Shown in pieces: positions 1-64,000 of a stretch of DNA of 64,000 nucleotides. The notes below the pieces were generated by a model. It was not told where the DNA came from. It made no database searches and saw only the letters and a list, made by a program, of their open reading frames with translations. How positions within the stretch are numbered: the stretch's first letter is position 1; the number at the start of each line of letters is the position of its first letter. The position numbers and the translations under genes were made by a program. The stretch is from Balanoglossus misakiensis (taxonomy: Eukaryota > Animalia > Hemichordata), in assembly GCA_040954595.2 (NCBI GenBank), contig CM082590.2, forward strand, positions 10,814,088 to 10,878,087, written 5' to 3'.

Positions 1-275
1 ATTGACAGAATAATCCGTCTTGAAATCTGCCTCGATTTCATGGGGGGGGGGGGGGGGGGGGGTAGTCGCAGGGATACTGGTGGTGGTGGTGGTGGTAGGG
101 GGCTACTACCAAAATTGGAAGATTTTGTGGTGGTGCTGATGACAGTGGTGGTGGTCGTGTTGGTAATGGTGCTGGTGATGCATCAGCATCACCATCACCA
201 TCATGATCGCCATCACCATCATCAGCACCACCATAAGCACCCCCACCACCATCACCATCAGCATCCCCATGGTAG

Positions 276-2861
276 TCACCGTCGTTGCAAGTCGTCGTCA
301 CTGTCGCCTTCGCCGTCGCCGTTGTCGTCGTCTTCTTCCCCCCGGCTGTAAATAAAAAAAAAAATTATAGTAGCCCCAATAACTGCCATTTTACCTTTAA
401 GTGATAATGTACCACAATCTTTGTGGGGATTGTAATACCCATGTGCACATACCACAATAATTTGTATTCCTTCAACAGGTAGTTGTATAAATTGTTGCAA
501 CACTTGTTCTACAGAGTTTGACATTTTTGTGTATACCATCCACTTAATTAGCACATTTCAATGGGCCATTCAAGTGGAAAGTAATTTCATGAGAATAATT
601 CAAAAATGGTGCCTATTTAATGTGATCTAGAAACATAAACAGTGTGCACTGTAATGAAAATAAGTGATCAAGTCCCATATAAATTTATCCATTTTCCCAA
701 TCTAGTTTTGTGGAAAAGGACTTGCCAGATTTGCTATACATTAATTTCAGGGTATTGCACTCAATTTATGATGTATGAAATTACCCCATGCAATATTCCA
801 AATGATAACAAAACCTTAGATAAATTTCAAAGAATGAATCATATGTAAAATAATGCAATAAACATGCGAAATATATGAATGTGCCCATCATAATGAAGGT
901 TGCCAACCCCTTAGAATGATAGTCTACAGCCTACACATTGATCACCTGATTGCCCTGTCACAACTTGGCCAAGGGCTAAGGCCGCGATCTCGGGACACCC
1001 AGTTCAAATTTCTGGCCGTTTATCAGAATTTTAGGCGTCTGACCCTTTCCCTTTAGTGTAGCGCAGCCAGCGGTGGGATTGGGGCAGGGGACCATTCAGT
1101 ACTTTTATTGTTGCTTTGCAACTCATCAAAATACGGAAACATCTTTCAAATATGATGCGATATCAACCAAACTTCGTGTAATAACCTCTAAATATTCTCA
1201 AGCATAAAGTCTCCATTTTAAAATTATAGCTGGAAACTTACATTTTATATCGGTTTGGACATTTTCTGATAAATGCACACATGATGGTCGCCATGTCCCT
1301 CTTCGATAGGTTGTGGTGACCTGATACATGATTGAGAAAGAATGACATAATTAACAATATTAAAAGCAATAACATGTTTCTGACATTTGTCCAGGAAGGT
1401 TTTCATGATGGTTCTCAAATCCCCAATTTGGAGATTTCTTTGACCTGATACATGATTGAGAAAGCATGATATAAATAACAAAAAAATAAAGCAATATCCA
1501 TAGGATAACGAATAACGAATAATAATAAATCAATAAAAAGATTCTTTGTTTATCCATTGGATAAGTTTTTCCCAATGGGACAGTAGATATATCTTCACAA
1601 ATTCGGGACTGCGGCTCGGGCATCATCAATATTATGGTCAGAGATCACCATCCCTCGTGCAGGCCATAGATCATGATATTGCCCTAGCTAACATGTGTTA
1701 TTATTTAACTGTCAATCCCACAAGCATCGATCTACACATCATTGTCTACAGCAGTTAAATACATTTTAAAACAAAACTTACCAGCCGCATTTGGTGACAC
1801 AAAAAGTATCGCGGCTGGCCACCACCCCGGTGCCGGGCCGCTCCAAACAGCTCTGTCATGAGCTACATAATACAAACAGAAATAATTAGCATCATTTCAA
1901 GAAGAACATTAATGTAACAGATCCTTTCCAGTCAAGATTCATTTCCAAGCTGTTTCTGAGATTACCGCCCTCAATTGTTTATAAAGGTACACTTTTTATC
2001 CGAATATTATGGGACACCTTTATCCTTATAGCTTCATGGAAGCCATACAATAAATATACACATGTTGACGGTTGAGTTAAATCTGAGTCTCAGTAGTTTA
2101 ATCTGTCGAACCATCCAGGCGATATAACATACACACGAGTTACACATTTGATCAGCTTTGACTTTGTGCTACAGATCTTTACAATAAAACACACACAAGG
2201 ATTATGAGAAGATTTTTACATTTTTTGACCTAATAGACAAACTCCCATCTGCAGCCCAGCCTGCATCTACACACCAAAAATCTAGGTGGTGTGCCAACGG
2301 GTTTCCAAGTTTTTTATGTGGACATCCATCCATCCATCCATCCAGATTAAACCGATCCCTTAATACCAAATGGGCACTAATAACGGGAAACTTACCTGTT
2401 GGAGCGACGGCCTTGGGTATGAGCTGCCGCAGCTCTCTGACCGTGTAGTCATAGCTGTTTCTGCTGGGCAGCTCAATGATGTTATGATCTAAAGTCAACA
2501 ATATAAAAGTAGTTATTATTCTTTTGGGCAAATAATCAGTAAGCAAAGAACCATTCAATCATATTACAGGAAAACCATCGCATTTAAACTTAATCCAAGC
2601 ATATATCTGAAGAAGAACATTTCAATACAAGTACATACAAAAACACAATAATGTTAGCATTCAGAGAGACAGAGACAAAAAACAACTAAGAAATATTTAT
2701 ATTGTGACACTGCAGGTACCTTAAATTGGGCAAAACTCACTATACGAGACTGTTTTCTTGATCTTGTTTTCATCTAGGAACATGACGATTACCGACGGCT
2801 CATTGGCCAAATTGGCCAATGAGTCGACCTTTTTTTTTATGCTTTCAATTGTTCGTTTGAT
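276..2861 (-). CDS. NRF1/Ewg/P3A2-like DNA-binding protein, copy A (5' partial; exon 3 deleted; acidic tail truncated)
   Basis: GT-AG exons 2861-2741, 2488-2396, 1862-1782, 1320-1242 (alternative exon-6 variant from 1444) and 345-276 splice in one frame: IKRTIESIKKKVDSLANLANEPSVIVMFLDENKIK...IIELPSRNSYDYTVRELRQLIPKAVAPTAHDRAVWSGPAPGWWPAAILFVSPNAAGHHNLSKRDMATIMCAFIRKCPNRYKIRGEEDDD. A frameshift near 288 cuts off the Asp/Pro/His-rich tail, which continues in another frame to 38. No start exon found. Confidence 0.55.
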
Positions 2862-3074
2862 CTTTGAACAAAAAAATAGAAAAAATATGCATGATTCATC
2901 TGTTAATATCATAAAACGTAACTATGCCAAATACACATATGCAAGTCTTAGTAATAAGTAAATGCACCATGCCAAGATTCCCCGGCACAAACGCTGTAGG
3001 TTCGAAAACAGAAGATGCCTTACTTGGGGTGTGAACTGACTGCCACTCGATGTTTGATCCACAAATACCAGTGG

Positions 3075-3440
3075 GTCCTCACTCTCTCGTCCCTAATTCT
3101 TATCTTGGTGCAGTGGCCAGACATGGTCAAGACGGCTGGAGATAGGTCAGGATGAGGTGTGGTGGATGGTCAGCAGTGTCCTACGTGTCTCACTGTGCCT
3201 TGGTTGCGCTTCACGACGCTTCACTGGGTCCGCTGTCTTGTCCGTTGAACTGATTGGTTTCTTCGGTACAGTCAGGCGGGTCCAGTCTTTGCATGCGTAG
3301 GTATAGACAAGCCCTACAGTTACCTCCTGTCTTGTGGCACGCAACACACGACAGTGGAGACTCGTGGTGGCTGGGACGCCTAACCCCATCACAGGTCGAG
3401 AGACCTGCCCACTGCCCAAAAAGTTACAGCTTTACAAATT
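3075..3440. repeat. Dispersed ~360-bp repeat of unknown class, adjoining a MITE
   Basis: Near-identical copy at ~45095-45455; both copies are followed directly by the same MITE. No recognisable coding motif. Confidence 0.7.
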
Positions 3441-3762
3441 AAGTCTCTCTCTCTCACTGCCCTTTTCCATTAATTATGTTTGATACAAGACACTGTTTAT
3501 GTTATTCTACATGTGGATATCTAGTGAATCAACGATCGACCACACACAACACAGATATGAGATTAAGAATCTGGCCAAAATGAATAAACGGTAGAAAACA
3601 ATTATTTATTTGGCGAGTTTTTTCTGGGAAGTGGGACGGAAGTTGTGTGTGGTTGAAAATCCATTCACTACATATTCACATGTACATAAACATTAACAGT
3701 GTCTTGTATCAAACATAATTATATGGAAACGGGGCAGTGAGCGAGAGACTTTGTCTCTTTAA
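3440..3762. mobile_element. Kolobok-like MITE
   Basis: Long inverted termini (aagtctctctctcactgccc...tttgatacaagacactg and cagtgtcttgtatcaaac...gggcagtgagcgagagactttgtctctttaa). Family copies end in TTAA-AGGGAC, the RR terminus plus TTAA target typical of Kolobok. Other copies at 45456-45800, 36365-36430 and 47556-47640. Confidence 0.6.
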
Positions 3763-3974
3763 TGAGCAACACCCATGCTCATTAATTTGGCCAGTCAGTA
3801 CCTTTATGATGTCATTATCATAATTATGATCATGATGTCATAATCATGATCACAGGGACCAGAGTTTCTTTGGTCAGAGTCCTTTGATAGGCATCTGGTA
3901 AAATGTATAAGGGCAAATTGTTAAACGTAGTGTTGACCAAGTATGGACTTGGAGAGATATAGACTATACGGATA

Positions 3975-4155
3975 TACAGTGAAACCTGTCTAAACTGAAC
4001 ACCAAAGGGACTGAAATATTCTCCGCTTTGTAGAGGTGTCCGCTTTATAGAGGCTCTTTTAACAAGTGCTTCTATGTCAACGGGACAGGAAATATGTTCA
4101 GTATAGGCATGTTTCCAGATGAGACAGGGTTCGGTTTAGATAGTGTTTTACTGTA
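3975..4155. mobile_element. Tc1/mariner (pogo-like) MITE
   Basis: TA-flanked imperfect TIRs tacagtgaaacctgtcta...tagatagtgttttactgta; related copies at 46182-46356 and 51073-51233. Confidence 0.6.
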
Positions 4156-5171
4156 GTAATATGAGTCAAAGACAGTTATAAGTATAAGGAAACAGAAATG
4201 TTCAGAAAGGAGATTCAAAGTATAAATCTTACCAAACGGGTCAATATTGTCAACTGAAGTCTTTTTGCGATTGCCATAGCAGCAATATTCCACGGGCATT
4301 CGACCTAGCTGTAAAAATCTGGACATCTTTTCTAGTTTGGGAGGGGGGGGGGAGAGTCTGGAAGGAATGCCTAAAATAAGTCGAGTATTCTAATAGGTGA
4401 GAAATGTGTGCAAATTTGTACTTGGTCATGACACATCAGCTTTGTGTTGTTGAGCAGTGAAGAAGCTACCCACATATCTTGAAAATTATGTTTTATTTTA
4501 TTTATTTATTAGGAAAACCTATGGGATTTAGTCCCATTTATAGGTTCAAAAAATATCTCAAAAAACAAAACTACAACAGACAAATGCATACGCTATACAA
4601 AGAACAAGTCAAATAAAATGAAGGGATGTATATACAAAATATCCGAAGAAAATCAAGAAAAAACAAGAACTATGTGGGCCCTCTACCAAATATGGAATTT
4701 TTGATGTCGGGTTGAAACTGAGCTTGACTATAGAAGATGTCTATATTTGGATGAGAAAGTAGAAGTTCGTTTAAACTACTCTACTACTTCATGAGTGAGT
4801 ATAGACAGATAATATTTTATATAGTGACACGATTTCATGTTAAAAATAAAAAAGTTAGAAACATTTCAAACTTACATGAAACTCCAGCCAAGTACTTCGG
4901 CGTACGAGTCAATATAGTAAACCCAACTGGGCACGATGATGCGCATGGCAAAAAATAAAGTTTATACAACAACAAAAAAGTCACACAATGGAAATAATAT
5001 TCCTTCTCCTTATGAACATACCACATAGCAATTTAGAAATTACTTTTATCACAAAGTCTCTCATGAAGCGGCATATCCCTTTCTGACACTTACATATGTG
5101 TATTTGGAAATGTTGTTTGACGATATTAGAGATGAATCATGCATATTTTTTTCAGTTTTTATGGTTCAAAG

Positions 5172-6250
5172 ACAATGGATACAAGTAACCCAAAAGGTTT
5201 GTAGTGTTCTTATTAAGTGAAAGAATTCATGTGAACATTTCAAATATATTATTACTCATGGGCATGTCACCAAAACATTCTAAGAACGACACTTAAATAT
5301 ATAATAATTTTTTTGTGAACCATTATGTCATATCAATATCTCATTTTCCATATCCTTAGATCAAAAAATGGTTGGCTACGGGCAATGAGTCATCTGTGGT
5401 AGTATTATGTTTTAGTAACAAGAATAAAGTGCAATGGACCGGTAAGCAACTCTTACTAAATACTTTGATTTCATTTAGAAAAAAGAATATTGTCTCGTAC
5501 AGACACTGTTTTTTACACACACTTATTTTATGACTATGCATATTTATTTTCCAGCCTTAGAAGCACGCTTTTTAACAACAACAATTTGAAATTGTTTAAC
5601 ATTTTTCAAATGCAGGTGCCGGCATATGAAGGCCTTCGCAACCAACATCAATGTAATTAAAGCCTTCAGAAAAACTGCCTTGGGGAAAAAAATTGAGTTA
5701 GTTTTGCCCATTTTAAATTGACTGCAGTGTCACATTGTTACGAAGAATAAAAGAGTTATTTGAAAAGATATTTAAACGTGCATATTTACAGGGATGCTTA
5801 CTAACACTTACATATGTGTAATTGGAAATGTTATGTTTGATGATATTAAAAGATGAATCATGCATATTTTTTTCTATTTTTTTGTTCAAAGATCAAACGA
5901 ACAATTGAAAGCCTAAGAGAAAAGGTAACCTCATTGGCCAATGGGCCGTCGGTGGTTGTCATGTTCCTAGATGGAAACAAGATCAAGTGGAGTGGTAACT
6001 ATTATTAAATATATTATGATTTCATTTAAGGAGAGAAAATTGTCCCGTATAAACACTGTTTTTTTTACACACACTTATTTTACGACTGTGCATATTAAAT
6101 GTCCAGCCTTCGAAGCACGCTTTTTAACAACAATTTGAAATTGTTAAACATTTTTCAAATGCAGGTGCCGGCATATGAAGGCCTTCGCAACCAACATCAA
6201 TGTAATTAAGGCCTTCAGAAAATCTGCCTTGGGGGGAAAAAAATTGGGTG
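5172..6250 (+). pseudogene. Degenerate NRF1-like exon 1-3 fragments (two sets)
   Basis: An exon-2 homolog at ~5360-5441 (IKKWLATGNESSVVVLCFSNKNKVQWT) is intact. Both exon-3 homologs (~5616 and ~6166) have a 1-nt deletion (GCC GGC ATA TGA) and damaged donors. Confidence 0.6.
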
Positions 6251-6291
6251 AAATATTTTTTTGTTTTAGCACCACCTGTTGGCCGTTTCCT

Positions 6292-8298
6292 TTTGGTACA
6301 AAATAGACCTGGGATGCTTACTAACACTTACATATGTGTATTTGGCATAGTTATGTTTTATGATATTAACAGATGAATCATGCATATTTTTTCTATTTTT
6401 TGTTCAAAGATTCAAAGAAGAATTGAGAGTCTTAGAAGAAAGGTACAGGCATTGGCCAATTTGGCCAATGGGCCGTCGGTGGTCGTCATGTTCCTAGATG
6501 GAAACAAGATCAAGTTTGGTACAAAATAAACCTGGGATGCTTACTAACACTTACATATGTGTATTTGGCATAGTTATGTTTTATGATATTAACAGATGAA
6601 TCATGCATATTTTTTCTATTTTTTGTTCAAAGATTAAAAGAAAACTAAATTCCATTCGGAGGAAGGTCGACTCATTGGTCAATTTGGCCAATGGGCCGTC
6701 GGTGGTCGTCATGTTCCTAGATGGAAACAAGATCAAGTTTGGTACAAAATAAACCTGGGATGCTTACTAACACTTACATATGTGTATTTGGCATAGTTAT
6801 GTTTTATGATATTAACAGATGAATCATGCATATTTTTTCTATTTTTTGTTCAAAGATTAAAAGAAAACTAAATTCCATTCGGAGGAAGGTCGACTCATTG
6901 GTCAATTTGGCCAATGGGCCGTCGGTGGTCGTCATGTTCCTAGATGGAAACAAGATCAAGTTTGGTACAAAATAGACCTGGGATGCTTACTAACACTTAC
7001 ATATGTGTATTTGGCATAGTTATGTTTTATGATATTAACAGATGAATCATGCATATTTTTTCTATTTTTTGTTCAAAGATTAAAAGAAAACTAAATTCCA
7101 TTCGGAGGAAGGTCGACTCATTGGTCAATTTGGCCAATGGGCCGTCGGTGGTCGTCATGTTCCTAGATGGAAACAAGATCAAGTTTGGTACAAAATAGAC
7201 CTGGGATGCTTACTAACACTTACATATGTGTATTTGGCATAGTTATGTTTTATGATATTAACAGATGAATCATGCATATTTTTTCTATTTTTTGTTCAAA
7301 GATTAAAAGAAAACTAAATTCCATTCGGAGGAAGGTCGACTCATTGGTCAATTTGGCCAATGGGCCGTCGGTGGTCGTCATGTTCCTAGATGGAAACAAG
7401 ATCAAGTTTGGTACAAAATAAACCTGGGATGCTTACTAACACTTACATATGTGTATTTGGCATAGTTATGTTTTATGATATTAACAGATGAATCATGCAT
7501 ATTTTTTCTATTTTTTGTTCAAAGATTAAAAGAAAACTAAATTCCATTCGGAGGAAGGTCGACTCATTGGTCAATTTGGCCAATGGGCCGTCGGTGGTCG
7601 TCATGTTCCTAGATGGAAACAAGATCAAGTTTGGTACAAAATAAACCTGGGATGCTTACTAACACTTACATATGTGTATTTGGCATAGTTATGTTTTCTG
7701 ATATTAACAGATGAATCATGCATATTTTTTCTATTTTTTGTTCAAAGATTAAAAGAAAACTAAATTCCATTCGGAGGAAGGTCGACTCATTGGTCAATTT
7801 GGCCAATGGGCCGTCGGTGGTCGTCATGTTCCTAGATGGAAACAAGATCAAGTTTGGTACAAAATAGACCTGGGATGCTTACTAACACTTACATATGTGT
7901 ATTTGGCATAGTTATGTTTTATGATATTAACAGATGAATCATGCATATTTTTTCTATTTTTTGTTCAAAGATTAAAAGAAAACTAAATTCCATTCGGAGG
8001 AAGGTCGACTCATTGGTCAATTTGGCCAATGGGCCGTCGGTGGTCGTCATGTTCCTAGATGGAAACAAGATCAAGTTTGGTACAAAATAGACCTGGGATG
8101 CTTACTAACACTTACATATGTGTATTTGGCATAGTTATGTTTTATGATATTAACAGATGAATCATGCATATTTTTTCTATTTTTTGTTCAAAGATTAAAA
8201 GAAGAATTGAAAGTCTTAGAAGAAAGGTACAGGCATTGGCCAATTTGGCCAATGAGCCGTCGGTGGTCGTCATGTTCCTAGATGGAAACAAGATCAAG
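6292..8298 (+). repeat. 223-bp tandem repeat, 9 units, each carrying a fused exon 1+2 of the NRF1-like gene
   Basis: The anchor tttggtacaaaata occurs at 6292, 6515, 6738, 6961, 7184, 7407, 7630, 7853 and 8076. Each unit has an acceptor (tttgttcaaag) followed by IKRKLNSIRRKVDSLVNLANGPSVVVMFLDGNKIK; the first and last units carry an I[QK]RRIESLRRKVQALANL variant. Confidence 0.9.
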
Positions 8299-8384
8299 TG
8301 GAGTGGTAACTATTATTTACATCTGTGGAGAAGCTGCTGCTGATGCCGATGATGATGATAGTGATGCTGATGCATCACCAGCAC

Positions 8385-9150
8385 CATTACCAACACGACC
8401 ACCACCACTGTCATCAGCACCACCACAAAATCTTCCAATTTTGGTAGTAGGCCCCTACCACCACCACCACCAGCATCCCCACTATGACTACAACTACTGG
8501 CCCCCATGAGTGTTGTATTGGTGAGTGACTATATGGGCGATTTTGTTAATCATTTTATTTACAGCCGTGATGATGATGATGATTACCAACACGACCACCA
8601 CCACTGTCATCAGCACCACCACAAAATCTTCCAATTTTGGTAGTAGGCCCCTACCACCACCACCACCAGCATCCCCACTATGACTACAACTACTGGCCCC
8701 CATGAGTGTTGTATTGGTGAGTGACTATATGGGCGATTTTGTTAATCATTTTATTTACAGCCGTGATGATGATGATGATTACCAACACGACCACCACCAC
8801 TGTCATCAGCACCACCACAAAATCTTCCAATTTTGGAAGTAGGCCCCTACCACCACCACCACCAGCATCCCCACTATGACTACAACTACTGGCCCCCATG
8901 AGTGTTGTATTGGTGAGTGACTATATGGGCGATTTTGTTAATCATTTTATTTACAGCCGTGATGATGATGATGATTACCAACACGACCACCACCACTGTC
9001 ATCAGCACCACCACAAAATCTTCCAATTTTGGAAGTAGGCCCCTACCACCACCACCACCAGCATCCCCACTACGACTACGACTGGCCCCCATGAGTGTCA
9101 AATTTGTATTGGTGAGTGACTATATGGGCGATTTTGTTAATCATTTCATT
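8385..9150 (+). repeat. 196-bp tandem repeat, ~4 units, derived from the 3' part of the terminal exon
   Basis: A 196-bp period is visible in the sequence and in the ORF starts at 8494/8690/8886. The unit matches the PLPTRPPPLSSAPPQNLPILVV tail also seen on the minus strand at 38-190. Confidence 0.85.
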
Positions 9151-9428
9151 GTTGTTGTTTTTTAAATGGATTGCAACATTATTGAATGTTTTCGGCGTGG
9201 GGGGGGGGGGTCATCATATTTTTGGGTCTGTCAAAGGGGGGGGGGTTCAACATATTTTGGTCCTGGGTGAATGGGAGGTCGGCCTGATTTTGAAAACTGA
9301 TGACACAAACTCCCCCCCCCCCACCACCCCCCGGCCGTAAAAACTGAATGGTCCCTTAATACTGGGATGCTTACTTACACGTGTGTATTTGAATCTTGCA
9401 AATTTTTTTCTATTTTCTTTGTTCAAAG

Positions 9429-12400
9429 ATCAAAAGTAAAATTAGAGAGATACGACGCAAGGTTTGTAGTGTTCTTATTAAGTGAAAGAATTCATGTGAA
9501 CATTTCAAATATATTGTTACTCATTTGCATGTCACCAAAACATTCTGTGTATTGAATGTAAAAGTACAACTGCCTAAATATAAGCAAGAACGACACTTAA
9601 ATATATAATAATTTTTGTGAGACATAATCTCATATCAATATATCATTTTCCATATCATTAGGTCGACTCGTTGGCCAAAATGGCCAATGGGCCAGCGGTG
9701 GTCGTCATGTTCCTAGTTGGAAAAAACATCAAGTGGAGTGGTAACTATTATTAAATATATTATTATTTCGTTTAAGAAAAGAAAAGTCTCGTATAGACAC
9801 TGTTTTTTACACACACTTATTTTATGACCGCATATTTATATTCCAGCCTTAGAAGCACGCCTTTTAACAACTAAAATTTGAAATAGTTTAACATTTTTCA
9901 AATGCAGGTGCCGGGCGTCTGAAGGCCTTCGCGACCAACACCAATGTGATTAAGGCCTTCAGAAGAGCGGCCTTGGGAAAAAAAAGTGAGTTAGTTTTGC
10001 CCAATTTAATGTGACTGCAGTGTCACAATATAAATATTTCTTAGTTGTTTTTTGTCTCTGTCTCTCTGAATGCTAACTTCATTGTGTTTTTGTATGTACT
10101 TGTATTGAATTGTTCTTCTGAAGATATATGCTTGGATTAAGTTTAAATGCGATGGTTTTCCTGTAATATGATTGAATGGTTCTTTGCTTACTGATTATTT
10201 GCCCTAAAGAATAATAACTACTTTTATATTGTTGACTTTGAATTCAGGTAACATCATTGAGCTGCCCAGCAGGGATTACATCGACTATTCTGTAAGGGAG
10301 CTGCGGCAGCTCATCCCCAAGGCCGTCGCTCCAACAGGTAAGTTTCCCGTTTTTAGTGCCCATTTGGTATTAAGGGATCAGTTTAATCTGGATGGATGGA
10401 TGGATGTCTGTCCACATAAAAAACTTTGAAACACGTTGGCACACCACCTTGATATTTGGTGTGTAGATGCAGGCTGGGCTGCAGATGAGAGTTTGTGTAT
10501 TAGGTCGAGAAAATGTAAAACTCTTCTCATAATCCTTGTGTGTGTTTTATTGTAAAGACATGTAGCACAAAGACAAAGCTGTCCAAATGTGTAACTCGTA
10601 CGTTAAGTGTATACCAAGAATCTCAGAAACAGCTTGGAAATGAATCTTGCCTGGAAAGGATCTGTTACATTCATGTTATTATTGACATTATTCTAATTAT
10701 TTCTTTATGTAGGCAGAGCTGTTTGGAGCGGTCCGGCACCCAACTGGTGGCCAGCCGCGATACCTTTTGTGTCACCAAACGCGACTGGTAAGTTAATTTT
10801 GTTTTAAAATGAATTCAACTGCTGTCAACAATGATGTGTAGATCGACACTTTTGGGATTGACAGTTAAATAATAACATCTGTTATCTGTCTGCATTTATG
10901 TATGTACGGTAGTCACATGACCTGGTAGGAAAATTGAATTTTCTGAAAATCTTGAAATGGCTTCTCAAAAATTCCAAGTTGAAATTTTGTGCCTGGAAAG
11001 TATGGTCTATACTCTTTTAAATGGTTGGCAGCAATATTGAACTAATTCCTAATTACAAATGTTTATACCGTGCATTTCTTCTCAGTCACCAGTTTCTTAG
11101 TTACTATGTTTGTTTAATTGATCAATACATATTTGTGAAGATATTATCTACTGTCCCATTGGGGAAAATGTATCCAATGGATAAACAAAGAATCTTTTTA
11201 TTGATTTATTATTATTCATTATTTATAGCATTCTTTCTTAATCATGTATCAGGTCAAGAAAATCTCCAAATTGGGGATTTGAGAACCATCATGAAAACCT
11301 TCCTGGACAAATGTCAGAAACATGTTATTGCTTTTAATATTGTTATTTATGTCATTCTTTCTCAATCATGTATCAGGTCGCCACCACTTTAAAAAATGGG
11401 AACTGGCGACCATCATGGAAGCATTTTTGGACAAATGTCCAAATAAATACAGGATGTAAGTTTTCCAGCTATAATTTTAAAATGGATACTTTATGCTTGA
11501 GAATATTTATGGCTTATTACACGAACTTTGGTCGATATCGCATCATATTTGAAAGATGTTTCCGTATTTTGATGATTTGCAAAGCAACAATAAAAGTACT
11601 GAATGGTCCCCTGCCCCAATCCCACCGCTGGCTGCGCTACACTAAAGGGAAAGGGTCAGACGCCTAAAATTCTGATAAAATTTGAACTGGGTGTCCTGAG
11701 ATCGCGGCCTTAGCCCTTAGCCAAGTTGTGACAGGGCGATGCAATCAGGTGATCAATGTGTAGGCTGTAGACTATCATGCTAAGGGGTTGGCAGCTTTCA
11801 TTATGATGGGCACATTCACATATTTTGCATGTTTATTGCATTATTTTACATAAGATTCATTCTTTGAAATTTATCTAAGTTTTTGTTATCATTTGGAATA
11901 TTGCATGGAGTTAATTTCATACATCATAAATTGAGTGCAACACCCTGAAATTAATGCATAGCAAATCTGGCAAGTCCTTTTCCACAAAACTAGATTGGGA
12001 AAATGGATAAATTTATATGGGACTTGATCACTTATTTTCATTACAGTACACACTGTTTATGTTTCTAGATCACATTAAAGAGGCACCATTTTTGAATTAT
12101 TCTCATGACATTACTTTTCACTTGAATGGCCGATTGAAATGTGCTAATTAAGTGGATGGTATACACAAAAATGTCAAACTCTGTTTGTAGAACAAGTGTT
12201 GCAACAATTTATACAACTACCTGTTGAAGGAATACAAATTATTGTGGTATGTGCACATGGGTATTACAATCCCCACAAAGATTGTTGGTATATTATCACT
12301 TAAAGGTAAAATGGCAGTTACTGGGTCTACTATAATTTTTTTTTTTATTTACAGCCGGGGGGAAGGGGATGACGACGATGATGATGACAATGATGACTAC

Positions 12401-12604
12401 GACGATGAAGATGATGATGAAGATGATGGCAGTGGCGGTGGTGGTGACGACGACGACGGCGACGCCGAACCGGAACCCGAACCGGAACCGGAAACGGAGG
12501 AAACGGAACCGGAACCGGAGGAACCGGAGGCGGAACCGGAGGAACCGGAACCGGAGGAACCGGAACCGGAGGAACCGGAACCGGAACCGGAACCAGAACC
12601 ATAA
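9429..12604 (+). CDS. NRF1/Ewg/P3A2-like DNA-binding protein with acidic tail, copy B (best preserved; 5' partial)
   Basis: Seven GT-AG exons (9429-9461, 9662-9740, 9908-9985, 10248-10337, 10713-10787, 11377-11455, 12355-12604) have compatible phases and no internal stop: IKSKIREIRRKVDSLAKMANGPAVVVMFLVGKNIKWSGAGRLKAFATNTNVIKAFRRAALGKKSNIIELPSRDYIDYSVRELRQLIPKAVAPTGRAVWSGPAPNWWPAAIPFVSPNATGRHHFKKWELATIMEAFLDKCPNKYRIRGEGDDDD...(EP)n*. An alternative exon 6 at 11253 (GQENLQIGDLRTIMKTFLDKC) reads to a stop at 11392. Start exon not found. Confidence 0.65.
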
Positions 12605-13459
12605 CCATAACCATAACCATAACCATAACCAGAACCATAACCATAACCATAACCATAACCAGACCCAGAACCAGAACCATAACCATAACCAGAACCAGAA
12701 CCAGAACCCGAAGGCGACGACGGCGACGATGGGGATGCTGATGGTGATGGTGGTGGGAGTGCTTATGGTGGTGCTGATGATGGAGATGGCGATCATGTTG
12801 GTGATGGTGATGAAGATGCATAACCAGCACCATTACCAACACGACCACACGACACGGGGGGAAGAAGAAGAAGACTACGCCGACGAAGACTTCGAAGACG
12901 ACGACGACGACGAAGACTACGCCGGCGAAGGCGTCAGTGACGACGACGGCGACGACGACCATGGGGATGCTGATGGTGATGGTGGTGGGGGTGCTTATGG
13001 TGGTGCTGATGATGGTGATGGCGATCATGATGGTGATGGTGATGGTCCTTTTCCACAAAACTAGATTGGGAAAATGGATAAATTTATATGGGACTTGATC
13101 ACTTATTTTCATTACAGTGCACACTGTTTATGTTTCTAGATCACATTAAATAGGCACCATTTTTGAATTATTCTCATGAAATTACTTTCCACTTGAATGG
13201 CCCATTGAAATGTGCTAATTAAGTGGATGGTATACACAAAAATGTCAAACTCTGTAGAACAAGTGTTGCAACAATTTATACAACTACCTGTTGAAGGAAT
13301 ACAAATTATTGTGGTATGTGCACATGGGTTTTACAATCCCCATAGAGATCGTGGTATATTATCACTTAAAGGTAAAATGGCAATTATTGGGGCTACTAGA
13401 ATTTTTTTTTTATTTACAGACGGGGGGAAGACGATGACAAAGACGAACCAGAACCAGAA

Positions 13460-13490
<31 letters not shown>

Positions 13491-14850
13491 AAGAGTCAGA
13501 GCAAGAGCCAGAGCCAGAGCCAGAGCAAGAGCCAGAGCAAGAGCCAGAGCAAGAGCAAGAGCCAGAGCAAGAGCCAGAGCAAGAGCCAGAGCCAGAGCCA
13601 GACGATGGGGATGCTGATGGTAATGGTGGTGGGGGTGCTTATGGTGGTGCTGATGATGGTGATGGCGATCATGTTGGTGATGGTGATGAAGATGCATCAC
13701 CAGCACCATTACCAACACGACCACACGACACGGGGGGAAGAAGAAGAAGACTACGCCGACGAAGACTTCGAAGACGACGACGACGACGAAGACTACGCCG
13801 GCGAAGGCGTCAGTGACGACGACGGCGACGACGACCATGGGGATGCTGATGGTGATGGTGGTGGGGGTGCTTATGGTGGTGCTGATGATCATGATGGTGA
13901 TGGTCCTTTTCCACAAAACTAGATTGGGAAAATGGATAAATTTATATGGGACTTGATCACTTATTTTCATTACAGTGCACACTGTTTATGTTTCTAGATC
14001 ACATTAAATAGGCACCATTTTTTAATTATTCTCATGACATTACTTTTCACTTGAATGGCCCATTGAAATGTGCTAATTAAGTGGATGGTATACACAAAAA
14101 TGTCAAACTCTGTTTGTAGAACAAGTGTTGCAACAATTTATACAACTACCCGTTGAAGGAATACAAATTATTGTGGTATGTGCACATGGGTATTACAATC
14201 CCCACAAAGATTGTTGGTATATTATCACTTAAAGGTAAAATGGCAGTTACTGGGTCTACTATAATTTTTTTTTTTATTTACAGCCGGGGGGAAGGGGATG
14301 ACGACGATGATGATGACAATGATGACTACGACGATGAAGATGATGATGAAGATGATGGCAGTGGCGGTGGCGGTGGTGGTGATGACGACGACGACGACGC
14401 CGAACCCGAACCGTAACCGTAACCGTAACCGGAGGAACCGGAGGAACCGTAACCGTAACCGGAGGAACCGGAGGAACCGTAACCGTAACCGGAGGAACCG
14501 GAGGAACCGGAACCGGAACCGGAACCGTAACCGGAGGAACCGGAGGAACCGTAACCGTAACCGGAGGAACCGTAACCGTAACCGGAGGAACCGTAACCGT
14601 AGGAACCGGAGGAACCGGAACCGGAACCGGAACCCGAAGGCGACGACGGCGACGATGGGGATGCTGTTGGTGATGGTGGTGGGGGTGCTTATGGTGGTGC
14701 TGATGATGGTGATGGCGATCATGTTGGTGATGGTGATGCTGATGCATCACCAGCACCATTACTAACACGACCACACGACACGGGGGGAAGAAGAAGAAGA
14801 AGAAAACGACGAAGACTACGGCGACGACCATGGGGAGGTCGATCGTCAAC
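11975..14850 (+). repeat. Triplicated intron-6/terminal acidic exon block with hexanucleotide microsatellites
   Basis: The same ~370-bp intron segment precedes acceptors at 12355, 13420 and 14284. The exons contain (GAACCG)n, (TAACCA)n, (GAGCCA/GAGCAA)n and (TAACCG)n runs. Confidence 0.85.
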
Positions 14851-16200
14851 AAATGTCCAGAAAAATTATGAAAGCAAGTTTTCCACGTTTTAAAATGGAG
14901 ACTTTATGTTAGAGAATATTTAGGGGTTATTACATTAAGTTTGGTCGATAACACATCATTTGTCCAGGAACATGTTATTGTTAATTATATCATGCTTTCT
15001 CAATCATGTATCAGGTTCACCACCACTTAAAAAAAGGATGTAAGTTTTCCAGCTATAATTTTAAAATGGATACTTTATGCTTGAGAATATTTATGGGTTA
15101 TTACACGAAGTTTGGTCGATAACGCATCATTTGTCCAGGAACATGTTATTGTTAATTATATCATGCTTTCTCAATCATGTATCAGGTCACCACCGCCTCA
15201 AAAAATGGGAACTGGCAACCATCATGGAGGCATTTTTAGAAAAATGCCCAAGTAAATACAGGACGCAAGTTTTCGAGCTATAATTTTAACATTGATACTT
15301 TATGCTTGAGAATATTTATGGGTTATTACACGAAGTTTGGTCGATAACGCATCATTTGTCCAGGAACATGTTATTGTTAATTATGTCATGCTTTCTCAAT
15401 CATGTATCAGGTCATCACCACAACCTAACGAAGAGGGACATGGCGACCATCATGTGTGCATTCATTCAAAAATGCCCAAGGAAATACAGGATGTAAGTTT
15501 TCCAGCTATAATTTTAAAATGGAGACTTTATGCTTGAGAATATTTAGGGGTTATTACATTAAGTTTGGTCGATATCGCATCATTTGTCCAGGAACATGTT
15601 ATTGTCAATTATGTCATTCTTTCTCAATCATGTATCAGGTCACCACCGCCTCAAAAAAAACGGGAACTGGCAACCATCATGGAGGCATTTCTAGAAAAAT
15701 GCCCAACAAAATACAGGATGTAAGTTTTCCAGCTATAATTTTAAAATGGATGCTTTATGCTTGAGAATATTTATGGGTTATTACACGAACTTTGGTGATA
15801 TCGCATCATTTGTCCAGGAACATGTTATTGTTAATTATGTCATGCTTTCTCAATCATGTATCAGGTCAACACAACCTATTGAAGAGGGACATGGCGACCA
15901 TCATGTGTGCATTTATTAGAAAATGTCCCACCCGATATAAAATGCAAGTTTTCCAGCTATAATTTTAAAATGGAAACTTTATGCTTGAGAATATTTAGAG
16001 GTTATTACACGAAGTTTGGTTGATATCGCATCATATTTGAAAGATGTTTCCGTATTTTGATGAGTTGCAAAGCAACAATAAAAGTACTGAATGGTCCCCT
16101 GCCCCAATCCCACCGCTGGCTGCGCTTCACTAAAGGGAAAGGGTCAGACGCCTAAAATTCTGATAAACGGCCAGAAATTTGAACCGGGTGTCCTGAGATC
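14850..16200 (+). repeat. ~226-bp tandem array of exon-6 variants of the NRF1-like gene
   Basis: The acceptor tcaatcatgtatcag precedes exons at ~15015 (internally deleted), 15186, 15411, 15639 (+2 frameshift) and 15865. The last four alternate between KKWELATIMEAF and KRDMATIMCAF types. Confidence 0.85.
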
Positions 16201-16204
16201 GCGG

Positions 16205-17500
16205 CAGTAGTTGTTTGATGATATTAGAGATGAATCATGCATATTTTTTTCAGTTTTTATGGTTCAAAGACAATGGATACAAGTAACCCAAAAGGTTTGT
16301 AGTGTTCTTATTAAGTGCAAGAATTCATATGAACATTTCAAATATATTATTACTCATGGGCATGTCACCAAAACATTCTAAGAACGACACTTAAATATAT
16401 AGTAATCTTTGTGAAACATCATGTCATATCAAGATCTCATTTTCCATATCATTAGATAAACAAATTGTTGGCTATGGCCAATGAGCCATCTGTGGTAGTA
16501 TTATGTTTTAGTAACAAGAACAAAGTACAATGGACCGGTAAGTAACTCTTACTAAATACTTTGATTTCATTTAAGAAATTTGAAATTGTTTAACATTTTT
16601 CAAATGCAGGTGCCTTTACAACCAACATCAATGTAATTAAGGCGTTCAGAAAAGCGGCCTTCGGAAAAAAGGGAGTTAGTTTTGTCCATTTTAAGGTGAC
16701 TGCAGTGTCACATTGTTACGAAGAATAAAACACCCACAGTTATTGGAAAAGATATTTAAACGTGCATTTACTGGGATGCTTACTTACATATGTGTATTTG
16801 GAAATGTTTTATGATATTAACAGATGAATCATGCATATTTTTTCTATTTTTTGTTCAAAGATTAAAAGAAGAATTGAAAGCATAAGAAAAAAGGTCGACT
16901 CATTGGCCAATTTGGCCAATGAGCCGTCGGTGGTCGTCATGTTCCTAGATGGAAACAAGATCAAGTTTGGTACAAAATAGACCTGGGATGCTTACTAACA
17001 CTTACATATGTGTATTTGGCATGGTTATGTTTTATGATATTAACAGATGAATCATGCATATTTTTTCTATTTTTTGTTCAAAGATTAAAAGGAAATTGCG
17101 CCGGCAATGGCCGCAAGTTGAAAGAAAGGTTTGTAGTCGGTGGTCGTCATGTTCCTAGTAGATGGAAACAAGATCAAGTTTGGTACAAAATAGACCTGGG
17201 ATGCTTACTAACACTTACATATGTGTATTTGGCATAGTTATGTTTTATGATATTAACAGATAAATCATGCATATTTTTTCTATTTTTTGTTCAAAGATTA
17301 AAAGGAAATTGCGCCGGCAATGGCCGCAAGTTGAAAGAAAGGTTTGTAGTCGGTGGTCGTCATGTTCCTAGATGGAAACAAGATCAAGTTTGGTACAAAA
17401 TAGACCTGGGATGCTTACTAACACTTACATATGTGTATTTGGAAATGTTTTATGATATTAACAGATGAATCATGCATACTTTTTCAATGTTTTTTGTTCA
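16205..17500 (+). pseudogene. Chimeric NRF1-like exon 1-3 fragments and short exon-1 tandem units
   Basis: Repeats the 5110-5900 block. Fused exon 1+2 at ~16861; exon-1 variants IKRKLRRQWPQVERK at ~17084 and ~17297. Confidence 0.55.
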
Positions 17501-17503
17501 AAG

Positions 17504-19091
17504 GTTACACAAAGAAAAATAACGAGAGCGTGGAGGCAAATTGAAAGGAAGGTTTGTAGTGTGCTTAGTCAGTGAAAGAATTCATGTGAACAGTTCAAAT
17601 ATACAGTTAATCATTTGCATGTCACCAAAACGTTATTAAATGTAAAAGTACAACAGCCTAAATATAAGCAAGAACGACACTTAAGTATATAATAATCTTT
17701 GTGAAATATTATGTCATATCAACATCTCATTTTCCATATCATTAGATCAAAAAATGGCTGGAGATGGCCAAACAACCATCTGTGGTTGTTTTCTATTTCA
17801 AGAAAAATAAAGTGGAATGGACTGGTAAGTAACTGTTACTAAATACTTTGAAATATGATTTCATTTAAGAAAAGAAAATTGTCTTGCATAGACACTGTTT
17901 TTTACACACTTATTTTATGACTATGCATATTTATTTTCTAGCCTTAGAAGTGCGCTTTTTAATGTAAGGTTTTTAAAAATGCAGCTTTAAAAAGAGGTGA
18001 GAGTAAGTTTTGTTCGTTTTAAGGGTGACTGCAGAGTGACATTACAAATATTTCTTAGTTGTTTCATTTTTTGTCTGTGTCTGTCTAAATGCTAACTGTT
18101 TTTTTGTGATTTTACAAGGAAATGGATTGAAATGTTCTTCTGAAGATATATGCTCGGATTAAGTTTAAATGTGATGTGATTGAATGGTTTTCTTTGCTTA
18201 CTGATTATTTGCCCAAAAGGATAATAACTACTTTTATATTGTTGACTTTAGATCAAAAACTAACTTTTAAAAGCAGAGACGCTGAAGATTACAATGTCAC
18301 TGAGCTGCGAAAGAATATTACCAGGGCAGTTAGTGATAAAGGTAAGGTACCCGTTTTTAAGTTGCAAACACATATATACATACAGCTTGGAAATGAATCT
18401 TGCCTGGAAAGGATCTGTTACATTAATGTTGTTATTGACATTATTCTAATTATTTCTCTTTGTATTATGTAGGGCACCGCAATGACTGGAAGGGCCAACG
18501 CCCAGAATGGTGGCCCACAAGGGCTCCATTTAAATCCCCCAATGCTCGAAGTAAGTTTTGTTTGTATAATATAAGTGCCTTTGTTAATTGCTGTCAACAA
18601 TGATGTGTAGATCGACACTTGTGGGATTGACAGCATCTGTTATCTGTCTGCATTTATGTATGTACGGTAGTCACATGACCTGGTAGGAAAATTGAATTTT
18701 CTGAAAATCTTGAAATGGCTTCTCAAAAATTTTAAGTTGAAATTTTATGTGTGGCAAGTATGGTCTATACTCTTTTAAATGGTTGGCAGCAATATTGAAC
18801 TAATTCCTAATTACAAATGTTTATACCGTGCATTTCTTCTCAGTCACCAGTTTCTTAGTTACTATGTTTGTTTAATTGATCAATACATATTTGTGAAGAT
18901 ATTATCTACTGTCCCATTGGGGAAAACGTATCCAACGAAAAAAACAAAGATTTTTTATTGATTTATTATTATTATTTATTAATTAAAGCATTTTTTCTTA
19001 ATCATTTTTCAGCTAAAGAAAGCCTGAAAAGATTTCAGTTGGAGGCAATATTTCAGGCGTTCCTGGACAAATGTCCGCAAAAGTATAAAAT
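17504..19091 (+). CDS. NRF1-like protein, copy C (second sequence type; exon 3 mostly deleted)
   Basis: Exons 17504-17551, 17746-17824, 18252-18341, 18473-18550 and 19013-19091 splice in frame: VTQRKITRAWRQIERKIKKWLEMAKQPSVVVFYFKKNKVEWTDQKLTFKSRDAEDYNVTELRKNITRAVSDKGHRNDWKGQRPEWWPTRAPFKSPNARTKESLKRFQLEAIFQAFLDKCPQKYK. Confidence 0.5.
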
Positions 19092-22000
19092 GTAAGTTAT
19101 CCAGGTAGACGTTTTAAAATGGAGACTTTATGCTATTATGAAAACTGCCCATGTCAAATATTATTCCAAAATGGTTTGTCATGCACATGAAATATTTTTA
19201 AACTTTAAAATCATGGAAAAATCATGTTTATTTCTTGATATTTGGCCAAAATAATTTCAATATTAAATTTATGCAAATTAGACATATTTCCACATGGTGG
19301 ATTCGGGTGCATTTTTGATATGTTGTTCTAGACACCTCTCCACAGTATATTCTGAAAAAAAAATTCTGTTGCAATTTGTGGTGGGTCTAGCCCTATATTT
19401 ACTAGACTAAGTCAAAGAGCTGAGACAGCTTATTCAAAAAGCTGTCAGTACAACAGGCAAAAGGTATGTATGGAGCAGCCAAGCATATGAAGGGGTTCGC
19501 GACAAACAAAAGTATCCGAAAGGCTTTCAAAAAAGCAGCCTTAAAAAAGGTGAGAGTAAGTTTTGTTCGTTTTAAGGATGACTGCATTGTCACATTGTTA
19601 CGAAGAATAAAACAGTTATTGGAAAAGATATTTAAACGTGCATTTACTGGGATGCTTACTTACATATGTGTATTTGGAAATGTTTTATGATATTAACAGA
19701 TGAATCATGCATACTTTTTCTATTTTTTTTTCAAAGATTAAAAGAAGAATTGAGTCTTCTAAGAAAGGTTAACTCGTTGGCCAATTTGGCCAATGAGCCG
19801 TCGGTGGTCGTCATGTTCCTAGATGGAAACAAGATCAAGTGGAGTGGTAACTATTATTAAATATATTATGATTTCATTTAAGAAGAGAAAATTGTCCCGG
19901 CAATGGCCGCAAGTTAAAAGAAAGGTTTGTAGTGTTCTTATTAAGTTAAAGAATTCATGTGAACATTTCAAATATATTGTTACTCATTTGCATGTCACCA
20001 AAACATTCTATGTATTGAATGTAAAAGTACAACAGCTAGCCTATATATAAAGCTCATTGAGCTGCCCAGCAAGGACTACATAGATTATTCGGTTGTCGTC
20101 ATGTTCCTAGATGGAAACAAGATCAAGTGGAGTGGTAACTATTATTAAATATATTATGATTTCATTTAAGAAAAGAAAATTGTCTCGTATAAACACTGTT
20201 TTTTACACACACTTATTTTATGACTGCATATCAATTTTCCAGCCTTCGAAGCACGCTTTTTAACAACAACAATTTGAAATTGTTTAACAAGTGCCGGCAT
20301 ATGGTGGTTGGAAGTAGCCAATCAACCATCTGTGGTTGTTTGTTATTTCCACAACAAGTGCAATGGACTGGTAAGTAACTGTTACTAAATACTTTGAAAT
20401 ATGATTTCATTTAAGAAAACTGTCCTGTATAGACACTGTTTTTTACACAAACTTATTTTATGACTGTGCATATTTATTTTCTAGCCTTAGAAGCACGCTT
20501 TTTAACAACTAAAATTTGAAATTGTTTAACATTTTTCAAATGCAGGTGCCGGGCATATGATGGGATTCGCGACAAACCAAAGTATCCAAAAGGCTTTCAA
20601 AAAAGCAGCCTTAAAAAAAGGTGAGAGTAAGTTTTGTTCATTTTAAGGGTGACTGCATTCTCACATTGTTACGAAGAATAAAACAGTTATTGGAAAAGAT
20701 ATTTAAACGTGCATTTACTGGCCCAGGGATGCTTACTTACATAAGTGTATTTGGAAATGTTTTATGATATTAACAGATGAATCATGCATATTTTTTCAAT
20801 GTTCTTTGTTCAAAAGTTCAACAAAGAAAAATCAGGAGGGAGTGGATACACGTGTGTATTTGAATCTTGCAAATTTTTTTCTATTTTTTTTGTTCAACGA
20901 TCAAAAGTAAAATAAGAGAGATACGACGCAAGGTTTGTAGTGTTCTTATTAAGTGAAAGAATTCATGTGAACATTTCAAATATATTATTACTCATGGGCA
21001 TGTCACCAAAACATTCTGTGTATTGAATGTAAAAGTACAACAGCCTAAATATAAGCAAGAACGACACTAAAGTATATAATAATCTTTCTGAAATATTATG
21101 TCATATCAATATCTCATTTTCCATATCATTAGATCAAAAAATGGTTGGAAGTAGCCAATCAACCATCTGTGGTTGTTTTTTATTTCCGGAAAAATAAAGT
21201 GGAATGGACTGGTAAGTAACCGTTACTAAATATTTTGAAATATGATTTCATTTAAGAAAAGAAAATTGTCTTGCATAGACATTGTTTTTACACACTTATT
21301 TTATGACTATGCATATTTATTTTCTAGCCTTAGAAGTGCGCTTTTTAATGTGAGGAAGGCTTTTAAAAATGCAGCTTTAAAAAGAGGTGAGAGTAAGTTT
21401 TGTTCGTTTTAAGGGTGACTGCAGAGTGACATTACAAATATTTCTTAGTTGTTTCATTTTTTGTCTGTGTCTGTCTAAATGCTAACTGTTTTTTTGTGAT
21501 TTTATAAGGAAATGGATTGAAATGTTCTTCTGAAGATATATGCTCGGATTAAGTTTAAATGTGATGTGATTGAATGGTTTTCTTTGCTTACTGATTATTT
21601 GCCCAAAAGGATAATAACTACTTTTATATTGTTGACTTTAGATCAAAAACTAACTTTTAAAAGCAGAGACGCTGAAGATTACAATGTCACTGAGCTGCGA
21701 AAGAATATTACCAGGGCAGTTAGTGATAAAGGTAAGGTACCCGTTTTTAAGTTGCAAACACATATATACATACAGCTTGGAAATGAATCTTGCCTGGAAA
21801 GGATCTGTTACATTAATGTTGTTATTGACATTATTCTAATTATTTCTCTTTGTATTATGTAGGGCACCGAAATGATTGGAAAGGCCAACGCCCAGAATGG
21901 TGGCCCACAAGGGCTCCATTTCAATCCCCCAATGATCGAAGTAAGTTTTGTTTGTATAATATAAGTGCGTTTGTTAATTGCTGTCAACAATGATGTGTAG

Positions 22001-24750
22001 ATCGACACTTGTGGGATTGACAGCATCTGTTATCTGTCTGCATTTATGTATGTACGGTAGTCACATGACCTGGTAGGAAAATTGAATTTTCTGAAAATCT
22101 TGAAATGGCTTCTCAAAAATTCCAAGTTGAAATTTTGTGCCTGGAAAGTATGGTCTATGCTCTTTGAAATGGTTGGCAGCAATATTGAATTAATTCCTAA
22201 TTACAAATGTTTATACCGTGCATTTCTTCTCAGTCACCAGTTTCTTAGTTACTATGTTTGTTTAATTGATCAATACATATTTGTGAAGATATTATCTACT
22301 GTCCCATTGGGGAAAACGTATCCAACGAAAAAAACAAAGATTTTTTATTGATTTATTATTATTATTTATTAATTAAAGCATTTTGTCTTAATCATTTTTC
22401 AGCTAAAGAAAGCCTGAAAAGGTTTCAATTGGAGGCCATATTCCAGGCGTTCCTGGACAAATGCCCACAAAAATATAAAATGCAACTTTTCCAGGTAAGC
22501 GTTTTAAAATGGAGACTTTCTATACTTGAGAATATTTAGGGGTTATTACACGTAGTTTGGTCGATAACAAATAATTTCTCCATAAAGATTGTGATATATT
22601 ATCACTTAAAGGTAAAATGGCAGTTATTGGGTTTACTATAATTTTTTTTTTATTTACAGCCACGGAGAAGATAATCATCCTGATGATGAAGATGCTGTTG
22701 GGGACATTGCTGATGGGGACGATTCTGTCGGGGACATTGCTAATGGGGATGATGCTGATTTTATGTGTGGCAAGTATGGTCTATGCTCTTTTAAATGGTT
22801 GGCAGCAATATTGAACTAATTCCTAATTACAAATGTTTATACCGTGCATTTCTTCTCAGTCACCAGTTTCTTAGTTACTATGTTTGTTTAATTGATCAAT
22901 ACATATTTGTGAAGATATTATCTACTGTCCCATTGGGGAAAACGTATCCAACGAAAAAAACAAAGATTTTTTATTGATTTATTATTATTATTTATTAATT
23001 AAAGCATTTTTTCTTAATCATTTTTCAGCTAAAGAAAGCCTGAAAAGATTTCAGTTGGAGGCAATATTTCAGGCGTTCCTGGACAAATGTCCGCAAAAGT
23101 ATAAAATGTAAGTTATCCAGGTAGACGTTTTAAAATGGAGACTTTATGCTATTATGAAAACTGCCCATGTCAAATATTATTCCAAAATGGTTTGTCATGC
23201 ACATGAAATATTTTTAAACTTTAAAATCATGGAAAAATCATGTTTATTTCTTGATATTTGGCCAAAATAATTTCAATATTAAATTTATGCAAATTAGACA
23301 TATTTCCACATGGTGGATTCGGGTGCATTTTTGATATGTTGTTCTAGACACCTCTCCAAAGTATATTCTGAAAAAAAATTCTGTTGCAATTTGTGGTGGG
23401 TCTAGCCCTATATTTACTAGACTAAGTCAAAGAGCAGAGACAGCTTATTCAAAAAGCTGTCAGTACAACAGGCAAAAGGTATGTATGGAGCAGCCAAGCA
23501 TATGAAGGGGTTCGCGACAAACAAAAGTATCCGAAAGGCTTTCAAAAAAGCAGCCTTAAAAAAGGTGAGAGTAAGTTTTGTTCGTTTTAAGGATGACTGC
23601 ATTGTCACATTGTTACGAAGAATAAAACAGTTATTGGAAAAGATATTTAAACGTGCATTTACTGGGATGCTTACTTACATATGTGTATTTGGAAATGTTT
23701 TATGATATTAACAGATGAATCATGCATACTTTTTCTATTTTTTTTCAAAGATTAAAAGAAGAATTGAGTCTTCTAAGAAAGGTTAACTCGTTGGCCAATT
23801 TGGCCAATGAGCCGTCGGTGGTCGTCATGTTCCTAGATGGAAACAAGATCAAGTGGAGTGGTAACTATTATTAAATATATTATGATTTCATTTAAGAAGA
23901 GAAAATTGTCCCGGCAATGGCCGCAAGTTAAAAGAAAGGTTTGTAGTGTTCTTATTAAGTTAAAGAATTCATGTGAACATTTCAAATATATTGTTACTCA
24001 TTTGCATGTCACCAAAACATTCTATGTATTGAATGTAAAAGTACAACAGCTAGCCTATATATAAAGCTCATTGAGCTGCCCAGCAAGGACTACATAGATT
24101 ATTCGGTTGTCGTCATGTTCCTAGATGGAAACAAGATCAAGTGGAGTGGTAACTATTATTAAATATATTATGATTTCATTTAAGAAAAGAAAATTGTCTC
24201 GTATAAACACTGTTTTTTACACACACTTATTTTATGACTGCATATCAATTTTCCAGCCTTCGAAGCACGCTTTTTAACAACAACAATTTGAAATTGTTTA
24301 ACATTTTTCAAATGCAGGTGCCGGCATATGGTGGTTGGAAGTAGCCAATCAACCATCTGTGGTTGTTTTTTATTTCCACAACAAGTGCAATGGACTGGTA
24401 AGTAACTGTTACTAAATACTTTGAAATATGATTTCATTTAAGAAAAGAAAACTGTCCTGTATAGACACTGTTTTTTACACACACTTATTTTATGACTGTG
24501 CATATTCATTTTCTAGCCTTAGAAGCACGCTTTTTAACAACTAAAATTTGAAATTGTTTAACATTTTTCAAATGCAGGTGCCGGGCATATGATGGGGTTC
24601 GCGACAAGCCAAAGTATCCGAAAGGCTTTCAAAAAAGCAGCCTTAAAAAAGGTGAGAGTAAGTTTTGTTCATTTTAAGGGTGACTGCATTGTCACATTGT
24701 TACGAAGAATAAAACAGTTATTGGAAAAGATATTTAAACGTGCATTTACT
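18742..24750 (+). repeat. Direct segmental duplication, ~2 kb (18742-20720 vs 22758-24750)
   Basis: Near-identical sequence at an offset of ~4016 bp; duplicated ORFs at 18779/22795, 19466/23481 and 19823/23837. Confidence 0.85.
21133..22820 (+). pseudogene. NRF1-like copy D (damaged)
   Basis: Exons 21133-21211, 21642-21731, 21863-21940, 22403-22481 (GC donor) and an acidic exon from 22660 that is cut by a duplication junction at ~22758. The exon-1 acceptor is mutated (caacg) and exon 3 lacks its 5' half. Confidence 0.55.
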
Positions 24751-24824
24751 TGGATAAATGTTTACTTGTTTTATGATATTAACAGATGAATCATGCATAC
24801 TTTTTCAATGTTTTTTGTTCAAAG

Positions 24825-25946
24825 GTTACACAAAGAAAAATCACGAGAGAGTGGAGGCAAATTGAAAGGAAGGTTTGTAGTGTGCTTAGTCAGTGAAAGA
24901 ATTCATGTGAACAGTTCAAATATACAGTTAATCATTTGCATGTCACCAAAACGTTATTAAATGTAAAAGTACAACAGCCTAAATATAAGCAAGAACGACA
25001 CTTAAGTATATAATAATCTTTGTGAAATATTATGTCATATCAATATCTCATTTTCCATATCATTAGATCAAAAAATGGTTGGAGATGGCCAAACAACCAT
25101 CTGTGGTTGTTTTTTATTTCAAGAAAAATAAAGTGCAATGGACCGGTAAGTAACTGTTACTAAATACTTTGAAAAATGATTTCATTTAAGAAAAGAAAAT
25201 TGTCTCGTATAGACGCTGTATTTACACACTTATTTTATGACTGTGCATATTTATTTTCTAGCCTTAGAAGTACGCTTTTTAACAACCACAATTTGAAATT
25301 GTTTAACATTTTTCAAATGCAGATGCCCGCCATATGGCAAAATTTGCTAAAAACAAAAATATAAGGAAGGCGTTTAAAAATGCAGCTTTAGAAAAAGGTG
25401 AGAGTAAGTTTTGTTCATTTTAAGGGTGACTGCAGTGTGACATTACAAATATTTCTTAGTTGTTTCATTTTTTGTCGGTGTCTGTCTAAATGCTAACTTT
25501 TTTGTGATTTTATAAGGAAATGGATTGAAATGTTCTTCTGAAGATATATGCTCGGATTAAGTTTAAATGTGATGTGATTGAATAGTTTTCTTTGCTTACT
25601 GATTATTTGCCCAAAAGAATAATAACTACTTTTATATTGTTGACTTTAGATCAAAAACTAACTTTTAAAAGCAATGACGCAGAAGATTACACAGTCACTG
25701 AGCTGAGAAGAAATATTACCAGGGCAGTTAGTGATAAAGGTAAGGTACCCGTTTTTAAGTTGCAAACACATATATACATACAGCTTGGAAATGAATCTTG
25801 CCTGGAAAGGATCTGTTACATTAATGTTGTTATTGACATTATTCTAATTATTTCTTTGTATTATGTAGGGCACCGAAATGACTGGAAGGGCCACCGCCCA
25901 GAATGGTGGCCCACAAGGGCTCCATTTAAATCCCCCAATGCTCGAA
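24825..25946 (+). CDS. NRF1-like protein, copy E (exons 1-5 intact, 3' exons lost)
   Basis: Exons 24825-24872, 25067-25145, 25323-25397, 25650-25739 and 25869-25946 are in frame: VTQRKITREWRQIERKIKKWLEMAKQPSVVVFYFKKNKVQWTDARHMAKFAKNKNIRKAFKNAALEKDQKLTFKSNDAEDYTVTELRRNITRAVSDKGHRNDWKGHRPEWWPTRAPFKSPNAR. A rearrangement junction at ~26400 removes exon 6. Confidence 0.5.
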
Positions 25947-27609
25947 GTAAGTTTTGTTTGTATAATATAAGTGCCTTTGTTAATTGCTGTCAACAATGAT
26001 GTGTAGATCGACACTTGTGGGATTGACAGCATCTGTTATCTGTCTGCATTTATGTATGTACGGTAGTCACATGACCTGGTAGGAAAATTGAATTTTCTGA
26101 AAATCTTGAAATGGCTTCTCAAAAATTCCAAGTTGAAATTTTGTGCCTGGAAAGTATGGTCTATGCTCTTTTAAATGGTTGGCAGCAATATTGAACTAAT
26201 TCCTAATTACAAATGTTTATACTGTGCATTTCTTCTCAGTCACCAGTTTCTTAGTTACTATGTTTGTTTAATTGATCAATACATATTTGTGAAGATGTTA
26301 TCTACTGTCCCATTGGGGAAAACGTATCCAATGGATAAACAAATAAGTTTTTTATTAATTTATTATTATTTGTTATTTAATAGCACGCTTTCTCAACCCT
26401 TACTAATTCTTTATGATTTCATTTTAAGAAGAGAAAATTGTCTCGTATAGACACGGTTTTAAACCCACTTCAATTATTTTATGATTGTGCTTTATGGCAT
26501 ATTAAATTTTCCAGCCTTAGAAGCACGCTTACTACAATTTGAATTAGTTTAACACTTTTCAAATGCAGGTGCCAGGCATATGAAATCATTTGCCAAAAAC
26601 ACCAATATAGTGAAAGGCCTTCAGCTCTGGCAGCCAAAAAAGAGGAGAGCAGGTGTTGTAGTACAGTGATGAACTCGCTTTGATTATGGCAAAACAATAA
26701 CATTTTCATGTAAAATCCAACCCCAGCACTGGTGGGCATGTGGGCCACATCCACCCTTTATGGACAACTAAAACACTGTATAGTGTGGCAAGAATTAATT
26801 AAGTGCCGTGACAAGTTAATTCTGAGTCCAGTAGGACCATATGGAATCGGTTGCATTTGTATGGATGGATGGAATTGTCCATACAAATTAAAAACATCAC
26901 ATTGGAATTTGGTGCGGAGCTACAGGCTTAACTGTAGAAGTGAATGTAAACCAGGTTATTTTGCGAGCAATAAATTTTCGTGAAATATGTGTGAAGCAAA
27001 AAAAATGTGAAAATAAAACATCGCATAAAATGTTTTTCGGAGATAACGATGCAGTAAAGAGAACTCAAAAATTAATCTTTAAACTGTTGCCTCTTTTGAT
27101 ATCGCGAAAAATTTACTGTCGCCCAAATAACCCGTTATACAGTATTAGGTGGGAAAATGTCATCGTCGCAAACCACGGCCCTTTTACGGCAGCGCTCTGC
27201 TCCCCGCAAAAAGGCCGTGGTATAATACGGCCATGTATTCAGTATTTGGTCTAGGCGCTTTCACAGTACATCCAACAACCAATCAGATTGCTTGTTACAT
27301 CCCATTCACGCATCTCATTACATCTCATTCTAAACAACATGGCGGCTTCCAGTGGCAGTGCTCTGAGAAGTGCGCTTGTCCCAGCTCTCCTTGAGAGACG
27401 GGCTTTGATTGGCCAGATTATAATGATGTCATCTCATGAATATGCATTACCAATATGTTCAAATACCAGCGCGGTACTCCATTTTAACCAGAGTACGTGA
27501 TTTCGATAGTGAAACGAAAGAAATCCGTAGTCTGGTGGGGCGAGAATGGAAAATGTGAAAATGTTCTCATAATCAATAATTCACTTTCTTTGGGTTGGGG
27601 GATACTCCA

Positions 27610-28232
27610 CCTGCACAGAAGAGCTTTTGTTGAACTTGAACTTGTCTGCATTTAGTGCGAGGTTCTTCTCACAGATTTGGTGGAGACTGTTTTCAGGTGT
27701 TAGTAGTGGTTTTCTTCACTAGTCCCTGTTACAATGGATGTCATCACTAATATTCTTGACACCTGGTAGAGCTTGTTCAGCTGCAGAGGTCACAACAAAA
27801 TTCAGCCGCTTGTATCGTCCATGTCCCAGATGAGTTGATAAGGTAGTGATGTTATGTCATACAGGGTCTCATCTATGATTGGTGATGCAATATGTCTTTC
27901 TGATATTGCATCTTGTGGCATCTGTAAAGAAATAAAGATTATTTTTATTATTTTTTATTTCTCTCGTGTCTTCTGTAGGGCTTCATGGCATTTACTGTTT
28001 CAATGGTATACGTAGCACTTTCAATACCACTTGCCTGTGCTTCTGACAATTTCAGAGTTCTTGCTGTATCTAGCTACTTAGAGTCATTCCTGGTTATCTC
28101 AATGCATGGCGTCATAGACGTGACAAGGCACAGTTCTTCACAATCAATGTTCTTCACATGTTGCCGCTAGCTGCCTAAGTCTGGTATGATGTGTAGCCAT
28201 CGATTCTCTCTGTTCTTGTTTTGCTTTTCTGA
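27610..28232 (-). mobile_element. Decayed Ty3/Gypsy LTR retrotransposon gag and RT fragments
   Basis: The minus strand of 28232-27990 gives FRKAKQEQRESMATHHTRLRQLAATCE...SRL*RHALR*PGMTL/LDTARTLKLSEAQASGIE (gag). 27920-27615 gives ITTLSTHLGHGRYKRLNFVVTSAAE...LPGVKNISDDI...HLKTV..NLALNADK (RT, xxDD motif), with stops, frameshifts and deletions. Confidence 0.8.
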
Positions 28233-29751
28233 AAAGTAAATAATTAAAAAACATATTACTGAAATGGAACACATAGAAGAGAACATGCCCGAATAGAACA
28301 CAGTTTATGAATTCTACTGGCGGTGGAATAAAATCGCGCGACTTTAGAAATTATTGAACATGTTTGCACACGCTCAATTGGCATGTTCTGGAACAGTGAA
28401 CGATGAGAGGCCCAGGAACTGGCATGATTTTTCCCCAACTAAACAACGGATTTCAAAATATGAAAATGTTTATCTTTTTATCAAAGAAAATCATATCATA
28501 ATGAGGGACATATATAAGAGGTCAAAACTCAGCATGCATTCTGTGCCATCCTATTCACATACGTGTATGATGGATGGCAACAACACGGCGCCTAGTGGAG
28601 CCTGGATCTCGTTCGCGTTCGGGGTGGGGTGGGGTGGGGGTGGGGCATTGACGAGGACAATAAAGCACGATGAGATGACAACAAGCACTGGGCCGCCTGT
28701 ATTGACTGGGAGCGAATGTGACAGCTGTCATCTTTCAAGTGATTAGAGATATGAATACAGAGTAGTAATCACGTATTCACAGAGTTCGGGATCATTGATG
28801 TATGCAGCCAGCTCCAGTTTCGTGCCTTCAACATTGCGAAAGCGTTCAGAACAATTCCACCGTCACATGCAAATACATATGACCTAACATGTTTGGGTTC
28901 AACCATCAATATTAACTTTAAGTTGCATTTATTATCACTAATTCCTTAACTTGTTGATTTAGAGTGTTTTTTGTTGTTTTTGTCTGGCAAGTACACAATC
29001 AAATAATGACTATCAACTTATTAAACACCTATAGCTTCTAAGTTCTTCAGGACAATGACCTCGCAATAAATGCCTGTAACCAGCGGCAACAGTTGGAACA
29101 TGCATGTGAGACGAGCTACGCGCTTTAAGCACAGGTGTAATGACAAAGCACGTTTTATGTTCAAAGTGAACGTTTAGTGAACAGTCAATCCCATAAGGCA
29201 GTGCTCACACAAGATGCCTTATGGACCAAACTTTGCGTACCATAACCCCTAAATATTCTCAAGCATAGAAAGTCTCCATTTTAAAACGCTTACCTGGAAA
29301 ACCTTCATTCGGTATCTCGTCGGACACTTCCATGATGGTTGCCATGTCCCTCTTCAATGCCCATACCATCATGATCGCCATCACCATCACCACCGCGGCT
29401 GTAAATAAATAAAATAATAATGAAATAACAAACATGCAAAAAATGTGAATATGCCCATCATAATGAAAGCTGCCAACCCCTTAGAATGATACTACAACCT
29501 ACACATTGAGCATTAGCCTATCACAACTTCGCGATCCAAGGGCACACGGTTCAAATTTCTGGCCGGGAAATTGTTTATCTTGGCACATTTTTATAAACTG
29601 TACTGTTTTTTAGGTATGCATGTATGATAAAGGGGTTATTACAGGAAGTTTGGTCGATAACGCGACTTATCTCGTGATGGTCAGTGTTTTTTTTTCTTGT
29701 TGCTTCGCGACTCATCAAAATACGGACACGTCTCCAGAATACGACGAGTAA

Positions 29752-32317
29752 TCACACCCCTAAATATTCTAAAGCATAAAGTCTCCATTTTAAAACGTCT
29801 ACCTGGAAAACTTGTATTTTATACTTTTGCGGACATTTGTCCAGGAACGCCTGAAATATTGCCTCCAACTGAAATCTTTTCAGGCTTTCTTTAGCTGAAA
29901 AATGATTAAGAAAAAATGCTTTAATTAATAAATAATAATAATAAATCAATAAAAAATCTTTGTTTTTTTCGTTGGATACGTTTCCCCCAATGGGACAGTA
30001 GATAATATCTTCACAAATATGTATTGATCAATTAAACAATCATAGTAACTAAGCAACTGGTGACTGAGAAGAAATGCACGGTATAAACATTTGTAATTAG
30101 GAATTAATTCAATATTGCTGCCAACCATTTCAAAGAGCATAGACCATACTTTCCAGGCACAAAATTTCAACTTGGAATTTTTGAGAAGCCATTTCAAGAT
30201 TTTCAGAAAATTCAATTTTCCTACCAGGTCATGTGACTACCTTACATACATAAATGCAGACAGATAACAGATGCTGTCAATCCCACAAGTGTCGATCTAC
30301 ACATCATTGTTGACAGCAATTAACAAACGCACTTATATTATACAAACAAAACTTACTTCGATCATTGGGGGATTGAAATGGAGCCCTTGTGGGCCACCAT
30401 TCTGGGCGTTGGCCTTTCCAATCATTTCGGTGCCCTACATAATACAAAGAGAAATAATTAGAATAATGTCAATAACAACATTAATGTAACAGATCCTTTC
30501 CAGGCAAGATTCATTTCCAAGCTGTATGTATATATGTGTTTGCAACTTAAAAACGGGTACCTTACCTTTATCACTAACTGCCCTGGTAATATTCTTTCGC
30601 AGCTCAGTGACATTGTAATCTTCAGCGTCTCTGCTTTTAAAAGTTAGTTTTTGATCTAAAGTCAACAATATAAAAGTAGTTATTATTCTTTTGGGCAAAT
30701 AATCAGTAAGCAAAGAAAACCATTCAATCACATCACATTTAAACTTAATCCGAGCATATATCTTCAGAAGAACATTTCAATCCATTTCCTTATAAAATCA
30801 CAAAAAAGTTAGCATTTAGACAGACACAGACAAAAAAAGAAACAACTAAGAAATATTTGTAATGTCACTCTGCAGTCACCCTTAAAACGAACAAATCTTA
30901 CTCTCACCTTTTTTTAAAGCTGCATTTTTAAATGCCTTCCTTACATTTTTGTTTAATGCAAATTTTGCCATATGGCGGGCACCTGCATTTGAAAAATGTT
31001 AAACAATTTCAAATTGTGGTTGTTAAAAAGCGTACTTCTAAGGCTAGAAAATAAATATGCACAGTCATAAAATAAGTGCGTAAAAAACAGTGTCTATGCA
31101 AGACAATTTTCTTTTCTTAAATGAAATCATATTTCAAAGTATTTAGTAACGGTTACTTACCAGTCCATTCCACTTTATAAATAAAAAAACAACCACAGAT
31201 GGTTGATTGGCTACTTCCAACCATTTTTTGATCTAATGATATGGAAAATGAGATATTGATATGACATAATATTTCAGAAAGATTATTATATACTTTAGTG
31301 TCGTTCTTGCTTATATTTAGGCTGTTGTACTTTTACATTCAATACACAGAATGTTTTGGTGACATGCCCATGAGTAATAATATATTTGAAATGTTCACAT
31401 GAATTCTTTCACTTAATAAGAACACTACAAACCTTGCGGCGTATTTCTCTTATTTCACTTTTGATCTTTGAACAAAAAAAATAGAAAAAAATTTGCAAGG
31501 TTCAAATACACACGTGTATCCACTCCCTCCTGATTTTTCTTTGTTGAACCTTTGAACAAAGAACATTGAAAAAATATGCATGATTCATCTGTTAATATCA
31601 TAAAACATTTCCAAATACACTTATGTAAGTAAGCATCCCGGGCCAGTAAATGCACGTTTAAATATCTTTTCCAATAACTGTTTTATTCTTCGTAACAATG
31701 TGACAATGCAGTCACCCTTAAAATGAACAAAACTTACTCTCACCTTTTTTTAAAGCTGCTTTTTTAAAAGCCTGTCTTATATTTTTGTTTTTAGCAAATT
31801 TTGCCATATGGCGGGCACCTGCATTTGAAAAATGTTAAACAATTTCAAATTGTGGTTGTTAAAAAGCGTACTTCTAAGGCTAGAAAATAAATATGCACAG
31901 TCATAAAATAAGTGTGTAAAAAACAGCGTCTATGCAAGACAATTTTCTTTTCTTAAATGAAATCATATTTCAAAGTATTTAGTAACAGTTACTTACCGGT
32001 CCATTGCACTTTATTTTTCTTGAAATAAAAAACAACCACAGATGGTTGTTTGGCCATCTCCAACCATTTTTTGATCTAATGATATGGAAAATGAGATATT
32101 GATATGACATAATATTTCACAAAGATTATTATATACTTAAGTGTCGTTCTTGCTTATATTTAGGCTGTTGTACTTTTACATTTAATAACGTTTTGGTGAC
32201 ATGCAAATGATTAACTGTATATTTGAACTGTTCACATGAATTCTTTCACTGACTAAGCACACTACAAACCTTCCTTTCAATTTGCTTCCACTCTCTCGTG
32301 ATTTTTCTTTGTGTAAC
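29752..32317 (-). CDS. NRF1-like protein, copy F (inverted; 5' partial)
   Basis: Exons 32317-32270, 32075-31997, 31818-31744 (second exon-3 copy at 30982-30908), 30655-30566, 30434-30357 and 29894 onward are in frame. The exon-6 donor is mutated, so it reads through to a stop at 29752. Inverted duplicate of sequence at 20.6-22.5 kb and 24.7-25.4 kb. Confidence 0.5.
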
Positions 32318-32479
32318 CTTTGAACAAAAAACATTGAAAAAGTATGCATGATTCATCTGTTAATATCATAAAACAAGTAAACATTTATCCAAGTAAATGC
32401 ACGTTTAAATATCTTTTCCAATGACTTTGTGTTTTATTCTTTATTGCAAAGCACAATTATAACACCAAATATGTAGTAA

Positions 32480-32850
32480 TAGTGCTCAAATCTGTCGCAT
32501 TAACTTAAAAATACATTTGTTCTGGAAATGTAAAGAAGCCAGTGATTTCTGGGCCACCTTCCAACTGTTTTACAACAAAAAGACAAAACCACTCATAAAA
32601 CTGACATGTAAAGATGTTGTTTTTGGAGTACTACCTCATAGGGTAAATGAAATGTTAAACCACTTGATGATAATTGCAAAATATTATCTGTACTCAAAGA
32701 GGTTCTTAAATAATCCCACATCCTTTTTTGTTTTCCTTGAAAAAGGTACGAAATGTCATTATCACAGAGAGAATAATTGCAAAAAAAAGACAAGGGAAAC
32801 AGAACGCTTTAGATTTAATGGGAATCTTTGTTGGGAATCCCTATTTTGAC
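32480..32850 (+). mobile_element. 3' fragment of an L1/Tx1-type LINE ORF2
   Basis: HLFWKC..ASDFW...DVVFG...LNHLMIIAKYYLY matches the C-terminal zinc-knuckle region of Tx1/L1 ORF2 proteins; frameshifted near the end. Confidence 0.7.
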
Positions 32851-35635
32851 GTCACTTTTTAAATTCCCTTGTACCTTTACTTAATTAATTAATTTATTTA
32901 TATATTATTATATTGAGAGAATTGTACCTCTTTTTTTGTTTTTTTCCTTCCTAGAGCGACCCAATTAAATGTGGCACATGTGAATTTTATTGTGGCGCAC
33001 CGTCACATTAAATGGGCCCGCGGAGAATACTGATTTTCAGTTTAACACCTTACACAACCAAAGAAAAATCTCAGATCAGTTAATATTTTCAATGACTTTG
33101 AAATGGATAACTTTCACGCTAGTAGAATTACACTTTATTTTTGCGAGCAATAAATTTTCGCCAAATACGCGAGAGGCAAAATAGCATGAAAATAAAAAGT
33201 CGTGTAAATGTTTTTTGCAGATAACGATGCAGTGAATGAAATAAGAGAACGCGAAAATTTATACACGTGAAACAGTGGCCTCTCTCGATATCTCGAAAAT
33301 AAAGTCTTTACATATTTTGACCTCACAACTGAGGTACCGTCGGTTGGCGGGCTTGTACATGACGGCTATCGACCAGCAATGTTCTGGAAAGTTATCGCTG
33401 TATGGTATGGGCTTTGGCATCGTTGCCAAACATTCAAAGACGGCAGTGAGGGTACTGAATGAGAGGAGGTGAACGGCAGCCCTTGCCTTACAGTTACGAT
33501 AACAGGATTTACGGGGTGTTAAAAACTTGAAACCTGAATTAATAGTGAAACTGGGACACAAGTACAAGAAACTGGGGTTTCTAACCTCACCAGTAATCAA
33601 TAAACATCACTGTATTTGGAAAGTCAACAAATGAAATTATCACATTTAAAGATCAAAAAAATGAAAGTGGTATATTTTCCTTCGGATTTTTGCCTACACT
33701 TCCCCATCTGTGGCTAGGCACACTACTCAAATAAACAGTCTTTACACATTCAACGACTTTCCTACCTCAGTAAGAAAATGAGGTCATGGAAATACCATGG
33801 CAGTGAAAGCACTTTCTTTAATTGGCATAACATTGTTTTGTTCTGCCAACCCGATTTCAAAAGTCGCCATAGCAACAAGTTCACTTGAGGGCATGCACAG
33901 TGTCTGCTCTAAATTTAGACGTGTCTAGACGGAACTCTTTGGCTGTTCCAACAATTGCACACTACAGCCCTGGAGCTAAATTACACGTAATTGAATGTGA
34001 AAGCATCTACAACATAGTTTCGGGGGGGGGTGGGAAGTTAAAATGTATAGGCCAGCACGCAGTGGTCTCGTATGACTGACGATGCATGCTATGGAGGCTT
34101 GTTTACAAGGAGCGCATCAAGTGTAAGAGGGGAAAAACACTGAAATAATTATCTGCCAACATGGCTCTGACGGCATGCACGCGTAGTTATTTATGCATAG
34201 CTTCTGCGCATATCATTGAAAGGACTAGGGGATCAAAAACGTTTGTCCCGTATTGCAAAATACATGTACATCAACGACTTTACACCTCACCTGCATAGCG
34301 TCGAAGTAAAATCTCTTCTCCGTACCGTTTGAGCCATTTCCCCATCATATTCCTAGGGTGCTGGGTCCGGCATTAAACTCAAATTTGGGCAGCAAATTTT
34401 TCCACGTGCGGTCGCCATCTTGGATTTATTGCACTGTAAAAAAAAAAAACGGCAAATCTTTAGTTGAGGACGAATTTCAGTTAGTTATATAATGTCCAAA
34501 ATACAGCGCTTATAGAGACATTCTATTTTCATCCATATATAATTCTGGCTTTCTTAAATTAAATAAAAGAGAAAATTTCATGTTAAATTTACCCACAAAG
34601 ATAAACTTCCTTTTGAAAAAAAAATATATCGAATTCCACCACCACCAGCAGCTTCGTCCACTTGTGTTCTGTAAATTTTGCCTTTCCGCACTCCCCGAGT
34701 GTGTTGTTGAGCAATAAATATCACTAAATGTGGGTTACTAACCTGATAGATACTACGACGGTTGTCTTTGTCCGGCCACAGAGATCTTTCGCCTGTTGGT
34801 CTCGCGCTGGTCCGGGGCGTTCTGAAAAATGTCGTGGAAGGTAGTACGCCTACGTGGCAGGTCACGTGGTTAAGCAAATGTAGCACAAGTGCAGGGTATT
34901 CTATAGAAATGGGACGCCACCAACGGTCAGAAGCCCACACATAAATTAATACACTCGTACTCCCTAGAAACTTGTTGACATCTGGGCTTGACTACTTGAT
35001 ATTCTTTCAGTCTTCGGCAAGGTTTCACCTATGGCAGATGATCCTATTCTCGTCGCCAATGTTGTGTCGTCCATTAATGACCGAACGGATACTTACGCAC
35101 TGAGTATGAGAAATAAAGAGATACGACTTTAAGCAAGATTCAGCAGGCTAGGTAGTCTCGGACTTAATTCATTCATTTATTCATTCATTAATTCATTCAT
35201 TCATTTATTTATTTACGGTGCACGTGCATCCTTTCAAACGTAACCGACTTCCTTTAAACAGTCATCCTATTTCAAAAGTCAAACAGGACCTTTTTGAAAA
35301 ACCTGCATTTCCAAAATGGCTATCTCCTCGCAGAGATAACATTTATCTAACCTAACAAATTTGAAAGGTCAATCAAATTTTGTTGTGATTTTGTTCATTT
35401 TGTAGCCATTTTCAGTTGAAACATCGGTTGCTATGGCACTAATTTATGGTCTTATATACATCAAATTGAAAAATAAAACCATGACAACAAAATATTGAAA
35501 GAAGAGAAAGCTAGATTGTCTTTCAAAAACGAAATTAAAACAATAAAATAAAATATCCATAAGAATCGGTCAGACTTCTTTGCTTGTCTCCTTGTGGAGA
35601 TTATGAGAGTCAAGCGGTTTCACGTTTTAGTGGCG

Positions 35636-37674
<2,039 letters not shown>

Positions 37675-39971
37675 CTGAATGGGAAGATAAAATATCATCA
37701 TCATCATTATCATCATCACCATCACCACCAGTAGAAGCATCGTTGTCTTAGTATCCTTATCACAACAACGACTAAATTAACGTTGTGTATGAACACATAA
37801 CATACAAAATAAATAAATAAATAAATAAATACAAACAAACAAACAGAATGAAATAACGATTTTTAAGAGCATTTGTTTATCAGCACACGTACGTCGAACA
37901 GAATTCAACCAATTGTTCTACTAGTTACGGTTTTCAAACGACAGACCACAGTCCCTCTCTATATAGGGGCATTGAATCTCGGAGAGACAACATAATAGAC
38001 ACACGCCCTTGGGTTACGTAAGATTGTAAACGTTGTATATTCAGTCACAAGAATTTGAAGAAAAAAAAACTGAAGGTCGCTAGCCTTGCAACACAACGGC
38101 GTCTTTCCGAGGCAATATAGAAAATGAAACGTAACATTTTTTCTTCCAAAAGCAAAACATCTAATTCGTCCGCATGTCTTTGGTTGCGTTTTCTCTCAGG
38201 CGCTGAATAGATCATGCAGATATAGAGACCGTTTAAACACAGCCAACAGGAGGTCTGTGACGTAGTACGTCAACAGACAGTTGAAACCCGATCACTTTCA
38301 AGTGTCCAGGATTCAGTTTTTATACAGACCTACTATTAGGCCTACTTCATTTGATTCGAGGCTAATAGTTGTAACGAAATTTGGTGATATAGACACAGAG
38401 GCACTGTGATATAGACCACCACCCCTGATTTCATTTTTAAAACAAATTGATTTTAACAAGCATAGTGGTTCGGCCAACGATTTCTCTTCAAGAATCTGTC
38501 AACTAGATATATCTAACTCCGTTACCTCAAGCAAGATACGTACCTTTGTTTTTAGCGTCGCCGAAATAATCTTTCCATGCAGCGATGGTCCATATATATC
38601 GAACAACTTTCTCCTAAGGCATTTAGTCGATGGGATTTGCGGCCAGCGTATGAATAGGACGCCAGATCGTAATATATTACGACAACAATCACAAAAGGTA
38701 TTCTAATTGCGACCATTCATTGTCATCTGAACAACCAACCAGGACCATAAATGAGAACAATTAATAGGGCTTACTCGATCCATACGAAGCCTGAAGCGCG
38801 ATCCAGTCACCCACCCAACCCTACTGAGGTGCACGTCTAAGCCCTGGACTTCTAGGGTCTATGCCCAAACTTACAATGTCGACAACTTCTCCCCAAAATA
38901 AAACATCTCGTTCGATTCCGCGCAACAACGACGCATTTCTTCAAATTGGTCAAATGGAATAATTTTGAATCTTATATTCACTGTATTTCATGTGTATTTC
39001 TGACTTGCGTAGGCCTACTTCTAAATACATCACTTAGACCATAGACAGTAGAGTCCACTAGTCGTTTGGCGATTTTTTGTCTCAATACTTTTCGTGCGTA
39101 AAAATTTGCTTGCTTTGACTTTCTGGTGCTGAGCTCAGTTTCGACTTCAGGGCAGAACTGCTGGCCAACCCGGGCCCATAAGACTCAAGTTGAGCAAGTC
39201 TTGATATGATATGAATAACTTGAAGCTTACAAATACTACGGTTAACAAAACTTAAAAGTAAAATGTCCATGGGTTTAACTTTTTGTCTCGAATTTATCTC
39301 GCCTCTGCTCCTGGTAGCAGCTAGGTCCATAATTAAACAGTCACTTCACTTGCAATGGATGAGGGGTACATTGTATAACAAAGAATGAAGTGTGAATCAT
39401 GCTTTAATTTATAAAAACTAATAGGTCTAATCACTAGAATCATTTGAATTTGAATTTTCATTCTCTTGCAGTTCCGAAAAGAATGTTCATCGTTCATGCA
39501 AAATGCTTGTACTTTTTGTAGGGCCTAACTGTTTAAAAAGTTGGTGAAGTTTTGAAACGAATGACCCCAGCCCATCGTACGTTATTCAAGGTTGGAGACT
39601 GTGAAGGAAAAGAAATCAACAGATTATTCTGTTGTATTCCCGTCTTTGGGCTATAAGCACTCCCCGATTCACGAAGCCCTCAAATCTGGCCGTAATCGAT
39701 CGCCACCACGAATAAACTACAAAATACTTGTTCCTTTCAGTTGCATCACAGTTGTAGGGTCAAAGGTCACGGCTCATATTAACAGACGTGATCTTTAAAA
39801 ATCGTGGTTTCTTTTTATTTTGTTGGGGATCAGAAGCATTTGCTTACTCCGTTGACAATTTTGTCAGTCTGTTATTCGATTAACAGAAAAAAATAAGAAT
39901 AAATTCTGAAAAATATTTCGATTTACCCACAAGGCCGTAGCTTTGTTTACTTTCTGTGACTTGTTGTAAAC

Positions 39972-42925
39972 ATGGCTGCCTTCCGCATCGCGACCCGGTT
40001 TGTACCGAAGGGCAAACTTTTGGCGAGGAATGTGACGGCAATCGTACGCCCATATTCGACTCAATCAGCCGCATCTCTGGCAGGTGAACCTTATGTCGAC
40101 ATAACCGATGAAGGGATTTTCAACGAAAGTCATTTACAACTACGCGATGCATTGAAAAAGGTGGGTTGACCATTTGACCTCTGTGGTGGTTGACCTATTT
40201 CATGTCTATTGCAGGTGACTGAAGGTCGAGTCGAACTTTACTATCTGCCAATAACATCATTCCGGACTTTGCATTTTTGATCCGACCCCATATGGGTGAT
40301 AAATGGAAATCGAAGATCACATGTTTACCTATTAAATCGATCCAAAATGTTGTGCAACAATTATCACAACACAATACATGTACCGGGTTGTTTATGGTGT
40401 GTGTGTGTGTGTGTGGGGGGGGGGGGGTCGTTTTTGTGATCTGTACTACAGAGAGTAGGGTATTAACACTTCAGTTTTAAGTTTTAAAAAAAGGCTGAAA
40501 TGATGAGCCTGCACATTTCACCCCCATTTACCTCTGATAAGCCCAACTTTATGATAGAAAACAATGGATTTGGACCAAACCATGGCGGAGAAAGGTTTGT
40601 GATGTTAAATTTAGGAGGTGCAGTATATGCGCAGAGGTGAAAAACATTGATCATTTTTTTTTTTTATTTGTAGTTAATAGAGAAAGAAATTAACCCCTAT
40701 GTTGATGAGTGGGAAGCAGCTCGTAGATTCCCTGCGCATGAAGTCTTCAAGAAACTTGGAGATGCTGGGTTTCTCGGAGTGACAAAACCAACAGGTATGA
40801 ACATTACTGATTTACATCTCCTCAATCCAATTTCAGACGCCAAAATATGAATCAGGGCTATAAAGATAACAATGATATTAGGGGTTGATCTCATATTTTA
40901 CCAAGTTTACCATCAGCTTGTCCATACAGTGTGGTACAAAAATCATAATTATGCTGAAATTAATCTTTCGTCCCTTTATTTAATCCAGAATACGGTGGAA
41001 TGGGTTTGGACTATTCCTATGGCATCGCTGTTGCAGAAGAAATGGGGAACATTAATTGTGGAGCGCTTCCAATGGCAATCGGGGTCCAGATTGATATGGC
41101 AACACCAGCTCTGGCATCGTACGTATTTCACCAATGCACAGTTCTAGCGTTTTTGCTTTTCTGTCTTCGAGATATGAAACATGAAGCTACAATCATGAAC
41201 AAGAAATGCAAAACCAGTGTTGTCTGTGCCATGACCAGAGTTGATTAATAAATACCTTTGTTCTGGCATAGGTTTGGTTCTGATGAGCTGAAACGAACAT
41301 TTCTGGAGCCTAGCATCCGAGGTGATATGGTCGCGTGTGTTGGTGTGAGTGAAGCTGGAGGTGGTTCTGATGTTGCCAGTGAGTGTTGTTGTTTTTATTT
41401 GTACAAGATCTGTGATGTCTAGATATTTTGTTTATCAGGCAAGACAAGAAAACAACCAGCCATATGATCACAAGCTGGTAGTGTTTATTTGCACATTCAT
41501 GTATGTGCTAGTTATCGTAGCAACAGTGTTTTCAGTACATGCTTGAAACGGACTCATCTACTCTAATGTCCCAAATTTTCAGGGTCATATTACTTTTTCA
41601 GTTTCTGTTTGCATCTCATGATAATGTCGACAGAATACCTCTGTATTAGACCAGTCTAGTATTTCACACAAAACAGGTGATGGGTAAAAAGGTATCATGA
41701 CAAATCTGAGTTGCAGACTGTATGGTAACCATGGATTATGGTAACCATGTCTTCATTTGTTCAGTTCTAATGTTATTCTCTCCCTAGGTATCAAGACGAA
41801 AGCTGTGCGAACAGGCGATGATTACATCATCAACGGAAGTAAAATGTGGATCACTAATGGCATGCAGGCAGATTGGATCTGTCTCTTGGCAAACACAAGT
41901 GATGGACCGATACATTTGAACAAATCTTTGTTCTGTGTTCCCATGAATTCAAAAGGTAATAGTAGTCTCTGTTTACCCAGACTGCACTGGTGGGCTCTTG
42001 TTCCACAGACAGTCTGCAGAAATCCCATAAAAAATCTCCCAGCAAAGATGGCTGACTCGGTACAAAACCGATGCATCTTGGGAGCGATTTATTCTAAGAT
42101 GACAACGTTCTCGTAAGCCTCAGGCCAGTGGTACAGTCTCGAAGGAAAATCTACTGAAACAAAAGATAGATTGATTGATATATTCCCCGGTATTATCTAG
42201 CATCTACGCAACAATACTGTAATGTATTCCACCGTATTTCAAGCCTTGGTTGTATTTCACTGTATTCTCAACTACTTCAGGTATCACAAGAGCACGAGAT
42301 ATCAAGAAGCTTGGTATGCATTCATCGGACACAGCTGAACTTTTCTTTGAAGACGTACGTATTCCTGCAAGTTATATGATCGGAGAGCCAGGCCAGGGAT
42401 TTACATATCAGATGATTCAGTTCCAAGTGGAGCGTATGTGGGCTGCAGCTGGAGGTAAGGAGGACCTCATTTAACTTTTATCCTACCAACTTGGTTGAAA
42501 CTGTTTGAAACTATGATTGTCTTGACACAGAAGTCTATAGACATAGGGGCCAAAGACTTTGTCAATTAATATTTATCTTACAGTTAAACCTGTCTAAATC
42601 AAATGCTGTCTGATCTGGAAACCTGTTTATACAGAAGATTGACATTGAACTAGAAATAATTTAGGAATACAATTCTTTGTCGTTGGCAGTTTTGGTTCCA
42701 ATACAGAAGATGATAAATGACACAATCAACTACACAAGAGAAAGGAAAGCGTTTGGGAGACCGATCTTGTCCAACCAAGTTGTTCACTTCAGATTGGCGG
42801 AGTTGGAAACAGAATTGGAATTGCTGAGGTCTTTGGTGTACAGAGCTACAGGTGAGTTGGGATGATGATGGTGGTTGGTGGTGGTATTGGTGATGATGAC
42901 GGTGATCATCCAGGTGACGATGATC

Positions 42926-42965
<40 letters not shown>

Positions 42966-43748
42966 AAATGGAATGCAACTGGAGTTTTATAAAATACAGA
43001 CTTTTATGTTTAAATTTCAGCCATGTATATGCAAGGCAAAGACATCACAAAACTTGCCTCCATGGCCAAATTGAAATGCGGACGGCTTGCCAGAGAAGCA
43101 ACAGACACCTGTCTTCAGTTCTGGGGAGGAATGGGTTACACAGAGGACGTACTTGTTAGCAGATTCTACAGGGATTTTAGGTGAGATTACGGGTCATCAG
43201 TTTACCTTTCACCCCCATTTTCATACCCTTTCACCCCCCTTACACTGTATAGAGGTCCAGCATTGCTATTGAGATCAACGGAGTTGACTCAAACCATGGT
43301 GAAGAAAAGGTTAAATACTGCATAATTCTTCAATTAAGCTCCCCCATGATTAATCACAAGACAGATTTTACTTTTGTCGATCATTCACACAGGAATCATT
43401 GAAACATTTCTGAACGTCTCAGGTCAAATACTGGCATAAGTTGTTATGTGTAAACATAGCCTTTCTGTCCATTCCATCTACATGTACATGTCCCTCAAAG
43501 CTCATGCTTCAAAATTCATTAGTTGATCTATAGAGTGCTATTGTACCTAACTTTATTTTGTATTGAAGATCAGCATGGCTACAGTACTATATGTATGAAA
43601 GGTAGTCATAATAATTTCTTTCTGATTAATTATTATAATGATTTCTTTCAGATTAATTTCAATTGGGGGCGGAGCTGACGAAGTGATGCTGTCAATCATC
43701 TCCAAGTATATGGGGACCCTGCCATCACCGCCGATGTTGAAGAAGTAA
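39972..43748 (+). CDS. Mitochondrial acyl-CoA dehydrogenase (acdh-6/AtuD-like), paralog 1
   Basis: Nine exons in frame: 39972-40160, 40674-40794, 40989-41118, 41272-41378, 41788-41955, 42281-42454, 42690-42851, 43021-43180, 43652-43748. Motifs [50 protein letters not shown] and GGADEVML; basic N-terminal transit peptide. Confidence 0.93.
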
Positions 43749-45094
43749 AGAAGCATCTCTATACAACAGCTATTGTAATAGAATACAAACCAGTCACCAG
43801 TATACATATATTGACTGACCATCATGTCTTGATATTGACCAGTCCCTAGCAGTGTGCCCTCTTAGCCCATATGATTGGCTACTGACTTTAATAACAAACT
43901 CACTAGTGACTCAAGAAAATTATCCACTCCACATGCACAAGTTTAGGGCTGACCCAGAGAAATATTTGGAAATCCTTAAATTGTTTCAAAGCTTTTAAAA
44001 ATGATGTTTGTTATAGAGGGCACACTGGTCACCAATATACATATAATGACAGGATTTAACCAATCACTGTGCAAGAAACATACGTGGCATTGATTAGACC
44101 AATCACAGTGCAGGAAACAGACATGTGTAACAATGTAAAGTGATATCTCTTCATGATACTATACGTTGTAAATAATTCTTCTGCTTGCTGATATGTAAAA
44201 AGGAGGAGTGGTTTCACAATTTTACTACGAGACATTTACTTTTGAAAAGCTGTAATATTTAGTATTACTTCTTGATGTTATAGAAAGAATATACCTAAAA
44301 ATCTGTTATATAACATTGATAATAACTGTCTATTGAATGCATGTAGACAATGTTGATCAATAAAAATGGGGAGCATATTTTCATAAAAGATTACTAGCCC
44401 AGCTCCAGTTTAATGTCAGTGTTAAAACCAAACAATTTGGGAAGCTTCAGGGCTTGTCAGAACACCACAGACTTGTACCCCGATCATAAATAACAACAAG
44501 CCCCTGAGCTTAAGCAGAACCTGTATGTGAATTATTTAAATCATTAAAATGGGATTACGGGTCACTCTATTTTGTAGTGAAGTGAAACGAAAACGATATG
44601 TAATTGAAAAAGTACTTGTTCTATTTATGTCACTAATACAATGCAACTGATGGTGATTATTGTGTTTGTGGGATCTTTACAAATATTCACTACCGGGAAA
44701 AAATATTGTGTGCTTGTTTCTACAAGTTTTTTGTTGAAAGGTTTATTGTTAGCTTTTGAAACAATGATTTTATGGCGTTTGTAGAAAGTTATTCGCACAG
44801 ATGGTATGCACTATACAATGCAATACAATAAAAGACAATAGAAATAGTTAACAGCCAGATATGTGCAATGTGATTTTTCACACATGAAATAAAAACCCAA
44901 CATGTAGAACCTCACAATTTCCTTTTTGTCTGTATTATTACTAGTTCAGTTCCCTTTTGGAGGACAACAAGAAATTGCCTTTGATACACAGAACAAAATT
45001 ACTTAAAGCTAAAAGTTACAGGTTTGATGTTCCTACCTCGGTTTCGAGGATGAGCTTGACTCCATGATGAAGTCGAGAGTTGTACATATCATCA

Positions 45095-45800
45095 GCCTCA
45101 CTCTCTCGTCCCTAATTCTTATCTTGGTGCAGTGGCCAGACATGGTCAAGACGGCTGGAGATAGGTCAGGATGCGGTGTGGTGGATGGTCAGCAGTGTCC
45201 TACATGTCTCACTGTGCCTTGGTTGCGCTTCACGACGCTTCACTGGGTCCGCTGTCTTGTCCGTTGAACTGATTGGTTTCTTCGGTACAGTCAGGCGGGT
45301 CCAGTCTTTGCATGCGTAGGTATAGACAAGCCCTACAGTTACCTCCTGTCTTGTGGCATGCAACACACGACAGTGGAGACTCGTGGTGGCTGGGACGCCT
45401 AACCCCATCACAGGTCGAGAGACCTGCCCACTGCCCCAAAAGTTACAGCTTTACAAAGTCTCTCTCTCACTGCCCTTTTTCCATTAATTATGTTTGATAC
45501 AAGACACTGTTTATGTTATTCTACATGTGGATATCTAGTGAATCAACGATCAACCACACACAACACATACCCTAAGATATGAGATTAAGAATCTGGCCAA
45601 AATGAATAAACGGTAGAAAACAATTATTTATTTCGGCGAGTTTTTCACTATATATTGGTGTCTGTAAGTGGGATGGAAGTTGTGTGTGGTCGAACATCGA
45701 TTCACTATATATCCACATCATGTAGAATAACATAAACAGTGTCTTGTATCAAATATAATTAATGGAAAAAGGGCAGTGAGAGAGAGACTTTGTCCTTTTA
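45095..45800. mobile_element. Dispersed repeat plus Kolobok-like MITE (second copy)
   Basis: Near-identical to 3075-3762; TIR-bounded part 45456-45800. Confidence 0.7.
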
Positions 45801-45916
45801 AACAGTAAATTTATGCAGCTCCGTAACTAATTACTTTAACCAGTGACATAATTCCCTTTAAACTAGGTGAGGTAATAGGCCATCTCCCCTGTCTCACCAT
45901 TACAAAGTGCAACAAC

Positions 45917-48900
45917 ATGGCAGCGTGTAGGATTGTACAGCTCACCACGAAGCATAGACTGCTGTCTGCGAGCTGTGTCAGAGTTGCTAGGCGACAGTCT
46001 AGTAGATTGTCTTCATCTCTGGCAGGGGAACCCTGTGTTGACATAACTGATGAAGGGATATTTACTGAGAGCCACCTACAACTACGTAGTGCATTGAATA
46101 AGGTAAGTCGTGTATTGTCTACTGACGGTACTATGAACTATGTCACATATATATTCTAAAGTTTAATCTGATTGTGAATGGATACTGTCAAACCTGTCTA
46201 CAGTGGCCAGTCAAGGGACTTTCCCAAATTGGACTTTATAGACAGGTCAATTAATGTACAAGTAAATTGCACAGGGACTGGTAAAAAATGGCCTATGCAC
46301 TGTATAGAGGCGTGGCCAAACCTGTGTTGGGAGCTCCCAACACAGGTTTGACTGTACATGTACAGCATGGGAGTGCCACAGTGGTACTGACTGATTGATG
46401 GGTTGACATTTCAGTAGCGATTACACTTTAAGAATTATTTGATATATATATATATAGAAGCCGTCAATAAATGATTGGAGGGAGTGCATTGTGCATGGTG
46501 GTGTAGAATACTGTGAAACAGTTAATTTTCACACGAGATTCATTTTCACTTTTGTACTCATTTTTCTGTAAATTAAAAATTCCAGTGACAATTCTTTATT
46601 TTCCCGTTCTTTACACATAAGTCCACAAGAAATAGTGAAAATAAAATCTTAGTGTTCCAAATTTTAGTTTTCAGCAAAAATAAATTCAATTGGAAATAAA
46701 GTGTTCCACAGCTTCGTAATTATAAAAAATTTGATTTTTCATTCAGTTAATAGAGAAAGAAATCAACCCCTATGTTGATGAGTGGGAAGCAGCTCGTAGA
46801 TTCCCTGCGCATGAAGTCTTCAAGAAACTTGGAGATGCTGGAATTCTCGGAGTGACAAAACCAACAGGTAGAGTATATTTTCCAATTGAAGATTTGAACC
46901 AACGTTTTCAAGTGAGTTTCAACTGACCACCAGAGTTGCATTCATTGTAAAAGGTTTTGTTGGCTTAAAAAATGATTTAGCATCATAAAAATGAATGAAC
47001 TTGAGCATAAAACATCAAAGACATATTTTTGTGTAATTCAAGATTCCTGAGGGCTGTCACTATGGGTATCTGCATGGAAGTGTGTTTGTAGGACATTGGG
47101 TAATGATTGAAAAAAAACTGTTTTGGGCTTGGTTTTTGCAGTTATTACATGTTGAGGAGAATATATATGATGTTTTGTTGCCTATTGATGTGAGATTTCC
47201 AAAAGTAATACATAAGTTGATAAATCAATATTAAATATCATAAGAGTGAAATCATTTTAATCTGCTTATTACAATACAGAACATGGTGGCCTGGGTTTAG
47301 ATTATTCCTACTCAATAGCAGTTGCTGAGGAACTTGGAAACATAAATTGTGGTGCAGTAGCGGTCGCAATTGGGGTGCAGACGGACATGGCAACACCATC
47401 TCTTTCAAGGTAAGAATATATAATTGCCTGTGTTTTAATTGTTGTTGTTGAAAATTTATGCAGTTAACATGCATGGACATGCACTCAAATACACTGAAAG
47501 CCAAAAGATTCAGCTATGATGGAGATTTAACAATGCAGTTTCTGTTGTTAAAGTGTTAAAGGGACAAAGTCTCTCTCTCGCTGCCCTTTTTTTTATTAAT
47601 TATGTTTGATAACAAGACACCATTTATGTTATTCTACATCAGGATTTTCTGTTTAATTATCGCGTTACTGTTTCTCACTGCTGTTACTTATAAACTCTGC
47701 CATTCACATTCACAAAGAGAATCTTGTTCTTTGTTTTTGACAGGTTTGGTTCTGACGAACTGAAGCGTTTATTTCTCAAGCCTAGCATTGAAGGTGACTT
47801 TGTGGCTTGTGTTGGCGTTAGTGAACCTGCAGGGGGATCGGATGTTGCCAGTAAGTATTTGGATAGCCGTAATTCTTGCTACGGATCAGTTCATAGTTTT
47901 TTATGATTGCTGTGCCAATTAACCGAAGTCATTATTGGACTGTGACCTAACTAACTCTCATTTGCTACAACCATGTCACGTACAGCTATAGGTGGAAAGT
48001 GTATTAGTTACATATTGACCTTACAGGAACCTAAATGATGATCAAGTTTCAGATATTTTACAGAATGCCCGTGTCTCTTCAATGGACGACAATGATGACT
48101 TTGAACTGCAAAGTTCTAAATATTGATTCTCTCCCTAGGTATCAAGACGAAAGCTGTGCGAACAGGCGATGATTACATCATCAACGGAAGTAAAATGTGG
48201 ATCACTAATGGCATGCAGGCAGATTGGATCTGTCTCTTGGCAAACACAAGTGATGGACCGATACATTTGAACAAATCTTTGTTCTGTGTTCCCATGAATT
48301 CAAAAGGTAATACATTACAAAACTGAGTATTGAATTGAATATTAAATATGGAATGACACGCATACAAAGACGCAATTATGAATCCTCTTCATTATTATTA
48401 TTATCTGTGTCAGGATTTATTTTCAAATCTTTTATTGACAGGTATCAACAGAGCCCGTGCAATAAGGAAACTGGGTTTGCATTCATCAGATACAGCTGAA
48501 ATTTTCTTTGATGATGTTCGAATTCCTGCCAGTTATATGATTGGAGAGGAAGGGCATGGATTTACATATCTGATGATGCAATTTCAAGAAGAGAGGATGT
48601 TTTTAACAGCTACAGGTAGATGAGACTATCAGGCTTTGTTTTTGAGGCAGCTAGATTATCAAAGTATGCTTGACGTCAAGCGTACCAGTAGACATGTATA
48701 TGCCTGCATGTACACAGTATTTAAATTTGCTCTACATGGCTTGGAGTGAGAATAATCAAAGACTTTTTGTGTGTTCATAAAAACAGCAAATTTTGCCAGA
48801 TAATAGACGATGTTTGAAAATGCTCATATGAAAGAGATTTCAGTTGGGTTAAGTAAATTTCAAATCGATGTCATAAGAACTTTAAACATGAAGTATATCT

Positions 48901-49170
48901 GATAAATTTTGTCTGGTTATATAGGTCTCATGCCAATTCAGAATACCATAGCAGATACCATCAACTACACAAGAGAAAGGAAAGCGTTCGGGAGACCGAT
49001 CTTGTCCAACCAAGTTGTTCACTTCAGATTGGCAGAGTTGGAAACAGAATTGGAATTGCTGAGGTCTTTGGTGTACAGAGCTACAGGTGAGTTGGGATGA
49101 TGATGGTGGTTGTTGGTGGTGGTTGTGGTGATGATGACGGTGATGGTGACGATGATGATGATCATGATGA

Positions 49171-49204
<34 letters not shown>

Positions 49205-49846
49205 GGTGGTGGTAGTGATGATGATGATGATTTAAATGGAATGCAACTGGAGTTTTATAAAATATAGACTTTTATGTTTAAATTTCAGCCATGTATATGC
49301 AAGGCAAAGACATCACAAAACTTGCCTCTATGGCGAAACTGAAATGTGGAAGGCTGATTAGGGAAGCCATGGATTCATGTCTTCAGTTCTGGGGAGGAAT
49401 GGGTTACACAGAGGACGTACTTGTTAGCAGATTCTACAGGGATTTTAGGTATGTTATTGAGTGTACACGATATATTTCTTTTAATAATAATGACACATGT
49501 ACTGATAGTCATATGACAGAATCTCATGGCTCAATAGTGCACGCACGGCGTACTGGGAGTATTTGCAATATTGAGTGATGAAGGTGCATTAATTCTTGCA
49601 CCTGTCATTGCACAAGCGCAGTACCAAGCAGCAAGAATTATAATTATAACCCAAAAATAATGGGTTTTGAACTGAACCATGGTGGAGAAAGGGTTTATGT
49701 CTACCGTATGCTTTTATATTCATGTATTTGTGTCTCGATCGTTTTCTTTCAGAGGTTTGTCAATCGCGGGTGGAGCTGACAAAGTCATGTTATCAATCAT
49801 CTCGAAGTACATGGGAACTTTACCGATGTCAACCAAGAAAAAATAA
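45917..49846 (+). CDS. Mitochondrial acyl-CoA dehydrogenase (acdh-6/AtuD-like), paralog 2
   Basis: Nine exons: 45917-46102, 46747-46867, 47280-47409, 47744-47850, 48139-48306, 48442-48615, 48925-49086, 49289-49448, 49753-49846. Internal exon lengths and phases are identical to paralog 1. Confidence 0.92.
46182..46356. mobile_element. Tc1/mariner-like MITE in ACAD paralog 2 intron 1
   Basis: Imperfect TIRs tactgtcaaacctgt...acaggtttgactgta. Confidence 0.5.
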
Positions 49847-50837
49847 AGCATGATTTCTTGATTCTCAATGCAACATTGCACACTTTGTACATGTGTGTGC
49901 GGTTTATCAGTATTAAATCAAGCACTGCATGGACAGTTAATTCTCATCCAGTAATGTATATGAGAATTAACTGATTATCAGTGTAGGACAACACCTTTTG
50001 ATGACACACACTTTGTACCTGCAGTATGTGTGTGATGTTCATCAATAAACTGATCAAGCATGCATTGGACAGGTTCTTATATTTTTTCCGTATATGAAGA
50101 AATGTTTATTTTCATTGGTGAATCATTTTTCATGCATGCATTTTCACCCCTTTATTGACCTGGTTAATACCTCCTACTATGCAATGTAAAAATTGTTATG
50201 GAACTTCTTTAGTTTGCTATGATCATACATAGACCTAATGTATTATAAACCCGCATTTTGGAAGCTTTCTACAACTCCAACTCGTGTTCAGGTTGATAGT
50301 ACTTGCAGTAATAGATGTGAGTGTCTTCACGACGTCTGTAGGAACAGAACTGAATATCTGAAGCCAGTGTCAGCTTTCCGGACGGATGCCAATACATTGC
50401 TTCGGAGAGTGGCTCGGGACATTCCTGAAGAATAGAATGCAGTTATAAAAGGACAATAGCTGTAATTAACTTTGGGCTTTATTTTCAGTTTTTTTGTTCT
50501 GTGTACTGAATGAAATTTCTTGCCGACTCTGCTCAAAACAGCATGCTATCGTACATGATTTCACTCTTATGGAAGAATTCATGTGAAAATGTCCATGTAT
50601 TATAATTAGTTGTAAATTTAGCCATGACAACTACATGATCATAATTTCAGTCAGTGAATAAAAACAACATAAATAACCTGTAAAAATAAACTAATTTCCA
50701 CAATAATGATAAAATTGAATGGCTTTGTTTCTTTTCACATACATAACAACTGCATATGCAACTTATACCAGGTTCACACAGGGTAAAATTTGAGACACTA
50801 TTTGCCTATCTAGTGACCCCGGTATATAATAGCAGTT

Positions 50838-51868
50838 TCAATTCAGACTTACATCCAAGTCAATGCATTCTTCCTTCACTCTATCATCAGTGTAGACCCT
50901 CACTGTACAATTTAAGCAACCTTGGACAGTTTCCTCTTTTGGTGATATCTTGGAACCCTATGAAAATGACAATGAAACGTCCATGATGATAATTTTCAAG
51001 TGAAAATAACAATACAATTACAGATGAAATGTAAAAGAAGAGCTTTGCAAGTCAGTTTGTGGATTCTATCAGTACAGTAAAACCTGTCTAATCCGGAAAT
51101 CTGTCTATACCGAACATATTTCCTGTCCCTTTGACAACCACATGTTGAAAGAACTTATATAAACCGGACACCTCTACAAAGCGAACAATTTCTTCAGTCC
51201 CTTTGGTGTTTAGTTTAGACAGGTCTTACTGTATTAATTATGGAGTGAATGAAAAAAAGGTATATGCCAAATGATTTAGTGGAAGTTTGCAATGTATACA
51301 GCCTGTCATAATGGAGGCTGTCCTTGAATGGTACCTGAGCCAGAACACTTTGCCAATTAACTGAACAGTTCGCCAACCTACCATGCCCACATAAAAACAC
51401 CAAACCATCAGAATCTGAACCCGCCAACCAAAATTACCACTCAACTCTTAACAAAGGATCAACCCATCCATTCAACAAAACAACCGGCCAAACAAAGTTT
51501 TGAGCAAAGTTTTTTTTTTAAATTATTACAATAATAAAACATTTTACCAGGCTTGTAATTGTATCCAACTTGTCAAGGGTGATGTCTACAACTCTGAAGG
51601 AATTAGTCGGTCCGATGAAACTACCAACAATCTTCAAATTGTTCATTGTTGCAACCGCGGTCTCGTTGTCCAGGATGTTGGGAAGGGCTGTTATCTCATC
51701 GATACATTCAACGCCGTGTGTTAAAATAATATCGTAGATGTCAGCTTCGTATCCCCGGACTTCAGCAGATGTACATATCCCTGGTTGGGAGTGAAATGGA
51801 TGTTCGATGTCGACATGGCGACAATTTACGACAGCCAGAAGGGCCATTACCACATACAGCACCCTCAT
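50838..51868 (-). CDS. Uncharacterised small secreted protein, 146 aa
   Basis: Exon 51868-51548 begins with a signal peptide (MRVLYVVMALLAVVNC) and ends at a phase-0 GT donor. Exon 50957-50838 (GSKISPKEETVQGCLNCTVRVYTDDRVKEECIDLDVSLN*) follows ttttcatag. There is an acceptor just upstream of the ATG, a likely UTR-exon donor near 52164 and AATAAA signals downstream. Confidence 0.65.
51073..51233. mobile_element. Tc1/mariner-like MITE
   Basis: TA-flanked TIRs tacagtaaaacctgtcta...tagacaggtcttactgta. Confidence 0.65.
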
Positions 51869-52789
51869 TGTGCAGTTACCTGTAAAATTCGAAATGATTT
51901 CTCAATATGTTACCCTTGAACTATTTTCGACAAATGCTCATGAAGAAATATGTGAGCATAAAAATATGATGCCAAACAATTATTTACATAAGGAAATTAC
52001 TAGGCCCGAGGAACAAGTAGAAAAATAGTAACGTACGTTGCACCACTGAGGTTTACTCTCCAAAAACAAACTTGCCATATGTGACCATGCAGATATGAGA
52101 TAATCATCAGGACAATATGAGCAATTTCAAATACGAGAAAATAAATGAGACCATTCTGCTCACCTCTTTACTGCAGCAATAGTTTTTAGCAAAAAATCCG
52201 ACAGCTTCTAACTTAACTGAAGCACGGATTTCTTTTGACGTGGGCAGACAACAACTGCACTATGAAAACTATATATTGATTCGCTTTTTAAACACCTTCC
52301 TTCTATGCACAGTTCACTTCAATCCACTGTGATGATAAATTAACTCGACATATCTATTTTTAATACAAGTTGAACACTATTTCATCTCATTTACATATCA
52401 GAAATGAAAAACCGCAGTTTTAATTTACTTGCAACGTACAGTACATGTACTGTAATTTAACAGCTTGTGTACCAGCGGTTGTGTTAAGGGCGGTACCCAG
52501 GTAAAATCTACCGGAGTTCCCCAGTCATTTTACCAGCCTAAGGGTTCCCCTGGGTGTTTCAATGTAGTTATATTAGGGAGTTATAGGAATGTTACCGGGG
52601 TTCCCAAATCCATTTATCACGTTTCCCAACCTTACCAAAAACACTGTGTATCATAATGCAGTATATTTATTAAGTAGTCCAAATTTTTTTTTTATTTGTA
52701 TCAATTAATGGCATTCATATAGGAAATGTTTAAACATTTAACATTTCTTTAACCTTCATTACTCGTTATAAATGCATGCATGGTTGAGT

Positions 52790-52930
52790 TGAACACACAT
52801 ACATACACACACACTGATACACATGTACATACAGATACATGTATATACCGCACACACACACACGCACACACATAAATAATGTTTGTGTATACATACACAT
52901 ATTGATAGATACACATATACACACATACTT
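52790..52930. repeat. Degenerate (CA/TA)n microsatellite
   Basis: Directly visible; it explains the spurious VCVY-type ORFs here. Confidence 0.85.
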
Positions 52931-54669
52931 TGCAAACAATAGCATACATATAAACACTTGTTTGAAAATTTTATTGGGACTAAAATCATCTTTCAATAAG
53001 GGCATTTAACTCAGAAATATCATAATAAAGCCACTATGAACGGACAACTTCACTCACAAGAGATACAGCAACATGAATACATATCAACATGCATTGTTTT
53101 GCATAGTTTTAAACCTTTTCTGTCGCTGCACTTTCTAGATAATATGCATTATTTTCCAATTCAAATATGGCGATTTTTGCTTAATATGCACCTAATTTGT
53201 TTTGGTTGCATAAGGTTGTCTTCAGTGAATAAAATGACTGTGTCATTGCTCATCATTTTCTGAGTGCTTTACTCATATACTGCACCCCAACTTCCCTAGA
53301 AAGGGGACAAGGGTCATTGTTGTTTGGCTCAGTCATCACGGCTGGAAATATCAAATGATTATCTGGGAAAATGTTGGCAAAGGACACTTAAGGTCTTGGT
53401 AACAACCCACCTTTTTTTTCTACTGGAGATTATCAATGAAAATTGTTTTGGCAAGATCCACTGTCATATATAGCAACATTCTTATACTGACTTTTCACGA
53501 AAATCAGTTTGGATGCTCTGCATACAAACCGTATGACGTCTCCATCCTGAAAATGCATGCAAGTTGAGAAACCACAGACATGCCACAACATCATTTATGT
53601 CCGCCATGTTGTTGTCTGATCATCTCACCCTTTGAACTCAAGATGGCTAATTTTTAAGACGTCTCAGATTTCAAAACATGTTGGCAATTCACATTACTTA
53701 AAAAGGCTAGGCCCTTGTCTTAGCAAGGTATGTGTCGAGCAAAAAAAAAAACAGATGTGAACGGGTCTGGCCGACCCTTGTCCAGATAATTTTGGTCCAA
53801 GTTGAATGGGGTGGTTTGTGGTCGACTCTGGTCCGACTCTGGTCTGGTGTGTGTGGACACGTTTTGTCCGACTCTGGTTCTAGTTGACACCTTTTACAAT
53901 TGACATAAACAGTGTAGTCTATCATTTGACATGGTGAAAATCGTATCAACAACCAGAAGAGGACCAACATGGTTCTGCTTTATAAGATCAAAGGTTGGCG
54001 AGACGACGTCGGCCAGGACTGTCCGAAACACAATGTGAACAGGGACTAAAGATTAGCTTATCTTGTCGTAATAATCAGGATTAGTTTTGCCCGGCCATGG
54101 GCCTAGACGTAAACCCAGCAATAGTTGCTAAACAAATACAATCTCTCATGTTACAACCTAAAAATAAACTGAAAATAAAAACTGGTGGACCCTGTCTAAT
54201 ACAGAGTTCACACACATATGCATTTGAAACGCTTCTGAAATGTCTCTGGTCAAATACTGGAAGAAATTATTATGTGTGAATGGTTTAAGTAGTCCTGGAA
54301 CATCTCAGATTTGAGACGGCTTGGCCGGCCAGACCAGAGCTGGTGTAAAGATTCCCCTTCTCCGCAACACATTGTCTTTGGGGGCCAAGTGTCAGGGTCT
54401 GTGCTTTAATTTTTTGTGTGTGGACACAAAGCGACTCTAAGAATTAATACTCTGTGTTTACAACTGGTTCTGAAACGCTTCAATTTTTACCAAGTGTGAA
54501 TGTGGTATGAAAAGAGATATTGAAGGACCCTGTCTAAGAAGAACATAAATAAGCCTCAAATACAACTGATCCGTGACTACCTAACACTCTTCTAAATTTT
54601 TGGAGTTGCATTTTATTTATTCGAAGTATAACAACTCTTTGACAATGATGGCATGTTCTCAGCACGTAT

Positions 54670-57600
54670 TTATGTCAGCCCAATTTCTTCCAGAATGCTT
54701 CGGTTGCCGTCTGTTTCCTGGAAAAGAAAAACAAAAAAAATATTAAGTACAAGATAAAGTTCATCAAAGTTTGCAGATACTTGAGAGAAAGGACGTTATG
54801 TATGTACATGGTGTTACACTCTAATTATGACATGTTAAGTTAATATTAGAGTGAGTACAGTCTACTATAAACAAATGCAATACTGCAGATTTGAGAAATG
54901 TGTCCATGCATTGCTAGGGAGAGGAGAAAGGGTCAGAGTTGAGGTTTAAATTTTTAGTGTGTGAAGATAGAATTAGTGATTGTCATGGTCTTAACCCTTT
55001 CACCACCATGGTTTGGTCCAAATCCAGTGTTTTCTATGGTAAGGTTGGACCTCTAAAGAGGGAACTGGGGGTGAAAGGGTTAAAAAAATAATGCCAAAGA
55101 AACTGTTGCCCATTTGAATCCAGTGTTTTGTATGGAAGTCAGTCAATGGACATCCAAATGATCCCAAGAGGTCACTCCCATATTCTAATGGGAAAATGTG
55201 ATCTTAAACTGTGATGGTCAAAGTGAATATCTAACATTAATTGATATTCTGGAGGTGTTGACTAGTCTGTTGAACAAATGAAATGTAATTTTACAAAGAA
55301 ATTTTGAGTTTAACTTAACCAAATTCAATTTCACCTAATTTTAATTTTAATTTAATTAATTTCAATTCAAATCCACACAAATTTGTATATGCACCTTTAG
55401 ATTGTAGACGTTTTTTACGCAGAAATCTTTGACAATTAATATAGTACATATGCATCATAGTATTAAACTAAAAAGATCAAAATACCTTGAATGAATTGAA
55501 TCTTTCTACGGCAGTTAGCTAGCTATGTTTTCTCACATTAGAATTTAAAGAAATTAAATATTGATTGATTTTAATGCATCATTTTGTACTAGTACTTTTG
55601 TCCTTCAGAAGAGAAAGTGCACATTTGGCATGAATTTCGCATTTAGCAAGAAGCCACTGCAAAAAGATAATAGCATGGTTTGGCTACTGGCTTGGTAATG
55701 TTTACCGCTATTCCCAAAATGAGTGATTGGTTCAAACAGACCAGTGAGGTCCCAACGAAGAGATGACATAATAGTTATATACACATAAATTGTCAGATAG
55801 GCGTCCCTAAATATAGAGGCACACTCTTTTTGGGTGGCCACTCTCTGAAAACTCTGTGATTGGCTAGATCTCGATTTTCCATGGTAACTGGAGGTAAACT
55901 TGTAAAGGTGACCAAATACGTCTAAAGCAACAGCACAAACGTTAAATATAATTAAAATAAATCCTTTTTTAAGACTGTTTCATTTCTGCTGCAATCAACA
56001 GCCACTCTTTTCAATGCATCAAATAACTCTAACCCAACCCTACTTGGGAACTGAACTTAACAGGAGCTAAAAATCATGCCTATGGAACTCCAACACAAAT
56101 TTTAGGGTTTGCAGGTGTAGGGTGGTAGTATTTGACAAGAATTTTGTCAATTACAAATACATGTTTCTGTCTTTAGTCGTGATGTTGAAATAGAAACAAG
56201 CTCTACAAATGGAAATACAAATTTTAGAGTCCCAGTTTACAACTTGTCTTTGAAGAAAGGTAACTTTGGCAACGATAAAATAATCACGAGAAAGAGATAA
56301 AACACCGTGTTAGTGAACACATTTTTTGATATGTTCATATTTGATTTTAATGTCATCACTTTGTTGGGGCACTACTTGTCTATTTTTGCCGTCTGCCTAC
56401 GGTCAATGAAGTGCGCTGCCACAAAGCCTTGTCTAAAAAAATCCCATCTCCTCCAAGGTATTTCGCATGGCATCAACATCCTATGTAGCAAAATGAAAAC
56501 AACAAAATAAATTTCACTGATATCAAGGTTTAGAGTTATAAAAAAGGGAAATTAAAGTTTCAGCAAGGAGACCAACAACTCTTATCGACACAACTCTTGA
56601 GTAGACTTCCCAGAACTTTGGTTTCCAATTCTGCTTTTGTTTCCATATTATTCACACGAACATCACCGATACGATCAGTTAAGGCGAGCCGTCTGTCAAT
56701 TAATATACATGTATCAAACTCATACAAATTATTTGCAATCTTTGCAATTGGAAAGCTACAACCCTGAACATGATCAAGCAACAAACATGTCAAGAATTGA
56801 CAACTGAAAATCAAGATTCCAGCAGTAATTTTCAGTATATACTGAATACAATCTCCTCCTGAACCTTAACCGTTAAACGACACTTATTTCCTGTTATATA
56901 CCCCTTTTGGCATTGGTGTTCTTGTGTGCTTTCTCAGCCCTCTGTTAAACGACCCAATCTGATTAATCTGGGCAAAAGGCTCAACACAGCTTGGCAAGAT
57001 GGCAATTAATATCCCTAACTGGAAGAGGGTTTTAACCCTTTCACCATCATGGTACAGTCCAAACCCTTTGTTTTCTATGGTGCCGTTGGACCTCTAAATA
57101 GGGAACTGGGGGTGAAAGGGTTAAACGACCAACAGGTGTCTTTAAGAAAGTTAGATTTCTTGGAGATTTATATATTTTATCATATTAAGAGGTTGCTACA
57201 AAGGTCAAGCATATCTACACATTACTGGTAAACACACTGAAAGATGCAGTTTGATTTGTAACAACTTTGTTCCTTTAACCCTTTCACCACCATGGTTTGA
57301 TCCAAATCCATTGTTCTCTGTGGTAAAGTTGGACGTCTAAAGAGAGAACTGGGGGTGAGAGGGTTACAGGAGGCATTATATATTACCTCCTCTAGAAGAT
57401 CTTGTGCTGCTATGGCTTTAAGTACACCCTTTTTACTGGTTTCTTGTATTTCACCGCCAAGCATCAGTTCGTCCAGCATATAGTAAGCTCTCTCAAAATT
57501 GAAAATAATGTCTAATTCACAAACCTACACGTAAAAAAAGAAAAGAAAGAACAAACATTTAGTGTTAAATCTGACTGTGACAGTGTTTGGTCTTGGGATT

Positions 57601-58689
57601 GAACGTCAGGAATAAACGTCTCAGAACTCAACTACCCAGTGCTTCTACAGGCTATTTCGTCTGTAATTGTTCAGTCTTAGCACGGTTATGTAGGAAAAAT
57701 TCTTGTGACTGCAAATACTACTTGCAGATGAACCTACATGAGGGACAGACATCTTTAAGACAGTAGCTATGGTCCTGATAATTTCTTCAGAATTTTTTGT
57801 ACAAGATCCCGTTTTAAGTTCAACTCTGTAAAGCACCAGTACGTGCCAATTTTAAATTGATGTAATTTGTAAAGTACCTTTTTACAGAGTCAGTCAAACA
57901 GCCAAATGTGCATGCATGTCTTTATGAATGTATGTATGGTGAACTAAATGTACATGTACAAAACAGAAACTGATGAAGTTGATACTTACACTTCCAAAAT
58001 ATTTATCTAAGAGTTCAACGTATCTGTGAATAATTTCCAATGTCAGTAACTCGTTATCTTTGTCTTCTATTGCACAGCAGAAATATAAACTTGCATACCT
58101 GTCATGTAAAAGACAAAAAAATGTTGTTTCAACTCATATACTGTACCTCACAAAATGTTGTGTACAACTATTGAAACCTTGCAGTTCAATACATTATACA
58201 TCTTTGATTTTAAGATTTCAATATCACTGAACTACACACACACATACACGCACAGATACAGATAGATACATGTGTACATGTATATAGATTATATGCAGAG
58301 AGAGACAGACAGACAGACAGACATACAAAGAAAGTGACACTCAGACAGACTGACAGAGAGACACAGAAAGAGACAAACAGACAAACAGACAGCCACAGAG
58401 ACTAAGACATGGAGAAAGAGAGAGAGGGGGAGGGAGGGAGAGAGATAGACAGACAGACAAACAGACACTGACTCTATATGACAGTTGCAAGAGGTTCATA
58501 AGTTACCAACCTTTTGTACACAACTTTCACATCTCTCCATTCAAGAAAACTGCACATTTTTGGTTTCCTGCTGAGAATTGTTGTTATGAGCTCTCTCGTG
58601 GTTTTTCGCTTATCTCTGTCTTGTTTTGGGGTCCACCACTTCTGTAGTCGCAGTTTACCTTGGCGACTGAACAGCAGCATAAACTGCAT
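54670..58689 (-). CDS. AP1S2: AP-1 adaptor complex subunit sigma (AP1S1/2/3 co-ortholog)
   Basis: Exons 58689-58511, 58098-57990, 57524-57387 and 54717-54670: [18 protein letters not shown]...[15 protein letters not shown]...[32 protein letters not shown]...[15 protein letters not shown]. An acceptor precedes the ATG, so exon 1 lies beyond the minisatellite. Confidence 0.95.
54991..55083. mobile_element. piggyBac-like 85-bp MITE
   Basis: TTAA-CCCTTTCACC...GGTGAAAGGG-TTAA. Further copies at 57032-57124 and 57275-57367; partial copies near 40560, 43280 and 49670. Confidence 0.75.
56433..56480 (-). CDS. Alternative terminal exon of AP-1 sigma
   Basis: Acceptor ttttcattttgctacatag, phase 0, 48 nt encoding [15 protein letters not shown]; same length and LEE.G motif as the distal terminal exon. 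Confidence 0.75.
   Translation of the reverse strand, partial: DVDAMRNTLEEMGFF
57032..57367. mobile_element. Two piggyBac-like MITE copies
   Basis: Same TTAA-CCC...GGG-TTAA family as 54991-55083. Confidence 0.7.
58233..58470. repeat. (CA)/(GACA)/(GA) simple repeats
   Basis: Directly visible in the AP1S intron. Confidence 0.8.
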
Positions 58690-58834
58690 CTGTAAATATT
58701 AATATGTAAGAGTTAGAAAAGCCTGTGATTCTGACAGCTGTCTTCAGCATCGTTGGAATGGTAACAGGCAGTTTCGGCACTAATAATTTCAGTCACAGTC
58801 GTTTCGGCCCCAATTTTCACACCTATCTTGCATG

Positions 58835-61800
58835 ACACCTTGGAGATAATTATTGTGTCAGCCAGCAGGGCTGACACGAGACCACTGTTGCACCTTGGAG
58901 ATAATCGGCCAGGCGGGGCCGACACGAGACCACTGTTGCACCTTGGAGATAAATCATTATTGTGTCGGCCAGGGGGGCTGACACGAGACGACGGGGACAC
59001 CTCTTGGAGACACCTGCAGTGACAGCCAGCGGGGGCCGACACGAGACCACTGTTGCACCTTGGAGATAAATCATTGTGTCGGCCAGGGGGGCTGACACGA
59101 GACGACGGGGACAACTTGGAGACACCTGCAGTGACAGCCAGCAGGGCTGACACGAGACCACTGTTGCACCTTGGAGATAAATCATTATTGTGTCGGCCAG
59201 GGGGGCTGACACGAGACGACGGGGACACCTCTTGGAGACACCTGCAGTGACAGCCAGCGGGGGCCGACACGAGACCACTGTTGCACCTTGGAGATAAATC
59301 ATTGTGTCGGCCAGGGGGGCTGACACGAGACGACGGGGACACCTCTTGGAGACACCTGCAGTGACAGCCAGCAGGGCTGACACGAGACCACTGTTGCACC
59401 TTGGAGATAAATCATTATTGTGTCGGCCAGGGGGGCTGACACGAGACGACGGGGACACCTCTTGGAGACACCTGCAGTGACAGCCAGCGGGGGCCGACAC
59501 GAGACCACTGTTGCACCTTGGAGATAAATCATTGTGTCGGCCAGGGGGGCTGACACGAGACGACGGGGACACCTCTTGGAGACACCTGCAGTGACAGCCA
59601 GCAGGGCTGACACGAGACCACTGTTGCACCTTGGAGATAAATCATTATTGTGTCGGCCAGGGGGGCTGACACGAGACGACGGGGACACCTCTTGGAGACA
59701 CCTGCAGTGACAGCCAGCAGGGCTGACACGAGACCACTGTTGCACCTTGGAGATAAATCATTATTGTGTCGGCCAGGGGGGCTGACACGAGACGACGGGG
59801 ACACCTCTTGGAGACACCTGCAGTGACAGCCAGCGGGGGCCGACACGAGACCACTGTTGCACCTTGGAGATAAATCATTGTGTCGGCCAGGGGGGCTGAC
59901 ACGAGACGACGGGGACACCTCTTGGAGACACCTGCAGTGACAGCCAGCAGGGCTGACACGAGACCACTGTTGCACCTTGGAGATAAATCATTATTGTGTC
60001 GGCCAGGGGGGCTGACACGAGACGACGGGGACACCTTGGAGATAAATCATTATTGTGTCGGCCAGGGGGGCTGACACGAGACCACTGTTGCACCTTGGAG
60101 ATAAATCATTATTGTGTCAGCCAGCAGGGCTGACAGGAGACCACTTTTGCACCTTGGAGATAAATCATTATTGTGTCGGCCAGGGGGGGCCGACACGAGA
60201 CCACTGTTGCACCTTGGAGATAAATCATTATTGTGTCGGCCAGGGGGGCTGACACGAGACGACGGGGACACCTCTTGGAGACACCTGCGGTGACAGCCAG
60301 CAGGGCTGACACGAGACCACTGTTGCACCTTGGAGATAAATCATTATTGTGTCGGCCAGGGGGGCTGACAAGAGACGACGGGGACACCTCTTGGAGACAC
60401 CTGCGGTGACAGCCAGCAGGGCTGACACGAGACCACTGTTGCACCTTGGAGATAAATCATTATTGTGTCGGCCAGGGGGGCCGACACGAGACCACTGTTG
60501 CACCTTGGAGATAAATCATTATTGTGTCGGCCAGGGGGCTCACACGAGACCACTGTTGCACCTTGGAGATAAATCATTATTGTGTCAGCCAGCAGGGCTG
60601 ACACGAGACCACTGTTGCACCTTGGAGATAAATCATTATTGTGTCGGCCAGGGGGGCTGACACGAGACGACGGGGACACCTCTTGGAGACACCTGCGGTG
60701 ACAGCCAGCAGGGCTGACACGAGACCACTGTTGCACCTTGGAGATAAATCATTATTGTGTCGGCCAGGGGGGCTGACACGAGACCACTGTTGCACCTTGG
60801 AGATAAATCATTATTGTGTCGGCCAGGGGGGCTGACACGAGACCACTGTTGCACCTTGGAGATAAATCATTATTGTGTCGGCCAGGGGGGCTGACACGAG
60901 ACCACTGTTGCACCTTGGAGATAAATCATTATTGTGTCGGCCAGGGGGGCTGACACGAGACGACGGGGACACCTCTTGGAGACACCTGCAGTGACAGCCA
61001 GCAGGGCTGACACGAGACCACTGTTGCACCTTGGAGATAAATCATTATTGTGTCGGCCAGGGGGGCTGACACGAGACGACGGGGACACCTCTTGGAGACA
61101 CCTGCAGTGACAGCCAGCAGGGCTGACACGAGACCACTGTTGCACCTTGGAGATAAATCATTATTGTGTCGGCCAGGGGGGCTGACACGAGACGACGGGG
61201 ACACCTCTTGGAGACACCTGCAGTGACAGCCAGCAGGGCTGACACGAGACCACTGTTGCACCTTGGAGATAAATCATTATTGTGTCGGCCAGGGGGGCTG
61301 ACACGAGATGACGGGGACACCTGCGGTGACAGCCAGCAGGGCTGACACGAGACCACTGTTGCACCTTGGAGATAAATCATTATTGTGTCGGCCAGGGGGG
61401 CTGACACGAGATGACGGGGACACCTGCGGTGACAGCCAGCAGGGCTGACACGAGACCACTGTTGCACCTTGGAGATAAATCATTATTGTGTCGGCCAGGG
61501 GGGCTGACACGAGATGACGGGGACACCTGCGGTGACAGCCAGCAGGGCTGACACGAGACCACTGTTGCACCTTGGAGATAAATCATTATTGTGTCGGCCA
61601 GGGGGGCTGACACGAGACGACGGGGACACCTCTTGGAGACACCTGCGGTGACAGCCAGCAGGGCTGACACGAGACCACTGTTGCACCTTGGAGATAAATC
61701 ATTATTGTGTCGGCCAGGGGGGCTGACACGAGACGACGGGGACACCTCTTGGAGACACCTGCAGTGACAGCCAGCAGGGCTGACACGAGACCACTGTTGC

Positions 61801-64000
61801 ACCTTGGAGATAAATCATTATTGTGTCGGCCAGGGGGGCTGACACGAGACGACGGGGACACCTCTTGGAGACACCTGCGGTGACAGCCAGCAGGGCTGAC
61901 ACGAGACCACTGTTGCACCTTGGAGATAAATCATTATTGTGTCGGCCAGGGGGGCTGACACGAGACCACTGTTGCACCTTGGAGATAAATCATTATTGTG
62001 TCGGCCAGGGGGGCTGACACGAGACCACTGTTGCACCTTGGAGATAAATCATTATTGTGTCGGCCAGGGGGGCTGACACGAGACCACTGTTGCACCTTGG
62101 AGATAAATCATTATTGTGTCGGCCAGGGGGGCTGACACGAGACGACGGGGACACCTCTTGGAGACACCTGCAGTGATAGCCAGCAGGGCTGACACGAGAC
62201 CACTGTTGCACCTTGGAGATAAATCATTATTGTGTCGGCCAGGGGGGCTGACACGAGTCGACGGGGACACCTCTTGGAGACACCTGCAGTGACAGCCAGC
62301 AGGGCTGACACGAGACCACTGTTGCACCTTGGAGATAAATCATTATTGTGTCGGCCAGGGGGGCTGACACGAGACCACTGTTGCACCTTGGAGATAAATC
62401 ATTATTGTGTCGGCCAGGGGGGCTGACACGAGACCACTGTTGCACCTTGGAGATAAATCATTATTGTGTCGGCCAGGGGGGCTGACACGAGACGACGGGG
62501 ACACCTCTTGGAGACACCTGCAGTGATAGCCAGCAGGGCTGACACGAGACCACTGTTGCACCTTGGAGATAAATCATTATTGTGTCGGCCAGGGGGGCTG
62601 ACACGAGTCGACGGGGACACCTCTTGGAGACACCTGCAGTGACAGCCAGCAGGGCTGACACGAGACCACTGTTGCACCTTGGAGATAAATCATTATTGTG
62701 TCGGCCAGGGGGGCTGACACGAGACGACGGGGACACCTCTTGGAGACACCTGCAGTGACAGCCAGCAGGGCTGACACGAGACCACTGTTGCACCTTGGAG
62801 ATAAATCATTATTGTGTCGGCCAGGGGGGCTGACACGAGACGACGGGGACACCTCTTGGAGACACCTGCAGTGATAGCCAGCAGGGCTGACACGAGACCA
62901 CTGTTGCACCTTGGAGATAAATCATTATTGTGTCGGCCAGGGGGGCTGACACGAGTCGACGGGGACACCTCTTGGAGACACCTGCAGTGACAGCCAGCAG
63001 GGCTGACACGAGACCACTGTTGCACCTTGGAGATAAATCATTATTGTGTCGGCCAGGGGGGCTGACACGAGACGACGGGGACACCTCTTGGAGACACCTG
63101 CAGTGACAGCCAGGGGGGCTGACACGAGACCACTGTTGCACCTTGGAGATAAATCATTATTGTGTCGGCCAGGGGGGCTGACACGAGACGACGGGGACAC
63201 CTCTTGGAGACACCTGCAGTGACAGCCAGGGGGGCTGACACGAGACCACTGTTGCACCTTGGAGATAAATCATTATTGTGTCGGCCAGGGGGGCTGACAC
63301 GAGACGACGGGGACACCTCTTGGAGACACCTGCAGTGACAGCCAGGGGGGCTGACACGAGACCACTGTTGCACCTTGGAGATAAATCATTATTGTGTCGG
63401 CCAGGGGGGCTGACACGAGACGACGGGGACACCTCTTGGAGACACCTGCAGTGACAGCCAGCAGGGCTGACACGAGACCACTGTTGCACCTTGGAGATAA
63501 ATCATTATTGTGTCGGCCAGGGGGGCTGACACGAGTCGACGGGGACACCTCTTGGAGACACCTGCAGTGACAGCCAGCAGGGCTGACACGAGACCACTGT
63601 TGCACCTTGGAGATAAATCATTATTGTGTCGGCCAGGGGGGCTGACACGAGACGACGGGGACACCTCTTGGAGACACCTGCAGTGACAGCCAGGGGGGCT
63701 GACACGAGACACTGTTGCACCTTGGAGATAAATCATTATTGTGTCGGCCAGGGGGGCTGACACGAGACGACGGGGACACCTCTTGGAGACACCTGCAGTG
63801 ACAGCCAGGGGGGCTGACACGAGACCACTGTTGCACCTTGGAGATAAATCATTATTGTGTCGGCCAGGGGGGCTGACACGAGACGACGGGGACACCTCTT
63901 GGAGACACCTGCAGTGACAGCCAGGGGGGCTGACACGAGACCACTGTTGCACCTTGGAGATAAATCATTATTGTGTCGGCCAGGGGGGCTGACACGAGAC
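58835..64000. repeat. GC-rich minisatellite of related 59-bp and 57-bp monomers (116-bp dimer), >5.1 kb, runs off the window
   Basis: Monomers accactgttgcaccttggagataaatcattattgtgtcggccaggggggctgacacgag and acgacggggacacctcttggagacacctgcagtgacagccagcagggctgacacgag; located upstream of the first visible AP1S exon, in its presumed intron 1. Confidence 0.97.

Follow-up and report, generated by a model that had tools for sequence, protein, structure and literature searches.

A small-exon gene, likely related to NRF1, in clustered and mostly broken copies of both orientations in Balanoglossus misakiensis

Exons and units of the cluster

The window, the whole stretch of 64,000 nucleotides of Balanoglossus misakiensis DNA that was analysed, begins with a 32-kb tangle of repeats in which seven exon types recur: E1 (33/48 nt), E2 (79 nt), E3 (75/78 nt), E4 (the ELR exon, 90/93 nt), E5 (the WWP exon, 75-81 nt), E6 (79 nt) and E7, the acidic last exon. 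That these small recurring exons carry canonical splice sites, as an earlier note on this DNA had proposed, is confirmed, with AG/GT sites and matching phases (0-1-1-1-1-2). Together, copies of the seven exon types and of their introns cover 21,346 of 32,441 bases, and the sequence common to the cluster ends at 32441, beyond the last of the units A to G. The exon peptides split into two subtypes, I and II, where E5 of unit A represents subtype I and units C to G represent subtype II. The features are as follows.

38..345, minus strand: unit A E7, last exon, with an acidic stretch and a stop near 276
1242-1320, minus: unit A E6, with an E6 variant without donor at 1377-1444
1782..1862, minus: unit A E5 (WWP exon, subtype I)
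2396..2488, minus: unit A E4 (ELR exon)
2741..2861, minus: unit A E1 and E2, fused and continuing into the E3 donor; E3 deleted
5113..6250, plus: broken E1-E2-E3 modules, with truncated E1, frameshifted E3 copies and one fused E1+E2
6292..8305, plus: nine 223-bp tandem copies of an acceptor with fused, intronless E1+E2
8386..9150, plus: the Pro/His tail of E7 repeated in tandem, in about four copies of 196 bp
9429..12604, plus: unit B, the sole full set (E1 9429-9461, E2 9662-9740, E3 9908-9985, E4 10248-10337, E5 10713-10787, E6 11377-11455, E7 12355-12604), with an E6 variant without donor at 11253-11320
13045..14828, plus: two additional E7 copies of the acidic/EP-repeat kind, whose acceptors lie at 13420 and 14284
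14888..16034, plus: tandem array of five E6 variants (15411 intact; 15015 deleted; 15186 and 15865 with GC donors; 15639 frameshifted)
16208..17503, plus: broken modules of E1/E2/E3, along with a tandem repeat of 213 bp
17504..19091, plus: unit C, subtype II (E1 17504-17551, E2 17746-17824, E3 deleted, E4 18252-18341, E5 18473-18550, E6 19013-19091)
18742-20846 and 22758-24855, plus: the two copies of a 2.1-kb duplication, 96.8% identical, containing chimeric exon pieces
19411..19482, plus: intronless E4/E5 junction fragment fused into E3, with a second copy at about 23426-23497
20900..22760, plus: unit D, subtype II (E1 acceptor CG, E3 deleted, E6 donor shifted), with an out-of-phase E7 at 22660
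24825..25946, plus: unit E, subtype II (E1 24825-24872, E2 25067-25145, E3 25323-25397, E4 25650-25739, E5 25869-25946), without E6 or E7
29250..31465, minus: unit F, subtype II (E2 has a 7-nt deletion, E3-E5 are open and E6 lacks its normal donor), with E7 at 29398
31744..32317, minus: unit G, subtype II, only E1 (32270-32317), E2 (31997-32075) and E3 (31744-31818)
34291..34433, minus: speculative candidate for the start exon of G, with ATG and one further codon before a strong phase-0 donor, not among the best-scoring candidates

In E7 of unit A a Gly/Asp, Pro-rich tail with a His run carries on in a different frame.

The earlier note had at least five places splicing into stop-free frames and cited five; unit B alone among these has E1 to E7 in a single open frame of about 227 aa, the tail terminating early within the EP repeat. 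The other four lack exons or are open only via skipping or deletion. Unit A owes its open frame solely to the deletion of E3, unit C must skip its deleted E3 and lacks its own E7, and unit E holds E1-E5 only. The place at 29752-32317 on the minus strand joins E1-E3 of unit G to E4-E6 of unit F, skipping F's own E1-E3, and in F the E2 is frameshifted. An open frame with the lengths of B's six domain exons arose by chance in 17 of 20,000 random chains and 10 of 20,000 shuffles. A donor scan gave no supported ATG or start exon upstream of A, B or G (15, 34 and 21 candidates, respectively), and an ATG exon was not identified for any unit. The "expanded family" of the earlier description consists mostly of fragments, along with two old subtypes.

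Could the whole cluster be dead, an accumulation of pseudogene fragments whose functional source paralogs lie elsewhere and may also have supplied spliced cDNA as a template for the exons? We regard this as somewhat unlikely. At most one of the seven units is complete and a start exon was not found, intronless E1+E2 and E4/E5 junction pieces are present, and divergence switches exactly at exon edges, all of which would suit such an origin; against it, B has kept its frame open and its splice sites canonical over six junctions, AG|G microhomologies at the intronless junctions may permit intron loss at the DNA level, and recombination between templates just 60% identical is in general improbable. 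A dead cluster would also be compatible with NRF1 ancestry. The reading that we prefer, and which taken as a whole, with exchange between copies and a predicted product, we hold to be reasonably probable, is that one small-exon gene, likely descended from NRF1, gave rise to a cluster of tandem and inverted copies, most of which are broken.

Kinship with NRF1 and the predicted product

NRF1 belongs to the better conserved transcription factors of animals. It reads DNA through three residues, R206, N242 and R244, with TGCGC as the target motif. The window family is likely a remote relative, with a modest profile match. A profile of the window exons matched an NRF1 profile built from 135 sequences end to end over 134 columns (NRF1 columns 19-183) with a score of 29.5 (P 5.6e-4), above all of 150 column shuffles (13.2 +/- 2.7, maximum 22.3). 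However, permuted exon orders scored level with the native one (30.5 +/- 1.7, n=90) and without E5 the match falls to P 0.053, so that the colinearity with NRF1 claimed earlier is not proven by the score. The E4-E6 half scored 31.1 (P 1e-4, above 60/60 shuffles), mostly through E5; E1-E3 gave P 0.025, with 2 of 60 shuffles equally high, and E1+E2 alone took the correct NRF1 register at P 0.013. When the NRF1 profile was run over the whole window in six frames, the top five fragments were five of the six E5 copies (E 0.26-1.4). The HH probability is 30%, and the spliced models reached just -0.4 to 7.5 bits on the 135-sequence profile; shuffled sequences gave 5-11 bits on a smaller NRF1 profile.

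A Pfam scan of single exons and natural stretches gave no match to PF10491, the Nrf1 domain (gathering threshold 23.5 bits), and E5 instead matched the fungal PF11001 (YDR124W-like), at E 0.0073 at best, under the cut-off. The first ESM Atlas match was a PF10491 cluster for E4-E5 (0.83) and a MADS/SRF cluster for E1+E2 (0.75), both of which are leads only. In a word-indexed search of longer proteins with the E4-E5 alignment none of the 7,964 candidates reached E 10, PDB sequence searches with pieces of the window did not list NRF1, and the literature searched, which took in few subscription papers, held no description of divergent NRF1-like clusters. The single match (P0001) of an E4-intron-E5 query to 1.84 billion representatives aligned to the read-through intron part and was rejected; a model of that stretch has a pLDDT of 42.

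Among 112 NRF1 loci examined for introns, 98 are continuous and 14 interrupted, 13 of the latter by a phase-1 intron in the same Gly codon as the E4/E5 junction of the window. This intron sits at an AG|G-type site, where parallel gain is possible, and the E1/E2 and E5/E6 introns match no NRF1 intron position visible by eye. The Atlas leads and the shared intron support the kinship independently of the profile score, and together with the profile P value they make the earlier NRF1-like call probably right, if weaker than claimed. The same data bear on membership of a wider WWP helical-bundle group, for example the fungal YDR124W-like family or unnamed invertebrate clusters, that is not specifically derived from NRF1 and in which the N-terminal resemblance is chance. 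E5 matches PF11001 and not PF10491, unnamed mollusc and basidiomycete clusters have an equal Atlas score (0.83), and the NRF1 profile score stems chiefly from E5; this origin is nonetheless improbable given that E1+E2 separately yields a MADS-like lead in the correct register, that the E4/E5 intron is common to NRF1 loci and that the domain order is that of NRF1.

Given descent from NRF1, an intact copy is predicted to encode a transcription factor in which E1-E3 supply a MADS-like part for dimerisation, E4-E6 a helical part that reads DNA, and E7 a tail that is acidic and Pro-rich. The equivalent of R206 is present in all E4 copies, those of W224 and WWP are retained and the domains are basic (pI 9.8-10.8). 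Any functional product would form dimers and contact DNA via the kept arginine but, because the positions of N242 and R244 are substituted in all E5 copies, would recognise a motif differing from TGCGC. The AlphaFold model of E1+E2 is helix-strand-strand (pLDDT 74), and no clear match came from fold searches with this 37-residue query, the best values being E 5.6 and Z 3.0. The NRF1 dimerisation domain is described as MADS-like (PMC10810270). What the sequence shows directly is the set of exons, their open frames, the pattern of divergence, the mosaic copies and the position of the shared intron; the NRF1 ancestry, the domain folds, dimerisation, DNA binding and conversion are inferred.

Divergence of exons and exchange between introns

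Between units B and E the exons share 42% amino acid identity (pS 0.84, pN 0.39) with saturated synonymous sites, whereas the alignable introns are identical at 1024 of 1101 positions (93%; p 0.070). All unit pairs have a lower pN than pS, and the substitutions point to two old subtypes held under purifying selection. The earlier term "fast-evolving" finds no support here in the sense of positive selection; what stands out, and was missed by the earlier note, is that the introns are far more alike than the synonymous sites. Partitions switch along the subtype II copies, which are mosaics, and the trees are discordant, with B near subtype II copies for intron 1 and on a 0.87 branch for E2. Near-identical introns, saturated exons and mosaics fit gene conversion and unequal exchange, not simply rapid protein evolution, and the introns have probably been kept alike through such exchange of DNA among copies. 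Gene conversion and unequal crossing-over would homogenise introns and halt at the diverged exons, and their repetition would reassort exon variants between copies, leaving most of them broken. Nine of the changes between units D and F are synonymous and one is nonsynonymous, a count not readily explained by selection against conversion.

Exon acceleration over introns has been reported for some venom genes, and an arms race of this kind, with introns giving the true recent age of the duplicates, would account for exons that out-diverge their flanks even within subtype II (34/326 vs 73/1248 columns variable, Fisher p 0.006). It is very improbable in view of the saturated synonymous sites, the pN values and the conflict of exon and intron trees. 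Least probable is a transposon-borne domain or a partial assembly artefact, which the chaotic patchwork, inverted copies, 2.1-kb duplication and 97-99% identical tandem units might suggest, as no transposase-like ORF was seen by eye among 201 window ORFs and assembly errors do not produce synonymous-biased changes.

A further, tentative and rather unlikely proposal is a family of transcription factors derived from NRF1 and restricted to this lineage, where selection holds two ancient subtypes apart, the near-identical introns serve as handles for swapping whole exon cassettes into new mosaic DNA-binding proteins, the base-reading loop is rewired and at least B would be expressed. Natural paralogs with the NRF1 scaffold and two of the three reading residues changed would reveal how the fold gains new specificity, and would show that annotation pipelines overlook such genes because of exons of 33-93 nt that score below Pfam thresholds. 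The locus also offers a clear case, with many copies, of introns homogenised around exons that stay frozen. Its importance is limited, since homogenisation by exchange is an already known process, most copies are broken and the gene products are predicted only from sequence.

Comparison with known systems

The closest system is NRF1/Ewg/P3A2 (PF10491; PDB 8K4L, 8K3D; PMC10810270), with which the window proteins share a predicted order that runs from a MADS-like dimerisation part through a linker to a helical part for DNA binding, as well as equivalents of R206, W224 and WWP, those of T109/R113 in subtype II E1, the phase-1 intron at the same glycine and a basic domain. They differ in being about 21-24% identical, against 54-79% among the 120 NRF1 relatives listed, in the replacement of N242 and R244, in a shorter linker and an acidic/EP/Pro-rich tail, and in coming from multi-copy, mostly broken genes. 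NRF1 is a homodimer that binds GCGCATGCGC; dimerisation and DNA binding of the window product are predicted. The YDR124W-like helical bundle (PF11001) resembles the WWP exon weakly (E 0.007-1.7; Atlas rank 13), but the E5 stretch scores 16.8 bits against a curated cut-off of 31.3, covers about 22 of 124 positions, and E1-E3 have no match.

For the exchange, parallels are found in the primate red/green opsins, where interlocus gene conversion homogenises paralog introns while exon differences are kept (PMC3924837), and in the ATP1A1 duplicates of Leptodactylus, which also undergo interlocus gene conversion (bioRxiv 10.1101/2020.08.04.234435). Introns are evened between paralogs and exons stay different in both, as in the window; the window cluster differs from them in that each exon forms an island of divergence, saturated at its synonymous sites, and in that the copies number more than two, lie in either orientation and are mostly broken.

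Exon types, units and neighbouring genes

By self-comparison, positions 1-32.4 kb are pieced together from direct and inverted copies, within which seven small exon types (E1-E7) recur with AG acceptors, GT donors and phases 0-1-1-1-1-2; reference exons and introns paint 21,346 of 32,441 bases. Coordinate-based splicing gives seven exon-cluster units.

Units and their state
A: without E3
B, 9429-12604, +: all seven exons in a single open frame of ~227 residues
C: without E3 and without an E7 of its own
D: CG acceptor, E3 absent, E6 donor shifted
E: ends after E5
F: E2 frameshifted, E6 donor lost
G: E1-E3 only

Random chains with the exon lengths of unit B are open in 17 of 20,000 draws. Single-exon arrays are also present, comprising nine fused E1+E2 units, five E6 variants and several E7 tails, and a donor scan upstream of A, B and G found no start exon. 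The exons are thus real, but the window holds at most one complete copy: of the five stop-free spliced units claimed in the earlier note, the exon types and canonical sites stand, whereas only B is complete and the others lack exons or are damaged. Part of E4 runs in frame into part of E2 at 20054-20134 and 24068-24148 (+), the two meeting at a short shared sequence in a template-switch-like junction.

Other features of the window
3077-3762 and 45096-45801: 700-bp element in two opposite-orientation copies of 92% identity, an inverted repeat lying inside; shorter fragments at 36315-36433 and 47556-47645
32463-32849, +: 128-residue open frame adjoining the upstream edge of unit G, no Pfam match; presumably akin to a LINE retrotransposon 3' end
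35636-37776, -: sulfotransferase-domain gene with an N-terminal membrane anchor (PF00685, E 1e-4, slightly under the cut-off), which we take to be WSCD-like
40060-50600, +: tandemly duplicated acyl-CoA dehydrogenase 6-like gene
51518-51901, -: ORF with a signal-peptide-like start and two cysteines, no Pfam match
56560-58698, -: clathrin adaptor small-chain (sigma) gene (PF01217)
58834-64000: GC-rich 116-bp satellite of 59-bp halves, continuing past the window end

Probable kinship with NRF1

Neither single exons nor natural stretches gave a Pfam match to PF10491, the Nrf1 DNA-binding family, and the WWP exon (E5) matches PF11001, a YDR124W-like helical bundle, weakly (best E 0.0073). To check the resemblance that the earlier note had drawn, real NRF1 sequences were gathered from metagenome contigs (3/3 tested confirmed PF10491) and built into a profile of 135 sequences, including the best 120 of 492 relatives, on which the spliced unit models reach only -0.4 to 7.5 bits. 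Profile against profile, 134 columns align with a score of 29.5 (P 5.6e-4), exceeding all 150 column shuffles (13.2 +/- 2.7). However, permuted exon orders score equally to the native one (30.5 +/- 1.7, n=90), which counts against the NRF1 reading. The reason is that E5 carries most of the signal, scoring 26.2 by itself and leaving a P of 0.053 when removed. E4+E5 and E1+E2 separately reach the correct NRF1 register; taken singly, E2, E3 and E6 fail to do so. When all 64 kb were searched in six frames with the NRF1 profile, five of the six E5 copies took the top five places.

Structure, intron position and individual residues provide further, independent lines of evidence. In the ESM Atlas the E4-E5 stretch ranks a PF10491 cluster first at 0.83, tied with two unnamed clusters, and E1+E2, predicted by AlphaFold as helix-strand-strand, ranks a MADS/SRF cluster first at 0.75, both values lying below 0.9 and serving as leads only. 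The structural account of NRF1 gives the SRF MADS domain as the nearest relative of its dimerisation domain, and as leads both rankings fit that structure (PMC10810270). Of the 112 loci fetched that have the relevant motif in frame, 98 run through without a break and 14 are interrupted; in 13 of these 14 a phase-1 acceptor falls within the glycine codon aligned to the E4/E5 junction of the window, which is likewise phase 1. An intron could have been gained in parallel at a site of this kind. The merged alignment shows residues equivalent to R206, W224 and WWP conserved and the N242 and R244 positions substituted, these two being residues that read bases together with R206 (PMC10810270). We regard NRF1 ancestry as probable, and do not class the genes as canonical NRF1 members.

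According to one survey, eight of nine species carry 0 or 1 Nrf1-domain genes and Branchiostoma floridae three (PMC8122590), and so extra Nrf1-domain genes are not unprecedented. As weak negatives, our literature search found no description of a divergent NRF1-like cluster of this sort, and no close protein relative was found with the E4-intron-E5 stretch against 1.84 billion representatives or in a word-indexed search with the E4-E5 alignment.

Old exons, near-identical introns and proposed gene conversion

Units A and B make up subtype I and units C-G subtype II; their divergence follows a pattern that the earlier note overlooked. B and E share 42% identity over 114 residues, with a synonymous difference proportion (pS) of 0.84 and a nonsynonymous one (pN) of 0.39, and their exons are therefore old and were under purifying selection; yet where their introns can be aligned, 1024 of 1101 positions match (local alignments, inserted blocks excluded). 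The shift in similarity is abrupt at exon edges. The intron-1 tree places B at distances like those of subtype II, the E2 tree on a branch of 0.87, and informative sites of subtype II alternate along the gene between CE|DF, CD|EF and E|CDF partitions. D and F differ by nine synonymous and one nonsynonymous changes, seven of them in E6, which selection leaves unexplained as there is little protein difference to protect.

An NRF1 duplicate may have diverged, divided into the two subtypes and amplified in place. Exchange via near-identical introns would then have homogenised the introns and halted at the diverged exons, and the same exchange could have shifted exon variants among copies, giving rise to deletions, arrays of exons and chimeric pieces. 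A functional copy, if there is one, would be predicted to encode a protein that dimerises through E1-E3, binds an altered DNA motif through E4-E6 and regulates transcription with its acidic, Pro-rich tail (E7).

In the neighbouring acyl-CoA dehydrogenase 6-like duplicate, exon matches run from 75-81% up to patches of 95-98%, and a 518-bp block at 86% spans an intron, which suggests patchy conversion; an exon of the neighbouring enzyme is equally close to one hemichordate and one fish protein (84% identity) and slightly less so to a protein of a crinoid (82%). The host is an animal, and these matches do not single out its lineage. For the most part this duplicate diverges in the ordinary way, its exons being alignable and patches reaching 95-98% identity. 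The divergence pattern of the NRF1-like units is the one reported for opsins subject to interlocus gene conversion (PMC3924837) and also for duplicates of ATP1A1 in a frog (bioRxiv 10.1101/2020.08.04.234435), and homogenised introns are reported as well for a spider silk gene cluster (PMC9779670).

Follow-up and report, generated by a model that had tools for sequence, protein, structure and literature searches.

In several gene clusters with frequent exchange, namely lettuce RGC2 Type I, HLA class I and snake-venom PLA2, introns are more alike than exons. All of them serve immunity or venom, and their exons are under positive selection. Silent-cassette systems, such as chicken Ig pseudogenes, trypanosome VSG and lamprey VLR, form another group of comparable loci. 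In the available text of Fawcett and Innan 2011 (PMC3924837), primate red/green opsins and colobine RNase duplicates exemplify the "peak of divergence" under gene conversion: introns are homogenised, older exon differences are kept, and intron and exon trees disagree, as at the locus described here. However, according to the same text a few exons are modestly different in those duplicates, which are 30-40 million years old. For Arabidopsis halleri HMA4 paralogues, the accessible part of bioRxiv 10.1101/2025.10.29.685298 presents a model in which introns escape conversion unless they are held by conserved exons. Mosaic divergence within the gene and a conversion rate that drops with divergence are common to HMA4 and the present locus, but in HMA4, as that part describes it, conversion acts on exons and on short introns whereas long introns escape it, which is the usual polarity.

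The window analysed here, a stretch of 64,000 nucleotides from Balanoglossus misakiensis, contains a scrambled cluster of gene copies belonging to class 1 (copies B and A0) or class 2 (copies C, D, E and F) (Table 1). The pattern that the earlier note placed at 10130..26350 reaches beyond that interval to copies A0 and F, both on the minus strand. Five of the six copies are broken, making present-day selection at the locus doubtful. A start exon of copy B was searched for nearby and none was found; its E7 is acidic with EP repeats. E3 is absent from copy A0, in which other sequence stands in place of the intron-5 core, and class-1 intron 4 carries an insertion of about 250 nt. The E3 acceptor is deleted in copies C and D, the E1 acceptor of copy D is CG, and copy E ends abruptly near the end of intron 5, without E6. 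Copy F has two E1-E2-E3 modules, the second with a 7-nt deletion in E2, and its E6 has lost the usual GT donor. The fused fragment at 19411-19479 represents a further exon lineage and has a duplicate at 23426-23494. In some class-1 contigs the depth is roughly half that in unique sequence, a weak hint of a structural difference between haplotypes.

Table 1. Positions of the cluster features within the window (E, exon).
Feature	Positions	Strand	Details
Copy A0 (class 1, broken)	324..3076	-	E0 3' end 3025-3076, repeat-cut; intronless E1-E2 2757-2861; E4 2396-2488; E5 1782-1862; E6a 1375-1444; E6b 1242-1320; E7 from 345
Partial copy A	5080..6250	+	E1 of 25 nt, third-lineage E2, frameshifted E3; 3' of these, intronless E1-E2 plus second E3
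223-bp tandem array	6292..8299	+	9 units: common acceptor plus intronless E1-E2; two E1 lineages
Copy B (class 1)	9429..12604	+	Sole copy with open E1-E7 model, 227 codons; E1 9429-9461; E2 9662-9740; E3 9908-9985; E4 10248-10337; E5 10713-10787; truncated E6a 11253-11322; E6b 11377-11455; E7 from 12355
Intron-5 core of copy B	10880..11190	+	
Tandem triplicate of intron-6 end and acidic exon E7	12355..14830	+	Starts 12355, 13420, 14284
228-bp exon-6 variant array	14976..15943	+	Variants at 15186, 15411, 15639, 15865
Partial copy A2 and 213-bp E1/E2 array	16208..17507	+	
Copy C (class 2)	17504..19091	+	E1 17504; E2 17746; E4 18252; E5 18473; E6 19013
E4-E5 fused fragment, no intron	19411..19479	+	tblastn E 4e-4 over exon border
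Copy D (class 2)	20900..22481	+	E1 20900; E2 21133; E4 21642; E5 21863; E6 22403
Copy E (class 2)	24825..26396	+	E1 24825; E2 25067; E3 25323; E4 25650; E5 25869
Copy F (class 2, inverted)	29816..32317	-	E4 30655; E5 30434; E6 29894

Introns are 86-99% alike across the cluster, while the exons exist in several very old versions, three to six lineages per exon behind common flanks. When copy B is set against copies C-F, 4-14% of intron sites and 33-47% of the sites in exons 2-6 differ. In the whole-gene profile of B against F, introns show 0.04-0.12 mismatches per site and exons 2-6a 0.33-0.47, exon 1 reaching only 0.12; likewise, E1 of copies B and D differs at 1 of 33 positions, though their E2 differs by about 30%. 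Divergence steps up at the splice sites, with 0-3 mismatches per 20-nt bin before acceptors and 4-12 after them. When exons were compared with their 60-nt flanks in 143 non-independent pairs, the exon was the more divergent in 128, the less divergent in 13 and equal in 2. The earlier note had drawn attention to exon 4 of copies B (10248-10337) and E (25650-25739), where 11 of 29 residues are identical and 8 of these 11 use different codons, to the 58 nt upstream (10182-10239 versus 25590-25647; 1/58 differs) and to the near-identity of the intron-5 core (10880-11190 versus 26035-26345; 5/310 differences). All these observations were confirmed. However, both intron examples come from the closest-matching patches; elsewhere the introns differ at 9-14%, so identity varies along introns and such closeness is not general. 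The inversion of exon and intron divergence is itself real, introns lying at 0.04-0.14 against an exon pS of 0.86.

With exons 2-6 pooled, copy B and class 2 share 55 of 128 residues, and synonymous sites are saturated (pS 69.8/81.2 = 0.86; 18/23 fourfold sites), pN being 115.2/302.8 = 0.38. Within exon lineages, pN is 0.058 and pS 0.224. Saturated pS together with a lower pN indicates old exons under purifying selection rather than runaway positive selection, and the extreme diversifying pressure suggested by the earlier note is not supported, pN being well below pS both between classes and within lineages. Morpheus and toxin genes are examples of duplication plus strong positive selection on exons. 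A recent duplication with the same sequel could account for a between-class pN that is high in absolute terms, but as a general cause it is contradicted by a saturated pS that exceeds pN between and within classes, and we regard it as scarcely credible. GC3 also separates class 1 from class 2 (81 versus 51 of 128 codons, p=3e-4), as expected from long separate histories.

Divergence between copies B and E is heterogeneous over four whole introns (chi-square p=0.002). The longest identical intron run extends over 135 nt and the longest run with at most three differences over 293 nt; each length was reached in 0/10,000 shuffles. Judged from the sequence, the intron-5 core of copy B (10880..11190) is the clearest candidate for a between-class conversion tract; its tree groups B with E (99/97), although the exons of the two copies are about 50% alike. 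Separate exon and intron trees, as proposed in the earlier note, give groupings that disagree. Thus, the intron-1 tree places B with A, A2, D and F against C, E and Fa (100/100), and the exon 4 and exon 5 trees place B and A0 against class 2 (100/100).

These data bear on two explanations without conversion. Introns could owe their conservation to purifying selection acting on regulatory or RNA elements while exons diverged normally, as might be thought from the fact that five of five introns are within about 14% between classes. Since intron identity is patchy, the trees are discordant, introns tolerate indels of 11-250 nt, the intron-5 core was replaced in A0, and an Rfam scan of the window returned no family at its threshold (0 matches), this is very improbable. 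The intron copies could instead have been merged into one consensus during assembly. None of the contigs listed spans a whole gene, and runs X1 and X2 possibly derive from the source sample and are hence non-independent. However, introns bear private and shared SNPs and indels (divergence 0-14%), and a single read is longer than the exons (75-90 nt), which a collapse would therefore have hit too. A contig of run X2 over the intron-5 core has a depth of 952 against 126 in adjacent unique sequence, which is a weak hint as depth is not copy number. An artefact of this kind is therefore extremely improbable.

Evidence for the movement of single exons comes mainly from E6b, where copies B and A0 differ at 25/79 positions compared with 12/359 in the flanks (p=3e-12). 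This excess shows that single exons are exchanged between copies. Both E6b versions recur in the array downstream, where two old lineages lie inside near-identical intron flanks. Variant arrays of E1-E2 and of E6 exist, and their role as donors is indicated only indirectly, through these recurring E6b versions. In run X3, one chimeric contig has a class-1 E2 connected to a class-2 E6 at GT..AG; the contigs of this run do not cover E4 or E5, a gap that has no bearing on expression. Patchy identity, discordant trees and single-exon swaps support the earlier note's proposal that homogenised introns serve as homology arms for exon swapping. Conversion of a class-2 acceptor into exon 4 of A0 was also considered and dropped; copy B may be derived at the E4 and E5 acceptors.

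The old exons might instead have been imported, a young intron scaffold taking them from ancient or processed paralogues by RNA-templated recombination. Precise intronless E1-E2 joins at 14 of the 26 E1 starts listed, precise intronless E4-E5 joins in two fragments, and exon lineages that outnumber intact genes within the window would fit such a history. However, the borders of the lost introns show microhomology (AGGT for intron 1, AGG for intron 4), so that deletion at the DNA level explains the losses, and other microhomology joins are found inside exons at the locus. Recombination would also be hard to initiate between exons only 50% alike, and neither a poly(A) tail nor a fully processed copy was seen at the locus. 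Import is, therefore, quite improbable.

Within class 2, exons are more variable than introns (31/370 versus 34/1127 sites, p=5e-5). This counts against the conversion reading, because the excess, for which conversion by the other class cannot account, would call for further hidden sub-lineages or selection. For instance, E6 of copies C and D differs by 7 synonymous and 0 amino-acid changes, and the intron downstream also differs (19/60). Hypermutation targeted to exons, for example via error-prone cDNA or editing, would account for this class-2 excess: in a young cluster (intron depth at most 14%), exons would mutate 10-20 times faster and purifying selection would filter the changes. The greater divergence of exons in 128/143 pairs, a within-lineage pS of 0.224 beside intron variation of about 0.03, and the involvement of A in 26/31 variable class-2 exon sites compared with 18/34 in introns are also in line with it. 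However, synonymous sites bear no signature of such a process (C/T twofold sites 8/68 variable, A/G 12/91, p=1) and only 2/31 changes are of CpG type. On these counts CpG-driven and adenine-specific exon mutation found no support, and adenine mutagenesis resembling that of diversity-generating retroelements was not found. Exon distances are stepwise, the same versions occur at different places, GC3 is unequal between classes, one 168-nt exon is identical in the two genes of the neighbouring pair, and the intron trees require conversion anyway. We consider exon hypermutation improbable.

The explanation that is probably correct is recurrent gene conversion, together with unequal exchange, among neighbouring copies, by which introns were overwritten, diverged exons were spared and whole exons were occasionally swapped; it rests on one individual of one species. 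The paralogues would have split long ago, and selection on the protein may first have held the exons apart. Exons now about 50% identical would block strand exchange unaided, so that tracts would end near splice sites, although we infer that selection, beyond this heterology barrier alone, keeps the exons apart. Dense, close copies may hold the conversion rate high, so that introns of 130-460 nt would not escape; a high rate is needed for intron identity to persist beside saturated exons, in line with the HMA4 model as far as it is given in the accessible part of bioRxiv 10.1101/2025.10.29.685298. In the occasional whole-exon transfers, the introns on either side would act as homology arms, and exchange of this kind likely also scrambled the cluster into mostly broken copies and exon-variant arrays.

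An acyl-CoA dehydrogenase pair near the cluster, 10 kb away, shows the mirror pattern, that is, the usual polarity of HMA4. Converted exons (0/168 and 3/122 differences) lie beside old ones (23/108, 36/130 and 40/175), a mix indicating that conversion tracts stopping at homology borders do occur in the window.

As in the opsins, intron divergence is far below exon pS, tracts are patchy and trees are discordant; unlike the opsins, five of five domain exons are synonymously saturated with three to six lineages each, exons are swapped singly, and the majority of copies are broken. In contrast to RGC2, HLA class I and PLA2, the gene here likely encodes a transcription factor, and its pN lies well below pS. 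The locus resembles silent-cassette systems in its arrays of broken copies carrying variant coding segments with flanks in common, but the swapped unit is a spliced exon between introns. It does not have the organisation of a Dscam-type array of mutually exclusive exons: the stop-bearing E7 copies of B precede the E6 array (15186-15943), and inside copy B there are only E6a, which is truncated, and E6b. A literature search confined mostly to papers outside subscription found neither the same pattern in this family nor an NRF1-like expansion. The process is known; what is unusual is its depth, its coverage of all exons and the number of exon lineages.

The cluster gene probably encodes a DNA-binding protein. 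From weak leads, it is predicted to resemble the NRF1/EWG transcription factors, with a MADS-like dimerisation part and a helical DNA-binding part. The best named Atlas hits of E1-E2 are SRF-TF (0.76), and the helical part, which contains Trp and Pro, gave the Atlas lead PF10491 (0.83; 172/256 features) at a low recognition score. The related lead PF11001 appeared at E 0.11-0.38 in 4/5 exon-5 copies. At its curated cut-off PF10491 did not match the single exons (24-49 aa) or P0001 used as queries, and no family name reached the significance threshold in domain and sequence searches. A PDB sequence search with P0001 and four exon profiles yielded chance matches only; homologues were found neither for A2 among longer proteins (0/632 candidates at E<=1) nor for P0001 (0/1054 at E<=10). 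The AlphaFold model of E1-E2 is poor (pLDDT 57), its first helix alone being confident. The lone match in the representative library was P0002, which was discarded: this repetitive, junk-like protein aligned mostly with the intron-derived part.

NRF1 is normally conserved and present in a single copy. Two invariant residues of the cluster family, Arg in exon 4 and Asn in exon 5, are by resemblance presumably candidate base contacts of the NRF1 type. In the available text of PMC10810270, the base-contacting residues of NRF1 are R206, N242 and R244, and the order of a MADS-like N-terminal module, a Trp/Pro helical part and an acidic tail described there for NRF1/EWG/P3A2 is like that predicted here. 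However, unlike NRF1/EWG/P3A2, the cluster family is multi-copy and fast-diverging, and it is without a significant sequence match.

Known theory already explains the inversion of exon and intron divergence, of which the present case is extreme: introns of 130-460 nt remain within 14% beside domain exons that have all reached saturation at silent sites, and copies demonstrably exchange whole exons. The cluster offers a small natural setting in which to test how long concerted evolution lasts in short introns and whether introns can serve as homology arms when exons are shuffled between old paralogues, with the acyl-CoA dehydrogenase pair as a control of ordinary polarity. Dating and trees built on introns mislead in such families. 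It is conceivable, though unlikely, that the locus is a germline cassette archive of an NRF1-like family, in which introns act as universal homology arms and stored ancient exons are swapped into expressed copies to give new, combinatorial DNA-binding specificities. If so, the single-exon variants archived in broken copies and tandem arrays would be dimerisation and DNA-recognition modules, and the archive would be a zinc-finger-free counterpart of KRAB-ZNF or PRDM9 turnover against repeats. Swaps in the predicted NRF1/EWG-like factor would change dimerisation or DNA recognition and, if DNA recognition is indeed altered, they would represent a new route to transcription-factor diversification.

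The inverted pattern of exon and intron divergence in this region is real, and a known process, gene conversion, is likely to be its best explanation. The pattern is found at 324-32317, where copies of a single intron-containing animal gene form a rearranged cluster and where exons E1-E6 (33-93 nt each) and an acidic exon, E7, were located by means of their splice sites. Six fuller copies are present, A0 and B constituting class 1 and C, D, E, and F class 2, with partial copies and tandem arrays (periods of 223, 228, and 213 bp) between them. Only copy B presents an open E1-E7 model (227 codons, GT-AG introns), and its surroundings yielded no start exon. In copy A0, E3 is missing and one copy of a 686-700-bp dispersed repeat cuts the upstream exon (E0); the E3 acceptor is gone from both C and D; E breaks off inside intron 5; and F has one E2 with a 7-nt deletion and an E6 without its usual donor. 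In copy E, intron 4 (25740-25868) carries a 2-nt deletion that leaves an open in-frame read-through from exon 4 to exon 5.

Repeats and additional coding regions in the window
Feature	Position	Strand	Remarks
Dispersed repeat	3077-3762 and 45096-45801		686-700 bp; copies 92% alike; internal inverted similarity
196-bp array	8386-9150		made of E7-related pieces
Acidic E7, three tandem copies	12355-14830		Glu-Pro hexamer expansions differ among copies
Exon-like ORFs	35636-37776	-	presumably resemble a WSC-domain/sulfotransferase-like membrane protein
Tandem acyl-CoA dehydrogenase paralogues	40040-43750 and 46000-49830	+	
Exon-like ORFs	56560-58698	-	presumably resemble a clathrin adaptor small (sigma) subunit
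GC-rich satellite	58834-64000		59/116-bp period; about 5 kb; reaches window end

The earlier note had described exon 4 of copies B and E as sharing 11 of 29 residues, 8 of these 11 with changed codons, and had pointed to nearly identical intron stretches upstream of this exon and in intron 5; all its figures were reproduced, with 1/58 differences in the upstream stretch and 5/310 in the intron-5 core. Over the whole gene, B and F show 0.04-0.12 differences per site in introns and 0.33-0.47 in exons 2-6a, and divergence jumps at the splice sites, from 0-3 mismatches per 20 nt ahead of acceptors to 4-12 beyond them. The pooled exons (128 codons) gave 0.86 synonymous (pS) and 0.38 nonsynonymous (pN) differences per site, and 18 of the 23 fourfold sites in the same pool differ, which is saturation. 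Within exon lineages (15 pairs), pS was 0.224 and pN 0.058. The exons are old coding sequences under purifying selection. The proposal of diversifying pressure on the exons is not supported, since pN is lower than pS both in the pool and within lineages, and the accompanying view that positive selection alone is insufficient stands: with a pooled pS so far above pN, it is rejected as the general cause.

The introns are not uniformly alike. Divergence is unequal among four of them taken whole (p=0.002), and the longest stretch free of differences (135 columns) and the longest with ≤3 differences (293 columns) were each matched in 0 of 10,000 shuffles (1093 columns). The intron-5 core differs less between B and E (5/310) than between C and E (13/310). 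The separate exon and intron trees that the earlier note had proposed as a check are discordant: the intron-5 core joins B and E (support 99/97), while exons 4 and 5 set class 2 apart from B and A0 (100/100); A0 is left out of the intron-5 tree because it is devoid of this core. In intron 3 the two classes remain separate, and therefore conversion tracts differ in age.

The acyl-CoA dehydrogenase pair is the mirror image of the cluster, with exon-confined conversion of the usual polarity. Old exons (pS 0.52-0.70) stand beside converted ones (exon 5, 0/168 differences; exon 2, 3/122), and one tract runs from inside exon 7 across intron 7 (10/169) into exon 8; no BLAST match between the paralogues was found in their other introns. 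Thus, tracts of 120-350 nt ending at homology limits occur in the window.

Between B and A0, the first form of exon 6 (E6a) differs at 2/70 positions, the next intron piece at 1/54, the second form (E6b) at 25/79, and intron 6 at 9/235, an E6b excess over its surroundings with p=3e-12. The E6b of B groups with array units 15186 and 15639, and that of A0 with units 15411 and 15865. Likewise, E1 of B equals E1 of D but for 1/33, though its E2 is of class 1. Single-linkage clustering at 82% of the copies examined, identical array repeats being partly left out, separates 6 lineages of E1 (13 copies), 3 of E2 (11), 4 of E3 (10), and 4 of E6 (12). The 60-nt flanks of E6 array units show 0-3 base differences upstream and 3-6 downstream, and the exons between these near-identical flanks are 20-37% apart (6% in the sole same-lineage pair).

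Exon-targeted mutation is an improbable alternative source of the exon excess, kept alive by two findings: within class 2, exons are more variable than introns (31/370 versus 34/1127), and E6 of C and D differs by 7 synonymous and 0 amino-acid changes. However, no mutational signature appeared, and exon distances are stepwise, with recurring versions. The intronless joins, E1-E2 at 14 of 26 E1 starts and E4-E5 in two fragments (19411-19479 and 23426-23494, + strand) that are fused to an E3 fragment and belong to an exon lineage otherwise absent from the window, could be cDNA footprints, but AGG(T) microhomology borders both lost introns, so DNA deletion is enough to explain them.

One 1712-nt contig from one sample, in a run labelled 'DNA?' (X3), joins pieces at exon borders, from which we infer that the run is RNA. 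These pieces are E0, E1, E1-E2, E2 to E3, E3 to E1, and class-1 E2 to class-2 E6, the last with a GT..AG junction; the E0 end matches 3029-3048 (-). Relative to the window, the pieces show 0-5 letter changes and a different arrangement, so they come from a related locus or haplotype. This single contig supports the splice sites and shows exon classes mixed within one molecule, although the E3-to-E1 join shifts phase and the RNA would therefore not encode an intact domain. In runs X1 and X2, contigs over 14771-14976, 15839-16051, and 11171-11480 (class-1 region) have about 1/3-2/3 of unique-sequence depth, which weakly hints at a different structure in the other haplotype.

We take the exon layout to resemble that of NRF1/EWG. 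In Atlas, the E4-E5 reading retrieved PF10491 at rank 3 (0.83) as well as PF11001, and E1-E2 retrieved SRF-type MADS clusters (0.76); in Pfam, 4 of 5 single exon-5 copies matched PF11001 at E 0.11-0.38. The predicted parts of the cluster protein follow the order of NRF1, in which a helical DNA-binding domain comes after a MADS-like dimerisation domain (excerpts of PMC10810270). As a lead drawn from sequence, it is a candidate NRF1/EWG member. The literature listings searched contained no description of a comparable cluster in any NRF1-like family.

Homogenised introns with distinct exons are shared with primate opsins and colobine RNases, for which excerpts of PMC3924837 give this pattern as established. 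The cluster is new in its depth, in reaching every exon, in the large number of exon lineages, and in its direct exon swaps. It is improbable that the cluster is a cassette archive diversifying a predicted DNA-binding specificity. Because most copies here are broken, the functional genes through which selection preserved the exon lineages probably lay elsewhere or existed earlier.
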